IMG/VR virus record: IMGVR_UViG_3300024232_000003
Coordinates: 1 to 51,456 of that record
Source of the DNA: a virus
Taxonomy: Duplodnaviria > Caudoviricetes
Length of the DNA: 51,456 nt
Direction: 5' to 3' (one strand)
Below are positions 1 to 51,456 of this stretch, piece by piece. The notes under the pieces are model-generated. The model did no database searches. It worked only from the letters and a program-made list of their open reading frames with translations, and was not told the DNA's origin. Position numbers and translations under genes: made by a program. Positions within the stretch are counted from its first letter, which is position 1. Each line of letters begins with the position of its first letter.

Positions 1-126
1 TCCAGCCGGACCTTCTCTTGCTCGGCCCGCAGTTCGGCCTGTTGGCGGTTGAACTCGGCTTGCTGGGCCTCCATCGCTTTCTTGGCGGCCTCGATCTCCT
101 CGCGCTGCTTGGCGAAGGCGGCCTCT
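1..126. repeat. Terminal direct repeat, copy 1 (circular assembly overlap)
   Basis: Identical to 51331-51456; an ORF reads through the junction. Confidence 0.97.
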
Positions 127-635
127 TGCTCGTCCCTCTTTCGCTTCTCCTCCGCCGCTAGGAGGGCCAGTCGCTGCTCCTCTCGGGCTCGCTGCTCGGC
201 CTCGATGCGTTTGGCTTCAGCCAGGGCTGCCTCGATCTCCTTTTGCTCTTCGGCCTTAATAGCTGCGTCCAGGGGCTCCTCGATCTCCATGAGCTTGGCC
301 ATAACGGTGTTGCCGGCCGCGTCCACCTTGCGCTTGTATTCGAGCGCTTCCCGGCCCTCTTCCTTGCGTCGTCTGTCTACGGCGTTGCGGAGCGCAACGA
401 TCTCTCGGCGCGCAGCCTTGCACGCCACGAGGCCGGCTGGTGTAGCGACGGCGGGGATGAGGGCCAGCTTTTCTTCCTTGAGCTTGGCGATCTCAGCTAA
501 TGTTGGACTGGGCTGCCAGGCCGGCAGCGTGGCGAATACCGAGACTTGAGTCCCAGGTTCGGTCATCTTTGCGGCGCCCATGTCTGCCGCGTTGTCTGGG
601 ACTTCGTTGACCACTTCGGGTCGCTGCTTGGTCAT
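1..635 (-). CDS. 5' part of origin-spanning coiled-coil protein (~368 aa in total, DUF1351-like, recombination module)
   Basis: ATG at 635 overlaps the stop of 632..979 (ATGA); open frame MTKQRPEVV...ARREIVALRNAVDRRRKE... continues in frame into 50859..51404. Confidence 0.8.
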   Translation of the reverse strand, partial: MTKQRPEVVNEVPDNAADMGAAKMTEPGTQVSVFATLPAWQPSPTLAEIAKLKEEKLALIPAVATPAGLVACKAARREIVALRNAVDRRRKEEGREALEYKRKVDAAGNTVMAKLMEIEEPLDAAIKAEEQKEIEAALAEAKRIEAEQRAREEQRLALLAAEEKRKRDEQEAAFAKQREEIEAAKKAMEAQQAEFNRQQAELRAEQEKVRL

Positions 636-979
636 TGCTTCTTTTCTCCTTTGATTGAGGCCAAGAGATTTCGAGCGTCAAATATGGCTTTTGCCAACCA
701 ATGGTCGGCTTCTGATGCGTACTCCGGGGGATGATCAAATCCCATCGAGATCATGGCCGGCTCGGCAACGGCCTTGACCATTTGATCTAACGCCTCCACC
801 AAGGCGTCGAAGCTGTTACAGGCCAGGACGATGAATTCGGCGTTAGCTTCGTCAAGGCTGCCGGTTAGAGACGCATGCAAGTGAATCACAGCCACTCGCA
901 TACCATCCATCCCAACGATGTAAAGCGACGGGCTCAGGGTGGACGGCTGGAGCACAAATGGCGTCGGCGTGTGGTTCAT
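632..979 (-). CDS. Phage hypothetical protein (HTPxPW...EANAxxI family)
   Basis: MNHTPTPF...EANAEFIVLACN motif; translationally coupled to neighbours; paralog at 37507..37830. Confidence 0.75.
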   Translation of the reverse strand: MNHTPTPFVLQPSTLSPSLYIVGMDGMRVAVIHLHASLTGSLDEANAEFIVLACNSFDALVEALDQMVKAVAEPAMISMGFDHPPEYASEADHWLAKAIFDARNLLASIKGEKKQ

Positions 980-1758
980 TTCTTACTGCCTTTCTTGAGT
1001 GCTGCCTGCTCGATCTCGACCCGCTTTTGGTTGAGGTGTTGCAAGGCATTGGTGAACTGGGAACGTGGGATCTCATCGAGCCGGGTGCATCCTTCGCGGA
1101 GCCAGTGAACCATCTTGTCCACCGGGAACGGGATAGAGCGGAGCATGTTCATTTCGTCGATCAGGTCTTGAAGTACCTTCACTTCGTCGGCCGTCAGGTT
1201 GCCGGCGTCCGTCTCGCCGTCCAAGTCAAGGTCCGACGACTCGACGAGGTTGAAGGCCATCTTTGTTACGTACCGCCGGGCATAGCTCGTCGTGGAACCA
1301 TCGGCCTGGGTCGGCGTCATGTTGGCATTGCCCTTGATGCCTACGCCGTCAATGTGGACATCCTTGACGAACCGCCGCGAATGGCCGTCGACGTGCATAA
1401 CGTCTACCGCCATGCGACAAACTTCCTTGTTGTCTTGCTCGATCTCCGTGAAGCAGAGGCTGAACCCTTCTCGCAGGTAGATGGGCCGAATTTGCTTGTC
1501 GAGCTGCTCGAACCCCGCGTACCAGATGTCCTTGTGCTTGTTGTGGCTCGACTTCACGAGGGGCTGCATGTCTCGCTGGGAATTCATCATCCCTTGATTC
1601 CACGCTTTCTCGGCCTCGATCTTCTGCCAGCGCTCGGCCAGGTCCATCAGGCCCTTGAGCTGCTCAACCGACACGCCCTTGTCGAGCTGCTCCTGGAGCA
1701 TGAGCATGGGACTTTTGACAATCTCGGTGGACATCGGCCTCTCCTTAGTAAATGCCAC
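976..1758 (-). CDS. erf: ERF-family single-strand annealing recombinase
   Basis: ERF signature QADGSTTSYARRY followed by DLDG; same operon as YqaJ exonuclease; start may be 1734. Confidence 0.85.
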   Translation of the reverse strand: MAFTKERPMSTEIVKSPMLMLQEQLDKGVSVEQLKGLMDLAERWQKIEAEKAWNQGMMNSQRDMQPLVKSSHNKHKDIWYAGFEQLDKQIRPIYLREGFSLCFTEIEQDNKEVCRMAVDVMHVDGHSRRFVKDVHIDGVGIKGNANMTPTQADGSTTSYARRYVTKMAFNLVESSDLDLDGETDAGNLTADEVKVLQDLIDEMNMLRSIPFPVDKMVHWLREGCTRLDEIPRSQFTNALQHLNQKRVEIEQAALKKGSKK

Positions 1759-1945
1759 GGGCCTTCATGGCGGCCCGCAGCTTCTCGGTTAGCGCGTTGT
1801 ACTGGGCCGCAGTGATCCGGTACTCCATGAAGCCGGGGCGGCCCCCGTTGGGCTGAGTGATGTAGCGGTAGGCCGCTTCAAGGGCCTCGTCGACCAGCTT
1901 CTTCGCGTCGACTTCTTCCCGATCCTTGATCTGCTGGGTCGTCAT
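1745..1945 (-). CDS. Hypothetical protein, first gene of leftward operon
   Basis: GGAG RBS; directly downstream of sigma70 promoter. Confidence 0.7.
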   Translation of the reverse strand: MTTQQIKDREEVDAKKLVDEALEAAYRYITQPNGGRPGFMEYRITAAQYNALTEKLRAAMKARGIY

Positions 1946-1983
1946 GACTGTCTCCGAAATGTGACTGGATGTCTGAGCGGAGA

Positions 1984-2012
1984 ATATTACGTCTGCACTT
2001 TCTTTTTGTCAA
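1984..2012 (-). promoter_or_regulatory. sigma70-like promoter of recombination/replication operon
   Basis: TTGACA (2012-2007), 17-nt spacer, TAATAT (1989-1984). Confidence 0.8.
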
Positions 2013-2060
2013 CACGATTCGTAAGATTCGCTCAGGATTCAATCAGAATGGAGGCCGGAA

Positions 2061-2300
2061 TTGAGAAGCAAAGATGTCAAGTTGATAATGGAAACTCAGC
2101 AATGGGACAGTGAAGAAATGGCGATAGCATTGGGAGTTACGATTGAGGCCGTTTGGCACTGGCTTGCCGACAGACGTTCGCCAAGATTGAGCGCGAAAAG
2201 ATTACTGGAATTCTTGAAAGATTACCCGGAATTGGGACCGGCCTTGCTCCGTTTCGGAAGGAAGAAGGCCAGGTCCGCCTCGAAGGTCAACGGGACTTGA
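2061..2300 (+). CDS. XRE/Cro-like HTH transcriptional regulator
   Basis: SEEMAIALGVTIEAVWHWLADRRSP HTH; GGAGG RBS; divergent from the 1984-2012 promoter. Confidence 0.8.
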   Translation: MRSKDVKLIMETQQWDSEEMAIALGVTIEAVWHWLADRRSPRLSAKRLLEFLKDYPELGPALLRFGRKKARSASKVNGT

Positions 2301-5300
2301 TGGCTTCCCGCTTCTGCATGGCCGCGTTGGCTATCGTCTTCTGGGCCTCGCGGATCTGCTGCTTCACTTCCGGCTTGAGGCCGGGGGTGTTGTATTTCCT
2401 CTGCAAATCTGAAATGAGAATAGCGGCGTGACTGAGAGCGGCCACGTCGGGCGGCTGCTTGGCCTTGAGCCCCTGCTTCCTGGCGGCCATCGCGGCTTCA
2501 CGATGCACGTCCAGGCCCTTGTGCAGGGCCTCGAACAGGTTGGCTACTTCCGGGGGCTGCGTGTCATGCGTCCACTTGGCGAAGGGGGCCAGGATGCTGG
2601 TGGCTCGCTCGGCGGCCGAGGATTCCCCCAGCGAGTCTTTGCCTGTTAGCTGGGCCACCGTTGGGTTCGTGTTCCAGATGGCGGCCTTGAAGTTCTTCCA
2701 GTATTGGCTTTCGCCATAGTCGGCTGACTCGGCCACCTTCCTATCCAGAGCATTCTTACCAGTGGCGACCGTGTGGCCGAACTCCCAGGCCGGCCCCGTG
2801 AAGGGCCGGATGATCGCGGAGGCCGCGTCTTTCATGGCGCTGTCGGCCATTGATGCCGCCGGCTGACCCTTCTGGATACCCTGGCTGATTGCCGTCAACC
2901 CCATCATGCGGAGGCCGCGGCGAACGCCAGAGAATGCCCCGAGGGGGTCGATGTACATACTCTTGCCGTTGCCGTCGTCATAGACCTTGATCGAGCCCCA
3001 GGGCGTCTTGTCGTCACCATCGGCCCTCCCCCACACAAGAGCGTTGATGGCAGCGGCGCCGCCCAGCAGGACGGCCACGCGGCCCAGGGAAGCGGCTCGA
3101 AGTCGGGCGGCTGCGGCCGTGCTCGTGGCCTCGACTCCCGGGCCGCCATAGATCGACCTGGCCCCGCCCATGACGAACTGGGAGCCGGCTGTGGCGAAGG
3201 GGCCGAAGCCCAGGTCTCTCGCGAGCACAACCATATCCTGCTGAGCCCGCCGGTTGTATTGGCCCATCTTCGTATTGACCCAATCCCTGCGATGGGCCTC
3301 CGTGTCGGGGAACTCGCCCTTCTCGACCAGCCTTTGGTGAGCCTGATCCATCGTTACCCGCATTACGTCGTTGACCGAATGAAGGAAGGCCGCCGTCCAC
3401 TTCAGCGGATTCCAGTCGGAGTAAGCCCGCTTGTTGAAGTCTTTCTGTGCACCAATAAAGGCCAGGTCGACCAGATTCTTCTTGAAGCTTTCGCTGCCCT
3501 TGGCCCACTCGACCGCATTCTTGATGACATCAACCGGGCTCGAACCGGCCGAGGTCAAGTTCGTGAGCATGTTCTTCGTGTGGTACGCACCTTCGACCGT
3601 GGACATCAGGGCTGAGCTATTGATGAAGTTCATCGCGGGCGTGAGGCCGGGTATCTGCGTCTTCTTGTCCACGTCCAGGGCCTTCCTGTACTCGCCGGCT
3701 ACTCCTGTGTCGCGTTCCCCATCTGTCTTCACGTAGAGCGAGGTCTGGCCGTTGGTGGCTTCCTGGCTGCCCCGAGGCGGGTTTACGTCGGAGAACTCCT
3801 GATGGCCGACCAGAGCTTCCCGGCCAATCTTGTCCCCCTTGGCGCCTGGAACTCCCCACACAGCCACGCCTTCCGAGACCAGCGCCCGGTTCATTTCGGC
3901 TTTGCGCGCCGCCTGGGCTCCCTTGGTCAACGTGTTCTCGATGATCGAGCTGAACCGTGTGTCGTAAGCGTCCGATGCCAGCATGGCTTTGTTGGTGAAG
4001 CCGAGTTTTCCTTGCCGGACGTTTTTGAGATTGCCGCGGCCTCCGCCGATGTACACCGTGGTCGGCGTCTCCTCGCCAGGCTTGACGGCGATAGCGTTCA
4101 TGGGCAGGCCGGGAATCTGCGTCAGACTGTCGATCGGGTCGCTGACTTCCATCCCCGTGGCCGATCGGTAGTTCTCTTCCATGACGGGCACCAAACCATC
4201 TTGGGCACCGTACCGCTTGAGGATCTTGCTCAACTCAGGCAAGGCGGCGCGATAGTCGGCCTCGGTCTTCAGCGGAGAGTTGTCCTGGCCGATGAAGGAA
4301 ACAATGTCGTTGGCCTGCTCCTTGAGGGCTGTGGCCCGCTTGGTCAACTCGCCGGCCTTCTCCGAGTCTCCGTTCTGGTAGCGTTCATGCAGGGCCTCGG
4401 CCTCGGCTTTGTACTGCTCCTGGCGTACGCGCTCCTTGGCCACTCGATGACGCATTTCCTGGAAAGCAGTGCCGTAAAGCAGGTCTTGCTCGGGGGTGAT
4501 CTTCGGCCCCAGGATCTTGTCCACGAAGTAGCCTGTGGCCTCGTGAGAATAGGTTTTCACTGAAATGTAGCGGGCCATCGCGTTGGCAGCGAGTTTGGAC
4601 AGCCGGGAAGTGCGAGGATAGATGCGGCCCGACAGCTCGGCCAAGTTGTCGTGAATTTCCTGAGTCTTCTTTTGGACGACCGGGGCCACCTGGCTCAGAT
4701 CTACGTGTCCTGATTCTCCAGAGAGAAAGTCTCGGAGGGCTGATCTTCCGATTGGGGTTGCGGTGGGATCGCTGGGGCCTGTGATGGGTTCGTTGCGGCC
4801 GGGTTCCCGGCGGAAGGGTATATCACTTGGCTCTGATCCCCCTGTGGGGCCGGATTGTTCAGACTGGATTGCCTCTCGCTCGGCTCGGTCGGATTCGTCG
4901 AGGAGTCTTTCGAGTTCGGCGGGGTCGTGCCCAGTAGCCTGTGCAACTTCTTTGATACCCTCTGCTTTTCCAGACCCTCTACCTTGCTCGATAGCTTGGT
5001 TAGCGAGGCCTTCAGCTTCTTGGGCAAGAACCGGATTCTTTTGGGCTTCCCGGATGACACTCTGGTACTCCTCTCCTGCTGCATGCCGTAGTAGTTGATC
5101 CCTGATGGCGCCACGTTCGTTCGCCGCGTTGACCTGGGCCGTTCTGCCGAGACCTACCGACTTGATGCTTGCGAAGGCCTTGGCGGCTTCCTCGGACGGA
5201 GGCGTCTTCTTGGCTTCGTCGATGATGGCCTTGGCCACTTCCACGTCGTAAAGATCCGTGAGTTCTTTTCTCAGTTGTTCAACGGCCCACTTGTTTCCAG

Positions 5301-7881
5301 AGCTTGCCAGCTCGGCGGCCATCTGTCGAGTGGCCTGGGGAACGTCTTTGGTCAACTTGTTGCCGGCGGCCTCACTGCCTCCGGCTGGGGCACTGGTATT
5401 GTCCCCTTGCCCATTTGCTTCAACCTCAACTGGAGGCCGCTGTGCAGCGCCTGGCTGTACGCTGCCAGTATCGTCGGGTCGAACGGCTTCCGGCTCGACG
5501 GCCTTTCGTTCGGGAGTCTTCCCGCCAGGGAGCTCGCCACGTGCAGCCTGGCGGTTAAACTCGGCATATTCTTCAGGTGAGAATTTACGTCCACTTCTGG
5601 CCGCCTTTTCAAAGAATTTCTTCCACTTGTTCTGGTACGCCACTTCATGATCGAACAATGTATCTGCCCGGGCCTTCACTTCCTTCCTGGCCGCTGCCAG
5701 ATCCAGGGCAAAACCTTCTGCCGCAGCAGCCGCAACTGCCTTGTGGGCCTGGTCTTCTACGAATCCTTCATGATCCGATTCGTCGGCCTGCCCGGTCCTG
5801 GCCCGCTCAATGTACCGCTCGCGTAAGAGGGTCGTCGCAGACTTGGGCTTTCCTTCTGCATCCAGCATGCCCAGCTTACCAGCAGCCCGCAGTTGGGCGG
5901 CTGCTACTCCCTGGAACGTCGTGATCGAGTTCTTGACGGCTGGATCCTCGGCCACGTCCCGTAGGGAGCGGCCGTTCATAAGTTGCTCGTGAATATAGGC
6001 TTCGTCCTTGGTCAAGCCGGCCTTCGTGGCTTCGTCGGGCGGGTTGTACTCATCGAAGGTGCGGATCTTCCTGGGATCCTGGGCCTGCTGCTCTGGCGCC
6101 GCTACGTCGCCACGGCCTTTGGCTTTAAGTCGTTCCAGGAGTGATGGTTTGGCCGGCTTCTCGCCCAGCATGGCCTCCAGCCGGTCCGTAGGCTCGCCCC
6201 GGCTCTTGGCGTCGGCTATCCGGGCCTCCAGGGCTGCGCGTCGCTCCTCGGGCGGCTGGGGGCCTTCCTGGGGCTCGGCCACCTTACGTGGCTTGGCCAT
6301 GACAGAGCGTTCTCTAAGCCCTGGATTCTCAAGGATTAGCTTCGATATGGGCTCCTTGAGGGCCGCTACCGTGGCGTCCCCCTCGGGCGTCTTGGCCGCG
6401 AAGGCCGCATTCCGCTCCGCCGTCAGCTTCTCGAACTCGCTCCGAACAGCCTCGGGCACGTCGGCGTAGGCCACAGGGGCCGTTCCAGGCAGCTTAGCCG
6501 GTTCTACTCGCCTTTCGACGGCCGGAGGGCCTGGCGGGGCCTCTGGTGCGTTCCCTGGGGCTTTAGGTTGGACTACTTCAAATTCCGCGTCTTGCGCATG
6601 TAAGCCAGGAGAAGTCTTCAGGCGCACCCCTTCGCTTGTCGGCATAACGACTTGCGGCGTATTGGCGAATCCTTCTTCGACTCGCTTGGTCGCTTCGGCC
6701 CGACTCATGCCAGACTTCATCAAAGCATCGACGGCCTGCTTTTTGGCTACATCAGTTTTCATTGCCTCGCTGGCTGGCAAGAAGTCGGCCTCAGACACCG
6801 GTTTAGCTGTATGGTCTTGTCCCGTAAGGCCTTTCACGACATCCAGGGTCGGGTCGGGTTCGACAGGCTTGGCCTTGACCTGCTCGACGATCTTGCCCAG
6901 CTCCTCTTTCATGTGCGTGGAGTCGGGGGCAACCCCTTCTGAGCGCAGCTTGTCATAGCGGCTAGTGATGGCCCCGAAGGCATGGGCCGCCGAGAACCCG
7001 CCCATCATGGCCGTCTCTTCCACGGCCTCTTTAAGTGCGGTCCCCATCTTTCCCTGGACCACAGCGCCCAGGATGCCGAAGTTTTCCTTCGTCTGATACT
7101 CGGTTGGTAGAACTTTGTCGGCCAGCCCGGCGCCAATCTTGACGGCTTCGAGCTCTCCCACGCCGGCCGCCGTCGAGGCTGCCCACTTGGCAACCGGATT
7201 GGCCACTCCCTGGGTGTACTTACCAAGACGGCCCAGGACCATCGCGTTGGCGGTTCCCAGGGCGGCCGATGGCAGCAGATTCTTTGGGGAATAGAACTCG
7301 CCGCCTTGCGAGACTGCTTTGCCGGTCGCTCGCTCCAGCGTTCCCTCAACGGCCATGAATGGCAGGGCCGCCGGCCCCAGGGCTCCATACTTCAAGATCG
7401 CGCCTGGAACGCTGGCCAGGGTTCCACCTACTCCTTGCGCCAGCGATCGCTCAGAGTCGACCTGCTGCTGGCGCTCGAAGCGGGCGATTCTCTGGATGTC
7501 GAAAGCATCGGCCTGGCCGCTTTCATACCGCTCCCTGGCAGTCTTGTACTGCTGGTTCATGGCGGCAGTGTCGAGAGAGGTAATCGGGCTGGCGCTTTTC
7601 AACCAGAAGGCCGCCGGGTGCTCTGGCTGAGCCTCGGTGTTCCTGGCGATGGCCAGGTTGCGGGCCTGCTCATAGCGGCTCTTGACGACTTCCGAATCCA
7701 GCTCTGGGAATGCCTTCGAGAAGTCTTTGGCCACGTCGTCCCAGGCCGGAGGCGGCTTCCACTCTTCCTGGTGCGGAACTGCGGCCGGCTGCGGAGCTTC
7801 TTCCGTTTGCGGTGACGTGGGCTCATCGATAGTTTCTGGTTCCACCTTACGCTCCTCTGCCAACACCCTGATAGTTCCCAT
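2287..7881 (-). CDS. Giant internal virion / DNA-ejection (polyvalent-type) protein, 1864 aa
   Basis: Last gene of the structural operon; size; Ala/Gly-rich helical N-terminus; LPD38-like C-terminus; internal HTH-like segment. Confidence 0.7.
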   Translation of the reverse strand: MGTIRVLAEERKVEPETIDEPTSPQTEEAPQPAAVPHQEEWKPPPAWDDVAKDFSKAFPELDSEVVKSRYEQARNLAIARNTEAQPEHPAAFWLKSASPITSLDTAAMNQQYKTARERYESGQADAFDIQRIARFERQQQVDSERSLAQGVGGTLASVPGAILKYGALGPAALPFMAVEGTLERATGKAVSQGGEFYSPKNLLPSAALGTANAMVLGRLGKYTQGVANPVAKWAASTAAGVGELEAVKIGAGLADKVLPTEYQTKENFGILGAVVQGKMGTALKEAVEETAMMGGFSAAHAFGAITSRYDKLRSEGVAPDSTHMKEELGKIVEQVKAKPVEPDPTLDVVKGLTGQDHTAKPVSEADFLPASEAMKTDVAKKQAVDALMKSGMSRAEATKRVEEGFANTPQVVMPTSEGVRLKTSPGLHAQDAEFEVVQPKAPGNAPEAPPGPPAVERRVEPAKLPGTAPVAYADVPEAVRSEFEKLTAERNAAFAAKTPEGDATVAALKEPISKLILENPGLRERSVMAKPRKVAEPQEGPQPPEERRAALEARIADAKSRGEPTDRLEAMLGEKPAKPSLLERLKAKGRGDVAAPEQQAQDPRKIRTFDEYNPPDEATKAGLTKDEAYIHEQLMNGRSLRDVAEDPAVKNSITTFQGVAAAQLRAAGKLGMLDAEGKPKSATTLLRERYIERARTGQADESDHEGFVEDQAHKAVAAAAAEGFALDLAAARKEVKARADTLFDHEVAYQNKWKKFFEKAARSGRKFSPEEYAEFNRQAARGELPGGKTPERKAVEPEAVRPDDTGSVQPGAAQRPPVEVEANGQGDNTSAPAGGSEAAGNKLTKDVPQATRQMAAELASSGNKWAVEQLRKELTDLYDVEVAKAIIDEAKKTPPSEEAAKAFASIKSVGLGRTAQVNAANERGAIRDQLLRHAAGEEYQSVIREAQKNPVLAQEAEGLANQAIEQGRGSGKAEGIKEVAQATGHDPAELERLLDESDRAEREAIQSEQSGPTGGSEPSDIPFRREPGRNEPITGPSDPTATPIGRSALRDFLSGESGHVDLSQVAPVVQKKTQEIHDNLAELSGRIYPRTSRLSKLAANAMARYISVKTYSHEATGYFVDKILGPKITPEQDLLYGTAFQEMRHRVAKERVRQEQYKAEAEALHERYQNGDSEKAGELTKRATALKEQANDIVSFIGQDNSPLKTEADYRAALPELSKILKRYGAQDGLVPVMEENYRSATGMEVSDPIDSLTQIPGLPMNAIAVKPGEETPTTVYIGGGRGNLKNVRQGKLGFTNKAMLASDAYDTRFSSIIENTLTKGAQAARKAEMNRALVSEGVAVWGVPGAKGDKIGREALVGHQEFSDVNPPRGSQEATNGQTSLYVKTDGERDTGVAGEYRKALDVDKKTQIPGLTPAMNFINSSALMSTVEGAYHTKNMLTNLTSAGSSPVDVIKNAVEWAKGSESFKKNLVDLAFIGAQKDFNKRAYSDWNPLKWTAAFLHSVNDVMRVTMDQAHQRLVEKGEFPDTEAHRRDWVNTKMGQYNRRAQQDMVVLARDLGFGPFATAGSQFVMGGARSIYGGPGVEATSTAAAARLRAASLGRVAVLLGGAAAINALVWGRADGDDKTPWGSIKVYDDGNGKSMYIDPLGAFSGVRRGLRMMGLTAISQGIQKGQPAASMADSAMKDAASAIIRPFTGPAWEFGHTVATGKNALDRKVAESADYGESQYWKNFKAAIWNTNPTVAQLTGKDSLGESSAAERATSILAPFAKWTHDTQPPEVANLFEALHKGLDVHREAAMAARKQGLKAKQPPDVAALSHAAILISDLQRKYNTPGLKPEVKQQIREAQKTIANAAMQKREAIKSR

Positions 7882-9103
7882 AAGCCGGGCTGAGTTGCTG
7901 CGCGGGAATCGCTTCTGGCGTCACTTCAGGACGCGGCCTCACCGGCGGCATGGTGTGCGCCATGGGAGTAAGTATGGCGTTCAATCGCTGCATGGCCTTC
8001 TCTTGCTCTGAGCTAGGGGCCTTTGGCTGAGTGTCGTCCGCGTGCGGCTGAGCCATGCCTGGATCATTCTTGCCGCCCCGACGCTTCCTACGGGCCTCGG
8101 CAATCTTCTCGGCCCTCTCGGTGATCTGTTCATGGGTCGGCTTGACGACTTCGCCCGTGATCGACTTGGTTTCGAGTTCCTTGGCCGCAGCCGCCCTGTC
8201 TTCGTGGAAGTGCTTGTCATCCAACTCGGCAGCCTTGGCCTTCATGTCGGCTTCGTGCTTGGCGGCATCGACCGCGGCCTTGTCGGCCCGCTCGTTCATG
8301 GTCGCAAAGTTGCGCTGGTGCTGAACCCGCTCGGGGCCGTTGTCGAGCTTCCATTCCCCCTTGGCGTCGAGCGAATAATGCCGCTTGGGCATGCCGGGAA
8401 TCTCGTCAACGGGAGTCTGCTCCCAGTTGGCCCGGTTCTGGGTTCGTGTGGCATTGAGGCCGTCTGCATGAGCGGCCATCGTGGCTGCTTTAGCGAACTG
8501 ACGCTGTTCGTTTTGCTTGTCTACGGCCTCCTTCTTCTGCTGGAGTTCGGCCAGCCTGTCTTGGTAAGGGGCCCTGAGCATGTTGGCGGTTTCGGGGGTG
8601 ATTTCCATTGCGGCCAGCGCCTTGTCCGTCTTGGCAATGACCTGGCTGGCCTCCGTCATGGCCTCATCATCTTCCCGTCCCCATTGCAGGACAGGGGTTG
8701 GAGGTGGCCCCTGTCGAACTGGTTGTGGCGTATTGGGATCAACAGATAATCTTCGGTTCAGCAGATCCATCCGGCCCTGGTTCTGCAAAGCGAGGTGCTT
8801 CGAGACCGGATCCTGCTCGTACTCGTAGCGGAGATCCTGGGCCCGCTCCTCGCGGTTGGCCTGCGCCTGGGCCTGAACCATCGCTCCGCCGTCGTTATTC
8901 GGCAGAACCTGGATGTAGTTGGAGAAACCTCCACCCCCGCCACCTCCCCCGCCTCCTCCACGGTTGGCCAGTGAGCTGGAGATCGAGTCGTAGATGTGGG
9001 CCAGCAGCGGAGCGTACTTCTCCGTGACGGCGGCCTGGCCGGCGCCCACTCCGATAGCGGCCTCGGTTCCCAGGGGAGACGGCGGTGCGAAAATAGGCGG
9101 CAT
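7847..9103 (-). CDS. Putative internal virion/ejection protein
   Basis: 418 aa, Gly tract, coiled-coil; position between tail fibre and giant ejection protein. Confidence 0.6.
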   Translation of the reverse strand: MPPIFAPPSPLGTEAAIGVGAGQAAVTEKYAPLLAHIYDSISSSLANRGGGGGGGGGGGFSNYIQVLPNNDGGAMVQAQAQANREERAQDLRYEYEQDPVSKHLALQNQGRMDLLNRRLSVDPNTPQPVRQGPPPTPVLQWGREDDEAMTEASQVIAKTDKALAAMEITPETANMLRAPYQDRLAELQQKKEAVDKQNEQRQFAKAATMAAHADGLNATRTQNRANWEQTPVDEIPGMPKRHYSLDAKGEWKLDNGPERVQHQRNFATMNERADKAAVDAAKHEADMKAKAAELDDKHFHEDRAAAAKELETKSITGEVVKPTHEQITERAEKIAEARRKRRGGKNDPGMAQPHADDTQPKAPSSEQEKAMQRLNAILTPMAHTMPPVRPRPEVTPEAIPAQQLSPAYGNYQGVGRGA

Positions 9104-9111
9104 GTTTCACC

Positions 9112-11121
9112 TCACGGACCGTGTCGGAAATAACGGAAGTTCCAGACGCATGGGCTGGCCCCGCTCCACGTCGAAACAAAGAAGCCTACAGCCGTTGGAG
9201 TCAGCGTCCCAGCAAAGGCCGTGGCCATTTCGGCCCACGAGATCCCATCCGGCGATGCGTAGGGCAGCCAGGTATTGGCCGCTGTGTATTTGAGACGAAG
9301 GAAGACGTCCCCGTATGGTCCAGCCGAGAGCGTACCAACCGAGCCGATCGAGGCCGCCTGAGTGTTGTAGCCAGTCATTCTCGACCAGCGAAGCTGATTC
9401 GCCTCCGTGGGGCTCAGCCAGAGGCCGATTTGCGTGCCGGCCGCATAGGTTGTGCCGTCCGCGAACAGGACGCCGGCCAGTGGAAAGCTTTGAGTGCGGC
9501 CATACTGCCGAAAGGCTACTTCGATGTAATCACCGACGTTGACCGTGGTTGTTTTCATCCACGCATGCAGCTCGGCGCTCGCATCGCCTCCTGGGTGATA
9601 GATCGAAAGCGTGTTGTTCGTTTCCGTGATGGTCGGCAAATGTGAGCCGCTATTAACTGCCGTCCAGCCAGTTGGAAAGTTAGTGGCCGAGAACTCGTCG
9701 CTGTCGCCGGCTGGCGTGAAGACTGGATAAACCGAGCTGATCGGATCGGTAGTGGCCCCTCCGCCCCCCGCGATCACTCCCGTCTGCTCAATGTTTACGA
9801 CCATTTCCCGAAGCGTGATGCTATTAGAGGCCGACGAGGTTCCCCATGTCACCGTGACTGTCAATGTCTTTCCGACCGTCGTATCTATCGAGCCAATCGC
9901 GGCCGTGTTGGTAAGGTTCACCAGCAACCCGGCCGTCGCGGTCGTGTCGAATTCGGCCAGCCCTTGGGCCTCTATTGTGCCGCTCGCGCCGATCCCAGTG
10001 ACGATCAGTGTTGCTTCGGCCGTCCAGCCAAAGTTTGTCGTGCTGCCGACCAAGGCGCTGATGGTTCCAGTCGTCAACAACACGGTGCTGCCGATCTTCA
10101 GCTTGGCCACGATCGTTCCAGCAACCAACGCGGTCGAGTAAACGCCGTAAAGCTTGATCGTGATGACTGAGCCGACAACCAGCGTGTTAGCTGGAATCGT
10201 GTAGCTCGACGCGAAGGCCGTCTCCGCAGCCGTGCTGGCGACCGTGTTTCCACCAGGAACCGAGCCGTCTTGATAAACCAGGGAGGCCGGGCTGCCGGTG
10301 ATCGACAGCACCGTGCCAGTGATAGCCAGGCCGGCCCCGATGGTGTTCTCTGTGTAAGGAGATCCGCTGCCCGCGTCTCCCGAGCCGAGCCAGCGTGAAC
10401 TGGAAGTCGCATTGGCGATTTTGGCCAGCGTGACTGTTGAATTGGGAATATCGGCCGTCACCATCGCCCGAAAGGTTGGAGTGGCCGCTCCCCCTGAAGT
10501 AGGCCCGGCAAAGATCGTATTCGCCGTCTGGGTAGCCAGAGTGACTGCCAACGTCCCTGAAGTCGTAATAGGGCTTCCGGCCACGGCCAAAAATGAAGGT
10601 ACGGTCATAGCGACCGACGTCACGCCGCCAGCAGAGACCGTAATCCACTTCAATCCAGTGGCTTGAGTCGAGTCGGCCGAAAGCACCTGGCCGTCAGAAC
10701 CCACGGCGAGCCTCGCGTTGACCGTCGAAAACGTGTACACGTCTCCTTTGGTCGTCAACGGACTGCCGGCTCCCGAGGGAAGATCGGCTGCGACCAGAGC
10801 CCGAAAGGTCGGCTGGGCCGCTGCTCCCGATGTTGGGCCGGCCCAGACTCGATTCGCCGATTGGGTGGCCTTCTCAAACGTCAGTGTGCCGGAGGTCGTT
10901 ACTGGCGAGCCGCTGACGGTGAACTCGGTTGGAGCGGCCAGACCCACGCTCGTAACCGTGCCGCCGCCAGTGATTACGATTGTGTACGTACCATCGGCCC
11001 CACGAACGATGTAGCCGCCCTCTTCCAGTGAGTTGACTATCTGCGCAACGACTTCCGTGAAGCGCCGCATCTTCTCGGGATACTTCTCAGGGTCGGATAC
11101 GCGGGGGACTTCACCTGTCAT
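9112..11121 (-). CDS. Tail fibre / receptor-binding protein
   Basis: Thr/Gly/Ser-rich; two VTSV..GSP.TTSGTL..AGPTSG..PTFRA repeats; TTKGD..RLAVGSDGQVL fibre motif; beta-sandwich-like C-terminus. Confidence 0.8.
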   Translation of the reverse strand: MTGEVPRVSDPEKYPEKMRRFTEVVAQIVNSLEEGGYIVRGADGTYTIVITGGGTVTSVGLAAPTEFTVSGSPVTTSGTLTFEKATQSANRVWAGPTSGAAAQPTFRALVAADLPSGAGSPLTTKGDVYTFSTVNARLAVGSDGQVLSADSTQATGLKWITVSAGGVTSVAMTVPSFLAVAGSPITTSGTLAVTLATQTANTIFAGPTSGGAATPTFRAMVTADIPNSTVTLAKIANATSSSRWLGSGDAGSGSPYTENTIGAGLAITGTVLSITGSPASLVYQDGSVPGGNTVASTAAETAFASSYTIPANTLVVGSVITIKLYGVYSTALVAGTIVAKLKIGSTVLLTTGTISALVGSTTNFGWTAEATLIVTGIGASGTIEAQGLAEFDTTATAGLLVNLTNTAAIGSIDTTVGKTLTVTVTWGTSSASNSITLREMVVNIEQTGVIAGGGGATTDPISSVYPVFTPAGDSDEFSATNFPTGWTAVNSGSHLPTITETNNTLSIYHPGGDASAELHAWMKTTTVNVGDYIEVAFRQYGRTQSFPLAGVLFADGTTYAAGTQIGLWLSPTEANQLRWSRMTGYNTQAASIGSVGTLSAGPYGDVFLRLKYTAANTWLPYASPDGISWAEMATAFAGTLTPTAVGFFVSTWSGASPCVWNFRYFRHGP

Positions 11122-12086
11122 TAAGCGACTCCAGAGCCAAGCCAGTAGCCGGTGTTTCCGAAGTTCCCAGTTACGCCGCCGAGGCCAGCATCATCGCCGC
11201 CGCCGTAGCCAGTCGGATCTCCAGAGGCCGTTCCTGTTGGAGTGGCCCAGGGGTCGAAGCCACCGCTCACTGGGCCTGAACTTCCAGTGAAGCCTCCAGT
11301 AAAGCCGCTAGTCGATGGCGGACTATAAGTTCCCAACCCTGGCGTCGCGCTCGTGGCCCCGCCCATGTATGGCGTGGCTCCCGCTCCGCCTGATGGGAAG
11401 AATGTCGAACCCGAGCCATAGGTTCCGCCGCGGGGGGCCGCACCGACTCTGGCCCCGCCTCCACTACCAGCGCTCGGGCCACCCCGGCCAGCCGCCATCC
11501 TCATCTGCTGCTGAGACAGGGCCATCTGCTGGGCCGCCGAGGCCTGTGCTTGCTGCTGCTGGCCGTAAGACTGGTACAACGAACTGTACTCTGCTCCATT
11601 CGGATACGGAATTTGGACTCCATTCATGAAATTAAGCTGAGCTTGCCCAAGGTTCGCTTCGTAGCCCGCGTACGTAGAAGCCAGCTGAGAACCAAGCCCA
11701 GCATATGCTTTCTCGGCATCCAAAGACGCGCCGCGTTGCGCAGCGCTAGCCGCAGTCGTATTCCCTATCCCCCTGTTAATGGAATTCTGCATCGCGCCTC
11801 CAGACTGCTTCGCGTAAACGTCACCGATAGCTTGCGCTGCAGGCGCAGCTACGCCCCAAGGCGTTCCTCCCTGTCCAAGTGAATTGCCAACATTGTTCAT
11901 CACTGTTTGATAGCCCGACAAAATATTGGCGTAATTCTGGCTGTTTGCGGAAAGCGCGTTGTTATAACTCTGCGCGTAGTTTTGAGCCAATCCCATCGGC
12001 CCAGCCATGATTCCGGCGTAGGGATTTCCGGGCGTGCTCGAAGCGAAGTTCAAGGCCCCGTTGATCGGTTGTCCGAGTTGGCTCAT
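11121..12086 (-). CDS. Gly/Gln/Ala-rich putative ejection (pilot) protein
   Basis: Low-complexity composition; follows tail nozzle as in podoviruses. Confidence 0.55.
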   Translation of the reverse strand: MSQLGQPINGALNFASSTPGNPYAGIMAGPMGLAQNYAQSYNNALSANSQNYANILSGYQTVMNNVGNSLGQGGTPWGVAAPAAQAIGDVYAKQSGGAMQNSINRGIGNTTAASAAQRGASLDAEKAYAGLGSQLASTYAGYEANLGQAQLNFMNGVQIPYPNGAEYSSLYQSYGQQQQAQASAAQQMALSQQQMRMAAGRGGPSAGSGGGARVGAAPRGGTYGSGSTFFPSGGAGATPYMGGATSATPGLGTYSPPSTSGFTGGFTGSSGPVSGGFDPWATPTGTASGDPTGYGGGDDAGLGGVTGNFGNTGYWLGSGVA

Positions 12087-12100
12087 GTTTAACCTCTACT

Positions 12101-12177
12101 TATAATGATGAAGCCGACTGGAGTTACAGGCCAGTCGGCTTCAAACACAACCCGCTTTATGGGAGCGAGTCATGCCT
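12101..12177 (+). promoter_or_regulatory. Endonuclease leader element, copy 1 (-10 box, hairpin, RBS-sequestering stem)
   Basis: TATAAT at 12101; 13-bp stem 12109-12121/12131-12143; AACACAACCCGCTTT and GGAGCGAGTCATGCCT shared with 29131-29210. Confidence 0.75.
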
Positions 12178-12687
12178 GAGTTCGATTCTAGCATCGAGTA
12201 CCGCGACATCGAAGGATTCCCTGGATACAAGGTTGGCAGCGACGGCCATGTGTGGAGTTGTCGCGTATTCAACCGATGGCACAGAACTGGCCCCTGGAAG
12301 CAGTTGCGACCAGGCATCAACAAGATATCTGGGCATCGCATGCTGGTACTCCACCCAGGAAGGCTCTCCATTCAGGTCCACCGCTTGGTAATGAACGCTT
12401 TCAGAGGCCCTTGCCCGGCCGGCCTAGAGGTCTGCCACGGCGACGACGACACGAGCAACAATCAACTATCAAATCTTCGTTACGACACGCATAAAGGAAA
12501 CATGGCTGACGCCTCTCGCAACGGGAGAATGCGTACGAAACTATCCGCGGCACAGGTTGTCGAAATCCGAAGGCGGTATGCTGCAAAGGAAGCCACCCAG
12601 GTTGAGCTTGCCGCCCAATTCAAGGTTCGTCAAAGCACGATCAGCGCCATAGTCCGGTGGAAAATATGGATACACGTCAATCTTTAG
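12172..12687 (+). CDS. NUMOD4-HNH homing endonuclease with C-terminal HTH (antisense insertion)
   Basis: YRDIEGFPGYKVGSDG (NUMOD4); VHRLV..AF.G..VCHGDDDTSNNQLSNL (HNH); KLSAAQVVEIR. Confidence 0.9.
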   Translation: MPEFDSSIEYRDIEGFPGYKVGSDGHVWSCRVFNRWHRTGPWKQLRPGINKISGHRMLVLHPGRLSIQVHRLVMNAFRGPCPAGLEVCHGDDDTSNNQLSNLRYDTHKGNMADASRNGRMRTKLSAAQVVEIRRRYAAKEATQVELAAQFKVRQSTISAIVRWKIWIHVNL

Positions 12688-14008
12688 ATCGCCTGCGTAT
12701 TTTGCCACAAGTCTTTATCAATGCCCGGCACTGCTCGAATCGCCAGGGATTGTCGGACGATACGCCTATGTACAAAACGTGACTGGCGACTCGGATGAAT
12801 TCTGTTGCGTTTCGGCCTCCGGTCCAGGTGCCAGTTAGCCTAGCGCTTTGCGCCAGGGCTTGTTCGGCCGTGGTTCCTGCAAGGACGCTGTAGGTTACTG
12901 ATCCGGAGTCGCTGCCTAAGACTGCCTGCAACTCCTTAATTACGAGCTCATCGAGATTGTCGGTCGAGATCGGGCCAATGATCACCGAAGACTGGATGAT
13001 TCGGCCGTCGTCGTTCGAGGCGTTCTGGTCGAGGTATCTTACTACCCCGTCGAATGAGCCGATCAACTCCACGCGATCCTCGGCCGAATTGCCGTCGAAC
13101 TGGCAGCAGCAAAGCGGGCTATGGTTCGGGTTCGAGAAGACATCTTGGAACCAGCCTCCCGTGCGCTGCTCGTAGAAGTAGTGCGTGGCCGCTCCGGCCG
13201 CCACGGTGGGCGTGATGTAGGCATGAACCCCTTGCTCGCGCTCCGACCAGCACAGGCTCACCGTGTTGGCCCCCGAGTCGACATGATCCAGGAGGTTGTC
13301 GATCTGCTGGCTGATGCGTTGGGGCTGAGAGCCGGGCGCGATGGTGTAAATGCCCATCCGGTTCGACATGAAGTAAACGGTTCCATAAGGGTCGATGCAC
13401 CAGGCCCTTCCCCAAGCCATGCCGATCGAGTTGGAGATCAGGTCGATCGAGCCACCCGCCCTGGGGTCGCCATTGAACAGCCAGAGCGAGTGAGTGCAAC
13501 CGAGGAAGCCGATGTCGTCCGTGAACGGAATGAAGCCCGTCACCATGTCGGCAATCTCGCCTTGCCGGGAAGCGCTTCCCCAGATGGCGTCCGTGGAGCT
13601 TGGACTAAGCGGGGCCAGGTCCATGTTCGTCGGGTCTCCCACAGCGCTCATGAACCAGTTGTAGGGCTGGCCGATGAGGCCGCTCAACCACACCCCGCCT
13701 CGCCAGGTCTCGATGAGCCTTGGGATGTTGCCGGCACCATCAATCGGCATCGTGCCCGCCGAGGCCGTCCAGTCGTCTACTATGCCCGTGGCCGGGTCGA
13801 ACCTCCGATAGTTCACCCCGTCGACGTACCATAGCTCGCCGTTAAGGGCCGTGCCGAAGTTCAGGCGTGAGGCGTCGAATGCGGGCGTTGTGAGGCTGCT
13901 GTTGGTGGCCGCGGTCCATGCTGTCTCGCCGGCATGCGCGTAAAGCAAGTTGCCGTTGGAGACCGCCACGGCCGTTACAACTCTTCCGCTTGTGCTTTGC
14001 TGGACCAT
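12677..14008 (-). CDS. Tail nozzle / tubular protein B-like (beta-propeller), apparently lacking its N-terminus
   Basis: Repeated beta-blade pattern (SAVGDPTNMD, GTVYFMSNRMGIY, RISQQID); position upstream of ejection proteins. Confidence 0.65.
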   Translation of the reverse strand: MVQQSTSGRVVTAVAVSNGNLLYAHAGETAWTAATNSSLTTPAFDASRLNFGTALNGELWYVDGVNYRRFDPATGIVDDWTASAGTMPIDGAGNIPRLIETWRGGVWLSGLIGQPYNWFMSAVGDPTNMDLAPLSPSSTDAIWGSASRQGEIADMVTGFIPFTDDIGFLGCTHSLWLFNGDPRAGGSIDLISNSIGMAWGRAWCIDPYGTVYFMSNRMGIYTIAPGSQPQRISQQIDNLLDHVDSGANTVSLCWSEREQGVHAYITPTVAAGAATHYFYEQRTGGWFQDVFSNPNHSPLCCCQFDGNSAEDRVELIGSFDGVVRYLDQNASNDDGRIIQSSVIIGPISTDNLDELVIKELQAVLGSDSGSVTYSVLAGTTAEQALAQSARLTGTWTGGRNATEFIRVASHVLYIGVSSDNPWRFEQCRALIKTCGKIRRRSKD

Positions 14009-14014
14009 GAGGCC

Positions 14015-14695
14015 TCACGGGGAATAGAAGAGATTGAACGGAAGGATCGCTATGAACGAGCCCGCTACCACGGTCCAGTCGCTTGCCAGAACACTAAAGG
14101 CCGGATTGAAGAAAAGAGCGAACGATTGCGTTACTGTCTGAACCTGCGGATGGCCGACAAAGGCATAAGGCCCAGGGAACCCAGCGCTGACAAAGGTGGC
14201 CGTCAGAGTCACCGTCACCCCGTCCGTCTCGATCTTGAAGTTGGCCGTCCCCTGGCCTGTCCCGCCTCCGTCCGGCGTTCCAACAATCACTCCGGTAATA
14301 CCCGTGAAGGTCGGCTTGTTGCCCTGGAACCATCGCTCGGCAACTTCTACGCGAGGAGCGTTCCGCACGGGCGGGCTGTTGGTCTCCGAATAGTCGAGCC
14401 TGAGCGTCAAGGGAACGAAGGTGTTCTGGAACGTGGCCGCCTGGTCGGCGGTCACTATGCAGCTCAATGACTGAATTTTATTGAAGCCCGAGACCTGCGA
14501 TGTCGAACCTCTGCCGAGGAACGGAGTCAGCCCCTGCCGCGATCCACCCCGGAGCCGATCCGTGGATCCGTCGTAGGCCCGCACGTTGATTGCCGAGGGG
14601 CTCGTGTCGGGCCGCTGGTCGAAGTAGGGCAACGACACGTCCATACCCAGACGGGGAAACTCGATGTTCCTGAAGTTCTCCCGCTTGTCGGGCAT
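14015..14695 (-). CDS. Nozzle N-terminal-like domain plus unique ~150-aa extension
   Basis: First ~85 aa paralogous to 14696..14971 (NVRA.DGST...RGGSRQGLTP.LGRGST.QVSG). Confidence 0.7.
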   Translation of the reverse strand: MPDKRENFRNIEFPRLGMDVSLPYFDQRPDTSPSAINVRAYDGSTDRLRGGSRQGLTPFLGRGSTSQVSGFNKIQSLSCIVTADQAATFQNTFVPLTLRLDYSETNSPPVRNAPRVEVAERWFQGNKPTFTGITGVIVGTPDGGGTGQGTANFKIETDGVTVTLTATFVSAGFPGPYAFVGHPQVQTVTQSFALFFNPAFSVLASDWTVVAGSFIAILPFNLFYSP

Positions 14696-14971
14696 TTAGC
14701 TCTCCGCACTCGCTGAGGCCGTGACGATTACCGAAATGCTTTGAATCAGGTGATACCCGCTCACTTGGGCCGTGCTGCCCCTGCCAAGGATGGGAGTGAG
14801 GCCCTGCCGCGAGCCGCCTCGGGCCTTGTTGGTCGAGCCGTCGAAGGCTCGCACGTTCACGGCCGCTGGCGTCGTGTTGGCCGGCTGCTTCAGGTAGGCC
14901 ATTGACGTGTTGAGGCCCAAAAGTGGAAACCTCATGTCCACGAAAACTTCATCTGTTACTTTCTTGGCCAT
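14696..14971 (-). CDS. Stand-alone nozzle N-terminal-like domain
   Basis: 91 aa; paralog of 14015..14695 N-terminus; same frame as the two downstream ORFs. Confidence 0.7.
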   Translation of the reverse strand: MAKKVTDEVFVDMRFPLLGLNTSMAYLKQPANTTPAAVNVRAFDGSTNKARGGSRQGLTPILGRGSTAQVSGYHLIQSISVIVTASASAES

Positions 14972-14975
14972 GTTC

Positions 14976-15347
14976 TCACCTGCTGAAGATCAGGAACTCG
15001 ACAAGGCAGGCGGTCGTATTGGCCAGGCCGTAAGGGACGCAAGCCGGCAAGAGCGGCCCCAGCATCCACTCGCCGGCGGCCAGCTTCATGAAGTCGGCCC
15101 CGGCAGCGCCATTGCGCAACGTGATGTAGTTGACAACGTCGGAATTGTAGAAGAAGGCCCAGCCGCAACTGGTAATGCCGCCCAGCGGAAAGGCTGTGGC
15201 GCTAGTAGCGATTGATATGACGCCTTCGGAGAAGATGCCCGAGGCGACGGAGACGAGGCCGCCAGTGATGTTCCTGGCGACGGCCGCGGACATGGGGGGA
15301 ATCTTGGAACAGGAGAGGCTCCCGTTCACGGTCAACTCATTGGCCAC
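14976..15347 (-). CDS. Putative virion structural protein
   Basis: MANELTV... beta-rich 123 aa; preceded by the 15-nt start-associated motif. Confidence 0.65.
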   Translation of the reverse strand: MANELTVNGSLSCSKIPPMSAAVARNITGGLVSVASGIFSEGVISIATSATAFPLGGITSCGWAFFYNSDVVNYITLRNGAAGADFMKLAAGEWMLGPLLPACVPYGLANTTACLVEFLIFSR

Positions 15348-15359
15348 GGTCCTTCACTA

Positions 15360-15374
15360 TTCTGCGACGGTCTT
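15360..15374 (-). promoter_or_regulatory. Start-associated motif AAGACCGTCGCAGAA, copy 1
   Basis: Exact copies at 27339-27353 and 31483-31497; 12 nt upstream of GTG 15347. Confidence 0.85.
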
Positions 15375-15398
15375 TGCCTGCTGAACGGAACTCCTCAC

Positions 15399-15407
15399 AG
15401 TCTACCA
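15399..15407 (-). promoter_or_regulatory. Putative extended -10 promoter
   Basis: TGGTAGACT (TGnTAnnnT) directly after a terminator. Confidence 0.45.
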
Positions 15408-15413
15408 CTATTC

Positions 15414-15447
15414 AACGACAAAGCCCCGGAGGAACAACCTCCGGGGC
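15414..15447 (-). terminator. Rho-independent terminator after the lysis/accessory block
   Basis: 10-bp stem GCCCCGGAGG/CCTCCGGGGC followed by TTTGTCGTT on the minus strand. Confidence 0.75.
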
Positions 15448-15475
15448 CCCAGGAGTCTAACACGAACAGAGGAGA

Positions 15476-15757
15476 CTACTTCGCCTTGCCCTTGGCCTTG
15501 GCCAGTTGGGCCGGGGTCGGAGGAGGCGTCGGGGTATTGGCTGCCAAGGCTGCGGCCAGGGCGTCACTCTTCGCCTTCAAGGTCACGCCCAGGTCGGTGA
15601 CAGGCTGAAGCTCTGCGGCTGTGGCGCCGCCTTGGATAGCCGCGTCCACGGCCGTCTTGATGAGGCCCGGAACCGAGCCGATGAATACAGATGCGGCATC
15701 CATCACAGTGTCGGCTGCGGTCATTTCGTCGATAACGGGTTGCAGGTTTGCTGCCAT
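15476..15757 (-). CDS. Ala-rich helical hypothetical protein
   Basis: GGAGAG RBS; clean ORF. Confidence 0.75.
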   Translation of the reverse strand: MAANLQPVIDEMTAADTVMDAASVFIGSVPGLIKTAVDAAIQGGATAAELQPVTDLGVTLKAKSDALAAALAANTPTPPPTPAQLAKAKGKAK

Positions 15758-15789
15758 GAGAACTCTCCTTCATGAAGTGGTGAGACAGG

Positions 15790-15960
15790 CTATGTGCCTG
15801 TTGTTTTACTCGCGTCCAGGGCCGCTTGCAAGGCGTCGGATTTCTCCTTGAGCTTTGCAGCGGCTGCTTCGAGCTTGGCGGGGTCGTCTCGATGCATCAA
15901 CCAAAGAAGGATGAAATGCAACGTCTCCCGGTCCAAGCCGATCGTGATATTGAAGTGCAT
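15790..15960 (-). CDS. Small protein, 56 aa (not in ORF track)
   Basis: MHFNITIGLDRETLHFILLW...LKEKSDALQAALDA; AGGGGG RBS; similar to C-terminus of 15476..15757. Confidence 0.65.
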   Translation of the reverse strand: MHFNITIGLDRETLHFILLWLMHRDDPAKLEAAAAKLKEKSDALQAALDASKTTGT

Positions 15961-15970
15961 TGCAACCCCC

Positions 15971-16336
15971 TTACGTCTGGACTTCAGACAGCATGGCTGC
16001 CACGTCGGGCTCCGTAATGGTTTTGCCGACCTGAAGGAAGGCGTCCTCGATGGCGGCCTTGGGATCCTGGTCGGAGCATTGCTGGTCGATCACTTCCCGG
16101 AGCTGGGCCCTGTGGCCTCTTAGCTGTCGGTTGAACATACGGGTCACCCGCTGAGGCCGATTGGCCAGCGGCAGGCAGGTGAGCAGCATCGGCAACAGCG
16201 TCTTGAACAAAGACATGATCAAGTCGAGGAACGGGTGAGGGCTCGGGGCCGGCGGAGGAACCGGGTCGTCGCCCATCCCCGTGTCACCCCAAACGATGGC
16301 GGCGATCTTGGCGGACTGTTCTTCGATTGCGGACAT
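15971..16336 (-). CDS. Hypothetical protein
   Basis: GGGGA RBS; fills the operon. Confidence 0.7.
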   Translation of the reverse strand: MSAIEEQSAKIAAIVWGDTGMGDDPVPPPAPSPHPFLDLIMSLFKTLLPMLLTCLPLANRPQRVTRMFNRQLRGHRAQLREVIDQQCSDQDPKAAIEDAFLQVGKTITEPDVAAMLSEVQT

Positions 16337-16345
16337 GGTTTCCCC

Positions 16346-16567
16346 TTACCTGGTTAAAAACATCGCGAGTTCAAAAAGAGCCGAGCCCCAGAAGCACACG
16401 TTCGCGGTGATACATCGCTTCTTGGGGCCAGTGAAGCAGAAGGTTAATAGGGCTCCCTCGATCATATGGGAGAACGCCTCGAATGTTCCCGGCCAGCTCA
16501 GGCCGTGCCCTGGCACTGTGAAGCGGCCGACAATCATAAAGGCCGTTGCTGCCAGCATCCAAATCAT
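16346..16567 (-). CDS. Small multi-pass membrane protein
   Basis: Three hydrophobic segments in 73 aa; ATGA coupling. Confidence 0.6.
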   Translation of the reverse strand: MIWMLAATAFMIVGRFTVPGHGLSWPGTFEAFSHMIEGALLTFCFTGPKKRCITANVCFWGSALFELAMFLTR

Positions 16568-16755
16568 GATCTGCCCGCCAGCTGTTCTTCCCAGGTGTCA
16601 ATGATCTCTGGAGTAATGACAGTCCCAGCTTTGATTGTGTAGATCATGTGGCCGGCCAGATCTTCTACCTTGCGAAGGCGGGCGACTTCTCCCTCTATAC
16701 CCTTGAGCAGCAGCTTGAACTCAGGGCTGTCTTCGGGCTTGGTTTCAGGCGTCAT
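16564..16755 (-). CDS. Hypothetical protein
   Basis: ATGA overlap with upstream gene (start 16755). Confidence 0.6.
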   Translation of the reverse strand: MTPETKPEDSPEFKLLLKGIEGEVARLRKVEDLAGHMIYTIKAGTVITPEIIDTWEEQLAGRS

Positions 16756-17321
16756 TGGCCGCACCCGCCCTTTCCGCACCCGCCGCCTTTGTGTCCTCGG
16801 AAGATGCGGCCAAGCACTCTACGGATGGGGCCACTGCGAGCGACTGCACTCACGCTGGAGCCGTCGCCGACGTTGGAACCGTAAAGCGTCATGGGCGGAT
16901 CGGCACAGGCCACAGGCGGAGGAGCGTACTGCATTCTGGCCTTCATCGTGGCCACTTGCTCCGGAGTCATCTTCATCCCGCAACAGGGGCACACATCGCT
17001 CGATGAACTCGGCGGCAGGGTGGCCACAGGCTGCCACATCGCCTCCGGCACAAAACGAGTTCGAGTCACAAAACGAGTAGCCGGGACTACCGGGCAGACT
17101 CCGCCTGGGCAGTTGGATTGAACCCGGAGTTGAGGCAGGAAGTCGCTTTCCTCCGAGCCGCCCGAATGCTTGGGACAACCGAGGCAGGTGCAGTCGGCTC
17201 CGCACGTGCAAGGCTTGCCTTGGCTGCATCCGCAATCATCTTTCAGGGTCGATTGAGGCAGGGCCTCGGCATAAGCCGGGATGCTGATAACAAGGGCGGC
17301 GAGCAGGGCTAAATACTTCAT
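16752..17321 (-). CDS. Secreted Cys-rich protein with metallothionein-like N-terminal cluster
   Basis: Signal peptide MKYLALLAALVISIPAYA; CGCSQGKPCTCGADCTCLGC; CPGGVCP; start 17321 with GGAG RBS. Confidence 0.7.
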   Translation of the reverse strand: MKYLALLAALVISIPAYAEALPQSTLKDDCGCSQGKPCTCGADCTCLGCPKHSGGSEESDFLPQLRVQSNCPGGVCPVVPATRFVTRTRFVPEAMWQPVATLPPSSSSDVCPCCGMKMTPEQVATMKARMQYAPPPVACADPPMTLYGSNVGDGSSVSAVARSGPIRRVLGRIFRGHKGGGCGKGGCGQ

Positions 17322-17366
17322 GATCCACTCCTTTGTAGAGGCACACGGCCTCATTAACTAACGCGG

Positions 17367-17690
17367 TCAGGTTCCAGTAGGACAGTTGGGCACAGAGATC
17401 ATTGTACGCCGTGAGCCAGGTAGCTGAGTCCACCAGGGCCCCGCTCCACACTTCGGGCAGGTATGAGCCTGCCTGTTTCCGAAGCTGCTTTCTCCATGCG
17501 TCCACACGTATCCACAGGCACCGCAACGATGCGAATGCTGGGGCTCACGGGGCCGGCTGGGAACGAACTGGATGATGGGCTGAACGATTACCGGCTTGGG
17601 CTGAAGGGACGACAACGGTGGCAGGGTGCTCTGCGGGAGATCCGCATAGGCCACACCCGCCACCAACAAGAGGACAACTATTCGACACAT
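17367..17690 (-). CDS. Secreted protein with His/Cys zinc-ribbon motif
   Basis: Signal peptide ending AYA; HSHRCGACGYVWTH...AHTCPKCG. Confidence 0.7.
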   Translation of the reverse strand: MCRIVVLLLVAGVAYADLPQSTLPPLSSLQPKPVIVQPIIQFVPSRPREPQHSHRCGACGYVWTHGESSFGNRQAHTCPKCGAGPWWTQLPGSRRTMISVPNCPTGT

Positions 17691-17700
17691 GGGAGCCTCC

Positions 17701-18489
17701 TTAGGCTGCCGAGGGAGTAACGACTCTCGGAACTATCAGTCCGTCTGGAATAGCCTTATTGGCCACCAATAGGCCCGTGCCATTCTCGCTCCAAGAATCT
17801 CCCCAGGAGTTCCAGATCCTGATGGTGAACGGATTGAGTTTCACAAGGTCCATGGCGCAAACACTATGAGACCACCAGTTGTAATCGACAACGCAAGGGA
17901 TGTTCAGCAGAAGGCAGGTCGCGAGTTGGGCTTTGTTCCTGGGCTCGCCGTCCATCCATTCCGTGATCTTGTGCGTGGCTGCCTCCGCCCTCATGGCTGG
18001 AGTATCGTTGCTCCGCGACATGCTCTGCTGAGGCCACGTCTTGGAAGTCGGGCAGCCATTCGCGGCCTGCCATTCGACTCCTTCGGCTCCCCAACCACCC
18101 TCATCCCGATAGCCCTTGATGATGCAGGCTCCGGCATAGGCCGACAGATCAGCGTAGGGCTCATTGTTGACCGCACGGATGAGCAGATGGGCCGACACTC
18201 CCGAATGCTCCCAGCAGTAGCCCTTGCCGTTCTGGTCTCGGCTCGGGATCGGAGCTCCGTTGTTGCCCTTGTTGCGGATATCGGAGAGTTGCATCTTGGA
18301 AGCGATTTGAGCGGCCAGCCGATCAGGCCACTCCGACTCGGGGATCAAGGGCAGGTCGAACGGCTTGGCACACATCAGGTAGCCAATCGGGTATTGAGCA
18401 TAGTCACGCGGGATCAACCCTTTGGCGTGACCCCAGGGCGAGGTCATATGCTCGTGAGCGTTGCCGTCGTGAATAACGATCTCGGCCAT
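17701..18489 (-). CDS. Papain-like (C1 family) cysteine peptidase
   Basis: DQNGKGYCW (oxyanion Gln, catalytic Cys); WWSHSV (His); IWNSWG..W..NG (Asn); start at MAEIV 18489. Confidence 0.85.
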   Translation of the reverse strand: MAEIVIHDGNAHEHMTSPWGHAKGLIPRDYAQYPIGYLMCAKPFDLPLIPESEWPDRLAAQIASKMQLSDIRNKGNNGAPIPSRDQNGKGYCWEHSGVSAHLLIRAVNNEPYADLSAYAGACIIKGYRDEGGWGAEGVEWQAANGCPTSKTWPQQSMSRSNDTPAMRAEAATHKITEWMDGEPRNKAQLATCLLLNIPCVVDYNWWSHSVCAMDLVKLNPFTIRIWNSWGDSWSENGTGLLVANKAIPDGLIVPRVVTPSAA

Positions 18490-18491
18490 GA

Positions 18492-19334
18492 TTAGCCTCC
18501 GAATTTCTTGAGAAGAGTGAGCATGTCGGCCTCGTTCGCCGGCAGGGGCCCCTCGAAGCCCGTCTTGCCGTTGGAGATTATCACCCACGGAACCGCTGTC
18601 CGTGGCCTCGCCATAGCGTCCTGCCAGAGCTTCGACTCATTGGCCGTCGTCACGTCCTTGTCCCAGATCCGCCATTCCTTGGTTTTGCCGTCTGCGCCCA
18701 CAGCGGCCTTGCTGGTCATGTAGTCACGCACCGCAGGGCCGTAGAGGATCGGAAGCTGCTCTTTGGGAAGCTTCGACAGCTCGGCCGTCTCGTACACGAT
18801 CAGCACCCGGAAGCCGTCTACCGGAATCGGAGGCAACGGACCGGGTGGAGGAGGCGGGGGCGGCTTGGGGCCCGGCGGGTCGGGCGGAGGAGGTGGCGGA
18901 GGCGGCTCGCCCGTCGTGATGGCCTGGCGAATGAGCGTGGCCACGTCTGTCGACCGAAAGATCAGCAATTCGCACGAGCCGGGATTGGCCGCCGTGACGA
19001 TGTAGACGTTGGGCTGCTTGTAATTCCTCAGTTCCGGCTTGCCGTCCTTCGAGTCGCTGAAGACTCCCCACATCGTTATGGGGCCTGGCGCCGCAACGAC
19101 GTTCACGAAGCCCAGAGGTGACGAGGTGACGCCCACGGGGCCGGTTGAAGGAATGACGTAGAGAACGCCAGGCTTGAGAAGGAACGCTGTGCCTGGTGTT
19201 GGTACAGGAACGGGCGGGGCAGGAGGATTGGGCAGAGTGACGACGGGAAGCTTGGGAGGAGGTGGAACAACCGTTTGTCCCCAAGCCGAGCCGACTAAGG
19301 CGCTGGCTAGGAACAATGAAAATAGATACCTCAT
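18492..19334 (-). CDS. Secreted Pro-rich protein with C-terminal globular (thioredoxin-like?) domain
   Basis: Signal peptide; poly-Pro linker; RVLIVYE...VPWVIISNG...GPLP domain. Confidence 0.7.
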   Translation of the reverse strand: MRYLFSLFLASALVGSAWGQTVVPPPPKLPVVTLPNPPAPPVPVPTPGTAFLLKPGVLYVIPSTGPVGVTSSPLGFVNVVAAPGPITMWGVFSDSKDGKPELRNYKQPNVYIVTAANPGSCELLIFRSTDVATLIRQAITTGEPPPPPPPPDPPGPKPPPPPPPGPLPPIPVDGFRVLIVYETAELSKLPKEQLPILYGPAVRDYMTSKAAVGADGKTKEWRIWDKDVTTANESKLWQDAMARPRTAVPWVIISNGKTGFEGPLPANEADMLTLLKKFGG

Positions 19335-19335
19335 T

Positions 19336-19405
19336 TCGACCTTTCAGTTAGAGATCCGGGCGAGCCAGCCGGGAAAGGTCGAGTAAACCAACCGACCCGC
19401 CCGGA
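19336..19405 (-). promoter_or_regulatory. Putative RBS-sequestering RNA pseudoknot/switch
   Basis: Crossing stems 19336-45/19373-82 and 19355-62/19398-405. Confidence 0.55.
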
Positions 19406-19411
19406 CCAGGT

Positions 19412-19804
19412 TTAACTTGCCTTCCCTGAATCGACGACGGCTTGCTTTACTTCGTGCTCGTGGAAAAGCCGTTCCGCCAGATCCGCCGCCTTGACGTCTT
19501 CTTGATCTTTGCTGATCACTGCTATTCGGCGCAAGGCTACGGCGCTGATTTTGAGCTGGGCCGACATGCTGGAGTTGACCAGAGTATGCACGGCCTTCCC
19601 CGTGTTGGAAATCTCCTTGAGCTGCTTGTTGGTGGCGTCAGTGTTATCGGCCAAGGTGTCCTTGACTTCGTTGACGTGCTCGGCGGCCTCCTTTCCCACC
19701 TTGACGATGGCGTTCCTGTTTTGACGCTGCATGTAGCCAAGCCCGAGAGCCACGGCCCCAGCTATCAGAGCCTGCCACACTACGTCTGAGATTGCAAAGA
19801 TCAT
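19412..19804 (-). CDS. Membrane-anchored coiled-coil protein (lysis-associated?)
   Basis: N-terminal TM (VVWQALIAGAVALGLGY) then helical domain. Confidence 0.65.
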   Translation of the reverse strand: MIFAISDVVWQALIAGAVALGLGYMQRQNRNAIVKVGKEAAEHVNEVKDTLADNTDATNKQLKEISNTGKAVHTLVNSSMSAQLKISAVALRRIAVISKDQEDVKAADLAERLFHEHEVKQAVVDSGKAS

Positions 19805-20235
19805 TGAGGCTCCTTGCCGTCAGTCTCCCGATCTGTCTTAATCAACTTTTGCAAGGAAGCAATGTCTTGCTTTACGGATTTAAAGGGGTGACGTGCTATG
19901 GCTGAAATGAGGGCCGCACGAACCGTTTCGATGTTTCCGTTCTTGAGAATGAACTCGTCGGCACCGAGCCGCATTGCCTCCGAGGCTTCGCCGGCCCCGC
20001 TCCACACGACTATAGGAACGTCAGGGAACTGCTTGACTAGGGCCTCCAATGTGCTCATTCCTTTGGAGTCGGGCAGGTTTAGATCGAGAAGGATCACGTC
20101 GGGGATAATGGCTTGCATCATGCCCAGGGCGTCTTGAAGTGTGGCGGCGTGCGTGAATTCAAAGGAGCCTGACAAGATCGAGTCGGCCATCTTAAAATCG
20201 TTTGGGTTATCCTCAATCATTAGCACCGTGGCCAT
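19801..20235 (-). CDS. Single-domain response regulator (CheY-like receiver)
   Basis: VLMIEDN; DVILLDLNLPDSKG (phospho-Asp); PIVVWSG; GADEFILK. Confidence 0.9.
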   Translation of the reverse strand: MATVLMIEDNPNDFKMADSILSGSFEFTHAATLQDALGMMQAIIPDVILLDLNLPDSKGMSTLEALVKQFPDVPIVVWSGAGEASEAMRLGADEFILKNGNIETVRAALISAIARHPFKSVKQDIASLQKLIKTDRETDGKEPQ

Positions 20236-20236
20236 G

Positions 20237-20677
20237 TCACACCCCGCCGACCTGCGATTCTAACTCCTGCACTCTAGAACGGAGTTGGTCGACTTCATCC
20301 GTCAACTCAGTCATTCTTTTTTGCTGCTCGGCGTTGATCTTGAGCAGTTCGTTGATTCTGGTCAGTTGGTTTTCGCACCGCTCTTTGAGGGTCGCATTGT
20401 CGGATAAATAGGCCACGCGATCCTTCTCGAAGCTGTCGACCCTGGCCTGCAAGCCTTCAAGGGCTTCCTTGTACCACCCGAAGCGATGATCATAGATGGC
20501 CTGTTCGAGCGACTCATCCTTGGCCCTTACTCTTTGCTTCTTGGCGGCGATCTGCGGGGCTTCCGATCTCCACTTCCGAGCAAAGAGTAAGACTGCCGGC
20601 ACTAAGCCAATGAGGGCTCCGATTGAATACTTGAGAAGGCTGGGCCACGAAACGAAATCCTCTTCTCCGAACAACAT
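20237..20677 (-). CDS. TM plus long coiled-coil protein (holin/spanin-like)
   Basis: TM SIGALIGLVPAVLLFA then heptad-rich tail; probable start 20677. Confidence 0.6.
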   Translation of the reverse strand: MLFGEEDFVSWPSLLKYSIGALIGLVPAVLLFARKWRSEAPQIAAKKQRVRAKDESLEQAIYDHRFGWYKEALEGLQARVDSFEKDRVAYLSDNATLKERCENQLTRINELLKINAEQQKRMTELTDEVDQLRSRVQELESQVGGV

Positions 20678-20702
20678 CACGGGTTCCTCAGTGTTCGGGT
20701 CT

Positions 20703-20882
20703 CTATCGAAGCGGCGAAACTCCTCCAAAGACCACCCAGCCAAGTATGGCCACACAAAGCCAGGGAATCAGCGTGCTGGTCCCGAACACGACAGGGTTGG
20801 CATTTGGCTGGTTGTAGACGTAGTAGCCGCCTCCAAACAGCCAGAACATCATGAGCACGACGAATATGACGCAGAGAATCAC
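20703..20882 (-). CDS. Two-TM small membrane protein, holin candidate (59 aa, not in ORF track)
   Basis: MILCVIFVVLMMFWLFGGG...LIPWLCVAILGWVVFGG; GTGA overlap with upstream stop. Confidence 0.6.
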   Translation of the reverse strand: MILCVIFVVLMMFWLFGGGYYVYNQPNANPVVFGTSTLIPWLCVAILGWVVFGGVSPLR

Positions 20883-21127
20883 CTTGGTAGCCTCCCGTTT
20901 AGTTGGCGGGCCATCGCATTGGCCTGCTGCTGCTGGGCCTCCATCGCCTGGACCATCGCCATGTTCCGCTGGAACGTGAGGTTAACCTTGGCCATTTCCA
21001 GCATGGCCAGCGCGAAGTCCAGGTTGGCCACGTTCTTCACGCCAACCTGGATGCTTTGCGAGCCTGCGTCGAAGGCCAGTCTCACTTCTGGGCAGCCCGC
21101 TACTTCGATCTGTTGTTCTTCCGACAT
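20879..21127 (-). CDS. Hypothetical protein
   Basis: AGGAGG RBS. Confidence 0.7.
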   Translation of the reverse strand: MSEEQQIEVAGCPEVRLAFDAGSQSIQVGVKNVANLDFALAMLEMAKVNLTFQRNMAMVQAMEAQQQQANAMARQLNGRLPR

Positions 21128-21175
21128 TCTGGCCTCCTTTTGAATGAACTGAAACGGGGGTTTCAGTTGAGCGGA

Positions 21176-21826
21176 TCACGCCATGAGCCAGGTGTTTCCA
21201 GCGCCTGACAAACACACCGCCCAGACGCCTTTGCCTGAGACGCTACTGAAGGCCGCATCGGCCGCTGCTCCGTTAATGACCGCTCCCGTAGGCCCATAGA
21301 CCTTCAGTATCTGGTTGCTCACTCCGTTGCCGATGAAGATCCTTCGACCTGTCACTTTGTCAGCAGCGTTGATAATCACGCCCACCGTGCCGTCCGCTGC
21401 TGTGGTTGGGTAGACCGAAGCCGTTCCAGCAGGCAGAGCCGCCGCAGTCGCAGAGTTCGTCCCCAACGCTATCGTGTTGGCTCCTACCGCAACCGTCTCT
21501 GTGCCGGTGTTCGTGTAGGCAGGAGTCGTCAAGGCCGTTGCGGTAAGCGCCGTTACGGTCAAAGAAGCGATCGTGGAGCCCGAAGTCGGCAGTTGCGTCC
21601 ACGTCGAAAGAAGGTACGTACCTGTGTTGACGTAGAGCGTGCCAGGGTTGGATTTGAAGTTGTAGAACAACGCCCCAGGAGCCCAACCAACGATGCTGTT
21701 GACCGGGACGCCTGTAGTGAGGTTTGAACTCGCTGCCTGGGTAGGCAGGCCAAGTAAATGACCTCGCCCATCTACGTACATGAGCCTGTCTACTGCTGCA
21801 TCAATGTCAAAACGAGAAATTGCCAC
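21176..21826 (-). CDS. Putative virion decoration/fibre protein
   Basis: Thr/Ala-rich; PGALF...LYVNTGT..STW motif; AGGAG RBS. Confidence 0.6.
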   Translation of the reverse strand: MAISRFDIDAAVDRLMYVDGRGHLLGLPTQAASSNLTTGVPVNSIVGWAPGALFYNFKSNPGTLYVNTGTYLLSTWTQLPTSGSTIASLTVTALTATALTTPAYTNTGTETVAVGANTIALGTNSATAAALPAGTASVYPTTAADGTVGVIINAADKVTGRRIFIGNGVSNQILKVYGPTGAVINGAAADAAFSSVSGKGVWAVCLSGAGNTWLMA

Positions 21827-21875
21827 TTTGAACTCCTTTGGCCGCGGGCGCGCCCTTGGCCGTTAACGATGCACG

Positions 21876-22406
21876 CTAAATCGTACAAACCAAAGCGTTG
21901 ACGCTTGTCGAGGAACTGTTGAGGCCGGTCACGATCGAAAACAGTGAAGCGCCGTCCAGATTCTGCCAGAAGCTGGCGACCGAGTTTCCCGTAGGACTGT
22001 GGATTCCATAGTCGAGGCCGACCGTGCCGCCCTTGATGATCACAATGGTTCCCGCGAACCTCTGAGTGGATCCCACGTCTGCATTGTCGAGGCCTGGCAC
22101 CGTGCAAAGCGTCACAGTGTACGACGACAGAAAGTACGGGATCCAGATAGGCACGTGAGGAGCGGTGAGGGCAGGAAGGATTCTCCAGCCATAGACGTTC
22201 ATGATAAGCGTAGTGGCCGATCCCACCCCAAAAGGCAACACCAACATCCTCTTGGGAGCTATGCCGCCAAACTCCGAGTTGAAGTCGATAACCCCGTCAC
22301 CCGAAGGGCGGCTATAGGTCGGCACTGGCTCGACGATAGAGGCCGCGGTCGAGTTCGCTGTAGGGAAGGCGACCTTGAAAGGGCCTGTGCGTTCGTCAAT
22401 CTGCAT
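21876..22406 (-). CDS. Putative virion structural protein
   Basis: Beta-rich 176 aa in late operon; GAGG RBS. Confidence 0.55.
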   Translation of the reverse strand: MQIDERTGPFKVAFPTANSTAASIVEPVPTYSRPSGDGVIDFNSEFGGIAPKRMLVLPFGVGSATTLIMNVYGWRILPALTAPHVPIWIPYFLSSYTVTLCTVPGLDNADVGSTQRFAGTIVIIKGGTVGLDYGIHSPTGNSVASFWQNLDGASLFSIVTGLNSSSTSVNALVCTI

Positions 22407-22425
22407 CGCCTAACCTCTTATAAGA

Positions 22426-22484
22426 CACCCTCCCGTACTCGCTTCTGCGAAGACCGTCGCATAGAACACGAAGCCGGGAGGGTG
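22426..22484 (-). ncRNA. Structured intergenic RNA carrying the antisense copy of the start-associated motif
   Basis: 10-bp closing stem CACCCTCCCG/CGGGAGGGTG; inner GCTTC/GAAGC and TGCGA/TCGCA stems; contains GTGTTCT-A-TGCGACGGTCTT. Confidence 0.6.
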
Positions 22485-22495
22485 ATTCCGTTGTT

Positions 22496-23290
22496 TCACT
22501 CGAATGGCTGGCCGTTGTAGGTCAACTGGCCACGATTCCAGTAGCCGTGACGGTTCCAGCGGCCCCCTCGCTGGGCATTGCCGTTGTAACCGAGTTTCTG
22601 GGGCCGGTTCTTGTTGTCGGCACTCACAGCGCCCAGGAGCATCATCTGGAATTTCATGGTGTGCGGCCCGTCCATCGTGTCGTCGAATCGCTGCTCCGCG
22701 ATCGACAGGCAGCTTTCGATATACAACTCGCGGTACTGGGGGCCACCGTAACAGTAAGGGGTAGCACCCGTGATTCGATCCGGATTGATCGAGTAGACGC
22801 AGCGGATGTCATAGGCCGCGTCTGACGTCGGGAAGATCACCAGGCTCTTGCGCTGGCCCACGGGGGCGTTGATGTCTCGGAGCGGGGCCTCGCAGGCGTA
22901 CAAGGGTGGCCCGGTTCGGCTTGGTTCGAGCTGCTGCATCTGCTGGATCTTGCCGAGGTTGATCCACTCGATCAGCCACGGGGCCGAGACGCTCGTGCTC
23001 GATACGACCGTTAGCGGGCCGACGAAACTACCGAAATCATCCGGCAAGCGAATCGAACTGGCCCCTGAGTCGAGGTGAATCGTCGACTGTGGCTTGAGGA
23101 AGGTCCAGTCGGGAGCGATCTTCTCGCCGTTTACTGGGGGCGGGAAATAAACTTGCGCGATGCCCGAAGTGGTCACGTCGTTTATGACATACAACTGGTT
23201 GTCATTCCATCCAGCAGGGTCGCGCCCGTAACCCTGCTGGACGGCAATGATGGAACGAAGCTCGTCAAAAGTCACTGCAAAGGAGGACAT
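22496..23290 (-). CDS. Head-tail adaptor / tail tubular protein A-like
   Basis: W.FL...LPDDF...GPP..Y...IFPTSDAAY pattern typical of podoviral adaptors. Confidence 0.7.
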   Translation of the reverse strand: MSSFAVTFDELRSIIAVQQGYGRDPAGWNDNQLYVINDVTTSGIAQVYFPPPVNGEKIAPDWTFLKPQSTIHLDSGASSIRLPDDFGSFVGPLTVVSSTSVSAPWLIEWINLGKIQQMQQLEPSRTGPPLYACEAPLRDINAPVGQRKSLVIFPTSDAAYDIRCVYSINPDRITGATPYCYGGPQYRELYIESCLSIAEQRFDDTMDGPHTMKFQMMLLGAVSADNKNRPQKLGYNGNAQRGGRWNRHGYWNRGQLTYNGQPFE

Positions 23291-23348
23291 TAGGCTGCTT
23301 TCTTACAGGTGCATTTGGTCTTGCCGCACTTCGGACACTTCTTGGCTT

Positions 23349-23480
23349 TCATTTCTTGCCTTTCTTCTGTTTGACTCGGGCGGGGAGCTTACCCTTGTTG
23401 TTGAAGTGGTGAGCCTCCGCGAACTTCTTGCCCTTGGTCGCGTAGATAAACGCGCGCTGGGCCTGACTCTTGGTCGGCAT
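23349..23480 (-). CDS. Small basic protein (MPxKSxAQ family)
   Basis: MPTKSQAQRAF...KGKLPARVK; AGGAG RBS. Confidence 0.65.
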   Translation of the reverse strand: MPTKSQAQRAFIYATKGKKFAEAHHFNNKGKLPARVKQKKGKK

Positions 23481-23482
23481 GG

Positions 23483-23794
23483 CTACTCCTTGTGATGGCT
23501 CCTCTTCTTCTTTTCCGGTGGAGCATCGGGGCAGATGCACGGATCTTCCCCGCACACTTCACACTTCTCCGTTGGAGGCGGAGCATCCTCATAGTGGGCC
23601 GGGCAGCACTCATCGGCCTGCTTGAGGACGGCGTGTTCGTGGAAGGTTTGCGTTCCGTCTGGCTCGAAGGCCACCAGGTTGACAATGCCGTCGCCAAACG
23701 ATTTGACGACGATGCATGGTTGACTCTCCGGGTAAGGAACTTCGTCCGAGCCCGGAGGAGTATAAGTCGAGAGGCCGAGGTGAGTCTTCTGCAT
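23483..23794 (-). CDS. Hypothetical protein
   Basis: PCIVVK..VNLVAF motif; C-terminal CEVC..CIC; AAGGA RBS. Confidence 0.65.
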   Translation of the reverse strand: MQKTHLGLSTYTPPGSDEVPYPESQPCIVVKSFGDGIVNLVAFEPDGTQTFHEHAVLKQADECCPAHYEDAPPPTEKCEVCGEDPCICPDAPPEKKKRSHHKE

Positions 23795-23854
23795 GATTGA
23801 TTCCTTGAATCGATAAGGCAGGTGATACCCCGGTATCACCTGGAATTGTGTGGC

Positions 23855-24844
23855 TTACGAGTTTCCAAGCTGGGCGATGCGAATCCAATCCGCAGCCAGG
23901 TAATCGCTCGACTGCGAGGCCATGTTCATGACCGAGAGGACCGGGGACATGAAGGCGGTCGGGAATGCCTGGGTGGCCGTGGCATTCACCACGTCGTCCG
24001 TGCTCAGCCAGGTGCTCATTACCTCGACGCTATTGACGAAGAACCGGATGATCTTGCGACGAGTGTTGCCCGTTGTCTGCCGAGCGGTCGGGGCCGAGCC
24101 GATCAGAGTAGGCAACCCCTGGGGGTCGAAGATCCATCCCAGCTTCACGTAAGCATCGGCCGCCAACACCGTCTGGCCGGCCGCTGCCATCAGGGTCGTG
24201 AGGTTGGTTGGGTAATTGATCGTACCCGAGGCCAGGCAGAACGAGACGCCGACTTCCGTGGGGCCGCCGCGCGTGGAAGTCGTGCCGGCCAGGTTGAAGC
24301 CAAAGGTGTCTCCGGCGGTCATGAGCGTGTCGTCGGTCGTCGTCCAGGGCTGGGCCGCCGCGGGGAGACCGGAGGCCAGGGTCGGAGCCATCAGGCCCAC
24401 GAAGACCGAGGTGTGGGCCGTGGCGATGCTGCTCTTGGCGATGCGGGCCTCGAACCACATCTTCTGGTTCAGGGCCAGAGTGGAGGTCGTGAGGAAGCGA
24501 AAGCCGGCCGCGGACGAAAGCAGCGTGAGGCCTTCGTTGTCGCCGTCAGCAGACATCTTGATGACGCCGCCTTCTTTCTGGCCGTCGTTGATCTGGGTGC
24601 CTGCGTACCCATATGTCGACCACTGCCCGATCGAGCCCGCATAAGCGGAACTCATCGTGGCGTTGCCGATCATGTTGAAGTCGTCGAAGAACCAGGCCCC
24701 GTCTACCGAGCCTTCCTGCATGGCCTCCCAGGGGCAATCGCCCCAGATGGAGTACGACGGGAGCCGGTAATTCCCCAGCGCTACCCCGCCCGAGAAGGCC
24801 GAGGCGGGGTTGTTGGCCAGGTACTGTGGATGTTTTGCTGCCAT
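23855..24844 (-). CDS. Putative capsid-associated (decoration/minor head) protein
   Basis: FFDDF...WFEARI...YVKLGW..D...FFVN...DWIRIAQ beta-sandwich; downstream of MCP; high GC3. Confidence 0.6.
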   Translation of the reverse strand: MAAKHPQYLANNPASAFSGGVALGNYRLPSYSIWGDCPWEAMQEGSVDGAWFFDDFNMIGNATMSSAYAGSIGQWSTYGYAGTQINDGQKEGGVIKMSADGDNEGLTLLSSAAGFRFLTTSTLALNQKMWFEARIAKSSIATAHTSVFVGLMAPTLASGLPAAAQPWTTTDDTLMTAGDTFGFNLAGTTSTRGGPTEVGVSFCLASGTINYPTNLTTLMAAAGQTVLAADAYVKLGWIFDPQGLPTLIGSAPTARQTTGNTRRKIIRFFVNSVEVMSTWLSTDDVVNATATQAFPTAFMSPVLSVMNMASQSSDYLAADWIRIAQLGNS

Positions 24845-24907
24845 TTGCTTTCCTTCCGCCTCGGCGGGTTAGGGGTTGAACTCTTGGCCTTTAGGCCACG
24901 TTTTTGT

Positions 24908-25363
24908 TCAGGACGCCTCTACTTCTTCTTGCTTCCGCTTGGGCCGGGCCTTGATGGGCTTCACTGGGGCCGGAACTAACTCAGGGACTCGCTTGCTGGG
25001 ATTCTTGTTGTAGACCCGCCACGAGAACCACTTCCAGTGATCGTGGGTCTGGCCGCTCTGGTAATCCTTCTGAGGAGTCAATGGATTCACCAGCTTGTCG
25101 CCCTTGTCTTCCTGCACGTACTCCCGCAACTTTCCGTTTACGCGCAGGAAGCCGGTCTCGACTTCTTCGATCTCCCCGGTGTCGGGGTTTTTGCGACGAC
25201 GGGTGGCCGCTTCGATCGGCTCCAACACCTTGCGTTCATTCGGCCTCAAGGGGTCCACCGTGCAGAACCCCACCATATGAACGCACATCCCCAGCTCGTC
25301 CAGCTCATCGTCGGAGCAGCCGAAGGGGCAGAAGTTTTCTACTTCCTCTTTTACGTCAGGCAC
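24908..25363 (-). CDS. Hypothetical protein
   Basis: AGGAG RBS; CPFGC...CVH. Confidence 0.7.
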   Translation of the reverse strand: MPDVKEEVENFCPFGCSDDELDELGMCVHMVGFCTVDPLRPNERKVLEPIEAATRRRKNPDTGEIEEVETGFLRVNGKLREYVQEDKGDKLVNPLTPQKDYQSGQTHDHWKWFSWRVYNKNPSKRVPELVPAPVKPIKARPKRKQEEVEAS

Positions 25364-25374
25364 GGTCTAACTCC

Positions 25375-25611
25375 TTAGCTTGCCAATTTGACAGGGATAT
25401 CCAGGTACTCCCCGATGATGGTCGCAATGCTGTTCGCGTCGGCCTTGTACGATTCAGACGAAAGAATCTTCTGCGCCCATCCATAGTCGGCCACGACTGA
25501 GAACAGTCTCGTTTTGCTTTCAGGCTCGGCTGTGTCGTGGACCATCAGAGCCTTCGGCAAGGAGTCGTTCAAAACGAAATGAGAAAACGTCTTCGTATGC
25601 GTACAAGTCAT
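25375..25611 (-). CDS. Hypothetical protein
   Basis: AGGAG RBS. Confidence 0.6.
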   Translation of the reverse strand: MTCTHTKTFSHFVLNDSLPKALMVHDTAEPESKTRLFSVVADYGWAQKILSSESYKADANSIATIIGEYLDIPVKLAS

Positions 25612-25621
25612 GTCGGACTCC

Positions 25622-25696
25622 TACAATGAAACGAGCACGCGGCGGCTGTTACCCGCCCGTGCCCCGGCACTACTCAGATTGGAGACAAAGCAGTGC
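25622..25696 (+). promoter_or_regulatory. Endonuclease leader element, divergent copy
   Basis: TACAATGA; hairpin 25635-25662; second stem GCACT/AGTGC enclosing GGAG and covering the GTG start. Confidence 0.55.
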
Positions 25697-26280
25697 AACA
25701 CAATTCTACTGATCTTTTCGGCAACCTTCCTTTGCAACAGTGCATGTTGTGCAAAGAGCGCAAACCAATCGACGACTACCCGATGGGCAAAGTCCGTCGC
25801 GTTCGCAACTGCTCGGCCTGCCGATCCAGAACAGAAAAGGCCTGCACGAAATGCAAACGAGTGCAGCCTATGGAAGATTTTCCCTGGAACACTCCAGCCA
25901 AAAATAATCCGTGCTATCCAAAGAAGTATCGAGGATCCCATTGCAACACTTGTGGTGCAGAACACACTAGGGCGTGGGGCCTGAGGGTTGGCAAGGCCCG
26001 CGTCAGACAAATGAACAGGCAAAAGCTCTATGGGATTACCTTGGATCAATACCGGGAAATGGAGTTGGCTCAGGACGGTCGGTGCCTGATCTGCGGAACC
26101 AACGAATTCCCTATCGACAAGCGAAGCAAAATACCGAGACAGCTTGAGGTCGATCACTGCCACAAGACTGGCAAGATTCGCGGACTGCTTTGCCATCGTT
26201 GCAACAATGGCCTTGGCTGTTTCAGTGATGACCCCAAACTCCTTCAAGCTGCAATCTCCTATCTACGTAAGTCGTTGTAA
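25693..26280 (+). CDS. Endonuclease VII-family homing endonuclease (antisense insertion)
   Basis: YGITLDQY..QDGRCLICG...LEVDHCHKTGKIRGLLCHRCNNGLG; N-terminal CxxC repeats. Confidence 0.9.
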   Translation: MQHNSTDLFGNLPLQQCMLCKERKPIDDYPMGKVRRVRNCSACRSRTEKACTKCKRVQPMEDFPWNTPAKNNPCYPKKYRGSHCNTCGAEHTRAWGLRVGKARVRQMNRQKLYGITLDQYREMELAQDGRCLICGTNEFPIDKRSKIPRQLEVDHCHKTGKIRGLLCHRCNNGLGCFSDDPKLLQAAISYLRKSL

Positions 26281-27327
26281 TCAGCTGGGATAGGTCGTCC
26301 CGTTCGATGCGCAAAAGTGTGGACGCCTATTTCGGGTATAAGGGGTCCACATGCAGTCCGTAAACCCTAGCGAAACATTGTGACTGCTTGGCGAGTAAGG
26401 AATGATCGTCTCGCGCATCCACTCTCCGCGGGCGATGGCAATCCAGAACCATCCGAGGTCGAGGCCGTAGAAAGGATTCGTGGTGTCGGCATCGAGGAAT
26501 GGCACGTACTTGACGCCGATCCCGCGAAACATAGGGTCGCCGCCATCCATGCTGGCGACGTCACGACCAAGATTGTCATTCTGCGACTCCATGCTTTCTT
26601 GCAGGGCCTGCCGCACTGCGTAGTTGGAGTAGTAGCGTGGCTTATACCCGTTGTTCGGGCTCGGGATGCCCTTGACCTGGGGCTTGAAATTGCACTTCTC
26701 TGCGGCCTCGCGGATCTGACGGATGAAATCATCGCGTGAAATCGCTGTGTAAGGCGCACACCAGTTCTGCCACCTGGGGTAGGTCGTCGAGCTGATGTTC
26801 GCAATGGCCGTGTAGCCAGTGAGCATGCCCGAGGTGAAGCCCTTGGTGGCGCCCTTGGTGACCCAGTAGGGCAGGCCGAAGGGAACCTTGAGGTCGGTGG
26901 CCGAGGGCGGCATCCAGAAGTTGCGCTCAAAGAGGTTCGCCAGGCTGATCTGCGCCATGATGCGCTGCTGCTTGACGAAATCGACGATGAGGGCCGGTTC
27001 TCGATTCATCGACACGAGTTGATGAATGAGCATCCAGCTCGTTTGCGTGTTGCGGAAGTTGATGCGGCCCTGGATCATGCCGTCCGTTTCGGTCACGTTG
27101 TCCGGCTCGGCCAGGCCCACGTTGCGCGCGGCCGTGCTCTGGTTGACCAGGGCGTTGAACTGCATGCCCACGCCGGAGCCGATCGTCACCCGATCTTCCA
27201 CCAGAAGCTCATCCATGACGACGAGCTGCTGGAGGTCGCTCGAAATGTCGGTCCAGTCCGGCTTGCCGAGGTCGTAGAGTGTGTCCGCTACGAAGTCGGC
27301 CACATTTTCCATCTGGATTACAGGCAC
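26281..27327 (-). CDS. Major capsid protein
   Basis: 348 aa after scaffold; strong GC3 bias; HK97-fold-like pattern (PFGLPYW, WQNW, FRGIGVKYVP). Confidence 0.75.
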   Translation of the reverse strand: MPVIQMENVADFVADTLYDLGKPDWTDISSDLQQLVVMDELLVEDRVTIGSGVGMQFNALVNQSTAARNVGLAEPDNVTETDGMIQGRINFRNTQTSWMLIHQLVSMNREPALIVDFVKQQRIMAQISLANLFERNFWMPPSATDLKVPFGLPYWVTKGATKGFTSGMLTGYTAIANISSTTYPRWQNWCAPYTAISRDDFIRQIREAAEKCNFKPQVKGIPSPNNGYKPRYYSNYAVRQALQESMESQNDNLGRDVASMDGGDPMFRGIGVKYVPFLDADTTNPFYGLDLGWFWIAIARGEWMRETIIPYSPSSHNVSLGFTDCMWTPYTRNRRPHFCASNGTTYPS

Positions 27328-27338
27328 TTCAAAACGCT

Positions 27339-27353
27339 TTCTGCGACGGTCTT
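27339..27353 (-). promoter_or_regulatory. Start-associated motif AAGACCGTCGCAGAA, copy 2
   Basis: 11 nt upstream of MCP GTG; no clear Shine-Dalgarno in between. Confidence 0.85.
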
Positions 27354-28317
27354 AGGATCGTTTGAAAGTATTACGCAGGTCTTGATCTTCTTTGGCCGTG
27401 GACGGGTTGACTGCCACGCCGTTCTCGCGAGCCCGGCGTTCAGCGTTCTTGATGGCGCGCTCGCGACCGAAGGGCTCCTGGTCGCTCTCGCGTTGCGTTG
27501 GGACCGCGGTTCCGCCGGCTTCCCACTCTTCGCGGGTGTAGCGGCCACGGCGTTGCGGACGTTCTACTGAAACGGGGGTTTCAGTTGACTTCTTCTCGAT
27601 CTTGAAAAGCTCGTCGGCCTTAGCCTTGAGCTTCGAGAGAAGTTGTTTTCCGGAGGTCACGCGGGCGTCGAGGCCGGTCTCCTGAAGCACCACCATGCGC
27701 CTGCGGAAGGTGGCCGGGTCGGAGGCCTTGAGGTCGTCGCCGGATCCGGCACCGAAGTAAGCCGCGTACTCCGGCCCCAGAGCCTCAAAGGCGTCGTCGA
27801 TCATCGACTTGGCCTGAGCGATGGAGCGTTCCTGATCGCGCGCTTTGGTTTGGGCCAACTCTTCACGGAGTTCCTTGAGGGCCTTGGCGTTCTCGGCGTC
27901 ACGAGTCTTGAGCTTGTTGAAGGCCCCGACGATCTTCTCGTCGTACTCTTCCGGCTTGAGGCCGAGATCGAGTTCCGGCTCGGGTTCAGGGGCCTTGGCT
28001 GGTGTCTGGGTGGACTGGAGGCGTTCACGCCACTCGTTGTCGCGGCGTTGGGCCTGCGTGAGGGCGATTCCGAGCGAGTCTGTCGTCATCTTGGCGCAGT
28101 CGGCCTCGGTGAAGCCGTAGTTCCTGGCCATTTCGAGGAGATAAGAAGGGTGAGCCGGCGGAGTGGATGAGTTCTTCGCCGGCTCGGGGGGTGTGACTTC
28201 CTTGAAAGTGCCGTCAGGATTGCGTTCCCGGGGCCTGGGAATGCCGTCCGGCTGGGACATATCGAGGTCGGTGTTGCCCAAATTCCTATTGGGAACTTCC
28301 GGTGTAGGCTCTGCCAA
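27352..28317 (-). CDS. Capsid scaffolding protein
   Basis: Acidic/coiled-coil; RERNPDGTF motif; between portal and MCP. Confidence 0.7.
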   Translation of the reverse strand: MAEPTPEVPNRNLGNTDLDMSQPDGIPRPRERNPDGTFKEVTPPEPAKNSSTPPAHPSYLLEMARNYGFTEADCAKMTTDSLGIALTQAQRRDNEWRERLQSTQTPAKAPEPEPELDLGLKPEEYDEKIVGAFNKLKTRDAENAKALKELREELAQTKARDQERSIAQAKSMIDDAFEALGPEYAAYFGAGSGDDLKASDPATFRRRMVVLQETGLDARVTSGKQLLSKLKAKADELFKIEKKSTETPVSVERPQRRGRYTREEWEAGGTAVPTQRESDQEPFGRERAIKNAERRARENGVAVNPSTAKEDQDLRNTFKRS

Positions 28318-28361
28318 TGCACATCACGTCTTCCCGCGTGGTCTTCGCTGAAGTGATGTTA

Positions 28362-28390
28362 AGCTTACGTCGATATGGAGATAGTGTCAA
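28362..28390 (-). promoter_or_regulatory. sigma70-like promoter for scaffold/capsid genes
   Basis: TTGACA (28390-28385), 17-nt spacer, TAAGCT (28367-28362). Confidence 0.65.
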
Positions 28391-28410
28391 AGAATCAACG
28401 ATTTGGGGCC

Positions 28411-28477
28411 AACTGCTACCCCGGTAGCAGTTCAACTGCGTACCGGTACGCAGTTCGACTGGACAGGGTGTCCAGTC
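28411..28477. repeat. Three tandem RACTG...CAGTY palindromes
   Basis: 28411-28432, 28434-28455 and 28457-28477, each separated by a single C. Confidence 0.85.
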
Positions 28478-28479
28478 CG

Positions 28480-28863
28480 TCAGATTCGAGGCCGTTTCTT
28501 GGGCGGTTCGGGCGGCAAAGCAGCCCCTCTTCCGCTCCAATTCTCGTCTCGATTCACGTATCCAGTGGCCTGGCAATATTGCCTCTGATGCTCCCGGCTC
28601 TTCCAGATGATTGAGCCGTCTGGAGCGAAGTCGGTCGGCACTCCGATGGCTGTGGCCGCAGCGCGAGCCTCTTCGACCTGGCTTGGGTGGACTCCGAGCG
28701 AGTCGGCTGCGTAGGGATAACTCGAAGCCTTGGCTCCCATTGGAGGCCCGGAGCCGGCCACGGGCAGAGGATGGCGTTCCCGGTAGGTGACCTCGTCTAC
28801 TTCGAGGTTGTCTAGGAAGTAGTGAGCCTCTTTGCCAAGCTCGATTCGGTCAGGCGTCTTCAC
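28480..28863 (-). CDS. Hypothetical protein between portal and scaffold
   Basis: LGVHPSQV...GVPTDF..DG; GTGA coupling. Confidence 0.7.
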   Translation of the reverse strand: MKTPDRIELGKEAHYFLDNLEVDEVTYRERHPLPVAGSGPPMGAKASSYPYAADSLGVHPSQVEEARAAATAIGVPTDFAPDGSIIWKSREHQRQYCQATGYVNRDENWSGRGAALPPEPPKKRPRI

Positions 28864-29117
28864 GTCGCGTCTCCGTATGCCTCGGCAATCTTATTCTTCA
28901 CCAGCTTATCGAACGCCTCGCCTTCGAGCCGCCTGATGTCTGACAGTTCCACTGGGAACTGGATGGCCAGGCCCCTCGCTATGATGCAGACGAGGGCCGG
29001 GCCTCGGCTCAAGTGTTGCATCGTCACGTTCACGGAATCAACGTCTCCGACGACGCGCTCCAGGCATTCGGCCAGTTTCTTCTCGCAGCCTGAACTACTG
29101 CCGGTTGTGACTTTCAT
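28860..29117 (-). CDS. Hypothetical protein
   Basis: AGGAGG RBS. Confidence 0.65.
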   Translation of the reverse strand: MKVTTGSSSGCEKKLAECLERVVGDVDSVNVTMQHLSRGPALVCIIARGLAIQFPVELSDIRRLEGEAFDKLVKNKIAEAYGDAT

Positions 29118-29130
29118 TGTGTCCTCCTTC

Positions 29131-29210
29131 TACAATGACGAAAGGCCGGCGTGTTGAAGCACGGCGGCCTCTCTCAACACAACCCGCTTTCTGAGGAGCG
29201 AGTCATGCCT
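29131..29210 (+). promoter_or_regulatory. Endonuclease leader element, copy 2
   Basis: TACAATGA; hairpin 29143-29170; 15-nt and 16-nt blocks identical to 12144-12158 and 12162-12177. Confidence 0.75.
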
Positions 29211-29669
29211 AGAACTTATGTTACTCACGGCCAATGCGTTGGTGGAGCCTCTCGCGAATACAAGTCTTGGTACAGCATGATCCAACGCTGCACCAATCCC
29301 AAGAATCGTTCGTATCCAGACTACGGAGCCAGAGGGATTACGGTCTGTTTTGAATGGAGAAAGTTTGAGGCGTTCTTTGCCGACATGGGCAAAAAGCCGT
29401 CTCTGCTGCACAGCCTTGATCGCAAAGACAACAGCAAGGGCTACTGCAAAGAGAATTGCCGCTGGGCCACAAAGACTGTGCAAAACAGGAACGCCAGAAG
29501 GAATCGACTTCTGACGTTCAGGGGAACAACGATGTGCGTCTCGGCTTGGGAAGAACACCTTGGCTTTACTCCCGAAACCATTCGCCAGAGGCTTGACAAG
29601 TGCCACTGGTCGATTGAAAAGGCATTGACCGCTCCGCAGAGGAATCTCACATCCGTCGTACAGCGTTAG
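29205..29669 (+). CDS. HNH-type homing endonuclease (antisense insertion)
   Basis: YKSWYSMIQRCTNP..YPDYGARGITVC..W..F..F..DMG...SLDRKDNSKGY.KENCRWAT..QNRN; start at 29205 from RBS. Confidence 0.88.
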   Translation: MPRTYVTHGQCVGGASREYKSWYSMIQRCTNPKNRSYPDYGARGITVCFEWRKFEAFFADMGKKPSLLHSLDRKDNSKGYCKENCRWATKTVQNRNARRNRLLTFRGTTMCVSAWEEHLGFTPETIRQRLDKCHWSIEKALTAPQRNLTSVVQR

Positions 29670-31470
29670 GCTGCCCATTCTTGGTGGGTTCGTTTGTCAT
29701 GGCGTTAACGGCTGCCATTTGTTGCCCGTTTGCGGTCGGCCCCGATTCGCTCCTTCGCACATAATTTCGAGTAGTATTTGCTGGTTTCCCCGGAGGTTCA
29801 GGTTGTCCCTGCCCGCCTTCGGTGTCAGCGGTTGCTGTCGGGGGTGGAACCATTTTCACTAATTCCAAAAGCTGAGGCATATCTCCAAGCTTTGCTTTCA
29901 TCGCAAGGTAGGCTTGGAAATCTAGTCCAACTCCTTGTTGTTGCAGGATTGGCGCTAGAGGAATCAAGATTTGCGACATCACTTGGTCGAGCGAAGCCAT
30001 CCTTTGTTCAGGCGACTTGTATTGCAAAGAATATGGGTCCACTCTGATCGCCATGTCCTCGAAGTCGTGGTCCCTGTTCATCATGCCCGGCTGCGGAGGC
30101 TGGCCTGGCATTCTCGCGGGGCCGACCTGCAATGGCGCTGTCACGTCGGGCATCCCCGGCAAGGTGTAGGTCAATTTCATGACCTTCGTTGGATCGTGAT
30201 GGAAGTACCAGCACAGGGCGTTCACTACGGATGAGGCGTGGGCGATGGCGCGCTGCTGCATGTCCGCGATCGTGGCCGAGCTGTTCTGCTGGAGCATTTC
30301 GTCCTGGGCGGCCGTCTTGCTTTGCGGGCTGAGGCCGCCGAGGGAGTCGAGGTTGCCGGCCTGCCAACTGAATAGCTCCTTGAAAGCGCCCATGAGTTGG
30401 AAGTTGTTCTGGTTGGGGCCGCCCCAGCTAATCGAATGGATCTGCTCGGGCCGGTCGGAGAGCATGGCCTCGCCGTCTTTGGTCGTCAGCAGTGTCTCGC
30501 CTTCCTTCGCCGCGGAGCCCGCCACGGCGATGACTTCCTTCTGTCGGTCGGCCTGGTCGATCAACTTGCGGATCATGGTGTTGACCGACTCGGCCAGGTC
30601 GATGAGGTTCTGAATGGGGGCCACGGGCATCGGGTTCCCTGGCAGGTAGCCCATGCTCAGGATGTGATAAGGGCCGGTGCGAGGACCGAGCCAGGGCTTG
30701 ATCTCCAAGGGCTCGTTCGAGTAGCCGCCGTTGCTGCCGATGTCGTCGTCTTGGAGCGTGATGATCAATTTGTGCCGGGGCAGGTAGAACTCCCACAGGT
30801 CGATCATCGGCTCAGCTTCTTCGTAGCCGGCCAGCGTAGTTCGGCCCACCACGCTAATGCGTTCGTCGCCTTCTTTGTTGTAGAGGGCGTCGTCGGTGGC
30901 CTGGAGGTCTCGCTTCTTGCCGTAGAGCTTCTGCGCTACCTTGAGAGGGATTCGGTAGCGATGGCCCATGAAAGCACACTGGTCGAAACGACGAGCATGA
31001 ACATCGAAAACGAAGTCGTCAAGGTCGATGGTTTCGGCGAAGGGCTCACCTGCACGTATTGCCCATCCGAGGTTCGCAGCCATACCTGGGTCAGCGAGCG
31101 ATACCTTAACAACTCCAAGACAGTACAAGGAATCATCGACGGCCCTTTGCAAGGTTTCTACCAGGTTAATGTTGACGATCTGTTTGTTGACCCAGGTCTC
31201 CATCGCGTTCACGACGGGCTTGATCTGCCGGTTGTCCGTGGTCAGCAGGGCCCGGGGGTTGTTGGCCACCAGCTTTCGGCCCACGATGGTCCGGTACATG
31301 CTGATGAGGTTGAGGGGCTGGGCCACCTCCGAGCCTTCGAGCGAGTTATGGATGCCGGCGGTCACGCGCACGGCGGCCACGCGCTCCTCGCGGGCAAAGC
31401 GCAGAACGAGCCGGGCCCGTTGGGCGCTGCAACAGAGTTGATCGAGATCGAGGTCTGCGGGGGCCTTCAT
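29647..31470 (-). CDS. Portal protein
   Basis: 607 aa directly after TerL; podoviral portal-like helical pattern with disordered Gln/Pro tail. Confidence 0.8.
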   Translation of the reverse strand: MKAPADLDLDQLCCSAQRARLVLRFAREERVAAVRVTAGIHNSLEGSEVAQPLNLISMYRTIVGRKLVANNPRALLTTDNRQIKPVVNAMETWVNKQIVNINLVETLQRAVDDSLYCLGVVKVSLADPGMAANLGWAIRAGEPFAETIDLDDFVFDVHARRFDQCAFMGHRYRIPLKVAQKLYGKKRDLQATDDALYNKEGDERISVVGRTTLAGYEEAEPMIDLWEFYLPRHKLIITLQDDDIGSNGGYSNEPLEIKPWLGPRTGPYHILSMGYLPGNPMPVAPIQNLIDLAESVNTMIRKLIDQADRQKEVIAVAGSAAKEGETLLTTKDGEAMLSDRPEQIHSISWGGPNQNNFQLMGAFKELFSWQAGNLDSLGGLSPQSKTAAQDEMLQQNSSATIADMQQRAIAHASSVVNALCWYFHHDPTKVMKLTYTLPGMPDVTAPLQVGPARMPGQPPQPGMMNRDHDFEDMAIRVDPYSLQYKSPEQRMASLDQVMSQILIPLAPILQQQGVGLDFQAYLAMKAKLGDMPQLLELVKMVPPPTATADTEGGQGQPEPPGKPANTTRNYVRRSESGPTANGQQMAAVNAMTNEPTKNGQPNAVRRM

Positions 31471-31482
31471 GGTGCCTTAGTG

Positions 31483-31497
31483 TTCTGCGACGGTCTT
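31483..31497 (-). promoter_or_regulatory. Start-associated motif AAGACCGTCGCAGAA, copy 3
   Basis: 12 nt upstream of portal ATG; overlaps the TerL stop. Confidence 0.85.
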
Positions 31498-33391
31498 AGT
31501 GTCTTCGTTCCAGCCGCTTGGCCTTGTTTTTGTTGAACTCTCTCCGCCACAGCCAACTCAACTCCGGCGGCCCTTCCTGTTTCAACGTCGCCTTGGCCCG
31601 CTTGGCGTGATCTTGACTCAGCAGCCAGGCCAGGGCATCGGCTATCACTCTGTCCCCGTGGTTCTCGCCGGCCCCGGATGGGTCGCGCTTGTCCAACGAA
31701 CCTGAATGATACACCGTGTTGCCATCCGGGCTTAGCTGGAAAAGCAGCGTCTCTTCCATCGCTATGTCGCTCAGGTTCAGGAAATCCCGGCTCTGCAAAG
31801 CGAACCGATAGGCCGACAGGATGAGCTTCTTGGCCTTCTTTTCGGGATTCCAACCCGGCCGATCGGCTGTCAGTTTGCGGAACCTCTTTGGGTTGGTTTC
31901 GTCGGTGTTCCAGTAGATCCTTCGATACCCAAGTTCAGCGACCTTGAGGCCGAAGGTGGCGCCGGGGCCGCCGCCTGACTCCCAGATCAGTTCGGCCGTC
32001 TGCTCGTCCTCCGCCACGAAGAACTTGCACAGGAAGATGACCAGCGGGGCCAGGTGTTCGGGGTAGATCCTGGGATTGACGTACTCGCCCACGCGTTCCC
32101 CGATGTCGGCGTTGAAGATGGTCACGCAACTGTTGGTCTTGCCGATGCCCTGGGACAGATCGCAGGCGATCTTGTAGGTGGCTGGAGGGAACCTGCCCAT
32201 CGAGTCGGGCCGCATCCACAGCTTCAAGGGGGCCGGCTCGTCTGGCTGGTGACCGACCATTTCCACGAGACGGTAAGTGTTGTCCTGTTTATCCACCCGG
32301 CCTTCCCACTCCGGTCGCCGGCAGAACTCCAGGGCCAGCTTCCGGATGATGTTGGGCTGGAAGAATTGGCTCACGGACCCCGAGGGGTTGATGTCCAACT
32401 CCTGGGCGGCCTCCACGTCCGAGCCGATCGAGATTACCTTCTTGTCGTACCAGGGAGAACGCAAGCCAGGGAACGGCCCGCCGTCCGGCTTCCCCGTGGT
32501 GTCGAATTTGTAACGCTCGGGGAACTCGTAGGTCTTGTCGATGATGTCGGGCCGGTTCTGCACCGCGTTCCATCGGTATAGGCCCTTGTTCTTGTCGGGA
32601 TGTTGCGACCAGTGAAACACGAATTTGACGATCTCGGGAGTCTGGGTCAGCTTGAAGAACTCTGTGGCGGTCCCCTGATGCGTTCCGTTGAAGAACCGGG
32701 AGTCGGAGGTCGAGGCTGTGCCCGCTCGTACGGCGGTGTCTTCCTTAATTCTCGGGAACTCGTCGATGAAGATGGTCGAGGCTCGACCGGAGACGCCGGC
32801 CGCCGAGGTCGAGGCCGTGCCCGTGATGTAGCTCTTGGTTTGTTCAAAGGCGAAGAACATCTGGTTTTCGACGATGGGGCCCTTGAACCAGTCGGGCATC
32901 CACTGGTGCATGAACCTGATCTTCCAGAACAACGAATCGGGGTCCTTGTCGTCGACGGCCTCGGCGTTCTTCGAGATGTTCAGGCTCTTGACGTATTTGT
33001 GATGCCGACAGAGCCAGTCTTGCATGATGAGCATGAGCCAGGAAATGCCCATGTCGCGCGACTTCTCCACCACCACGTCCTGATTGTTTTCGTAGCACCA
33101 CAACAGGCCCCTGTTGTCCTCGTCGTGCTCGTCCGCGGGCTCCTTCAGCAAAGCGTCGATCTGGAAGTCCCACGGAATGAACGGCCCGATGGCTTCCTTG
33201 CCCTTTTTGCGCGGATTGAATTGCCAGACCATCAGGGCCGTGTCGAAGATGATGTCTTGCGAGCACATCTTCCGGACTAGTCCGCGAGCGGCCGCGCTCT
33301 CGGCACAGGCCGAGAGGATGTCGCAGCGCCACTTCACGTTTTCGACGGGATCGGTTGGGACGGATTTGTAATACTGGCCGGGGCTCAGCAT
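31496..33391 (-). CDS. terL: Terminase large subunit
   Basis: Walker A VEKSRDMGISW; Walker B IFIDEF; nuclease IACDLSQG...HGDRVIADALA; probable start 33391. Confidence 0.9.
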   Translation of the reverse strand: MLSPGQYYKSVPTDPVENVKWRCDILSACAESAAARGLVRKMCSQDIIFDTALMVWQFNPRKKGKEAIGPFIPWDFQIDALLKEPADEHDEDNRGLLWCYENNQDVVVEKSRDMGISWLMLIMQDWLCRHHKYVKSLNISKNAEAVDDKDPDSLFWKIRFMHQWMPDWFKGPIVENQMFFAFEQTKSYITGTASTSAAGVSGRASTIFIDEFPRIKEDTAVRAGTASTSDSRFFNGTHQGTATEFFKLTQTPEIVKFVFHWSQHPDKNKGLYRWNAVQNRPDIIDKTYEFPERYKFDTTGKPDGGPFPGLRSPWYDKKVISIGSDVEAAQELDINPSGSVSQFFQPNIIRKLALEFCRRPEWEGRVDKQDNTYRLVEMVGHQPDEPAPLKLWMRPDSMGRFPPATYKIACDLSQGIGKTNSCVTIFNADIGERVGEYVNPRIYPEHLAPLVIFLCKFFVAEDEQTAELIWESGGGPGATFGLKVAELGYRRIYWNTDETNPKRFRKLTADRPGWNPEKKAKKLILSAYRFALQSRDFLNLSDIAMEETLLFQLSPDGNTVYHSGSLDKRDPSGAGENHGDRVIADALAWLLSQDHAKRAKATLKQEGPPELSWLWRREFNKNKAKRLERRH

Positions 33392-33561
33392 CTTGTTTTG
33401 GCCTTGCACCTGAAAGCCTGAAACTCCACCACCCATTCACTTCCTGTCCAGGCCAATCGGAAATTGAACCGATGAACAAGACCGCAGCCACAGCACTTCA
33501 TTCGCCAGCCACGCATCCTGGGGCGAATCCATTCTCCATCTTTTACTTGACCGTATCGCAC
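33385..33561 (-). CDS. Small Cys/His protein, 58 aa (not in ORF track)
   Basis: MRYGQVKDGEWIRPRMRGWRMKCCGCGLVHRFNFR; GAGGAGG RBS. Confidence 0.6.
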   Translation of the reverse strand: MRYGQVKDGEWIRPRMRGWRMKCCGCGLVHRFNFRLAWTGSEWVVEFQAFRCKAKTRC

Positions 33562-33815
33562 GTGACCTCCTCAAAATGCCTGACATATTCTCTCCTTTGG
33601 GTTTCGCAATGCGAAGCGTGGACAGTGTACGCCAAACAGTCCGCGATCTGACAAGCCACGTTGCCTTTGCCTATGACGTAATGCGAATCGGGCGGAAGCC
33701 TGACCGGCTCCGGGTCCAGGGCGATCCTTTTGTCGTTTTGAGTGGTGAACCACAGGATTCTCGCTCCGCAAAACTTACACTTCCCCTTCTGAGGTGCCGG
33801 GCACTGGTCTTGCAT
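33543..33815 (-). CDS. Zinc-finger protein (CxxCG..I.W..T..I.LDP..Y..H..C)
   Basis: Motif also present twice in 44486..45025. Confidence 0.7.
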   Translation of the reverse strand: MQDQCPAPQKGKCKFCGARILWFTTQNDKRIALDPEPVRLPPDSHYVIGKGNVACQIADCLAYTVHASHCETQRREYVRHFEEVTCDTVK

Positions 33816-34065
33816 TCTTGGCCTCCATTAGCTTCCTGGGCTCGATCACTCTCAGCTTCATCCCAGGAAACGGGTTGTAGACTCGCATGGATTCTGAAAA
33901 GTGAACTCTGGCGATCGTGCGCAGAGATCGGTAGCGATGGCCTCGATAATCAGCCATTGTCCAAGTCCCGGTCGGATTAAAGGTGAAGTTGTCAAGGCTC
34001 TGACGTGGCCTACCAAACAGCAGAGCGGCCACGGCTACCAAGAATGATCTACGCTCCATTCCCAT
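33775..34065 (-). CDS. Hypothetical protein with twin-arginine-like N-terminus
   Basis: MERRSFLVAVAALLFG; GGAGGAG RBS. Confidence 0.45.
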   Translation of the reverse strand: MGMERRSFLVAVAALLFGRPRQSLDNFTFNPTGTWTMADYRGHRYRSLRTIARVHFSESMRVYNPFPGMKLRVIEPRKLMEAKNARPVPGTSEGEV

Positions 34066-34321
34066 GCTCCTCCAGCACCAGCTTCTTGGCTTTGGCGGCG
34101 TCAAGAGCCGCTTGCGATGCTTTTATCTGGGAAGGGCTGCCTCGGTCCCACGTCACCTGGAGGTCTAGCTCAAAGTTTTCCAGTTCGAGCCTCTCCACTT
34201 CAGCCTGAAGCCGCCCTGCCTCGGCAATCAACTCCGCAATCAAATCAAGATACAAGTCGCCCTTGCAAGCCTGGTAGTCGGCCAGCATGACCTTGGCCTC
34301 TTGCAATCGCTCTGGCGTCAT
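34049..34321 (-). CDS. Hypothetical coiled-coil protein
   Basis: MTPERLQE...LIAEAGRLQAEVERL; GGAGGAG RBS. Confidence 0.6.
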   Translation of the reverse strand: MTPERLQEAKVMLADYQACKGDLYLDLIAELIAEAGRLQAEVERLELENFELDLQVTWDRGSPSQIKASQAALDAAKAKKLVLEEHGNGA

Positions 34322-34361
34322 TGATGCTCCTCCAACCACTTCCGACCCCGCTCCACCGCCT

Positions 34362-34808
34362 CTACCTGGCCACACGCCAACCCCAACCGCCTCCAGTGAT
34401 AAGGCCAAGCTTTTGTTGAATCTGAATGCTCTCCCCCTCTGGGGATCGGCCCCACTGGTTTCCGTCACACGAAACCGAGAATGTCTGGCCTTCGCTGGAC
34501 ACGATCAGCTTCCATTCCTCTGGCTCGCTCGAACTAACGACAACAGTGCCAACCTGGCCATTGGATCCAACCGCCGTTCCCACGCCCGTGCTCGAATGCG
34601 ACGGCTGATAAACCCGCTGGATTACCGTGGCCGCAACTGGCGGACCCCAGTTCCCTCCAAAGCAATCCGTCGCCATAAAAACTGTCCCGATTACGATCAA
34701 GGCGACGACTATGCCAAGGATCGTTTCCAGCGTCCACCATCCCTCTGGAGGCCGTCGCTTGCTTTGAGGAATCCGCATGGCCCTGACTCTTTCCGCCAAT
34801 GTGCTCAT
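34362..34808 (-). CDS. Membrane-anchored hypothetical protein
   Basis: TM ILGIVVALIVIGTVFMA followed by a beta-rich domain. Confidence 0.65.
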   Translation of the reverse strand: MSTLAERVRAMRIPQSKRRPPEGWWTLETILGIVVALIVIGTVFMATDCFGGNWGPPVAATVIQRVYQPSHSSTGVGTAVGSNGQVGTVVVSSSEPEEWKLIVSSEGQTFSVSCDGNQWGRSPEGESIQIQQKLGLITGGGWGWRVAR

Positions 34809-34811
34809 GAT

Positions 34812-35186
34812 TCAACCCCCGTGTTCTTCAAGCCATTTGCGGCCTCTTTCCACCGCCTCCACCGTCCCCTTGTCCACCGGCTCCCGCTTGCACACAGGAC
34901 ACGCCCCCTTCCCGTCCCACTCAGAAGGGGCACTCACCACCGGCGCCACTTCCCGATCCTCTCTCTTCGCCTGCTCCAGAAGCAACTCCTGGTGACGAGT
35001 ATTGGCCCTCAGATACTCCCCTTCCAGCTTCGTCCACTCCGCCAGGAAGCTTCGCGGGTTGTCCCGATACAACTCCCTCAACCACCTCACCCCCACCTCC
35101 TGACGAGGGCAGTCCTTCGGCTCGATCGGCTTCTTCCGCACAAACCGATAATCCACCAGAAGGTCCGGTATCTCCAACTCCATCAT
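34812..35186 (-). CDS. Terminase small subunit candidate
   Basis: WLRELYRDNPRSFL helical motif; near start of late operon upstream of TerL; C-terminal CPVC. Confidence 0.4.
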   Translation of the reverse strand: MMELEIPDLLVDYRFVRKKPIEPKDCPRQEVGVRWLRELYRDNPRSFLAEWTKLEGEYLRANTRHQELLLEQAKREDREVAPVVSAPSEWDGKGACPVCKREPVDKGTVEAVERGRKWLEEHGG

Positions 35187-35487
35187 CCACCCCAAACAAC
35201 TCCGCCGCGCTTGGGCCGTTCTTCGCTACCGCCGCCCGACACGGACCACAACTCGCAGATCCCAACCGAAAACACCTATCACACAGTACCGAATCCACCG
35301 GCCTCGCTTGCGCCTTAATCCTCGAAATACCCTCCCTCACCACCTGCAAGCCACCTGTCAAAGGCGACAGCCTCGGAAACAACAACGTCCGACTATACTC
35401 CGAAAACGTCAATCCAGCCCCCTTCGCGCGACCCGACAAATCATCGTACTCGTCGTCCGTCACCCGAATATTCACCTTCTTCGACAT
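34921..35487 (-). CDS. Ribbon-helix-helix DNA-binding protein with CxxC motifs
   Basis: MSKKVNIRVTDDEY..L..RAKGAGLTFSEYSR (RHH); CDRC..CGPC; 3' half overlaps next ORF. Confidence 0.55.
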   Translation of the reverse strand: MSKKVNIRVTDDEYDDLSGRAKGAGLTFSEYSRTLLFPRLSPLTGGLQVVREGISRIKAQARPVDSVLCDRCFRLGSASCGPCRAAVAKNGPSAAELFGVDDGVGDTGPSGGLSVCAEEADRAEGLPSSGGGGEVVEGVVSGQPAKLPGGVDEAGRGVSEGQYSSPGVASGAGEERGSGSGAGGECPF

Positions 35488-35953
35488 CCAAAATCCTCCC
35501 CAAAACACCGTATCACAACAAACCAGTATCACCCCACTGTACCACACTCCATCCACGTCCTGTACCACACAACTCCCAGGTGCGGCTAACATCCACCTCC
35601 CGTCAATAAACCGGCCCGCCCTCACGCTTACTCAACGCTTATCCACCGCTTAACGCACGCCTTTAAAGCACCTAACCCATGCGGAGGACGGGACATAAGC
35701 GATACCCGCCTCGCCCACATGACCCCCAGGTGCGGCTCAACTTCCGCGCGGGCACGCGAATCACCGCCCAGGCGCTCGCGTCTGGGTCTTCGCGCGGCCC
35801 GCGGGCACGTCGCGTCCCGCGCTCGCTCGCGCGCGATGCGGTGCACCCAGTTGACGGCGTTTCGGATGGTAGAGCGTTCGACGGTCGACGTAACGTGTTG
35901 GGGCGTATAGGGTCGGGGCATGGTTGGCCTGTTGTTGGGCCTTGGGGGTTGTG

Positions 35954-36148
35954 ATGTACGAGGTGTGTTGGTCTTCTACGTGGGCTTGTGGTGTAGGGAG
36001 CATTATGGTGCGGGCACTGGACGAGGCCGATGCGGTGGCCCAGTTCAAGGCCGGCTGGCACATGCGGGGCTTGGGTCGGCTCCCGGACAGCATCACAGCT
36101 ACGCCACGGTGCGTCGAGGCCTGCCCTCGTGGCTGGGATCACGTGTGA
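35954..36148 (+). CDS. Early small hypothetical protein
   Basis: GGGGG RBS; V.A.DE.DA...F motif; possible TCGACG-17-TAGGGT promoter upstream. Confidence 0.5.
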   Translation: MYEVCWSSTWACGVGSIMVRALDEADAVAQFKAGWHMRGLGRLPDSITATPRCVEACPRGWDHV

Positions 36149-36204
36149 TTGGGCCGGGTTGGTGGCCCTGGGCACGGTGCCTGGGGCCTCGCTTCGAGGG
36201 CCGA

Positions 36205-36456
36205 ATGGAGGGCTGGACGATGGAACGCTATGGAACGCTGTGGATTTGTGCTTGTGGCCGGCCTGTGGATGGGCCTGCTGGGGTGCCAGAGGCCGGCGTG
36301 TGCAGGCATTGCGGGGAGAGCTGCTGTAGGGCCGATCCGCTGTGCCTGGAGTGCAGGGAGGCCGGGGCCTGTGCTGGCTGTGGGCATCTGGCTGCCAAGG
36401 GCTGGGCGTGCGTGGAAGGGTGGACGGTTGACGAGATACTGGCTCGTGAGGGCTGA
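36205..36456 (+). CDS. Early Cys-rich hypothetical protein
   Basis: Multiple CxC/CxxC motifs; start uncertain. Confidence 0.45.
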   Translation: MEGWTMERYGTLWICACGRPVDGPAGVPEAGVCRHCGESCCRADPLCLECREAGACAGCGHLAAKGWACVEGWTVDEILAREG

Positions 36457-36459
36457 GAT

Positions 36460-36546
36460 ATGAGTGATTGCATGGGATTCTGGATCACGGTGGCCCTGCT
36501 TGGTGCAGCGGCCTTGGTTGGATGGGCTACTGGGAGGGATGTGTGA
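36460..36546 (+). CDS. 28-aa single-TM peptide (not in ORF track)
   Basis: MSDCMGFWITVALLGAAALVGWATGRDV; TGATG coupling to next gene. Confidence 0.4.
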   Translation: MSDCMGFWITVALLGAAALVGWATGRDV

Positions 36547-36824
36547 TGGATAAGCCGACGTATCTGGTGAAGAAGAACCATACCCAGTTGTTCTGGGATG
36601 GCGTTTGCTGGGGCGTGCGCCGTAGGGCCAAGGAGTACAAGAGTATCGAGAAAGCCAAGATGGCCAAGCATGGCCTCGTGATGGTGGTAATCGTGCAAGC
36701 TGTTGATTACCCAATCGAGGTAGGGGGCGACGGAGTTCAGGCTCCTATTCCTCTTCCCGATCCAGGGGAAGACGCCACCGGGCCAGAACCTGACGACTTC
36801 AATGAGGCCCCGTATCCGGCCTAA
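36546..36824 (+). CDS. Early hypothetical protein
   Basis: GGGAGG RBS; MDKPTYLVKK. Confidence 0.6.
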   Translation: MDKPTYLVKKNHTQLFWDGVCWGVRRRAKEYKSIEKAKMAKHGLVMVVIVQAVDYPIEVGGDGVQAPIPLPDPGEDATGPEPDDFNEAPYPA

Positions 36825-36910
36825 CAGCGGCCAGTGATGGCCAGGGACCGCCACCTGGCCGCCGCTGGATGCTAGTTGACGCCGATTGGTGAGGTATGGA
36901 GGGCTCGATT

Positions 36911-37006
36911 ATGAGACGTATCTGGTGGAGTCTGGCGGAGCTTGTGCTCCTGGTGTTGGGTGTGGTGTTGACGTTCTTTGTGGCCTGGAACCTGGGCCTG
37001 ATTTAG
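36911..37006 (+). CDS. 31-aa single-TM peptide (not in ORF track)
   Basis: MRRIWWSLAELVLLVLGVVLTFFVAWNLGLI; GGAGG RBS. Confidence 0.5.
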   Translation: MRRIWWSLAELVLLVLGVVLTFFVAWNLGLI

Positions 37007-37016
37007 GGGGTGCGAA

Positions 37017-37436
37017 TTGAACACTGTGCAGATGAATCGAATCGCTGAGCATGGCCGGCGACTGCTGGCCATCTTCCCGAACGCGACGGAGCAAGACCCG
37101 GTGAAGCTGTGCAAGAAACTTCGCCACTTCGAGGCCGAGGGCCAGGCCATCGGCGTGCGGCTGTGCAACGGGCCGGAATGGATCGACAAATACGGCCATG
37201 CCGACCCGGCTGGGGCAGACAGGGAATGCACGCTAGTCCTGCGCAAGGTTTACAAGCTGCTGACGGGATCTTTCCTGGCTGGCCATGACGGGCGCTCCGT
37301 GCCGATCTTCCTGAACCGTGACCCTCGCGGCTACGCCTTGAAGATCCGGGACGACTGGATGAGGGCCAATAACGTGCAGCTCGAGCGCGACTGGGGCGGC
37401 TACGGGATCATTGCTCCCGAGATCACAGGCGATTAG
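37017..37436 (+). CDS. Early hypothetical protein
   Basis: LCNG...IFLNRDPRGYALKI...DWGGYG; GC3 bias. Confidence 0.75.
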   Translation: MNTVQMNRIAEHGRRLLAIFPNATEQDPVKLCKKLRHFEAEGQAIGVRLCNGPEWIDKYGHADPAGADRECTLVLRKVYKLLTGSFLAGHDGRSVPIFLNRDPRGYALKIRDDWMRANNVQLERDWGGYGIIAPEITGD

Positions 37437-37506
37437 TCCCCACATGGCCCGCCCGGCATGGGCTCGGCGGGCATTGTGGTTGCTACTCACCTACAGGAGA
37501 CCAGTT

Positions 37507-37830
37507 ATGTCGAAGCACACGCCGGGGCCGTGGGAGTCTGTTGAAACAAAGCCAATTGCAGGCGTCACCGTCGCTCGTGGATGGTTCGTTAGCCCTGTGA
37601 AGGGAAGGAGGAGCCCTGTCCTTGACATTGCTCAAGTGCATCTGACGGCCAGCCAGGATCGGGAAGAACAAGAGGCCAATGCCAGGCTCATTGCGGCCGC
37701 GCCTGACCTGCTGGAGTCGCTGCAAGAAATGGTGGCCGATTTGCTGTCTCATGCTGCCTATGGGTTTAACGATGCTGAGCGGGGGATGCTCAAGCGGGCC
37801 GAGGACGCCATCAAGAAAGCGGGTGCGTGA
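37507..37830 (+). CDS. Phage protein, KHTPGPW...ANARLIAAAPDLL family
   Basis: Characteristic motif; AGGAG RBS. Confidence 0.8.
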   Translation: MSKHTPGPWESVETKPIAGVTVARGWFVSPVKGRRSPVLDIAQVHLTASQDREEQEANARLIAAAPDLLESLQEMVADLLSHAAYGFNDAERGMLKRAEDAIKKAGA

Positions 37831-38021
37831 TGCCCAGGGCCAAGAAGGATACGCGGACACTCTGGAGCCTGCGTTGTGTGACCTGCGACAAGTTGCTCGA
37901 AGAGACCCCAAGCGGCTACTGGGTTTGCCAAAATGGGCACGGTGGCCTTCGCCTCGACCAAGAGGCCGCGGAGCTGCCTTACGAGGGCCTGGCCATGTTC
38001 CCGGATGAGGTGCCGACATGA
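37827..38021 (+). CDS. Small zinc-ribbon protein
   Basis: CVTC...CQNGH; coupled. Confidence 0.6.
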   Translation: MMPRAKKDTRTLWSLRCVTCDKLLEETPSGYWVCQNGHGGLRLDQEAAELPYEGLAMFPDEVPT

Positions 38022-38275
38022 GTTGCTTGATATGTGGAAACCTGGTGACCGATGAGGAATGGGCCAAGGTTTTGGCCAAGTATCCAACGCACACGTTTTC
38101 GCCTGGCGTGATCGTCTGCGCGGAGTGCGCTGCCGAGATGGACGACGGCTTCAATGAGGTCGAGAAGCGGCACGCGCAGCAGGCCATGATCGAGGAGGCC
38201 CTTCACTTCATCGCAGACTACGGGGCCGAGGCATGGAACGAGATCATTGAAGCCGTACAGGAGCAAGCCAAATGA
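38018..38275 (+). CDS. Small zinc-finger protein
   Basis: CLIC...CAEC; ATGA coupled. Confidence 0.6.
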   Translation: MSCLICGNLVTDEEWAKVLAKYPTHTFSPGVIVCAECAAEMDDGFNEVEKRHAQQAMIEEALHFIADYGAEAWNEIIEAVQEQAK

Positions 38276-38457
38276 AGACCCACGGAGTTGACCGCAAGGG
38301 CTCCTACTTTGTCGCCTGGTGGCTCGAAGGGGGCCGGCGCCGGGAAATGAGCTGGGACCATGAATTGTGGGCCTGGGAGTGGCTCAGGGAGCATTTGGCC
38401 GATCTGGAGATAGAAAAGGCCGCCCAGGCTGACCCGAGATCCACGCAAACGGCTTGA
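38272..38457 (+). CDS. Hypothetical protein
   Basis: ATGA coupled; GGAG RBS. Confidence 0.55.
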   Translation: MKTHGVDRKGSYFVAWWLEGGRRREMSWDHELWAWEWLREHLADLEIEKAAQADPRSTQTA

Positions 38458-38479
38458 GGAGGGTTTAGGTACACCTTGA

Positions 38480-38521
38480 AACGACAAGGCCCCGGGGTTG
38501 CTCCCGGGGCCGTTCTTGTTT
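38480..38521. terminator. Bidirectional terminator between convergent operons
   Basis: GGCCCCGGG/CCCGGGGCC stem (38488-38511) with T-rich tails on both strands. Confidence 0.8.
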
Positions 38522-38747
38522 ACCTGTCTTCTTCGTAGGCCCGCACGGTGTTATCGAAGCCGGGGTCAGGCTGGTCTTCGGTACGGGCCTTGCGACAGCG
38601 GGGAAATCTATGCAAGACTTCCCAGTATCTGTAGTTCAGCTTCATCTTCCTTCGGCCACGCCGCCGGCCGCCTCGCATCCAAATGAGCTTGTGAATCTCC
38701 AGGCGCATTCTGAAGTGTCTCTGGAGTAGCAAAATGGTTTCTCTCAC
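38520..38747 (-). CDS. Basic hypothetical protein
   Basis: GAGGG RBS; ends at the terminator. Confidence 0.4.
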   Translation of the reverse strand: MRETILLLQRHFRMRLEIHKLIWMRGGRRRGRRKMKLNYRYWEVLHRFPRCRKARTEDQPDPGFDNTVRAYEEDR

Positions 38748-38762
38748 TTCGCCCTCGCCGTT

Positions 38763-39368
38763 TCAGAATGGGTGTTCGTCGTCTACGGGGGGCTGGGCTC
38801 GGGGCTCCTCGGGCGTCGTGGTACGTTCCATCGCTTCCAGTAAGGCAGGGGCCGAGTATTGGCCTCCAATTCCAGCGCAGTAGATGGACAGGCTAGTTAC
38901 GAATGCCTGTATCTCTGCCTTGGCAACCTCAGCCGCGACCTCCTTTATTTCGTCGATTGACCAGTCGGAAGCCGGGGCCGGGTTCATTATCGCAGCCGCT
39001 TGTGCGTGAATCGGCTCGGGCTGGGTCGTCTTCCAGCAGGCCGGGCAATACCAGGCCTCTTTGTCGACCGTTCTGCTGGTTTGGTGCCAGCCATGAGCTG
39101 TCAGTTCGCCTGGGTCTGTAGTATCGCAGAGATTCATACATTCAAATCTGGCGCAGAGCATTCTCTTGGCATGGCCTTGCTTAGGCCCCTTCGTCGCCGG
39201 CTTCGGAGCATCGAACGGGCACAGCCAGCCGGCGGGCCCGTCTAGCCAGCCAACCAGCCTCATTCTCTCTTGCAGCCTGAACAAGTCGCCCGTGAGAGTC
39301 TGCTCGCAGACGGCGCCGGAATGCGAGGCCCCGCAATGGCCCCGCCGGCATTTGATCGTGTAAAGCAT
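38763..39368 (-). CDS. Cys-rich protein with two GW...W.CP repeats
   Basis: GWLDGPAGWLCP and GWHQ...WYCPAC; start 39368 (TGATG). Confidence 0.6.
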   Translation of the reverse strand: MLYTIKCRRGHCGASHSGAVCEQTLTGDLFRLQERMRLVGWLDGPAGWLCPFDAPKPATKGPKQGHAKRMLCARFECMNLCDTTDPGELTAHGWHQTSRTVDKEAWYCPACWKTTQPEPIHAQAAAIMNPAPASDWSIDEIKEVAAEVAKAEIQAFVTSLSIYCAGIGGQYSAPALLEAMERTTTPEEPRAQPPVDDEHPF

Positions 39369-39733
39369 CACTGGCCGCCTTTCTTGGTCTTGAACACGAG
39401 GCCCGCATCCGACACTTCGCAGCCCAGCTGCTCGGCCTTTTGTTTGGTGAACCACTCATACTCTTCCGTGCATTGCACGATATACTCGTAGCTCGTGAAT
39501 GCCTGTTTCTTGACCAGTAGGGCCGTCAATGCGTTGATCTCGGCCCGGGTGAGCAATACCAAGTCGATCAGGTCGCGCATCTCGTAATTGCCCGGATGCG
39601 TCTTGGGTATCAGGCCCACTGGCTTGCCCAAGGCCACTTCATGCAGGGCCCCGACGTACCGCATCGACAGATGATGAAGCCGCTCGGCTGCCGCCTTGCA
39701 CAACTCCTGGGCCAACTCTTCGTTCTTGCTCAT
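39368..39733 (-). CDS. Hypothetical protein
   Basis: AGGAG RBS. Confidence 0.7.
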   Translation of the reverse strand: MSKNEELAQELCKAAAERLHHLSMRYVGALHEVALGKPVGLIPKTHPGNYEMRDLIDLVLLTRAEINALTALLVKKQAFTSYEYIVQCTEEYEWFTKQKAEQLGCEVSDAGLVFKTKKGGQ

Positions 39734-39820
39734 GATGGTCTCCTGTGAACTCGGCGGCCTGCCGAGCGTCTAATTTGTTCATGGACACGCGCGTACGCTA
39801 TCAACGATGCTGGGTGGCCC

Positions 39821-40045
39821 TCAGGGGCCCGACTGGGAAGCTGCTCCTGTCGCGATCCAGACCGCGAACAGGGCCGCCGTCATCGAAAGGGCCAACGCGA
39901 ACAGGCACAAGCCCATTTCGATCCTGTACGCCCTTTTGTTCATGGCTATTAACGCGTCGATCCTGGCGTCGAAATCGGCCTTGATCTTGTCGGCCTTCTC
40001 GAAAGCCCTGGCTCGTATCTGTTCAAACACATCGCCCGCCATCAC
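39821..40045 (-). CDS. Small C-terminal TM protein
   Basis: Hydrophobic C-terminus; AGGTG RBS. Confidence 0.55.
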   Translation of the reverse strand: MMAGDVFEQIRARAFEKADKIKADFDARIDALIAMNKRAYRIEMGLCLFALALSMTAALFAVWIATGAASQSGP

Positions 40046-40070
40046 TCACCACCTTTCCGGCCCGTGGGCC

Positions 40071-40613
40071 TCACTCAAACGCATTTGGATAAATGCTCTC
40101 TATTATTGCCGCAGCCGCAGCCAGCTTCTGTAGGCAATGCGGGCACACGGCTATGTGGACCCTCTCTCCGTCGCTTTCGCCTCCCACCAACTCGATCTCA
40201 ATTACCGTTGTCACGAACTCCTGGTCGCGCTGCTTTATGTGGAAGCCCCGAACATGGGCGTGCAGGTGCTCGGGAAGTTCCCCGTCTTGTCGGTTCGTAA
40301 TCTCTACTTCCACTCGCTTTCGTGCCGGCCTCTTTTGGCCGACTACAACTCCAACCTCTCGAAGCTTCTTGTCGACTTGATCTCGGTATGACGACAGAAA
40401 CCTTTCGATGCTTCGGCCCTGATCGGCCTTCTTGGCCTTGCCAGTTCCGCCAATGACGCACGCGGCCCCAGCCAGGAATGCCTCACGAACCACGAGGTCG
40501 TGGTCGTCGGCAATTGCTGATTCGATATTGCTGGCGTTGGGTGAACTCTCTCGCCAGGCTTCAAAGTCTGCTTGAACGCTCCCGAACATCGACATCGCTT
40601 CCTCCGGCCTCAT
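40071..40613 (-). CDS. Hypothetical protein
   Basis: Start at 40613 or 40595, after the VNDLG junction repeat. Confidence 0.55.
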   Translation of the reverse strand: MRPEEAMSMFGSVQADFEAWRESSPNASNIESAIADDHDLVVREAFLAGAACVIGGTGKAKKADQGRSIERFLSSYRDQVDKKLREVGVVVGQKRPARKRVEVEITNRQDGELPEHLHAHVRGFHIKQRDQEFVTTVIEIELVGGESDGERVHIAVCPHCLQKLAAAAAIIESIYPNAFE

Positions 40614-40639
40614 CGGCCCCCTAAATCGTTGACCATCCA

Positions 40640-41059
40640 TTACCGCCGCACAGGGAACAACGGGTTCTTGCAATTGGGCTGATCTGGCTCGCAATTGCAA
40701 TGGCCCGACATGCAGTGAATGTAGTTCTCGTCCACGGCGGTCATTTCGTACAACTCTTGGGCTGTGTGTTGGGCCACGAATTCTTGTAGCAGCTTGCCCT
40801 TGTCGTCGAGCCAGGCGTAGCGGGTGCTCGTTCCGTAGTTGATGCAGTCGGCATGGCACAGGGCGTTGATTAGAAGCCAGGCAGTTGTTGCCCCGAGAAC
40901 TACCTCCAATTCTTCGTACTTGTAGCTCGGGTAGCCTGCGCTCGGCTTGCACAGTTCCAGGAACACTTTCAGGGCCTTGAGGATGTGGGGCTCACCAGTC
41001 CCGTAGCCGAAGCCGAACACCTGGGCCTCCCAGTCGATGAAATGCTTGTTGGTTATCAT
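40640..41059 (-). CDS. Hypothetical protein (cassette gene)
   Basis: FGFGYGTGE...YGTSTRYAWL; flanked by 19-bp direct repeats. Confidence 0.75.
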   Translation of the reverse strand: MITNKHFIDWEAQVFGFGYGTGEPHILKALKVFLELCKPSAGYPSYKYEELEVVLGATTAWLLINALCHADCINYGTSTRYAWLDDKGKLLQEFVAQHTAQELYEMTAVDENYIHCMSGHCNCEPDQPNCKNPLFPVRR

Positions 41060-41093
41060 GTCGCTCCTAAATCGTTGACCATCCCCTTCACCA

Positions 41094-41303
41094 CTACTCG
41101 GCTACAGGGGCGTGAAAGTACAAGCTCATGTGTTCAGGCCACCTGCCAAACTGCAATATCCTGGAAAGGTCAACATTGTCTTGGGGCCTTCCCCTGTAGT
41201 GAAACTCGATCAATGGCTCGCCGTTCATTCGCAGCTCAAGAATGAACCCTTGCTCTCGGCTCATTGAGTCTCTGACAAAGTCGGAAATGTCTTCTTCGTT
41301 CAT
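41094..41303 (-). CDS. Hypothetical protein (cassette gene)
   Basis: GGAGG RBS; ATGA coupled. Confidence 0.55.
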   Translation of the reverse strand: MNEEDISDFVRDSMSREQGFILELRMNGEPLIEFHYRGRPQDNVDLSRILQFGRWPEHMSLYFHAPVAE

Positions 41304-41512
41304 CGTCGGCCTCCCAAGTCATTAACTAAACCATTCACCACGATCCCACGCCTCCGGTACTCCGACAGGTCCAGGGGCCAGGGCCGCTCCACCCCGGCCT
41401 CGTCCACGTACAGAACCTCCGTCATCCCCGGGCACACGTCGCACCGCCGCAGCCGGCCATACTGCACCCGGCCGCAGATCCAACACTGAACCAGGCCCAG
41501 GCGCTCGGTCAT
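41300..41512 (-). CDS. Small zinc-finger protein
   Basis: CWIC...CDVC; ends IVVNGLVNDLGGRR. Confidence 0.55.
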   Translation of the reverse strand: MTERLGLVQCWICGRVQYGRLRRCDVCPGMTEVLYVDEAGVERPWPLDLSEYRRRGIVVNGLVNDLGGRR

Positions 41513-41874
41513 ACCGGCCCCGTCGACTCGTGCCGCTTCAGAAGCAGCCTCAGGTTGCTGATGGCCTTCTCGTTGTGCTTGCACGCCTCGCACAGCATCG
41601 CGTCATTGCTAATCGAACACTTGGCACACAGAACAAACTCCATATCGTCCCAAATCTCGTCGAGGTGAATGGCGCCAGCCTCACGCAGAGCTAGGCCCGT
41701 CCTCTCCACGGCATTCTGCACTACTTCCTCATAGGGCCTCGCAGGCGAGCCTACCCAGTACGTCTTGCCGTAATCGGCCTTGAACTTAACCGCCCGCCAC
41801 AGGTCGCCGCTCGCGTCCATCAGATTCTTGAGCAGCCTCAGGTTCCTCGCGGCTCGATCTTCTTCATTCTTCAT
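41509..41874 (-). CDS. Hypothetical protein with C-terminal CxxC..CxxC
   Basis: ATGA coupled. Confidence 0.6.
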   Translation of the reverse strand: MKNEEDRAARNLRLLKNLMDASGDLWRAVKFKADYGKTYWVGSPARPYEEVVQNAVERTGLALREAGAIHLDEIWDDMEFVLCAKCSISNDAMLCEACKHNEKAISNLRLLLKRHESTGPV

Positions 41875-42080
41875 GCCAGGCCCTTCTCGTTCGCTATCCA
41901 CTCGGTAATACACATGGTCCCGTCCCTGTCCCCCTCCGTGTAGTCCAGGCCCCGGCCCTCGATCTGGCTCATTGGTATCCACTCCGCGTTATGGTGGCCC
42001 TTGAACCGGATCAGGAACGCCTTCTCCGTCATCCTCACAATGACATTGAACTCTAGGTGAACCCAGGAACCTTCGCTCAT
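41871..42080 (-). CDS. Small phage protein (TEKA..WIP.SQI family)
   Basis: Motif; AAGGTG RBS. Confidence 0.7.
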   Translation of the reverse strand: MSEGSWVHLEFNVIVRMTEKAFLIRFKGHHNAEWIPMSQIEGRGLDYTEGDRDGTMCITEWIANEKGLA

Positions 42081-42271
42081 GATTGCACCTTGCCTTTTCC
42101 TCCGCACGTCGGGCACACCATCCAGGGCGAGCCGCCATCCTCAGAAGGCCAGCGGACCTCGCCCAGGCCGTTACAGTTCGGGCACTTGTGCGTCCCGTAG
42201 TGGCAGCCAGGGCATCGGCCCTCTTGGTCGCACTCCTGCCGACATCCACACGGACAACCGCACTTTCCCAT
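42077..42271 (-). CDS. DnaJ-type zinc-finger small protein
   Basis: CPNCNGLG...CPTCGGKG; AAGGAG RBS. Confidence 0.7.
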   Translation of the reverse strand: MGKCGCPCGCRQECDQEGRCPGCHYGTHKCPNCNGLGEVRWPSEDGGSPWMVCPTCGGKGKVQS

Positions 42272-42858
42272 GATGATTACTCCTTCGCTCCCCGAGACCT
42301 ACCCCCGTGCAGGCCACTCGCCTCCGCTCAGGCTCAGGCCGCATGGCGCTCCCCTGTGCCTCTCCTTGGGACCGGCCCGAACAGTGAAACCCGGCCCCAC
42401 ACCGGCCTGACCCGTCTGGGGAATGCCTTTCCCGCCTGCCCCAGGTCAGGCCCAGCTTGTCTGGACCCGCAGGCCCAGATCGGGCGAAGCCCCCGCCTGC
42501 GGGCGGTCGAGTCTCCACGCTGGACACGGCCGCTTCGCCTGCGGCGCCGCTAATACTAGCGCGCACACCCCCTACCCCCTCACGAAAGTAGGCAAGAATC
42601 ATCCCCTGGCTGCTCAATTCCACCGTTGCGGCAGGCCGTGTCTCAGGCTTTACCGGCGCATGGCGTTGATACAGCCGTCATTTCCGTTAGGGCCCAAAGG
42701 GGTTCCCGGGGCGGATGATCCAGTTTGGCAACCTGGCCTTGTTCGAGCGGTGTTGATTGCAAGAGGTGCAAAGTGTAAAGTGTCTTTGCGGCCAGGTGCT
42801 CTGAACACCGAATCGCGCGGGTCGTTGGAGCCAGCAAGCCTCCAGCGGCCCATTTCTT
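42272..42858 (-). other. Large structured non-coding region (candidate origin or ncRNA)
   Basis: No credible ORF; many hairpins; GGGGGTAGGGGG tract. Confidence 0.5.
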
Positions 42859-42860
42859 TT
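42753..42860 (+). ncRNA. Putative counter-transcribed small RNA (~70 nt) with its own promoter and terminator
   Basis: TTGATT-17-TAAAGT (42753-42781); stem 42809-42851 with two G-U pairs possible only on +, followed by ATTTCTTTT. Confidence 0.5.
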
Positions 42861-43350
42861 ATCCCCCCTTCTGGATCGTGTCAAGCCTGGCTTCCAATTC
42901 ATCGAGCCGGCTCACCACTCCTTCGAGCAGGCAGCCCATCGTCTGATTGCGTACCGGATTGGCTTGAGCAAATGAACATCCACGTTCGTGCTTGATGGCG
43001 CCCAACACATCGACCAACTCGATAACCTTGCCGCATCCCCGACAAGAGGCCGCTATTAGTGGAGGATTGTGGCCGGCTGCCCAGGCTTCGCCGGCCTTCT
43101 GCACAGCGGCCTCCACGGCCTGGGCACCACGCTCTTTCTCGGTAGCGAGGGCTCTCTCGTTGTATTTGTTCACCTCAGCCCACACCTTGTAGCTGGATTC
43201 GTACTTAGTCTCGGCCTCATTGAGGGCGATCTGCCACTCGGCGGCCTGCTGGGTGAGCTGCTTAGCCAATTGGTCATGAATCTCATCCAGGCTGCTCGCC
43301 GTGGTTATCTGGCCGCACACTTCGGCCACTCGCTCCGCTACCGTCTTCAT
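42859..43350 (-). CDS. Coiled-coil protein with C-terminal CxxC..HxxxC
   Basis: Start MKTVAE at 43350; GGGGGA RBS. Confidence 0.65.
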   Translation of the reverse strand: MKTVAERVAEVCGQITTASSLDEIHDQLAKQLTQQAAEWQIALNEAETKYESSYKVWAEVNKYNERALATEKERGAQAVEAAVQKAGEAWAAGHNPPLIAASCRGCGKVIELVDVLGAIKHERGCSFAQANPVRNQTMGCLLEGVVSRLDELEARLDTIQKGG

Positions 43351-43361
43351 GCTTCCCCCTG

Positions 43362-43751
43362 TTAAATCCCCAAGGCCCTGCGAATCAACGCAAAGACTTC
43401 CCCTGACTTGACTTGATCCGTTGTCACTCGAATCACGACCCAGCCCAAAAGGGCCGCTTCGTTGTATTTCTCCATGTCGCGCAGGAACCGGCTCATGCCG
43501 CGGTGACCGCCCTCCTTCATGAAGACGCCGCCTTCGATCTCCAGGGCCACTTTCCTGCAAGGAATGGCCCAGTCGAACCGCCAATTCCTGTGTGGATGGA
43601 ACTTCCACTCAGGAACCGGCTCAGGAAGCCCCTGGGCCTTGCACGCGGCCAGAAACAGGCTTCTGGCCTGCTGAACGTCCACGGAGGCCCCCTTGGCCCG
43701 TTTACGGCCCTTCATGGCCCGTATCTCCTCGGCCGAATACTCTTCCTTCAT
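43362..43751 (-). CDS. PD-(D/E)xK endonuclease (Vsr/DUF559-like, putative resolvase)
   Basis: EWKFHPHRNWRFDWA...VALEIEGG...DMEKYNEA..GWVVIR. Confidence 0.8.
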   Translation of the reverse strand: MKEEYSAEEIRAMKGRKRAKGASVDVQQARSLFLAACKAQGLPEPVPEWKFHPHRNWRFDWAIPCRKVALEIEGGVFMKEGGHRGMSRFLRDMEKYNEAALLGWVVIRVTTDQVKSGEVFALIRRALGI

Positions 43752-43893
43752 GGCTCTCCCCTTTCAGGGCCTGGTACACTGTTTCCCTCGCACACCCCAA
43801 CCGGGCCGCTATGGCCGTGTTGCTCATGCCCTGGGCCTTCAGCTCACGCACACGGGCCCGATCCACGGCCGGGCCCCGAGTCGGCTTGTTCAT
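43702..43893 (-). CDS. Small HTH DNA-binding protein
   Basis: GMSNTAIAARLGCARETVYQAL. Confidence 0.75.
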   Translation of the reverse strand: MNKPTRGPAVDRARVRELKAQGMSNTAIAARLGCARETVYQALKGESHEGRVFGRGDTGHEGP

Positions 43894-44233
43894 GTCGTTT
43901 CCTTTCTGGTATCTCGCTGTACTTCGGAAGGGCCAAGATCATGTTCAGCCAGGCCAACAGGGCCTCGCCGGACTCGAACTTCTCACGCTTGGCTACGATT
44001 TCCAGCCAGCGGCCCCGGCATCTTGGATCGTTGCCATGGCGATCATGGCAGCTATTTCCCATGAAGGCCGGGCATACCCCGCACAGGGCCTCGGGGATGT
44101 CCAGCCGCTTCGAGCCACCGGTTCCGCGGCCGATGATGTGGTGAGGATCACGGCGAGGGAGCCAGAGGCCGCACCACTCGCACTTGCCGGGGCCTCGGAA
44201 GGCATCCAGGGCCTTCTTGTCCTTGCGGGTCAT
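43844..44233 (-). CDS. HNH-like nuclease (CxxC..DPHH..GRG.GG..C..CH)
   Basis: Motif; start 44233 by ATGA coupling. Confidence 0.65.
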   Translation of the reverse strand: MTRKDKKALDAFRGPGKCEWCGLWLPRRDPHHIIGRGTGGSKRLDIPEALCGVCPAFMGNSCHDRHGNDPRCRGRWLEIVAKREKFESGEALLAWLNMILALPKYSEIPERKRHEQADSGPGRGSGPCA

Positions 44234-44541
44234 GACTCCTGCCTTCGGCCCTTCTTGGGCTCCTCGAATAACTCCTTGGCCTCCGGCTTCTTGGTGGCCT
44301 TGTCGAACTCCTCTTGGAACGTGGTCATGGCCGCGTCGTACATGGCCCCAAGCTTGGCCCGCACCCGCGGCTTGATCCATCTTTGGAACAAGGTGATCTG
44401 GGCCCCTGTGCGGCTTTCCGTCCAGGCGTCGAGCACCATGCCCATGATCTCGTGTTCGTGCTCGTCGATGGTCTCTTCGCGTGACTTAGGCATCGGCGGC
44501 CTTCTTTGAGCGGAACTGTGTGCTGTCGGGGCAGTCAACAA
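44230..44541 (-). CDS. Hypothetical protein
   Basis: Probable start MPKSREE (~44493). Confidence 0.6.
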   Translation of the reverse strand: MLTAPTAHSSAQRRPPMPKSREETIDEHEHEIMGMVLDAWTESRTGAQITLFQRWIKPRVRAKLGAMYDAAMTTFQEEFDKATKKPEAKELFEEPKKGRRQES

Positions 44542-45025
44542 AATGGCTCAGGTATAACTCGGCCCCTTCAGGAGCCGGGTTCTTGGCCGACACGTACACG
44601 GCCACCCCGTCCCGCAGGAAGATATTCCCCGTGGGGCTCGGGTGCTCTTGCAGGGGGATCTGCTTCCCCTTCTCCGTGGTGGCGAACCACATCCTTTTCC
44701 CGCACTTGCAGGTCGTGATCTCGCGGGTAGGCGATTCTTTTGTCATGGCTTCTTCCAACCTTTCCTTTCTGGCCTCTTGGGTTCGTAACTCAGGACACGT
44801 TCGTAGATGCTGCGTATACCGCTGGTCAGGCCCCAGGACGAGGCCCAGCAGCTCGTTGACAGGTGACTGGACGAAGCCAGCTATGATCGTCACCTCGCCG
44901 CCCTGGACCGGCTCAGGGTCGACGGGAATGTAGGTTCCTGACACTCCTCTTACCCACACAACCTCGGCCCCGCAGACGTTGCACCGATCAGACTGGGTGT
45001 GTGGGTATTCATCGAGTGGCTTCAT
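44486..45025 (-). CDS. Tandem zinc-finger domain protein
   Basis: Two C..CG..W...G..IP...Y..H..CP units. Confidence 0.7.
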   Translation of the reverse strand: MKPLDEYPHTQSDRCNVCGAEVVWVRGVSGTYIPVDPEPVQGGEVTIIAGFVQSPVNELLGLVLGPDQRYTQHLRTCPELRTQEARKERLEEAMTKESPTREITTCKCGKRMWFATTEKGKQIPLQEHPSPTGNIFLRDGVAVYVSAKNPAPEGAELYLSHFVDCPDSTQFRSKKAADA

Positions 45026-45195
45026 GCTGAGTCCTTCAGATGATGGTTAGTGAACTCGGCAGGCTCGGGGCCGTCATACCTCATGCCTTGCGGCACGCTA
45101 CACTTGGGGCAATTGTGTGCGCCTTTGCCCTCTCCATCGGCCGGCCTCTCGTGCTCCCAGACGCATCCGCACTCATCGCACTTGTGCTTGTGCAT
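45022..45195 (-). CDS. 57-aa His/Cys zinc-ribbon protein
   Basis: MHKHKCDECGCVWEH...AHNCPKC; TAATG coupling. Confidence 0.6.
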   Translation of the reverse strand: MHKHKCDECGCVWEHERPADGEGKGAHNCPKCSVPQGMRYDGPEPAEFTNHHLKDSA

Positions 45196-45497
45196 TAGCC
45201 CGGCTCCTTTTCCTTCTTCGAGGCCGACAGCTTCTCTTTGGCCAGTCGGATCAACTCCACGCCGTCTGGCGTCGTGTAGGTCTTGAGCTTCTCGACCTTC
45301 ATGCGGGCCAGGATCTCCTCCCGCATGCCCTCCAGCTCCTTGCCGAGGCCCTGCCACTCGCGGAGCCTGGCATAATATGCCTCTCCTTGGCGGTCGAGCG
45401 CCTTCGAGTTAGCCGGGGCCATCCCCGGCAAAAAGCCCTTCTTCTTCCCATTCCGGCCTGGCTTCTTCTCGGTCGTTTCCTTCACTTCTTCCGCCAT
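45195..45497 (-). CDS. Hypothetical basic protein
   Basis: GGGAG RBS. Confidence 0.7.
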   Translation of the reverse strand: MAEEVKETTEKKPGRNGKKKGFLPGMAPANSKALDRQGEAYYARLREWQGLGKELEGMREEILARMKVEKLKTYTTPDGVELIRLAKEKLSASKKEKEPG

Positions 45498-47121
45498 CGT
45501 CGTCTCCCTTAACAGGTTGCACTAACCGCCCCAGCGGAACATCCGCGCAAGGCCGGTAAACGTCTTCAGGATCAATCGGCATCCACGGCCATGATCTGCT
45601 CGGCCATTGCCACCAGTTATCTTTGGCAAATATCACAAACGCCACGCGGAACGTCCGCTCGGGCTTGTACTTCCTGCTGGCCCAAAAGATCCTCGCCCAC
45701 TTCTTGGGGCCATCCCTGGCCTTCGAGATCGGCCTCGCCCGGTAGATGTCGCCCTTCATCAACCGGAGTTCGCCGTTCGTGCTCACCACGGGCCGCGCCT
45801 TGAGCCAGACGCCAGGCGTCCACCCGCAGCCCACGCAGCGGCCCGCTATGAGGATCCGAGCACACTCCGGGCAGCGGAATGGCTCGGCGTCTTTCTTGTC
45901 GCGGAGCCGATCGGCCCTGCGCTGGGCCAGGTAGCTTCCTGTATCGCTCAAGTTCCAGTGTCGGTCGGCGTTGAGGGAGCCCCAGCGCCACCAGTTTCCT
46001 CCGTGATCCTGTATTCGGACGAGTGAAACTTCAGGGTGACTTCGCAGAAGCCGGCCACCCGACTGAAGGTAAGTTTGCAAGGAGCCGAATATCGTTGCAA
46101 ATATCCCGTGAGATAGCCAAGGAGCGTCAATGCCTTCTCGAAGGACGAAACGGTTACAGAGAACGGCGATTCGTCCGTCGCGGGAGCCATCGAGAACTTC
46201 TCTTCTAAGCGTTGGCGTTGTTCTTTGAGGCTCATCCCATCCACTCCTCCAAATATTCGTTCCGTCCAGGTGGGCCGATGTGACCCCCTTGGCCGCGAAC
46301 TGTTGTGCAAACCAGTAAGACTCCTTGACGCCAGGGGCGAACAGAATCGTCGGCTCATGCTCCGGGTTGAGCTTCTCGAACCACTCCCACACGCGGCCGA
46401 ATATGCTGGGGGTCATGATCAAATCGCGGACCTGGCCCTCGGTTAGCTCGGCTCCGTCGTTGTCACAGTTGGCCAATGATTTTTTCAACTTCTTGAACGC
46501 CTTGAAGTCTGGCTCGTCCGGCCCGAAGTGGATGGCCTCCACCAGGGCCCCGCATGCCCGCAATTCGCTCGCCGTCCCAGACTGCACCAGCACGTCGTAA
46601 GCGTGGGCCAGGTCGATTGGCGTTGCGGTGAGGCCCACGATCTTGGCCCCGGCCTTGGCATACTTCGCCATGATGTCGAGGATCTCGCCGTTCGCATTGA
46701 GGTGGGCTTCGTCGATGATCACTCGCTGGAAGTCAGGCAGCTCGGCCTCTGCCGACATCTTCTTGGCCTTTCGCTTGGCGGCCCCTTGCGTCTGGATCGA
46801 GCAAATCTGCACGGCATGATGCTCGGCTCGCTCGCGGCCCGAGGCCATGACGCCATGATCTATGCCATACCCGTCCATCATCCGGCTCAACTGGGCCACC
46901 AGCAGGCGCCGGTTCGTGTAGATGCCCACCCGGAGGCCCCGGGCCACCCACAGGCGGATCAACTCGGCGGCCACCCAGGTCTTTCCTCCGCCCGTGGGGA
47001 TCGAGACGAGCACCCTGGAGTGAGTCTCCAGGGCCACTTCGCACTGCTGGACGGCGAATACTTGATGATCCCACGGGACAATGTCAGGTTCAGACATGGG
47101 CCCATTTCCTCCTAAGGACAA
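45409..47121 (-). CDS. Superfamily 2 (DEAH) DNA helicase with C-terminal zinc finger
   Basis: PTGGGKT, IIDEAH, GLTATP, EGIDAP, QSGGRLLR, DHGGN, CPEC..CVGCG. Confidence 0.92.
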   Translation of the reverse strand: MSLGGNGPMSEPDIVPWDHQVFAVQQCEVALETHSRVLVSIPTGGGKTWVAAELIRLWVARGLRVGIYTNRRLLVAQLSRMMDGYGIDHGVMASGRERAEHHAVQICSIQTQGAAKRKAKKMSAEAELPDFQRVIIDEAHLNANGEILDIMAKYAKAGAKIVGLTATPIDLAHAYDVLVQSGTASELRACGALVEAIHFGPDEPDFKAFKKLKKSLANCDNDGAELTEGQVRDLIMTPSIFGRVWEWFEKLNPEHEPTILFAPGVKESYWFAQQFAAKGVTSAHLDGTNIWRSGWDEPQRTTPTLRREVLDGSRDGRIAVLCNRFVLREGIDAPWLSHGIFATIFGSLQTYLQSGGRLLRSHPEVSLVRIQDHGGNWWRWGSLNADRHWNLSDTGSYLAQRRADRLRDKKDAEPFRCPECARILIAGRCVGCGWTPGVWLKARPVVSTNGELRLMKGDIYRARPISKARDGPKKWARIFWASRKYKPERTFRVAFVIFAKDNWWQWPSRSWPWMPIDPEDVYRPCADVPLGRLVQPVKGDDDGGRSEGNDREEARPEWEEEGLFAGDGPG

Positions 47122-47680
47122 TGTCGCTCACGTGGGCTTGGCATATTCCGTGCTTAAGAGCAATGGATCTCTGCGATATACCCATGTCGCTTTCTTTGCG
47201 AATGAGTCGAACCGTGTTAGCGTTCAGTTTTGCATTAGGATTCGTTTCTCCGCGCAAGGATGTTCCGTGAAAACCCATGTCAGAGGCATTCTCTTTGTGG
47301 GTTGACCATGACAGATTTTCAATCGAGTTGTTGCTGGGGCTTCTGTCAGGGAAGTGTCGACACTCCATGCCTTTCGGGCAAGGACCAACAAAAGCTTCAA
47401 GCACGAGGCGGTGGACATATCTCAAGAACCTCTCGTCTTTTCCTCTAAAAAGATCCACTCGCCTATGGCCATGCTTGTTGATAATGTTCGGTTTCTTAAT
47501 CCGCCACTTCACGAAGGGGCCTTTACCGTTTTTGGGACGACGCGACCACACGGACCCGTCGCTCCCTACGCGGTAGCCGGGGAATCCTTCGATGTCGCGG
47601 TACTCGACAGCTACTTCTACCCCTTCGGAGCCTTCTGCTTCGCTATCGTCTGATACCACGTCTTGAATCTCTTCTTCCAT
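47090..47680 (-). CDS. NUMOD4-HNH homing endonuclease with C-terminal HTH
   Basis: YRDIEGFPGYRVGSDG; VHRLVLEAFVGPCP..CRH..NNSIENL; GETNPNAKL; start uncertain. Confidence 0.85.
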   Translation of the reverse strand: MEEEIQDVVSDDSEAEGSEGVEVAVEYRDIEGFPGYRVGSDGSVWSRRPKNGKGPFVKWRIKKPNIINKHGHRRVDLFRGKDERFLRYVHRLVLEAFVGPCPKGMECRHFPDRSPSNNSIENLSWSTHKENASDMGFHGTSLRGETNPNAKLNANTVRLIRKESDMGISQRSIALKHGICQAHVSDIVLRRKWAHV

Positions 47681-48489
47681 TCGACAAGCTCCTTGCGAAG
47701 GGCATCGGCCTCTTTGGAATTGTTGGCCTTGTACGGCTTGCCCAGGTAGTCCGGCATCAGCATCATCTTGGCGAACGTGGACTCGAAGGCCTGCCAGTCG
47801 AACATGACCTGGCCGTTCTTGGGGTTGGTGCGGGCCTCTTTCTTGTCCCGCTTGATCTGGTCGGTGTCGTCGCCGGGCATGCGCTCGCCCTTGGGAACCC
47901 ACGGAGTAGCGGGCTTCTGGCCGACGCGCTCGGCGCGGGATAACCTTTTGCTGCCATCCAGAGAAGTCACGAGGCCGCCCTTGGGCTCTACTGAATCCCC
48001 CGATTCAGTAAGAGCTTTTAGGTCTCTCATTACCTGCCCTTGGCTCACTCCTTCCTTCTTTGCAATCGCCCGCGTGCTTTCACCAGCCTGTCTCATTTCG
48101 GCCACCCGCTCGCGTCGGAACTCGGCAAGCTTGGCCATCGCCTCTTCCGTCATGTTGCGCCGCCCCTTCTGGTGTCGGAGCATCCACTCCAAGGCATGGT
48201 TGCGACCCTCAGGAGTGTTCGGGAAGCTCTTGAAGTCCGGCTTCCAGGAAATCTTCTTGGCTGTCGCTATCTCGATGCGATTGTGGCCGTCGAGGATGAT
48301 TCGTGTTTCTTTCCAAATGGTAATCGGATCGGTTACTCGTCCTGCTTCGACGATCTCCTCCTCAAGAATGCTTCGTACCTTCGGCTCCAAGTCCGGCAAA
48401 AACTTCCTAAACTCCGGGTCGATGAAGACCGGATCTCCGCCAGCCAACTTGTAAGCGACGCCGCCTTCAGGGCATTTGATCTTCGCCAT
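47617..48489 (-). CDS. ParB/Srx-like N-terminal domain plus HTH protein
   Basis: IDPEF...DPITIW...ILDGHNR...GRRN; STRAIAKKEGVSQGQVMRDL. Confidence 0.8.
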   Translation of the reverse strand: MAKIKCPEGGVAYKLAGGDPVFIDPEFRKFLPDLEPKVRSILEEEIVEAGRVTDPITIWKETRIILDGHNRIEIATAKKISWKPDFKSFPNTPEGRNHALEWMLRHQKGRRNMTEEAMAKLAEFRRERVAEMRQAGESTRAIAKKEGVSQGQVMRDLKALTESGDSVEPKGGLVTSLDGSKRLSRAERVGQKPATPWVPKGERMPGDDTDQIKRDKKEARTNPKNGQVMFDWQAFESTFAKMMLMPDYLGKPYKANNSKEADALRKELVEWKKRFKTWYQTIAKQKAPKG

Positions 48490-48853
48490 GTTTTCCTTTC
48501 GCAGGCCCCAGGTCGGCTATGACCTTGAGGATGGCCTGCTCTGTCGTGATAGACGAGGTGTGTGCGATACCCACGAAGGTATCGCAGTCTCGCCTTAGTT
48601 CGCGGGCCCGGATGGGCTCGTGGTTGGAGAATCGCAGCTTGTGGCAACGCCCTCCGTTGTGGACCGTGATGTACTTCGAGTACGAATGCCGGGCCTCATA
48701 GAGCGTTACCTTGTAGCCCCGGGCCAACATCGTGAGGCAGAACTGGATCCACTTAGCCCTTGGCTTGCCCTGAGCCCGGGCCTGCCTGTGATCGAGGAAC
48801 TCCCGAGTCACGGCCTGGCCCGAGGCTTTGTTGTCGTGCGGGTGACGCATCAA
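48467..48853 (-). CDS. Hypothetical protein (SKY...RFSNH motif)
   Basis: Coupled; motif. Confidence 0.6.
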   Translation of the reverse strand: MMRHPHDNKASGQAVTREFLDHRQARAQGKPRAKWIQFCLTMLARGYKVTLYEARHSYSKYITVHNGGRCHKLRFSNHEPIRARELRRDCDTFVGIAHTSSITTEQAILKVIADLGPAKGKHGEDQMP

Positions 48854-49149
48854 GGCTCCCGGGCCTTGAGCAGAGCGTCGGCTAAGATATAGGCCTCACC
48901 TGCCAATTGACTGGCATAGGTAGCGTCCGAGTCGTCTTGGTGCGGATTGTCGTCGAGCCCTGTCCTTTGGTTCTTGTTGGCGCTGGCGCATCGAGCCTCA
49001 TGGTCGTAACCTTCGATCAGGCCGACCAGGGCCTGCCCAGCGAACCAGTCTCGCAGGCTCATGCCGGAATACTGAACACCGATCATCTGAGTTCCATCCA
49101 GATCTCTCGTGGAGAATGGGAAAGCCGGCCCGCCATCGTTCTTGCTCAT
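48850..49149 (-). CDS. Phage protein, GGPAFP...GMSLRDWFA family
   Basis: Characteristic motif; start 49149. Confidence 0.8.
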   Translation of the reverse strand: MSKNDGGPAFPFSTRDLDGTQMIGVQYSGMSLRDWFAGQALVGLIEGYDHEARCASANKNQRTGLDDNPHQDDSDATYASQLAGEAYILADALLKAREP

Positions 49150-50045
49150 TAAAACCTCACACTTTCTTGCAGCCTGTAAATCAACGCCACACTGTCCAGA
49201 TGCCACTTCACGGGCCGCAGGTCGAGCCAGCGCTTAAGGATCTGGTACACGGCCCTCTTAGTCCCGTGCTCGTATCCCTTCAACTCTGGCAGCCACCCGT
49301 TCACCCGCTCTACGGCGGCCTCTTCGTCGATCGTTCCGTCGTGGACGTCGCCCTCCGTCGTGGCCAGCCTGTCGTTCCACTTTGCGACCTCGGCCCTGCT
49401 CTCGGGTGTTTCCACATTCTCATCCTCCTTCTTGATGTTGAACCCTTGTTTGATCTTTTCGTACTTGGCCAAGAACATTTCGACCTGAACTCGCAATGCG
49501 AGAGTGAAGTCGTCTGGGAAAACACGTTTAACTAAGGCTGGAGCGCCAACGCAGTAGCTGATGTAGTCGATCCATTTTCGGCCAGTCACGATCAAGAATC
49601 CGTGGCACTGACACAAGTGGCCTATCGGTATCTCGTTCTTCATTAAGGCCAATATCGCGTTGTTGCGGTCTCTGCACTTAAGCTCAATTCCGCCTTCCTC
49701 GCCTACTAAGCCATCGGGCGAACATCCTATGCGGCCCGTGTCGTCGATGCAGAATCCGACTTGCTGAACTTGGCAATCGTACTGTGCCTCGTACCAGCGG
49801 CGAGCTTCGTCTTCCGTCTTGCGGCCATACTCCACTGAGGCGTTGACTGGGCCTCCTTGGGATGTGAAATAGTTCGCAGAGGGGCAGGTGATGTCCGCGA
49901 TCAGGGAAGCGATGTACTTCTCCTGGCTGGCGCTTGCGATTCGCTTCTTGGGCTGCATGATCTGGTCAAAGCAAGAGGCCGTGGGATATCCTCTTCTCGC
50001 CTCGTACCATTCTGGCGTGCCTTGTACGCAGTCAATTATTTTCAT
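49149..50045 (-). CDS. YqaJ/lambda-exonuclease family recombination nuclease
   Basis: QGTPEWYEARRG..TAS; G..E..AR; GCSPDGLV...IELKC; Q..Q. Confidence 0.9.
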   Translation of the reverse strand: MKIIDCVQGTPEWYEARRGYPTASCFDQIMQPKKRIASASQEKYIASLIADITCPSANYFTSQGGPVNASVEYGRKTEDEARRWYEAQYDCQVQQVGFCIDDTGRIGCSPDGLVGEEGGIELKCRDRNNAILALMKNEIPIGHLCQCHGFLIVTGRKWIDYISYCVGAPALVKRVFPDDFTLALRVQVEMFLAKYEKIKQGFNIKKEDENVETPESRAEVAKWNDRLATTEGDVHDGTIDEEAAVERVNGWLPELKGYEHGTKRAVYQILKRWLDLRPVKWHLDSVALIYRLQESVRF

Positions 50046-50638
50046 GGCTTAACCTTCAATCTCCGGCGAGCCTCGCATTTGCGATGGCACGTCCTGCACG
50101 ACTTGACTCCATTTGTCCTCGTGTAAGTGTTCTCGGCGTCGTATTCGTGGCCTTGCGGACAGTGAGTAGGCGGGATTCTTGGACATGCCCTTTTGGCGTA
50201 ACTCTTTCTGCCATGATCTCTCTGGCACTGGCAGCAGACGCGAGAGCCGGCCTTGTTGATCCTGGTGTTGCTTGCATCGTAAGCGTGGCCAGACGGGCAA
50301 TGCGTCTTGGGCTTATTCTTGGCTCCGACGCTGTAGCTGTTTTCGGTCGTGTTGACTTTATGCGTAACTACTCTCAGATGATCTGCGTTGCAGCATGACC
50401 GAACGCGACACATATGGTCAATTTCCAAGCCGCTCGGGATGGGGCCATTCGTCTGCTCCCACACGTAGCGGTGTGCCAGCATGTGTTTGCCTTTGTAACT
50501 AATGCTTCCGTATCCACCCTTCTGAATTGATCCATACCACACATGGCACGGCCCTTTGAGCTTGGGGTTTGGGCATTCTGCGAACCTGTAAGCAATGACC
50601 GGCTCTGTTCCAGGTTTTCTTTGCCACCCCCTCTTCAT
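50042..50638 (-). CDS. HNH homing endonuclease with two THCP.GH.Y..NT repeats
   Basis: CHVW.G..GGYG...AHRYVW...IDHMCRVRSCCNADHL. Confidence 0.9.
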   Translation of the reverse strand: MKRGWQRKPGTEPVIAYRFAECPNPKLKGPCHVWYGSIQKGGYGSISYKGKHMLAHRYVWEQTNGPIPSGLEIDHMCRVRSCCNADHLRVVTHKVNTTENSYSVGAKNKPKTHCPSGHAYDASNTRINKAGSRVCCQCQRDHGRKSYAKRACPRIPPTHCPQGHEYDAENTYTRTNGVKSCRTCHRKCEARRRLKVKP

Positions 50639-50661
50639 GCCTTCTCTCCAAAGTCTGCGGG

Positions 50662-50847
50662 CTAGGTTATGCGGGCCTCGCGTTCCATGAGCCGGCGGAG
50701 CCGCTCCAGGTCCTTGCCCCTGACGACGAAGTATGCGTCCGTGCTGTAGTGGGCCGGATGAATGTGGGCCGTGGTGTCTCCTATGGCCACGCTGTAATTG
50801 GCCAGATTCACGTACTCGTTTCTTTTTGTGTCCGAGTTGTAGAAGGT
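50662..50847 (-). CDS. Hypothetical protein
   Basis: 3' part of ORF 50662..50928; true start probably MLWFTF near 50859. Confidence 0.4.
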   Translation of the reverse strand, partial: TFYNSDTKRNEYVNLANYSVAIGDTTAHIHPAHYSTDAYFVVRGKDLERLRRLMEREARIT

Positions 50848-50858
50848 AAACCAGAGCA

Positions 50859-51456
50859 TTACTTGGCCTCCGTAAAAGCAGCTATGCCATCCAGGGCCGC
50901 ACTGATCGCTCTCCATGCCGTGTTCCACACATCGGACGCTTCTTTCGATTTGAACTTCGGCGGCTCCATATTCTCGATCTGGAGTGACCAGGCTCTGAGC
51001 TTCTCTTTGTCCGGGGCCTGGAGCGACTTCCTCTCCGCCGCGGCCCGTTCCTTCTCCGCCTTGATCCGGGCCGCTTCCTGCTCCCTGGCCACCCGGGCTT
51101 GCTCGTTCTTGACGGCCGCTTCGGCCGCCATCTTCTTAGCTTCCTCGACTCGCTTCTCGTTGTAGATCCTGTCGGCCTCAGCCTTCTGCTTGCGCTGCTC
51201 CTCACGCAGGGCTTCGTCGCGGGCCTGGCGCTCGGCCAGCAACTGGGCCTGAGTCGCTTTCTCCCGTTCCTCTTCCTCGCGCCGGGCCAGGTCGAGACGG
51301 ATCTGGGCCTCACGCTGGAGGCGTTCGTTCTCCAGCCGGACCTTCTCTTGCTCGGCCCGCAGTTCGGCCTGTTGGCGGTTGAACTCGGCTTGCTGGGCCT
51401 CCATCGCTTTCTTGGCGGCCTCGATCTCCTCGCGCTGCTTGGCGAAGGCGGCCTCT
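50859..51456 (-). CDS. 3' part of origin-spanning coiled-coil protein
   Basis: E/A/R/K-rich heptads ending APDKEKL; in frame with 1..635. Confidence 0.8.
   Translation of the reverse strand, partial: EAAFAKQREEIEAAKKAMEAQQAEFNRQQAELRAEQEKVRLENERLQREAQIRLDLARREEEEREKATQAQLLAERQARDEALREEQRKQKAEADRIYNEKRVEEAKKMAAEAAVKNEQARVAREQEAARIKAEKERAAAERKSLQAPDKEKLRAWSLQIENMEPPKFKSKEASDVWNTAWRAISAALDGIAAFTEAK
51331..51456. repeat. Terminal direct repeat, copy 2
   Basis: Identical to 1-126. Confidence 0.97.

What the first reader, a model, noticed from the sequence alone, without database searches (positions are those of the whole stretch)
12101..29210. Shared promoter-hairpin-RBS leader in front of unrelated antisense homing endonucleases
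Seen: the NUMOD4-HNH gene (12172) and a different HNH family gene (29205) have dissimilar proteins but share an ~80-nt leader. The pattern is TAYAATGAYGAA, a GCCG..CGGC hairpin, AACACAACCCGCTTT (15 nt identical), then GGAGCGAGTCATGCCT (16 nt identical, including RBS and start). CGCT/AGCG pairing would hide the RBS. The EndoVII gene (25693) has the same architecture (TACAATGA, hairpin, RBS/start-sequestering stem) with different sequence. Established: T4 homing endonucleases such as I-TevI use RBS-sequestering hairpins. Inference: a portable expression module, or cis-regulatory RNA family, that nuclease ORFs swap behind.
Basis: partly seen in the sequence, partly recalled or inferred. Interest (0 to 1): 0.75.

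Follow-up and report, generated by a model that had tools for sequence, protein, structure and literature searches.

The report
Antisense RNA brake on homing endonucleases
Three selfish DNA-cutting-enzyme genes in this soil phage each arrive with a small portable control cassette whose conserved fold fits the opposite strand, so it most likely makes a short antisense RNA that covers the gene's ribosome site and keeps the nuclease quiet.

Summary
In detail: both HNH genes (12172, 29205) share a -10 box, a GC hairpin of differing sequence, and identical 15-nt and 16-nt blocks running into the start codon. The same unit precedes about 18 further nuclease genes in viral and metagenomic contigs of 33-65% GC. 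These genes belong to at least five families: HNH_3, phrog_3377-type HNH, EndoVII, GIY-YIG/NUMOD3 and T5orf172. Related phages have empty sites, with directly abutting backbone genes, where this phage holds nuclease plus leader, so the whole unit is one mobile cassette.

The conserved blocks form a 13-bp helix that pairs in 98% of cells on the minus strand but only 66% on the sense strand. It shows compensatory changes. A -10-like box lies inside nuclease codons 3-6, pointing backwards, in 12 of 14 copies. The GC hairpin follows the helix on that strand. The layout matches E. coli SymR/symE, and Rfam's SymR model hits the minus strand of the 29205 copy at 41 bits, below threshold.

Best reading (0.6): face-to-face promoters produce the nuclease mRNA and a ~65-75-nt cis-antisense RNA that masks its SD and AUG. 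No transcript has been seen. My literature searches found no description of this.

The parts
12078..12106 (+). Cassette 1: sense promoter-like site, TTGGCT-17-TATAAT
   Evidence: Promoter scan, 10 of 12 matches. The -10 ends 5 nt before the hairpin.
12109..12143 (-). Cassette 1: GC hairpin, read as the 3' terminator-like hairpin of the antisense RNA (its complement is the 5' hairpin of the sense mRNA)
   Evidence: 13-bp stem in folds of both strands. It follows the 5' domain on the minus strand, -17 kcal/mol.
12144..12176 (-). Cassette 1: conserved 13-bp helix plus 7-nt loop (GGCAUGACUCGCU/AGCGGGUUGUGUU). It holds the anti-start codon and the anti-SD CUCC.
   Evidence: R1 model 55.4 bits. Pair counts. 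Energy -15.1 kcal/mol antisense against -6.8 sense.
12185..12190 (-). Cassette 1: antisense -10 box TAGAAT (preceded by TGc) inside HNH codons 5-7, 7 nt before the predicted RNA start near 12177
   Evidence: Sequence. Enrichment test.
12172..12687 (+). HNH_3 homing-endonuclease gene, 171 aa
   Evidence: PF13392 E 6.8e-13, phrog_59 and phrog_1492. The site is empty in relative G001.
29107..29136 (+). Cassette 2: sense promoter-like site, GTGACT-18-TACAAT
   Evidence: Promoter scan, 9 of 12 matches.
29137..29210 (-). Cassette 2: predicted ~74-nt antisense RNA, made of the 5' helix (29176-29209) and the GC hairpin (29143-29170)
   Evidence: Rfam SymR RF01809, full length 1-77, 41.4 bits, E 4e-8 for the record. 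R1 model 53.1 bits. Folds.
29218..29223 (-). Cassette 2: antisense -10-like box TAACAT inside HNH codons 5-7, 7 nt before 29210
   Evidence: Sequence.
29205..29669 (+). HNH endonuclease gene of the phrog_3377/374 type, 154 aa
   Evidence: phrog_3377 E 8.7e-54, no Pfam family. The site is empty in relatives G001 and G005. A contig of run X2 replaces 29119-29838.
25622..25627 (+). Cassette 3: sense -10 TACAAT
25630..25695 (-). Cassette 3: predicted antisense RNA of a second sequence type. 5' stem CACUGCU/AGUAGUG (25668-25695) with CUCC in the loop, then GC hairpin 25635-25662.
   Evidence: Sequence and folds. Orthologue L174 keeps the stem as CACUGCGAU/AUCGUGGUG. The R1 model does not detect this copy.
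25703..25708 (-). Cassette 3: antisense -10 TAGAAT inside EndoVII codons 4-6, 7 nt before the CAC that complements the GTG start
   Evidence: Sequence. TAGAAT sits at the same place in L174.
25693..26280 (+). Endonuclease VII-type gene, 195 aa, GTG start
   Evidence: PF02945 E 1e-22. The site is empty in relative G005.

Best explanation
Each of the three + strand nuclease genes belongs to a self-contained mobile cassette of about 0.6 kb. The cassette has been dropped between tightly coupled structural genes of the phage. Its 5' control unit, about 90 bp long, holds two promoters that face each other.

The sense promoter (-10 TAYAAT or TAGAAT) starts the nuclease mRNA at a GC hairpin. A second -10 box lies inside nuclease codons 3-6 on the opposite strand. 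It starts a short RNA of about 65-75 nt roughly 3 nt inside the ORF. That RNA begins with a 13-bp stem-loop that carries the complement of the start codon in the stem and of the Shine-Dalgarno in and next to the loop. It ends at the GC hairpin.

The RNA is fully complementary to the whole 5' leader of the nuclease mRNA. It would therefore pair with it, probably loop to loop first, then block ribosome binding and/or trigger duplex cleavage, holding the potentially harmful nuclease at a low level. This is how E. coli SymR controls symE.

Shown here: the sequence anatomy, the strand-specific and covarying helix, enrichment of both -10 boxes, recurrence across nuclease families and phages, and presence/absence of the cassette at the same sites in relatives. 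Inferred: that the antisense RNA is made, where it ends, and that it represses translation.
For: (1) Recurrence. The same unit was found in viral or metagenome contigs L003, L004, L006, L012, L014, L016, L020, L021, L035, L038, L041, L042, L278, L245, and L286, L287, L289, L296. Locus GC ranges from 0.33 to 0.65.

(2) Strand. On 14 copies the 13-bp helix forms standard pairs in 98.3% of cells on the antisense strand against 66.3% on the sense strand. Five pairs change on both sides, and slid controls give 38-49%. Helix energy is -13.3 against -6.4 kcal/mol, and antisense is the better strand in 14 of 14.

(3) Test without ascertainment on the inner stem. A pattern that left the inner 19-25 nt free gave four new copies with full antisense helices, -13.3 to -17.3 against -1.1 to -12.4 kcal/mol.

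(4) Antisense promoter. A hexamer with at least 4 of 6 matches to TATAAT lies 4-8 nt upstream of the helix in 12 of 14 copies (background 13%, binomial p 2e-9). At least 5 of 6 matches occur in 5 of 14 (background 2.2%). No search pattern required this feature.

(5) Hairpin. A 9-13-bp GC hairpin of unrelated sequence follows the helix within 0-3 nt in 14 of 14 copies.

(6) Known analogue. The Rfam SymR model matches the minus strand at 29137-29210 end to end (41.4 bits, E 4e-8 for the record) and L006 (29.7 bits). E. coli symR itself has TAGAAT, then 7 nt, then its start, 3 nt inside symE (PMC1891008 passages). The best R1 hit in the 14-kb E. coli locus is the SymR 5' domain, in register.

(7) Orientation. 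The unit is kept whether the nuclease runs against its neighbours (window, L041, L174) or with them (L003, L004).

(8) Mobility. Relatives with 47-52% identical capsid, portal and 443-aa proteins have empty sites with overlapping or 18-nt-spaced backbone genes and no hairpin.
Against: The RNA has not been observed; all evidence is comparative sequence analysis.

The hairpin tails are only moderately U-rich (1-6 U in 10). They overlap the complement of the sense -10 box, so termination is not assured.

The SymR model stays below its cut-off of 61 bits. It gave no hit at 12172 or in 14 further loci, 13 of them members. The reverse match is weak (10.7 bits, E 2.1), so kinship with SymR is unproven.

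I saw no clear -35 for the antisense promoters.

I chose four of the 14 aligned copies because their inner 5 pairs were complementary, and the outer pairs were fixed by the search patterns. The copies are related, so counts are not independent events.

In this window the antisense RNA runs the same way as the phage operon. It could therefore be merely the start of a longer transcript.

L035 is followed by a 69-aa unknown ORF, has a weak helix and lacks -10 boxes, so it may not belong to the family.
Confidence: 0.6

Rival explanations
1. Sense-only leader. The unit is a promoter, then a 5' stabilising hairpin, then a hairpin in the nuclease mRNA that hides its own RBS, as in T-even homing endonuclease genes. 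No antisense RNA is involved.
For: A sense -10 lies 2-11 nt before the hairpin in 12 of 14 copies, with full promoter-like sites at 12078-12106 and 29107-29136. The inner 4-6 pairs of the helix also form on the sense strand, and the 29205 leader's minimum-energy fold shows them over the SD.
Against: Only 66.3% of helix cells pair on the sense strand against 98.3% on the other. Three pairs are almost never standard on the sense strand (0-1 of 14 copies), and one more in only 5 of 14. The sense helix averages -6.4 kcal/mol and is absent from the centroid of the 12172 leader. In L287 the values are -1.1 against -13.3. The model does not explain the -10 boxes kept inside unrelated ORFs.
Confidence: 0.12
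2. Outward promoter and leader for the neighbouring phage gene. The minus-strand promoter and fold exist mainly to restart transcription and translation of the backbone gene cut off by the insertion (321-aa, 85-aa and 78-aa genes). The element is not a discrete repressing sRNA, and any effect on the nuclease is secondary.
For: In the window all three cassettes split formerly coupled genes (empty sites). They point the inner promoter at the downstream gene, whose RBS starts 10-15 nt after the hairpin. The hairpin tails are poor U-tracts.
Against: The same unit is kept where the nuclease runs with its neighbours, so the inner promoter then faces the end of the upstream gene (L003, L004). The helix is built from the complement of the nuclease's own SD, AUG and codon 2, which a leader for another gene would not need. 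A stable hairpin directly after the helix in 14 of 14 copies fits a stop signal.
Confidence: 0.15
3. DNA-level element. The conserved blocks are a protein operator, a recombination site or the nuclease's own recognition site, and the apparent helix is a palindrome.
For: Very high sequence conservation of AACACAA...TCATG across phages.
Against: The inner arms change to unrelated but complementary sequences: CCCGC/GCGAG, TTAGA/TCTAA, GCACC/GGCGC, CAATC/GACTG. The symmetry holds only if G-U pairs count, which has meaning for RNA but not for duplex DNA. Flanking insertion sites differ.
Confidence: 0.04
4. Trivial duplication. The two leaders are alike only because of a recent copy or gene conversion within this genome.
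For: The blocks are 100% identical within the window. A separate 62-nt, 82% repeat between two HNH_3 genes shows that such exchange happens here.
Against: The hairpin between the identical blocks differs completely. The same unit occurs in about 18 other contigs with other nucleases and GC contents.
Confidence: 0.02

Closest known systems
SymR / symE of E. coli (Rfam RF01809; Kawano, Aravind and Storz 2007, PMC1891008: abstract and passages read; K-12 locus read)
   Same: A short cis-antisense RNA (77 nt in E. coli, about 65-75 nt predicted here). Its promoter lies inside the target ORF (TAGAAT, then 7 nt, then the start). It starts about 3 nt past the start codon. It begins with a long 5' stem-loop that pairs CAU with GUG inside UUGUG and carries CUCC. 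A GC hairpin without a good U-tract follows, and the target's own -10 lies just beyond the hairpin. The SymR model aligns end to end to 29210-29137.
   Different: The targets here are homing endonucleases (HNH_3, EndoVII and others), not the AbrB-fold SymE. I noticed no LexA box by eye, without a formal search. The score is below Rfam's cut-off, and only 2 of the copies examined score at all. The element sits on phage mobile cassettes rather than in a chromosomal restriction island.
PtaRNA1 / XCV2162 plasmid antisense RNA (Rfam RF01811; mentioned in PMC5367252, passages read)
   Same: A weak full-length alignment on the minus strand of both window leaders (13.9 and 17.6 bits), with CAUG, an anti-SD stem and UUGUGU followed by a GC hairpin. 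Horizontally mobile.
   Different: Far below the cut-off of 47 bits. The target there is a small predicted membrane toxin.
RBS-sequestering hairpins of T-even homing endonuclease genes (I-TevI and relatives; recalled, no paper read here)
   Same: Tight post-transcriptional restraint of a phage homing endonuclease through pairing over the SD and AUG.
   Different: There the hairpin lies within the sense mRNA and is bypassed by a late promoter. Here the conserved helix is on the opposite strand.
Phage and transposon cis-antisense controls: P22 sar/ant and IS10 RNA-OUT/RNA-IN (recalled; sar papers seen only in the reference list of PMC12197685), and CfrI of cyanophage S-PM2 (passage in PMC12197685)
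   Same: A small antisense RNA from a promoter inside or next to the target gene covers its translation start. CfrI overlaps a homing endonuclease gene.
   Different: No sequence relation was tested. As I recall it, CfrI is longer; the review passage I read says it links psbA to the endonuclease gene. None of these is described as a portable cassette shared by several nuclease families.

Membership tests
Rfam RF01809 SymR | Covariance-model score at or above the gathering score of 61 bits | tested here: not met
   29137-29210(-): 41.4 bits. The 12172 leader gave no hit at E<=10. L006: 29.7 bits. No hit at E<=10 in 14 further loci.
Rfam RF01809 SymR | Two-part fold: a long 5' stem-loop holding the anti-start codon and anti-SD, then a GC hairpin | tested here: met
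   13-bp helix, 98.3% of cells paired. Hairpin in 14 of 14 copies. Full-length alignment to the model.
Rfam RF01809 SymR | Transcribed opposite the 5' end of its target from a promoter inside the target ORF | tested here: inconclusive
   -10-like boxes at the expected place in 12 of 14 copies, matching symR's TAGAAT+7. No transcript was seen.
Rfam RF01809 SymR | Target gene is symE (AbrB-fold protein) | tested here: not met
   Targets are HNH_3, EndoVII, GIY-YIG, T5orf172 and phrog_3377 proteins.
Type I toxin-antitoxin system | The protein is toxic when the antisense RNA is removed | not testable with these tools
   Needs expression experiments.
Free-standing homing endonuclease gene | Nuclease domain of a homing-endonuclease family | tested here: met
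   PF13392, PF02945, phrog_3377.
Free-standing homing endonuclease gene | Present or absent at the same site between conserved genes of related genomes | tested here: met
   W1 site: occupied in G005, empty in G001. W2 site: empty in G001 and G005. W3 site: occupied in G001, empty in G005.
Free-standing homing endonuclease gene | The enzyme cuts the empty allele | not testable with these tools
   Biochemical assay needed.
T-even type RBS-sequestering sense hairpin | A stable hairpin in the nuclease mRNA that pairs the SD and AUG | tested here: not met
   66.3% of cells paired, mean -6.4 kcal/mol, absent from the centroid of the 12172 leader.
Intrinsic terminator (for the 3' hairpin) | A GC stem followed by a U-run | tested here: inconclusive
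   Stems of 9-13 bp, but tails have 1-6 U in 10. The consensus terminator scan listed none of the three. SymR's own end is equally U-poor.

The most novel reading that the evidence does not exclude
These cassettes, E. coli SymR/symE and the plasmid PtaRNA1 loci are one ancient superfamily of portable sense/antisense 'brake' units that hop between toxic-protein genes. Free-standing homing endonucleases of many families across phages would then generally travel with such an antisense RNA, which would make them type-I-toxin-antitoxin-like elements. The chromosomal symER module would descend from a mobile-nuclease cassette.
Probability: 0.2. Interest if true: 0.8.

Novelty: new variant of a known kind. 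Interest (0 to 1): 0.65.

Why it matters
Homing endonucleases are abundant in phage genomes, and how they are kept harmless to their carrier is known for only a few T4-type cases. A portable antisense-RNA unit shared by at least five nuclease families would be a general, testable answer. It would also explain why these genes can be inserted backwards into essential operons. Annotators would gain a marker, the covariance model, for cassette boundaries. Builders of synthetic circuits would gain a compact ~90-bp two-promoter switch. It would extend SymR-like type I control from one enterobacterial toxin to mobile nucleases of soil and other phages.

Tried and rejected
- megablast of window 11000-31000 against the phage collection: no match.
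- The search for related loci with the portal protein in viral contigs: no relative. Relatives were reached later through leader hits and the genome search.
- Rfam at gathering thresholds over the whole window: nothing.
- Genome-contig scans. The strict pattern gave 0 hits. So I cannot name a host, and absence from bacterial genomes is not shown.
- Chance pattern hits discarded: L005, L010, L015, and most of L018-L047. Of 148 distinct candidates, 12 had 5 of 5 inner pairs and 10 of those also had a strong hairpin.
- L288/L292/L297 and L293 from the last scan lack the hairpin and were left out.
- The R1 model on 100 nuclease-homologue loci: no significant hit. Only the divergent L245/L247 at 16.1 bits.
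- A scan for more copies of the EndoVII-type leader found only the known L174 contig.
- The alignment A5 made by the model misplaces divergent inner stems, so I did not use it for counts.
- Sequencing runs: no RNA holder listed. The five holders are soil DNA runs kept as contigs, so nothing can be said about expression.
- One paper search was wasted on SYMRK and SyMRI hits.
- Papers: searches for SymR/HNH/type I toxin-antitoxin/phage, for homing endonuclease/cis-antisense/small RNA/bacteriophage, and for SymR/homing endonuclease/antisense listed no paper describing this unit. I read only listings, apart from PMC1891008, PMC5367252 and PMC12197685, where I read passages. Subscription journals are not covered.

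Full report
WHAT THE WINDOW IS. The 51,456-bp window is a whole IMG/VR virus record with a 126-nt terminal repeat and 59% GC. Nearly all long ORFs lie on the minus strand. Few proteins match known phage families: a large terminase (31496-33436), a helicase and an exonuclease. DNA holders of the sequence are soil metagenomes.

Three + strand genes interrupt the minus-strand structural genes:
- an HNH_3 gene at 12172-12687;
- an HNH gene of the phrog_3377 type at 29205-29669;
- an endonuclease VII-type gene at 25693-26280.

TATAATGATGAA / TACAATGACGAA, the identical 15-mer, and the identical 16-mer running through the RBS, ATG and codon 2 are at the stated places. The hairpin between them differs completely in sequence but not in shape. 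A sigma-70-type scan of 11000-30500 lists only four promoter-like sites, and two of them are these.

THE UNIT IS WIDESPREAD AND NOT TIED TO ONE NUCLEASE.
- Exact-pattern scans of viral and metagenome contigs found the same order (hairpin of a different sequence, AACACAACCCGCTTT, 2-4 nt, GGAGCGAG, start codon) in L003, L004, L006, L012, L014 and L016. L005, L010 and L015 were chance hits.
Twelve had all five inner pairs, and ten of those also had a strong upstream hairpin. All ten came from viral or metagenome contigs.
- A model search of the relatives' records added L278.
- The nuclease-homologue loci added the divergent L245.
- A last pattern left the inner 19-25 nt free but required the backward TAGAAT. 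It added L286, L287 (present in five contigs), L289 and L296.
- A 243-nt contig in run X1 also carries 29171-29209 with foreign flanks.

The downstream ORFs are:
- HNH_3: W1, L278, L014, L016, L021, L041, L287, L289.
- phrog_3377/374 HNH: W2, L003, L245, L286.
- EndoVII: L004.
- GIY-YIG plus NUMOD3: L020 and L042. L038 is a truncated 8-codon remnant.
- MUG113/T5orf172: L006.
- Unassigned: L012, L296, L035.

Conversely, among 100 loci encoding the closest viral relatives of two of the window's nucleases, none scored significantly with the leader model. A fourth HNH_3 gene in this window (47090-47620, minus strand, 41% identical to the 12172 protein) has no such leader.

THE WHOLE UNIT IS THE MOBILE THING. 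Records G001, G002 and G005 are relatives, with capsid, portal and 443-aa proteins 47-52% identical.
- At the site of the 12172 cassette, G001 has the two backbone genes overlapping by ATGA, with no hairpin. G005 has an orthologous HNH_3 with the cassette (L041). G002 has it on the other side of the same backbone gene.
- At the site of the 29205 cassette, G001 and G005 have the portal stop overlapping the next start. A contig of run X2 replaces 29119-29838 with 435 other letters.
- At the EndoVII site, G005 has 18 nt between the capsid gene and the next gene. G001 has the orthologous EndoVII (L174).
So the promoter, hairpin and leader came in with the nuclease.

WHICH STRAND FOLDS. The two conserved blocks are the arms of a 13-bp helix.
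- On the minus strand it reads GGCAUGACUCGCU / AGCGGGUUGUGUU, with five G-U pairs that become A-C mismatches on the sense strand.
- On 14 aligned copies, 98.3% of cells pair on the antisense strand and 66.3% on the sense strand. Five pairs change on both sides (16 cells). Sliding the partner by 1-3 columns drops pairing to 38-49%.
- Helix energies are -13.3 against -6.4 kcal/mol, and antisense is the better strand in all 14.
- Caveats. I picked four copies for inner complementarity. The outer pairs were fixed by the patterns. The copies are related.
- The four copies from the last scan were not picked on pairing. They show the same asymmetry: L287 is -13.3 against -1.1.
- The helix contains the complement of the start codon, of codon 2 and of part of the SD. 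Fittingly, codon 2 is Pro or Ser (CCN or UCN) in 12 of 14 copies.

TWO PROMOTERS FACE EACH OTHER.
- Upstream of the helix on the minus strand, inside nuclease codons 3-7, there is a -10-like hexamer 4-8 nt from the helix in 12 of 14 copies (background 13%). It is TAGAAT in W1, L014, L016 and L041, and also in the EndoVII copy and its orthologue.
- On the sense strand, a hexamer with at least 5 of 6 matches lies 2-11 nt before the hairpin in 12 of 14 copies (background 5.4%).
- The GC hairpin (9-13 bp, -16 to -26 kcal/mol) follows the helix within 0-3 nt on the minus strand in 14 of 14 copies. This gives a predicted RNA of 61-70 nt up to the hairpin's end.

THE KNOWN LOOK-ALIKE.
- Rfam's SymR model aligns end to end to 29210-29137 on the minus strand (41.4 bits against a cut-off of 61; E 4e-8 for the record) and to L006 (29.7 bits).
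- PtaRNA1 aligns weakly to both window copies.
- In E. coli K-12, symR starts 3 nt inside symE, 7 nt after a TAGAAT. It has the same two-part fold and an equally U-poor end (PMC1891008 passages).
- My model's best hit in that 14-kb locus is the SymR 5' domain, in register but not significant (10.7 bits, E 2.1).
- The SymR model found nothing in 14 other loci, 13 of them members.
I therefore say the unit works like SymR. I do not file it as a member.

MECHANISM AND RIVALS. Most likely (0.6) the cassette makes a short cis-antisense RNA that pairs with the nuclease leader and blocks translation or provokes cleavage.
- The sense-only leader (0.12) fits the sense promoter but not the strand asymmetry or the inner -10 boxes.
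- A role mainly as outward promoter and leader for the cut-off backbone gene (0.15) fits the window's geometry and the poor U-tracts. It does not fit the co-oriented copies L003 and L004, nor a helix built from the nuclease's own start region. Both roles could coexist.
- DNA-level readings and simple duplication are unlikely, because the arms covary and the unit occurs in about 18 other contigs.

NOVELTY. No Rfam family reaches threshold. Three paper searches listed nothing that describes an antisense RNA cassette on phage homing endonucleases; the nearest was CfrI of cyanophage S-PM2. Notes of this scan on other genomes (e1-5676182, e1-193643, e1-5917247 and others) reached the same reading. 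They are unchecked AI notes and not independent evidence, but they suggest the phenomenon is general. I rate this a new variant of a known kind (cis-antisense, SymR-like control), interest 0.65.

Noticed in passing
window 47090-47620 (-): A fourth nuclease gene: HNH_3 (PF13392, E 1.3e-12), 41% identical to the 12172 protein. It runs with the phage genes, has no R1-type leader, and has no obvious start codon right after the stop of the upstream HTH-protein gene (47617-48489). How it is translated is open.
   Followed up: partly
window 12194-12255 and 47546-47607: A 62-nt inverted repeat, 82% alike, inside the two HNH_3 genes. That is far above their overall 41% protein identity and may be a gene-conversion tract.
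   Followed up: no
window 25331-25616: A contig of run X4 replaces this stretch, which holds the 78-aa ORF 25375-25611 next to the EndoVII cassette, with 38 other letters. That small gene is therefore also variable between strains. The shorter side of the joint is only 35 nt.
   Followed up: no
window 29119-29838: A contig of run X2 carries 435 different letters in place of the leader, the HNH gene and the portal 3' end. This is an alternative allele whose content I could not read.
   Followed up: partly
L042 155-356 (+), about 640 nt from its cassette at 996-1034: A permuted tmRNA gene (RF04321, 89 bits; also alpha_tmRNA at 52 bits) lies next to a GIY-YIG cassette in an AT-rich viral contig. 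This may hint at an alphaproteobacterial host or at a nuclease inserted beside a phage tmRNA gene.
   Followed up: no
codon 2 of the nuclease ORFs (window 12175-12177, 29208-29210, and the external copies): Codon 2 is CCN or UCN (Pro or Ser) in 12 of 14 copies, because it is part of the RNA helix. Several unrelated nucleases also share x-Ser-Thr at codons 5-7, which encodes the backward TAGAAT. The first ~7 codons therefore seem to belong to the cassette rather than to the enzyme.
   Followed up: partly
window 20169-20198 (+): Another promoter-like site (CTGACA-18-TAAAAT, 10 of 12 matches) lies before + strand ORFs 20202-20411 and 20496-21143, which have no family match. It could be a further inserted unit.
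   Followed up: no
window 10444-10537 and 10777-10870: A 94-nt direct repeat, 73% alike, inside the 669-aa gene, i.e. an internal protein repeat.
   Followed up: no

What the first reader, a model, noticed from the sequence alone, without database searches (positions are those of the whole stretch)
15360..31497. Start-associated 15-mer before virion genes plus a cognate antisense hairpin: candidate sRNA system controlling late translation
Seen: the exact 15-mer AAGACCGTCGCAGAA (minus strand, i.e. mRNA sense) occurs at 31483-31497, 27339-27353 and 15360-15374. It lies 12, 11 and 12 nt upstream of the portal, major capsid and 14976..15347 start codons. The capsid gene has no clear Shine-Dalgarno. 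A degenerate copy, AAGACCACGCGGGAA (28331-28345), sits 13 nt before the SD-less scaffold TTG. The only inverted copy I found is inside an intergenic hairpin (22426-22484) of the same late transcript. Two copies (15360, 28331) lie downstream of sigma70-like promoters, which argues the motif is a 5'-UTR element rather than a promoter. Inference: a phage RNA pairs with the initiation regions of head genes to time or dose their translation. Known analogies are P1 C4 antisense RNA and mycobacteriophage cluster K start-associated sequences, but here the targets are structural genes.
Basis: partly seen in the sequence, partly recalled or inferred. Interest (0 to 1): 0.9.

Follow-up and report, generated by a model that had tools for sequence, protein, structure and literature searches.

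The report
Head-gene leader motif with matching hairpin
A soil phage carries the same 15-letter tag just ahead of three head-building genes and its mirror image at the tip of a strong hairpin further down the same operon; four related phages show the same arrangement with different letters, which points to an RNA that pairs with these gene leaders.

Summary
The exact 15-mer occurs three times on the coding strand, 12, 11 and 12 nt before the starts of the portal gene, the HK97-fold major capsid gene and a 123-aa head-module gene. No 15-mer reached three copies in 0 of 200 simulated genomes. A gapped pattern finds only two more sites. One is a degenerate copy in a hairpin before the scaffold gene. 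The other is an inverted copy with a 2-nt insertion at the apex of a 59-nt hairpin (z -5.6). The motif genes have weak or no Shine-Dalgarno (ranks 34, 43, 47 and 55 of 56).

Relatives with only 43-49% portal identity carry different leader motifs upstream of portal, scaffold and capsid genes. Each has the reverse complement at the apex of an extended hairpin. In L022, L005 and L029 that hairpin lies just upstream of the ortholog of window gene 21876..22406. This covariation is clear in L022 and L005, weak in L029, and was found by a biased route in L089.

The RNA itself, its processing and any effect on translation are unshown. Three broad unbiased scans lacked power and showed nothing.

The parts
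31483..31497 (-). Leader motif copy 1. It begins inside the TAA stop of the large terminase gene and ends 12 nt before the portal ATG.
   Evidence: the leader is unstructured (z +1.0)
27339..27353 (-). Leader motif copy 2. It begins inside the TAA stop of the scaffold gene and ends 11 nt before the capsid GTG. This gene has no Shine-Dalgarno.
15360..15374 (-). Leader motif copy 3, 12 nt before the GTG of the 123-aa gene 14976..15347. It lies downstream of a terminator-like hairpin.
   Evidence: orthologs of this gene lie between portal and scaffold genes in L005, L029, L010 and L009
28322..28358 (-). Hairpin in the scaffold leader. Its loop carries the degenerate sense copy (28331-28345), 13 nt before the scaffold TTG.
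22426..22484 (-). Extended hairpin with a 10-bp outer stem, bulges and a 6-nt apical loop. Its 5' inner arm and loop are the reverse complement of the motif (12 contiguous nt, then a 2-nt bulge, then 3 nt). The core lies at 22450-22466.
   Evidence: a comparable hairpin lies just upstream of the ortholog of 21876..22406 in L022, L005 and L029
29647..31470 (-). Portal gene (SU10 type), a target
27352..28317 (-). Scaffold-like gene, a target (degenerate site)
26281..27327 (-). Major capsid gene (HK97 fold), a target
14976..15347 (-). 123-aa head-module gene, a target
21876..22406 (-). Gene immediately downstream of the hairpin. Its orthologs in L022, L005 and L029 mark the syntenic position of their hairpins.
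22496..23290 (-). Adaptor-like gene that ends 11 nt before the hairpin
   Evidence: PF24175, E 1.5e-4, below the cut-off

Best explanation
The 15-mer is a leader element of head-morphogenesis mRNAs. It sits at about -26 to -12, just 5' of a weak or absent Shine-Dalgarno. The hairpin at 22426-22484 lies in the same late operon and carries the element's antisense partner at its apex.

Proposed mechanism:
1. The hairpin is left as a stable RNA, either by termination/processing or as the 3' end of the head transcript.
2. Its 6-nt loop nucleates on the first half of the motif, and pairing spreads into the inner stem to give 12 bp.
3. The duplex covers the ribosome standby/entry region of the portal, capsid, 123-aa and (weakly) scaffold leaders.
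4. This jointly doses or times their translation. Repression is the more likely direction.

Shown here: the repeats, their positions, the structure, the weak Shine-Dalgarno sequences, and co-variation of motif and hairpin apex across lineages. Inferred: that the RNA exists as a separate species, that pairing occurs in vivo, and what its effect is.
For: 1. Exact triple. 0 of 200 simulated genomes held any 15-mer three times. All 5 family members lie in intergenic gaps.
2. Hairpin. The single inverted copy sits at the apex of a very stable hairpin (z -5.6). The three exact targets lie in unstructured RNA (z -0.3 to +1.0).
3. Energies. Accessibility-corrected interaction energies are about -11 kcal/mol for the three leaders and -9 for the scaffold site.
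4. Weak Shine-Dalgarno. Motif genes rank 34, 43, 47 and 55 of 56 in SD strength. The capsid start is confirmed by homologs.
5. Covariation.
   - L022: its 10-mer occurs exactly 4 times in the 47.9-kb record, 3 sense and 1 inverted. Sense copies lie 18 nt before the portal start, 15 nt before the scaffold start and 37 nt before the capsid start. The inverted copy sits at the apex of an extended hairpin, followed by a terminator, just upstream of the ortholog of 21876..22406.
   - L005: an 8-9-mer lies 15-17 nt before four starts (portal with 1 mismatch, scaffold, capsid, and one more gene). Its complement is in the apical loop of the syntenic hairpin.
   - L089: a 7-10-nt complement sits in the apical loop of an 11-bp-stem hairpin.
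   - L029: a 9-nt complement to a site 16 nt before the scaffold start.
6. Shuffle test. 8-mers of the hairpin's reverse complement were scored against start-proximal windows. The window hits 3 of 70 windows (4 of 300 shuffles reach this). L022 hits 3 of 20 (0 of 300). L005 hits 2 of 20 (3 of 300).
7. Matched versus mismatched genomes. The longest complement between hairpin and 60-nt leader is >=9 in 10 of 14 matched pairs and in 1 of 56 mismatched pairs.
Against: - No RNA data. No listed run is RNA, so no transcript end, processing site or separate sRNA has been seen.
- Nested co-folding of the whole hairpin with a leader gains only 0 to -2 kcal/mol.
- Raw duplex energies of the anti-motif against other places in the genome reach -19 to -25 kcal/mol. 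Thermodynamics therefore does not single out the targets.
- L029 is not significant in the shuffle test (152 of 300 shuffles reach its value).
- The L089 hairpin was located through inverted 7-mers, so that case is biased. Its start coordinates are off by a few nt.
- Three broader, cruder scans showed no excess. Genome-wide reverse-complement matches did not differ from reversed controls. Intergenic 8-mers hitting >=2 windows: 14 of 63 loci, against 12 and 13 of 63 in the controls. The strongest 70-nt fold downstream of the adaptor was significant in 0 of 29 loci, and this scan also missed the known hairpins.
- In 8 of 11 relatives that hold the ortholog of 21876..22406, no intergenic hairpin precedes it.
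- A DNA-binding protein would also make all sites co-evolve.
Confidence: 0.55

Rival explanations
1. The sites are DNA sites of a sequence-specific phage regulator, either an operator or a roadblock like the stoperators of Cluster A mycobacteriophages. The inverted copy would simply be one more site.
For: The motif is asymmetric and lies in short intergenic gaps, often abutting the upstream stop codon. This is as described for stoperators (PMC9283540, passages read). All sites of one protein would co-evolve, which could also produce the lineage-specific pattern. A NikA-like ribbon-helix-helix domain is found in ORF 34921..35625 (31.6 bits) and a weak HTH in 47617..48489.
Against: The inverted site always sits at the apex of an extended hairpin whose outer stem differs in sequence between lineages but keeps its structure. 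A duplex-DNA site does not need that. The window's inverted copy has a 2-bp insertion, which would split a protein site. Stoperators lose function when inverted, so a conserved inverted site is not expected. There are 3-5 sites here, against more than 20. No integrase or repressor family turned up in about 80 ORFs scanned.
Confidence: 0.17
2. The 15-mer is a phage-specific late promoter, read by an unrecognised phage sigma-like factor or polymerase, that drives the portal, capsid and tail-side units.
For: Three exact copies stand before key late genes, and related phages have different motifs at the same places. This is the pattern of promoters that co-evolve with their polymerase. phiEco32 and SU10, which share the portal type, have three late promoters with a common 11-nt motif read by a phage sigma factor (PMC4281155, passages read). 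The 15360 copy follows a terminator-like hairpin, so some promoter is needed there.
Against: No RNA polymerase or sigma family was found in about 80 ORFs. Only 11-12 nt separate the motif from the start codon, so a start site 6-8 nt downstream would remove the ribosome site. There is no conserved -35 region and no conserved initial transcribed sequence. An inverted copy at a hairpin apex in four lineages has no role in this model.
Confidence: 0.1
3. The motif is an RNA element read by a protein or by the ribosome itself, as a translational enhancer or operator in the standby region. The hairpin would be an unrelated terminator or processing site, or at most a decoy.
For: The position is fixed just 5' of weak Shine-Dalgarno sequences. 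In L005 the spacing is fixed at 15-17 nt before four genes. Cluster K start-associated sequences are a precedent of unknown mechanism (PMC3203893, passages read; PMC12699233, passages read).
Against: This does not explain why the hairpin apex tracks the motif as its complement in several lineages. No RNA-binding family was found (same Pfam calls). Pairing with 16S rRNA could not be tested, because the host is unknown and one search gave no control loci.
Confidence: 0.1
4. The copies are remnants of a small palindromic repeat element that spread or was homogenised without any regulatory role.
For: Copies 22450, 28331 and partly 15360 keep a left arm that makes them palindromic. Several relatives carry multi-copy intergenic palindromes of 19-27 nt.
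Against: Three copies are identical over 15 nt while their flanks are unrelated, and two of them lack the left arm. The gene associations and the complement relation recur with other sequences in relatives of only 43-49% portal identity. Repeats of 10-15 nt are too short for gene conversion (general knowledge).
Confidence: 0.05

Closest known systems
P1/P7 c4 antisense RNA of the immI operon, and the similar P4 CI RNA
   Same: A small structured RNA encoded in the same operon as its targets. It acts in trans through loop sequences complementary to short repeated sites ahead of the regulated genes. [quoted passage not shown] Details of the target repeats and of P4 CI are recalled, not read.
   Different: Those systems control immunity or antirepressor genes of temperate elements. 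Here the targets are the portal, scaffold and capsid genes of what looks like a lytic podophage, and the RNA lies downstream of its targets. No Rfam family, c4 included, matches the hairpin.
Start-associated sequences (SAS) of Cluster K mycobacteriophages
   Same: An asymmetric short repeat just upstream of start codons, sometimes overlapping the upstream stop codon. Almost all copies are in one orientation, with a single copy on the other strand that is not tied to a start. The function is unknown (PMC3203893; still unknown in 2025, PMC12699233).
   Different: SAS is a 13-mer that contains the Shine-Dalgarno core. It lies 3-7 nt from the start, in 11-19 copies, in the non-structural half of the genome. 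Here the 15-mer lies 5' of the ribosome site, at 11-13 nt, in 3-4 copies, before head genes. The SAS consensus is not enriched in the window: 4 hits at 2 mismatches against 2.1 expected, none at the sites.
Stoperators of Cluster A mycobacteriophages (L5)
   Same: Asymmetric 13-mers in short intergenic spaces, oriented with transcription (PMC9283540).
   Different: There are more than 20 sites across the genome, bound by the immunity repressor of a temperate phage. No such repressor or integrase was found here, and the hairpin context of the inverted copy has no counterpart.
Late promoters of phiEco32/SU10 read by the phage sigma factor gp36
   Same: Related portal and adaptor type. Three late promoters share a short exact motif (PMC4281155).
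   Different: That motif lies 6-8 nt upstream of mapped transcript starts and needs gp36. No sigma factor was detected here, and the spacing to the start codon leaves no room for a leader.

Membership tests
Cluster K start-associated sequences | 13-mer consensus GGGATAGGAGCCC with at most 2 deviations, in many copies | tested here: not met
   4 hits at 2 mismatches against 2.13 expected; 17 of 100 shuffles reach 4; none lies at the motif sites
Cluster K start-associated sequences | 3-7 nt from the start codon, contains the AGGAG core, lies in non-structural genes | tested here: not met
   11-13 nt from the start, no AGGAG in the motif, head genes
Cluster K start-associated sequences | Asymmetric, one orientation, with a lone copy on the other strand | tested here: met
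   3 exact copies plus 1 degenerate sense copy and 1 inverted copy
Stoperator/immunity repressor system (Cluster A) | More than 20 asymmetric sites across the genome, including early regions | tested here: not met
   5 sites, all between 15360 and 31497
Stoperator/immunity repressor system (Cluster A) | Temperate phage with an immunity repressor and an integrase | tested here: inconclusive
   No such Pfam family in about 80 ORFs scanned, but most ORFs match nothing
phiEco32/SU10 gp36-dependent promoters | Phage-encoded sigma-70-family factor | tested here: not met
   No sigma domain found in the same Pfam scans; divergent factors could escape detection
phiEco32/SU10 gp36-dependent promoters | Motif 6-8 nt upstream of mapped transcript starts | not testable with these tools
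   No RNA run holds the phage
Operon-embedded antisense RNA (P1 c4 type) | Loop or apical sequence complementary to repeated sites ahead of the regulated genes | tested here: met
   12-nt complement to three leaders; matched versus mismatched genomes differ
Operon-embedded antisense RNA (P1 c4 type) | Sequence/structure membership in the Rfam family | tested here: not met
   The whole-window Rfam scan at E<=1 gave only a SymR-like hit and a snoRNA hit, both elsewhere
Operon-embedded antisense RNA (P1 c4 type) | RNA processed out of the operon transcript and acting on translation | not testable with these tools
   Needs RNA mapping and reporters

The most novel reading that the evidence does not exclude
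A family of uncultivated soil podophages with an SU10-type portal uses a fast-evolving 'leader / anti-leader' riboregulator. A hairpin RNA made from the end of the head-gene transcript pairs with a lineage-specific tag in the leaders of the portal, scaffold and capsid mRNAs. It thereby sets the timing or ratio of head-protein synthesis. Motif and hairpin apex co-evolve in the way a promoter does with its polymerase.
Probability: 0.45. Interest if true: 0.85.

Novelty: new variant of a known kind. Interest (0 to 1): 0.72.

Why it matters
In the four searches I ran I found no phage antisense RNA that controls translation of virion structural genes. This was not a dedicated search, so I do not claim it is absent from print. 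The phage riboregulators I know of act on immunity, lysis-lysogeny or host genes.

If the pairing is real, it gives a compact and portable way to co-regulate several late genes. It also offers a concrete hypothesis for the unexplained start-associated repeats of other phages. And it shows that covariation between a hairpin apex and gene leaders can be read from metagenomic phage genomes alone. The system is small enough to test directly with leader-reporter fusions and compensatory mutations.

Tried and rejected
Close relatives.
- Proteins with 60-87% portal identity exist in the protein collection. Their DNA could not be reached. The best loci in viral contigs and metagenome contigs have about 50% identity. 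Genome contigs gave none.
- The 12-nt core of the motif is absent from the 80 relative loci held at that time.
- A scan of viral contigs for the 15-mer gave 84 single hits. tblastx showed none of them to be a relative.

Sequencing runs.
- No RNA holder is listed.
- Contigs of four DNA runs were laid. Three are near-identical strains. The table of differences was cut (381 rows not shown), so conservation of the motif in the more divergent run could not be read.

Known families.
- Rfam has no family for the motif or the hairpin.
- Pfam and PHROGs found no polymerase, sigma factor, integrase, repressor or RNA-binding family.
- The first capsid model was too poor to use (pLDDT 38.6). The second, from a deeper alignment, was used.
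- Profile searches of PDB sequences with the capsid and portal alignments found nothing.

Motif leads that went nowhere.
- A family-wide 'AGCAGG' upstream motif looked promising in L022, L025, L095 and L096. It is not enriched overall and is not used in the window.
- The L022 terminator stem shares 7 nt with the window motif. I rejected this as chance, because that 7-mer is common at 116 per Mb.
- A test of pairing with 16S rRNA failed because no control loci were returned.

Broad covariation scans. All three were uninformative or negative, as described in the Against line.

Supplementary tables of the SAS papers were not seen and might list cases closer to this one.

Full report
WHAT THE WINDOW IS. 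The window is a complete IMG/VR virus record of 51,456 bp. Its first 126 bp repeat at the end. It has 59% G+C, and nearly all genes lie on the - strand. It has no close DNA relative among deposited phages. The gene identifications are:
- Large terminase, 31496..33436: phrog_2, E 2.7e-8.
- Portal, 29647..31470: many homologs carry the SU10 portal family PF23899.
- Adaptor-like gene, 22496..23290: PF24175, E 1.5e-4, below the cut-off.
- Major capsid, 26281..27327: HK97 fold. The model has pLDDT 82.5, and its Foldseek PDB top hits are phage capsids at E 4e-11 with probability 1.0.
- Scaffold-like gene, 27352..28317: homologous to the gene upstream of the capsid gene in relative L022.

THE OBSERVATION. 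The exact 15-mer occurs three times on the coding strand, and once more inverted with two mismatches. Apart from a second 15-mer family that owes two of its three copies to the terminal overlap, it is the only 15-mer present three times. None of 200 first-order Markov genomes had any 15-mer three times.

A gapped form of the motif hits exactly five places:
- the three exact copies;
- the inverted copy at 22450-22466, which is the full motif with a 2-nt insertion;
- the degenerate copy at 28331-28345.

All five lie between genes. In two copies the motif starts inside the TAA stop codon of the upstream gene. The distances to the start codons are 12, 11, 12 and 13 nt.

The capsid start is supported by homologs, whose N-termini align with the GTG-initiated sequence. 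The four motif-bearing genes rank 34, 43, 47 and 55 of 56 in predicted pairing with the anti-Shine-Dalgarno sequence. The capsid gene has essentially none. That script used a recalled 9-nt motif and my own unverified gene starts.

ANATOMY OF THE HAIRPINS. On the mRNA strand, 22484..22426 folds into a 59-nt extended hairpin. It has a 10-bp G+C-rich outer stem, an internal loop, a bulged inner stem and a 6-nt loop. Its energy is -33.9 kcal/mol, z -5.6, and 0 of 200 shuffles fold as well. The 5' inner arm plus the loop is the reverse complement of the motif. The 3' inner arm is a sense copy of the motif's last 8 nt. The loop could therefore nucleate on the motif's first half, and the target could then displace the 3' arm.

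The degenerate copy before the scaffold gene is also a hairpin, and it shows the sense half in its loop. The three exact copies lie in unstructured RNA (z -0.3, +0.5, +1.0).

The energetics give a mixed picture:
- An accessibility-corrected estimate gives about -11 kcal/mol for each exact leader and -9 for the scaffold site.
- Nested co-folding gives only 0 to -2.
- The anti-motif finds duplexes of -19 to -25 elsewhere in this G+C-rich genome.

Energetics therefore allow the pairing but do not prove it.

RELATIVES. About 430 relatives exist in IMG/VR and 48 in the metagenome set. The best have only about 50% portal identity. None carries the window's motif.

I compared the 55 nt upstream of the portal and capsid starts within each of 36 loci. 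They share a word of >=9 nt in 7 of 36 loci, against 4 of 278 mismatched pairs. For >=8 nt the figures are 8 of 36 against 12 of 278. The shared words differ from phage to phage. Some are palindromic hairpins (L114, and also L018, L034, L042 and L026). Others are asymmetric (L022, L089, L046, L053).

COVARIATION. Four relatives show the arrangement, with different strength.
- L022 (portal 43%, capsid 58% identity). Its 10-mer occurs exactly four times in the whole 47.9-kb record, three sense and one inverted. The sense copies lie 18 nt before the portal start, 15 nt before the scaffold start and 37 nt before the capsid start. The inverted copy sits at the apex of an extended hairpin with a 10-bp outer stem and is followed by a strong intrinsic terminator. 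This hairpin lies immediately upstream of the ortholog of window gene 21876..22406, which is the gene that follows the window's own hairpin.
- How the syntenic set was defined. I used that gene as an anchor. 11 of 119 distinct loci hold the ortholog. In three of them (L005, L022, L029) the upstream 150 nt form an intergenic hairpin. In the other eight the upstream sequence looks coding.
- L005. The apical loop of the hairpin is complementary to an 8-9-mer. That word lies 16 nt before the scaffold start and 16 nt before the capsid start, where it abuts the TAA stop. It also lies 17 nt before a third gene and, with one mismatch, 15 nt before the portal start.
- L029. A 9-nt complement lies 16 nt before the scaffold start.
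- L089. I found this hairpin by looking for inverted 7-mers, so it is a biased case. It has an 11-bp outer stem (z -3.8). Its apical loop carries a 7-10-nt complement of the motif shared by its portal and capsid leaders.

TESTS. Two targeted tests favour a link.
- Shuffle test. I scored 8-mers of the hairpin's reverse complement against start-proximal windows. The window hits 3 of 70 windows (4 of 300 shuffles reach this). L022 hits 3 of 20 (0 of 300). L005 hits 2 of 20 (3 of 300). L029 hits 1 of 26 (152 of 300, not significant).
- Matched versus mismatched genomes. I measured the longest complement between each hairpin and each 60-nt leader:
  - Portal: 12, 10, 8, 6 and 10 in matched genomes. 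In 20 mismatched pairs, one reaches 10 and the rest are <=8.
  - Scaffold: 9, 10, 9 and 9 matched. In 16 mismatched pairs the maximum is 8.
  - Capsid: 12, 10, 9, 6 and 7 matched. In 20 mismatched pairs the maximum is 7.
  - The L089 start coordinates in that script are off by a few nt.

Three broader scans gave no signal:
- Genome-wide reverse-complement matches did not differ from reversed controls.
- Intergenic 8-mers hitting two or more start windows were found in 14 of 63 loci, against 12 and 13 of 63 in the controls.
- The strongest 70-nt fold downstream of the adaptor was significant in 0 of 29 loci.

The last scan did not pick the known hairpins even in L005 and L022. The first two have large search spaces and rest on crude gene calls. 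I read all three as underpowered, not as contrary evidence, but they are negative results.

THE REGULON. Orthologs of the 123-aa gene 14976..15347 lie between the portal and scaffold genes in L005, L029, L010 and L009. All three exact copies in the window therefore precede head-module genes.

INTERPRETATION.
- a leader motif repeated before the same head genes;
- a single inverted copy;
- the placement of that copy at the apex of a structurally conserved but sequence-divergent hairpin, which in L022, L005 and L029 lies at the same genomic position as in the window;
- joint change of motif and apex across lineages.

In L022 and L005 the hairpin is followed directly by an intrinsic terminator, which is the usual build of a 3'-end-derived small RNA. 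In the window and in L029 the hairpin itself is followed by a U-rich stretch. The effect on translation, its direction, and the existence of a separate RNA species are inferred.

A DNA-binding regulator remains possible, because its sites would also co-evolve. It does not explain the hairpin context, and an inverted site is not expected for orientation-dependent roadblocks. A phage-specific promoter has a precedent in phiEco32/SU10. It lacks a detected factor, lacks room for a leader, and gives the inverted hairpin copy no role.

COMPARISON WITH KNOWN SYSTEMS. In how it would work, the system is closest to operon-embedded antisense RNAs such as P1 c4 (details recalled). In appearance it is closest to Cluster K start-associated sequences. 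It is not a member of that family by sequence, spacing or gene class. No Rfam family matches it. I rate it a new variant of a known kind. It is of high interest if confirmed, because the targets are virion structural genes and the pattern recurs across a widespread group of uncultivated soil phages.

Noticed in passing
window 29137-29210 (-) and 12087-12178 (-): Two paralogous two-hairpin elements of about 90 nt. They share a 34-nt near-identical first hairpin, while the second, terminator-like hairpin differs in sequence but keeps its structure (z -3.2 and -5.8). Each is antisense to the ribosome site and start of a + strand gene embedded among the late genes (29205..29669, and the HNH endonuclease 12172..12687). 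The first copy matches Rfam SymR (RF01809) over its full length at 41.4 bits, E 1.7e-4, below the gathering score of 61. They could be cis-antisense RNAs that hold homing-endonuclease genes in check, or 5' leaders of those genes.
   Followed up: partly
window 21147-21168, 28411-28432, 28434-28455; near copy at about 27566-27587: A family of 22-nt perfect palindromes of the form AACTG-N12-CAGTT, with different but self-complementary interiors. The pattern gives 6 matches against 0.29 expected. Two stand in tandem upstream of the scaffold leader, one stands before gene 20879..21127, and a near copy lies inside the scaffold ORF.
   Followed up: partly
loci L018, L034, L042, L026, L114: Distant relatives carry 4-8 copies each of lineage-specific intergenic palindromes of 19-27 nt. 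These usually lie between a stop codon and the next ribosome site. In L018 all 7 copies have the same loop orientation.
   Followed up: partly
window 50042..50638, 47090..47902, 12172..12687 (+), 25621..26247: Three ORFs with the HNH_3 endonuclease domain. A fourth ORF has a DNA stretch resembling endonuclease VII genes of other phages. This is an unusually high load of homing-type nucleases for a 51-kb genome.
   Followed up: no
window 2287..7881 (-): A 1864-aa ORF at the end of the structural module with no significant match in Pfam, PHROGs (one hit at E 0.0086) or PDB sequences.
   Followed up: partly
window 26281..27327 and relatives L010, L009/L089, L005, L029: The major capsid gene starts with GTG and has a weak or absent Shine-Dalgarno, both here and in the closest available clade.
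   Followed up: partly
window 31479: A more divergent strain in run X5 lacks one base between the motif and the portal start. The spacing can therefore vary by 1 nt.
   Followed up: no
window 33543..33815 and 44486..45025: Two paralogous small proteins with weak DUF6083 matches (E 7e-6 and 3e-5, both just below the cut-off). One lies directly upstream of the terminase gene.
   Followed up: no
window 1-126 and 51331-51456: The record's two ends are identical over 126 bp, either a terminal repeat or a circular assembly overlap.
   Followed up: yes

Follow-up and report, generated by a model that had tools for sequence, protein, structure and literature searches.

A structurally conserved hairpin in the late operon of an uncultured soil phage is complementary at its tip to a leader element shared by three late genes

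Why should a hairpin between two late genes of a phage carry at its tip the exact complement of a short element that stands ahead of three other late genes? In tailed phages, promoters, terminators, the strength of ribosome-binding sites and translational coupling are the usual explanation for the relative amounts of portal, scaffold, capsid and tail proteins. A sequence-only reading of this locus had proposed a loop-seeded antisense design. If this were true, pairing between an RNA from the distal late operon and a tag shared by head genes would form an added, post-transcriptional layer of feedback. We followed up that reading computationally. Its observation was largely right, and the link between hairpin and motif proved stronger than it had stated.

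The window, as we call the whole stretch of DNA analysed, spans 51,456 bases and is a complete virus record; it has a terminal repeat of 126 bases and comes from an uncultured soil phage with a genome GC content of 59%. It was present in five soil-metagenome sequencing runs, and no RNA run was listed among those containing it. Contigs from these runs had low depth and little length; an X4 contig that spans 22243-22571 shows zero differences from the window. The minus strand holds nearly all long ORFs with gene-like GC3, and the hairpin and its putative targets lie on this same transcribed strand (Table 1). The adaptor-like protein scored 22.7 bits against PF24175, under the cut-off of 27. It has 26 homologs besides itself in a large protein collection, and 13 of 22 aligned adaptor homologs matched the family at E <= 0.001. 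In PHROGs only TerL was recognised, plus a few families of unknown function and weak matches of one early ORF. PDB sequence searches with the portal, the capsid protein and the adaptor profile gave no match.

Table 1. Positions in the window of the hairpin, the leader element and the late genes discussed
Feature	Position	Strand	Remarks
TerL gene	31496-33436	-	phrog_2, E 2.7e-8
Portal gene	29647..31470	-	SU10/P22-type by Atlas features and model
Scaffold-like gene	27352-28317	-	charged protein
Major capsid gene	26281..27327	-	Atlas clusters named major capsid protein, TM 0.91-0.93
Adaptor-like gene	22496..23290	-	5' of hairpin; PF24175 SU10_adaptor
Late gene, 176 aa	21876..22406	-	3' of hairpin; SD AAGAGG 12 nt past hairpin
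ORF with third leader element, 123 aa	14976..15347	-	no family match
Leader copy 1, AGACCGTCGCAGAA	31483..31496	-	begins at TerL stop codon; ends 12 nt before portal ATG (31470)
Leader copy 2	27339..27352	-	begins at stop of scaffold-like gene; ends 11 nt before capsid GTG (27327)
Leader copy 3	15360..15373	-	ends 12 nt before GTG of ORF 14976-15347
RNA hairpin, 59 nt	22426..22484	-	occupies most of the 89-nt gap from adaptor gene to ORF 21876-22406
Lower stem	22475-22484 / 22426-22435	-	10 bp
Apical loop CGGUCU	22451..22456	-	unpaired probability 1.0
UGCGACGGUCUU, exact reverse complement of AAGACCGTCGCA	22450..22461	-	5' arm of inner stem, loop and one more base
UCGCAGAA, sense copy of motif 3' half	22443..22450	-	3' strand of inner and upper stems
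GUGUUC	22464..22469	-	complement of GAACAC 3' of motif, portal leader only
GUGUCUU	22422..22428	-	stem end and 3' flank; complement of AAGACAC 1 nt upstream of motif, portal leader

The minus-strand sequence quoted for the hairpin matches the window exactly, and the perfect 10-bp closing stem described in the sequence-only reading (CACCCUCCCG/CGGGAGGGUG), which is GC-rich, was borne out by folding. The hairpin has a minimum free energy (MFE) of -33.2 kcal/mol with 23 base pairs, against a mean of -18.4 for 200 dinucleotide shuffles (z = -5.42), none of which folded as well. Above the lower stem come a 2-nt 5' bulge, a 5-bp middle stem and a 1-nt bulge, and then a top in which an AU bulge separates two 4-bp stems, the upper (UUCU/AGAA) and the inner (GCGA/UCGC), and a 6-nt loop caps the latter. 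This replaces the fold given previously, a GCUUC/GAAGC stem with an 8-nt bulge, which at -29.1 kcal/mol is 4.1 kcal/mol worse. The apical loop was rightly identified as the complement of AGACCG in the motif and is open in the predicted ensemble. GUGUUCU, which had been taken for an exposed bulge, is indeed the complement of AGAACAC but is mostly paired, its partners in the MFE fold being GCGAG and AGAA (unpaired probabilities 0.0-0.6 except at G18). The loop is thus, in the predicted fold, the sole truly exposed part of the anti-motif. The 3' strand of the inner and upper stems is UCGCAGAA, so the hairpin holds in cis the same duplex that is possible with a target. As this strand is identical to the target's, a target could replace it base for base. 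The earlier reading had overlooked that UCGCAGAA repeats the 3' half of the motif in the sense direction.

The motif itself had been described as one good copy and one degenerate copy at the scaffold gene. This did not hold up: the 14-mer AGACCGTCGCAGAA has exactly three copies in the genome, all exact and all on the minus strand. Leader copies 1 and 2 are identical across 17 nt, and the sense copies, exact 14-17-mers, end 11-12 nt ahead of the start codons of the portal gene, the capsid gene and ORF 14976-15347. Two of these three tagged start codons are GTG, and the capsid leader lacks a Shine-Dalgarno sequence (SD). Upstream of the element the copies share no conserved sequence. When up to three mismatches were allowed, the 14-mer gave seven matches, three of them exact, against a chance expectation of 5.95 such loose matches. 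Apart from the exact copies, only the hairpin copy among the seven is a structured match.

How close is the complementarity between this element and the hairpin? Just one 12-mer, AAGACCGTCGCA, occurs four times in the genome: three times in the minus-strand leaders and once, inverted, at the hairpin tip. On the portal leader the match goes on through GUGUUC, which a 2-nt bulge, UA (22462-22463), divides from the 12-mer complement, so that the portal copy measures 17 nt and the hairpin copy 19 nt. The 18 bp (12 + 6) previously counted for the portal leader were recovered, but across this two-base bulge rather than a single bulged A. Six of the 12-18 complementary bases sit in the loop and the rest in stems. 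With the leaders of the capsid gene and ORF 14976-15347, the extra pairs amount to four of six positions counting G-U, which is within chance (binomial estimate ~0.15).

An ordinary GC-rich hairpin might resemble the motif by accident. Scans by energy alone are permissive at 59% GC: shuffled 12-mers reached a mean of -19.5 and a best of -22.0 kcal/mol against the minus strand, and some coding windows outscored the hairpin gap against the leaders once large loops were allowed. Such long-window duplex-energy scans are dominated by large-loop artefacts and were not counted as evidence. The third-best site of shuffled 12-mers, however, reached the observed -21.7 kcal/mol in none of 25 cases. An exact 12-mer complement of the triple repeat is expected ~1e-5 times per 89-nt gap and <1e-3 times over the late non-coding sequence by 4^-12 arithmetic. 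The pattern AGACCG-N(0-8)-AGAACAC matches the window twice, at 22451-22469 (+) and at 31480-31496 (-, in the portal leader), where 0.01 was expected; two matches were found in 0 of 100 shuffles. A blastn comparison of the hairpin locus with the portal leader returned a 24-nt alignment (E 0.005-0.009 in the 51-kb window). The complementarity is far beyond chance. We regard accidental resemblance as highly improbable, and all explanations other than those weighed below, accident included, as improbable even when taken together.

The match with the portal leader is wider than the motif. On the plus strand the hairpin locus runs AAGACAC, 21 nt, AAGACCGTCGCA, TA, GAACAC, GAAGCC, and the TerL-portal spacer runs AAGACAC, T, AAGACCGTCGCA, GAACAC, TAAGGC. 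The two therefore share the further co-linear blocks AAGACAC and AAG-C, and the plus strand of the hairpin locus reads as an interrupted copy of the whole spacer. Copying predicts just this, including flanks that are absent from the other two leaders. The hairpin could on this account be a purely cis-acting intercistronic structure with no role in trans, its complementarity a by-product of how it arose. The hairpin would have arisen through inverted copying of the TerL-portal spacer, or through a palindromic duplication about GACCGTC, a quasi-palindrome, and the upper stem is indeed a palindrome of the motif's own 3' half. Acting in cis, it could attenuate weakly, bar 3' decay or serve as an RNase III-type site at the boundary of head and tail genes. 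The position between cistrons and the very stable fold, with 23 pairs and internal loops, suit such roles. Moreover, at least four other late-operon gaps (28412-28481, 19352-19421, 15387-15456 and 12112-12181) hold hairpins as strong or stronger, so a hairpin per se is not unusual in this genome. Against a mere by-product stands the fact that the complement falls exactly on the loop. A neutral relic would also not be expected to hold 12/12 + 6/6 identity in an old hairpin whose architecture is conserved.

The age and conservation of the hairpin were judged from relatives of the phage. In two metagenome contigs, L012 and L013, the adaptor stop codon is directly followed by a hairpin (adaptor identity 55% between L012 and the window, and 53% between L013 and L012 over the in-frame part). 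Next in both come a pyrimidine-rich stretch, an SD and a homolog of ORF 21876-22406 (32% identity, E 1e-15, in L012). All three hairpins follow a common plan. The GC-rich lower stem measures 10-11 bp and the middle stem 3-5 bp, with a 2-nt 5' bulge between them; beyond a 1-nt bulge stands an upper stem of 4-5 bp, with pyrimidines on its 5' strand and purines on its 3' strand, topped by an apical region of 11-18 nt. In the window this region is 16 nt long and folds into the inner stem and 6-nt loop. The relatives' z-scores are -4.35 (L012) and -4.21 (L013), and in all three hairpins folding favours the late-mRNA strand over the opposite one by 2.5-4 kcal/mol. Seven of the ten lower-stem pairs have changed on both sides between the window and either relative, and all still pair. 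The sequence-only reading had named a lack of structural conservation in homologs as a result that would refute it; the structure is kept in both close relatives, with compensatory stem changes. The hairpin is under selection as a structure in this closer clade.

The relatives keep the architecture but not, significantly, the sequence of the tip, as would suit a purely cis role. TGCGA[C/A]GGTC is common to the tips of the window and L012, and 286 of 5000 shuffles match as well in ungapped comparison. For the hairpin interior of L013 there was no significant likeness to the window (4432 of 5000 shuffles reached the observed score, ungapped), and gapped comparison of the interiors was likewise not significant for L012 (300/3000) or L013 (599/3000). 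The L012 tip had no significant partner on its own 5-kb contig, where six of 60 shuffles did as well. Both contigs stop short of the leaders of the portal gene, the capsid gene and ORF 14976-15347. UUCUAU, with its "inserted" AU, is common to the window and L013 at the same structural position. This gives a hint, and only a hint, of an old feature and not a recently inserted one, which would count against a copying relic. MAFFT alignments of the three gaps are not structure-aware. A covariance model built from the window hairpin alone was too weak, finding L012 at E 0.065 and not including L013 among its 20 matches.

The more distant types L002, L003, L004-006, L007-009 and L010, whose adaptors are at most 39% identical, have no gap at this place (the L011 locus is cut), and an adaptor profile search of IMG/VR gave ten loci, all at <=39% identity and all without the gap. 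With the adaptor or the portal as a single query, no relative was found in IMG/VR, and two genome-contig scans gave the same result. In four more distant genomes (G001-G004) no leader-type 12-mer is repeated, and nothing resembling the element lies upstream of the portal genes of G001 and G002. Neither blastn nor tblastn against GenBank phages gave a match. An IMG/VR scan for AAGACCGTCGCAGAA returned 84 loci on 84 contigs, one each, which is chance level, with no repeated copies. Scans of IMG/VR for the stem patterns of L012/L013 and of the window gave one and two loci, none of them usable. Among candidates from these searches, the stem-pattern match L112 was rejected as a coding region, and L113 and L114 were rejected for having no protein similarity to 28 late proteins of the window.

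What might the hairpin do where it stands? We rejected a plain intrinsic terminator: the GC-rich stem-loop is present but the U-run is lacking (tail UCUUAUAA), and a scan of 15000-34500 for at least five T in the eight positions after a stem found no minus-strand terminator at the hairpin. Among the relatives, only L012 has a fair U-run. By contrast, the irregular stem of about two turns between cistrons, with 23 bp and three small internal loops or bulges, has the features of an RNase III-type hairpin. A decay barrier or an RNase III-type site is possible and compatible with everything seen. That the hairpin works purely in cis, however, with its complementarity a by-product, we consider somewhat unlikely.

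The three invariant copies directly upstream of late genes, in a phage with head genes of the SU10/phiEco32 type, also suggest another origin for the match. The 14-mer could be a signal at the DNA level, with the hairpin copy as a fourth site in opposite orientation. It could serve as a single-element late promoter of the phiEco32 kind, read by a phage-modified RNA polymerase, or as the operator of a phage protein. According to PMC8948821, phiEco32's middle and late promoters likewise consist of a single element, tAATGTAtA, with starts 6-8 bp downstream, and the phiEco32-type sigmas are described as very divergent (15% identity, 7-11 vs phiEco32). The present element resembles these promoters, as far as that source describes them, in being short, invariant and placed before late genes in phages with SU10-type head genes. 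It differs in that no phage sigma was detected, that it ends 11-12 nt before the start codons and that one copy is inverted inside an RNA hairpin.

Several other observations would fit a DNA site. Leader copy 3 follows a terminator-like hairpin with a T-run at about 15423-15456, where a restart of transcription makes sense. A double-stranded site reads alike in either orientation, and the hairpin flanks TTCTGCGA...TCGCA(TA)GAA form an operator-like palindrome. On the other hand, Pfam detected no sigma or RNA polymerase domain in 81 ORFs (20 + 33 + 28), although a divergent one could escape such a search, and the lack of conservation upstream of the element counts against a promoter. Starts 6-8 bp downstream would leave leaders of 3-6 nt before the two GTG codons and would cut off the SD-like AAGG/GAAGG. 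Judging by what is known of leaderless mRNAs, this would be unfavourable for translation. The 2-nt insertion in the hairpin copy would disturb a site of fixed length, and a protein site needs neither the similarity to the portal flanks nor the placement on the loop. A reverse promoter at the hairpin copy would yield an RNA antisense to the adaptor gene. Downstream of the inverted copy there is no plus-strand ORF with coding-type GC3, for which reason a plus-strand transcript or small ORF from this copy was dropped as a candidate. We think it unlikely that the element is a DNA-level signal.

The remaining reading is that of an anti-leader antisense RNA. The hairpin may quite possibly act in this way on the shared leaders, and we put this forward, tentatively, as the best of the explanations. 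The loop-seeded design originally proposed stands as regards the free loop, the exact complementarity and the targets beside start codons, but not as regards an exposed bulge. The RNA would be a conserved stem-loop that separates the adaptor gene from the next late gene in the polycistronic late mRNA of the minus strand, and its GC-rich lower stem would provide a stable end or processing barrier for the head-gene message. The free 6-nt loop would seed on AGACCG of the 15-nt element, 11-12 nt upstream of the three starts. The target's UCGCAGAA would then displace the identical strand in the hairpin's own upper stem, and the product would be a 12-bp duplex on all three leaders and one of 18 bp on the portal leader. 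Such a duplex would adjoin the ribosome-binding site and would either lower translation or make a double-stranded RNase site, with the effect setting in once the distal part of the operon is transcribed. The targets lie at -27 to -10 of the start codons, a place where pairing would hinder the binding of ribosomes; on the portal mRNA this same interval would be covered by the duplex, which would adjoin the SD-like AAGG. We infer that the RNA would accumulate and pair in the cell, and in which direction its effect would run. Hairpin and targets would be made in a ratio of 1:3 from one operon, and the regulatory logic is therefore not obvious.

Do the energetics allow such pairing? Net energies, which combine the duplex with the opening cost of both partners, were computed in the RNAup manner, in which the steric cost of winding more than one helical turn in the loop is ignored. 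On these terms the loop alone gave -4.8 to -6.7 kcal/mol and the 12-mer -7.3 to -10.2 kcal/mol. A stretch of 19-20 nt gave -13.4 to -14.0 kcal/mol on the portal leader, against -5.4 to -6.0 kcal/mol on the leaders of the capsid gene and ORF 14976-15347. Corrected for accessibility in this way, the energies favour pairing (-10 to -14 kcal/mol). RNAcofold, which is unable to place an intermolecular helix within a closed loop, returned a gain of 0.0 kcal/mol when the closed hairpin of 59 nt was combined with either the portal or the capsid leader. Extended pairing requires the upper stem to melt inside the closed loop, and more than about one helical turn within a loop closed by a 10-bp stem is sterically awkward. 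A more specific version of the antisense reading is possible if doubtful: a loop toehold with strand displacement would co-ordinate translation or RNase III processing of the three tagged late genes, as a member of a wider, undescribed class in phages. For the inverted copy, antisense action is only slightly better as an explanation than a copying by-product or a DNA-level site.

The nearest described mechanism is c4 of phages P1 and P7, although the hairpin is not a member of the c4 family. A search of the whole window gave no Rfam match at gathering score, c4 included, and at 22350-22550 there were just three noise matches (E 0.27-7.6), none of them c4. The work of Citron and Schuster in 1990 is said to have shown that the complementarity of c4 is borne on loops and that the RNA is processed by RNase P. 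Here too the complementary bases lie partly in an unpaired loop, and the complementarity (an exact 12 nt on all three leaders, extended to 18 bp on that of the portal gene) ends 10-12 nt before the starts. A further likeness is that of a phage RNA from its target's own operon with a short complementarity beside the ribosome-binding region, which in our case is predicted. According to PMC8198154, c4, icd and ant1/2 of P1/P7 form one operon and full repression of ant needs the C4 antisense RNA. The differences are considerable. The c4 RNA is part of an immunity circuit and sits upstream of its target, whereas the hairpin lies in a structural operon, where two of its targets are 5-9 kb upstream of it and the third is 7 kb downstream. 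The hairpin would address three targets through one invariant element, has no similarity to c4 in sequence or Rfam, and carries no recognisable processing signal.

Other known RNAs share parts of the design. Base-pairing sRNAs from 3'-UTRs and intergenic regions, of the CpxQ, SroC and DapZ type, usually have a single-stranded 5' seed and a U-tailed terminator, and they depend on Hfq or ProQ. The hairpin resembles them in that a stable cistron-end structure could outlive decay of its mRNA and act in trans through a seed on ribosome-binding regions. It differs in that the seed would be an apical loop and that there is no U-tail. In T7-type intercistronic RNase III sites, the 3' hairpin left after cutting stabilises the upstream message. 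Like the predicted fold of the hairpin, these are irregular stems of about 20 bp or longer with internal loops between cistrons of a long phage transcript. We know of no T7 RNase III site that is complementary to the leaders of other genes, as the present hairpin is. Among the papers listed by full-text searches, we found no description of a structural-operon hairpin in a double-stranded DNA phage with antisense complementarity to the leaders of portal or capsid genes.

Even if the antisense reading should fail, two features would call for an explanation: an invariant 15-nt element at a fixed distance from three starts, two of them GTG and one without an SD, and a conserved two-tier hairpin. 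The fixed distance depends on where the capsid gene begins. The Atlas source record starts the capsid protein at Met6, which would place the element 26 nt upstream. In three relatives, however, the capsid N-termini extend 10-18 residues ahead of a conserved D-L/F-V, and one begins MP- like the GTG form. Because these N-termini resemble the GTG form, GTG is favoured over Met6 as the probable start of the capsid gene.

The capsid gene seems to start at a GTG codon (gene and leader, 26281-27352). No recognisable SD precedes it within its 24-nt leader, where the sole conserved feature is the 17-nt element also present in the portal leader. Relatives carry ordinary SDs at the capsid start. At the portal gene, one base directly after the element copy (position 31479) is missing in a contig from X5, one of the soil-metagenome sequencing runs containing the window's sequence. 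This deletion, which is based on that single contig at a depth of 3.4, would shorten the spacing between element and portal ATG from 12 to 11 nt.

About 50 nt downstream of a canonical-looking terminator lies copy 3 of the leader element (15360-15373), which precedes ORF 14976-15347. An inverted match to the leader of this ORF was found at 21421-21447, within ORF 21176-21826 (28 nt, 2 gaps, 86% identity, E 0.017). It falls mostly on the flank upstream of the leader element and is probably due to chance.

Outside the leader element, three palindromes, each almost perfect and some 22 nt long, stand in tandem, two of them sharing the arms AACTGC...GCAGTT. They could form a triple hairpin or serve as a repeated operator preceding the scaffold gene. 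Around the early/late divergence region, the window also has three or four copies of a second repeated word, AGGATCGGGAAG(A), distributed over both strands.

Features of the window outside the leader element
Feature	Position	Strand	Remarks
Terminator, canonical-looking	15387-15456		GC stem, then TTTGTCGTT
CheY-like receiver gene	19801-20235	minus	PF00072, E 6.9e-16
HNH_3 endonuclease gene	12172-12687	plus	
HNH_3 endonuclease gene	47090-47902	minus	
HNH_3 endonuclease gene	50042-50638	minus	
ORF, 1864 aa	2287-7881	minus	end of late block
Tandem palindromes	28411-28478	minus	gap separating ORF 28480-28863 from scaffold-like gene
AGGATCGGGAAG(A)	1914-1926	minus	
AGGATCGGGAAG(A)	34949-34960	minus	
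AGGATCGGGAAG(A)	36752-36763	minus	
AGGATCGGGAAG(A)	37655-37667	plus	

The 1864-aa ORF had no Pfam or PHROG match. A stand-alone gene for a CheY-like receiver domain sits within the late structural block. Two of the three HNH_3 endonuclease genes have in common a 62-nt stretch of 82% identity, in inverted orientation (12194-12255 and 47546-47607).
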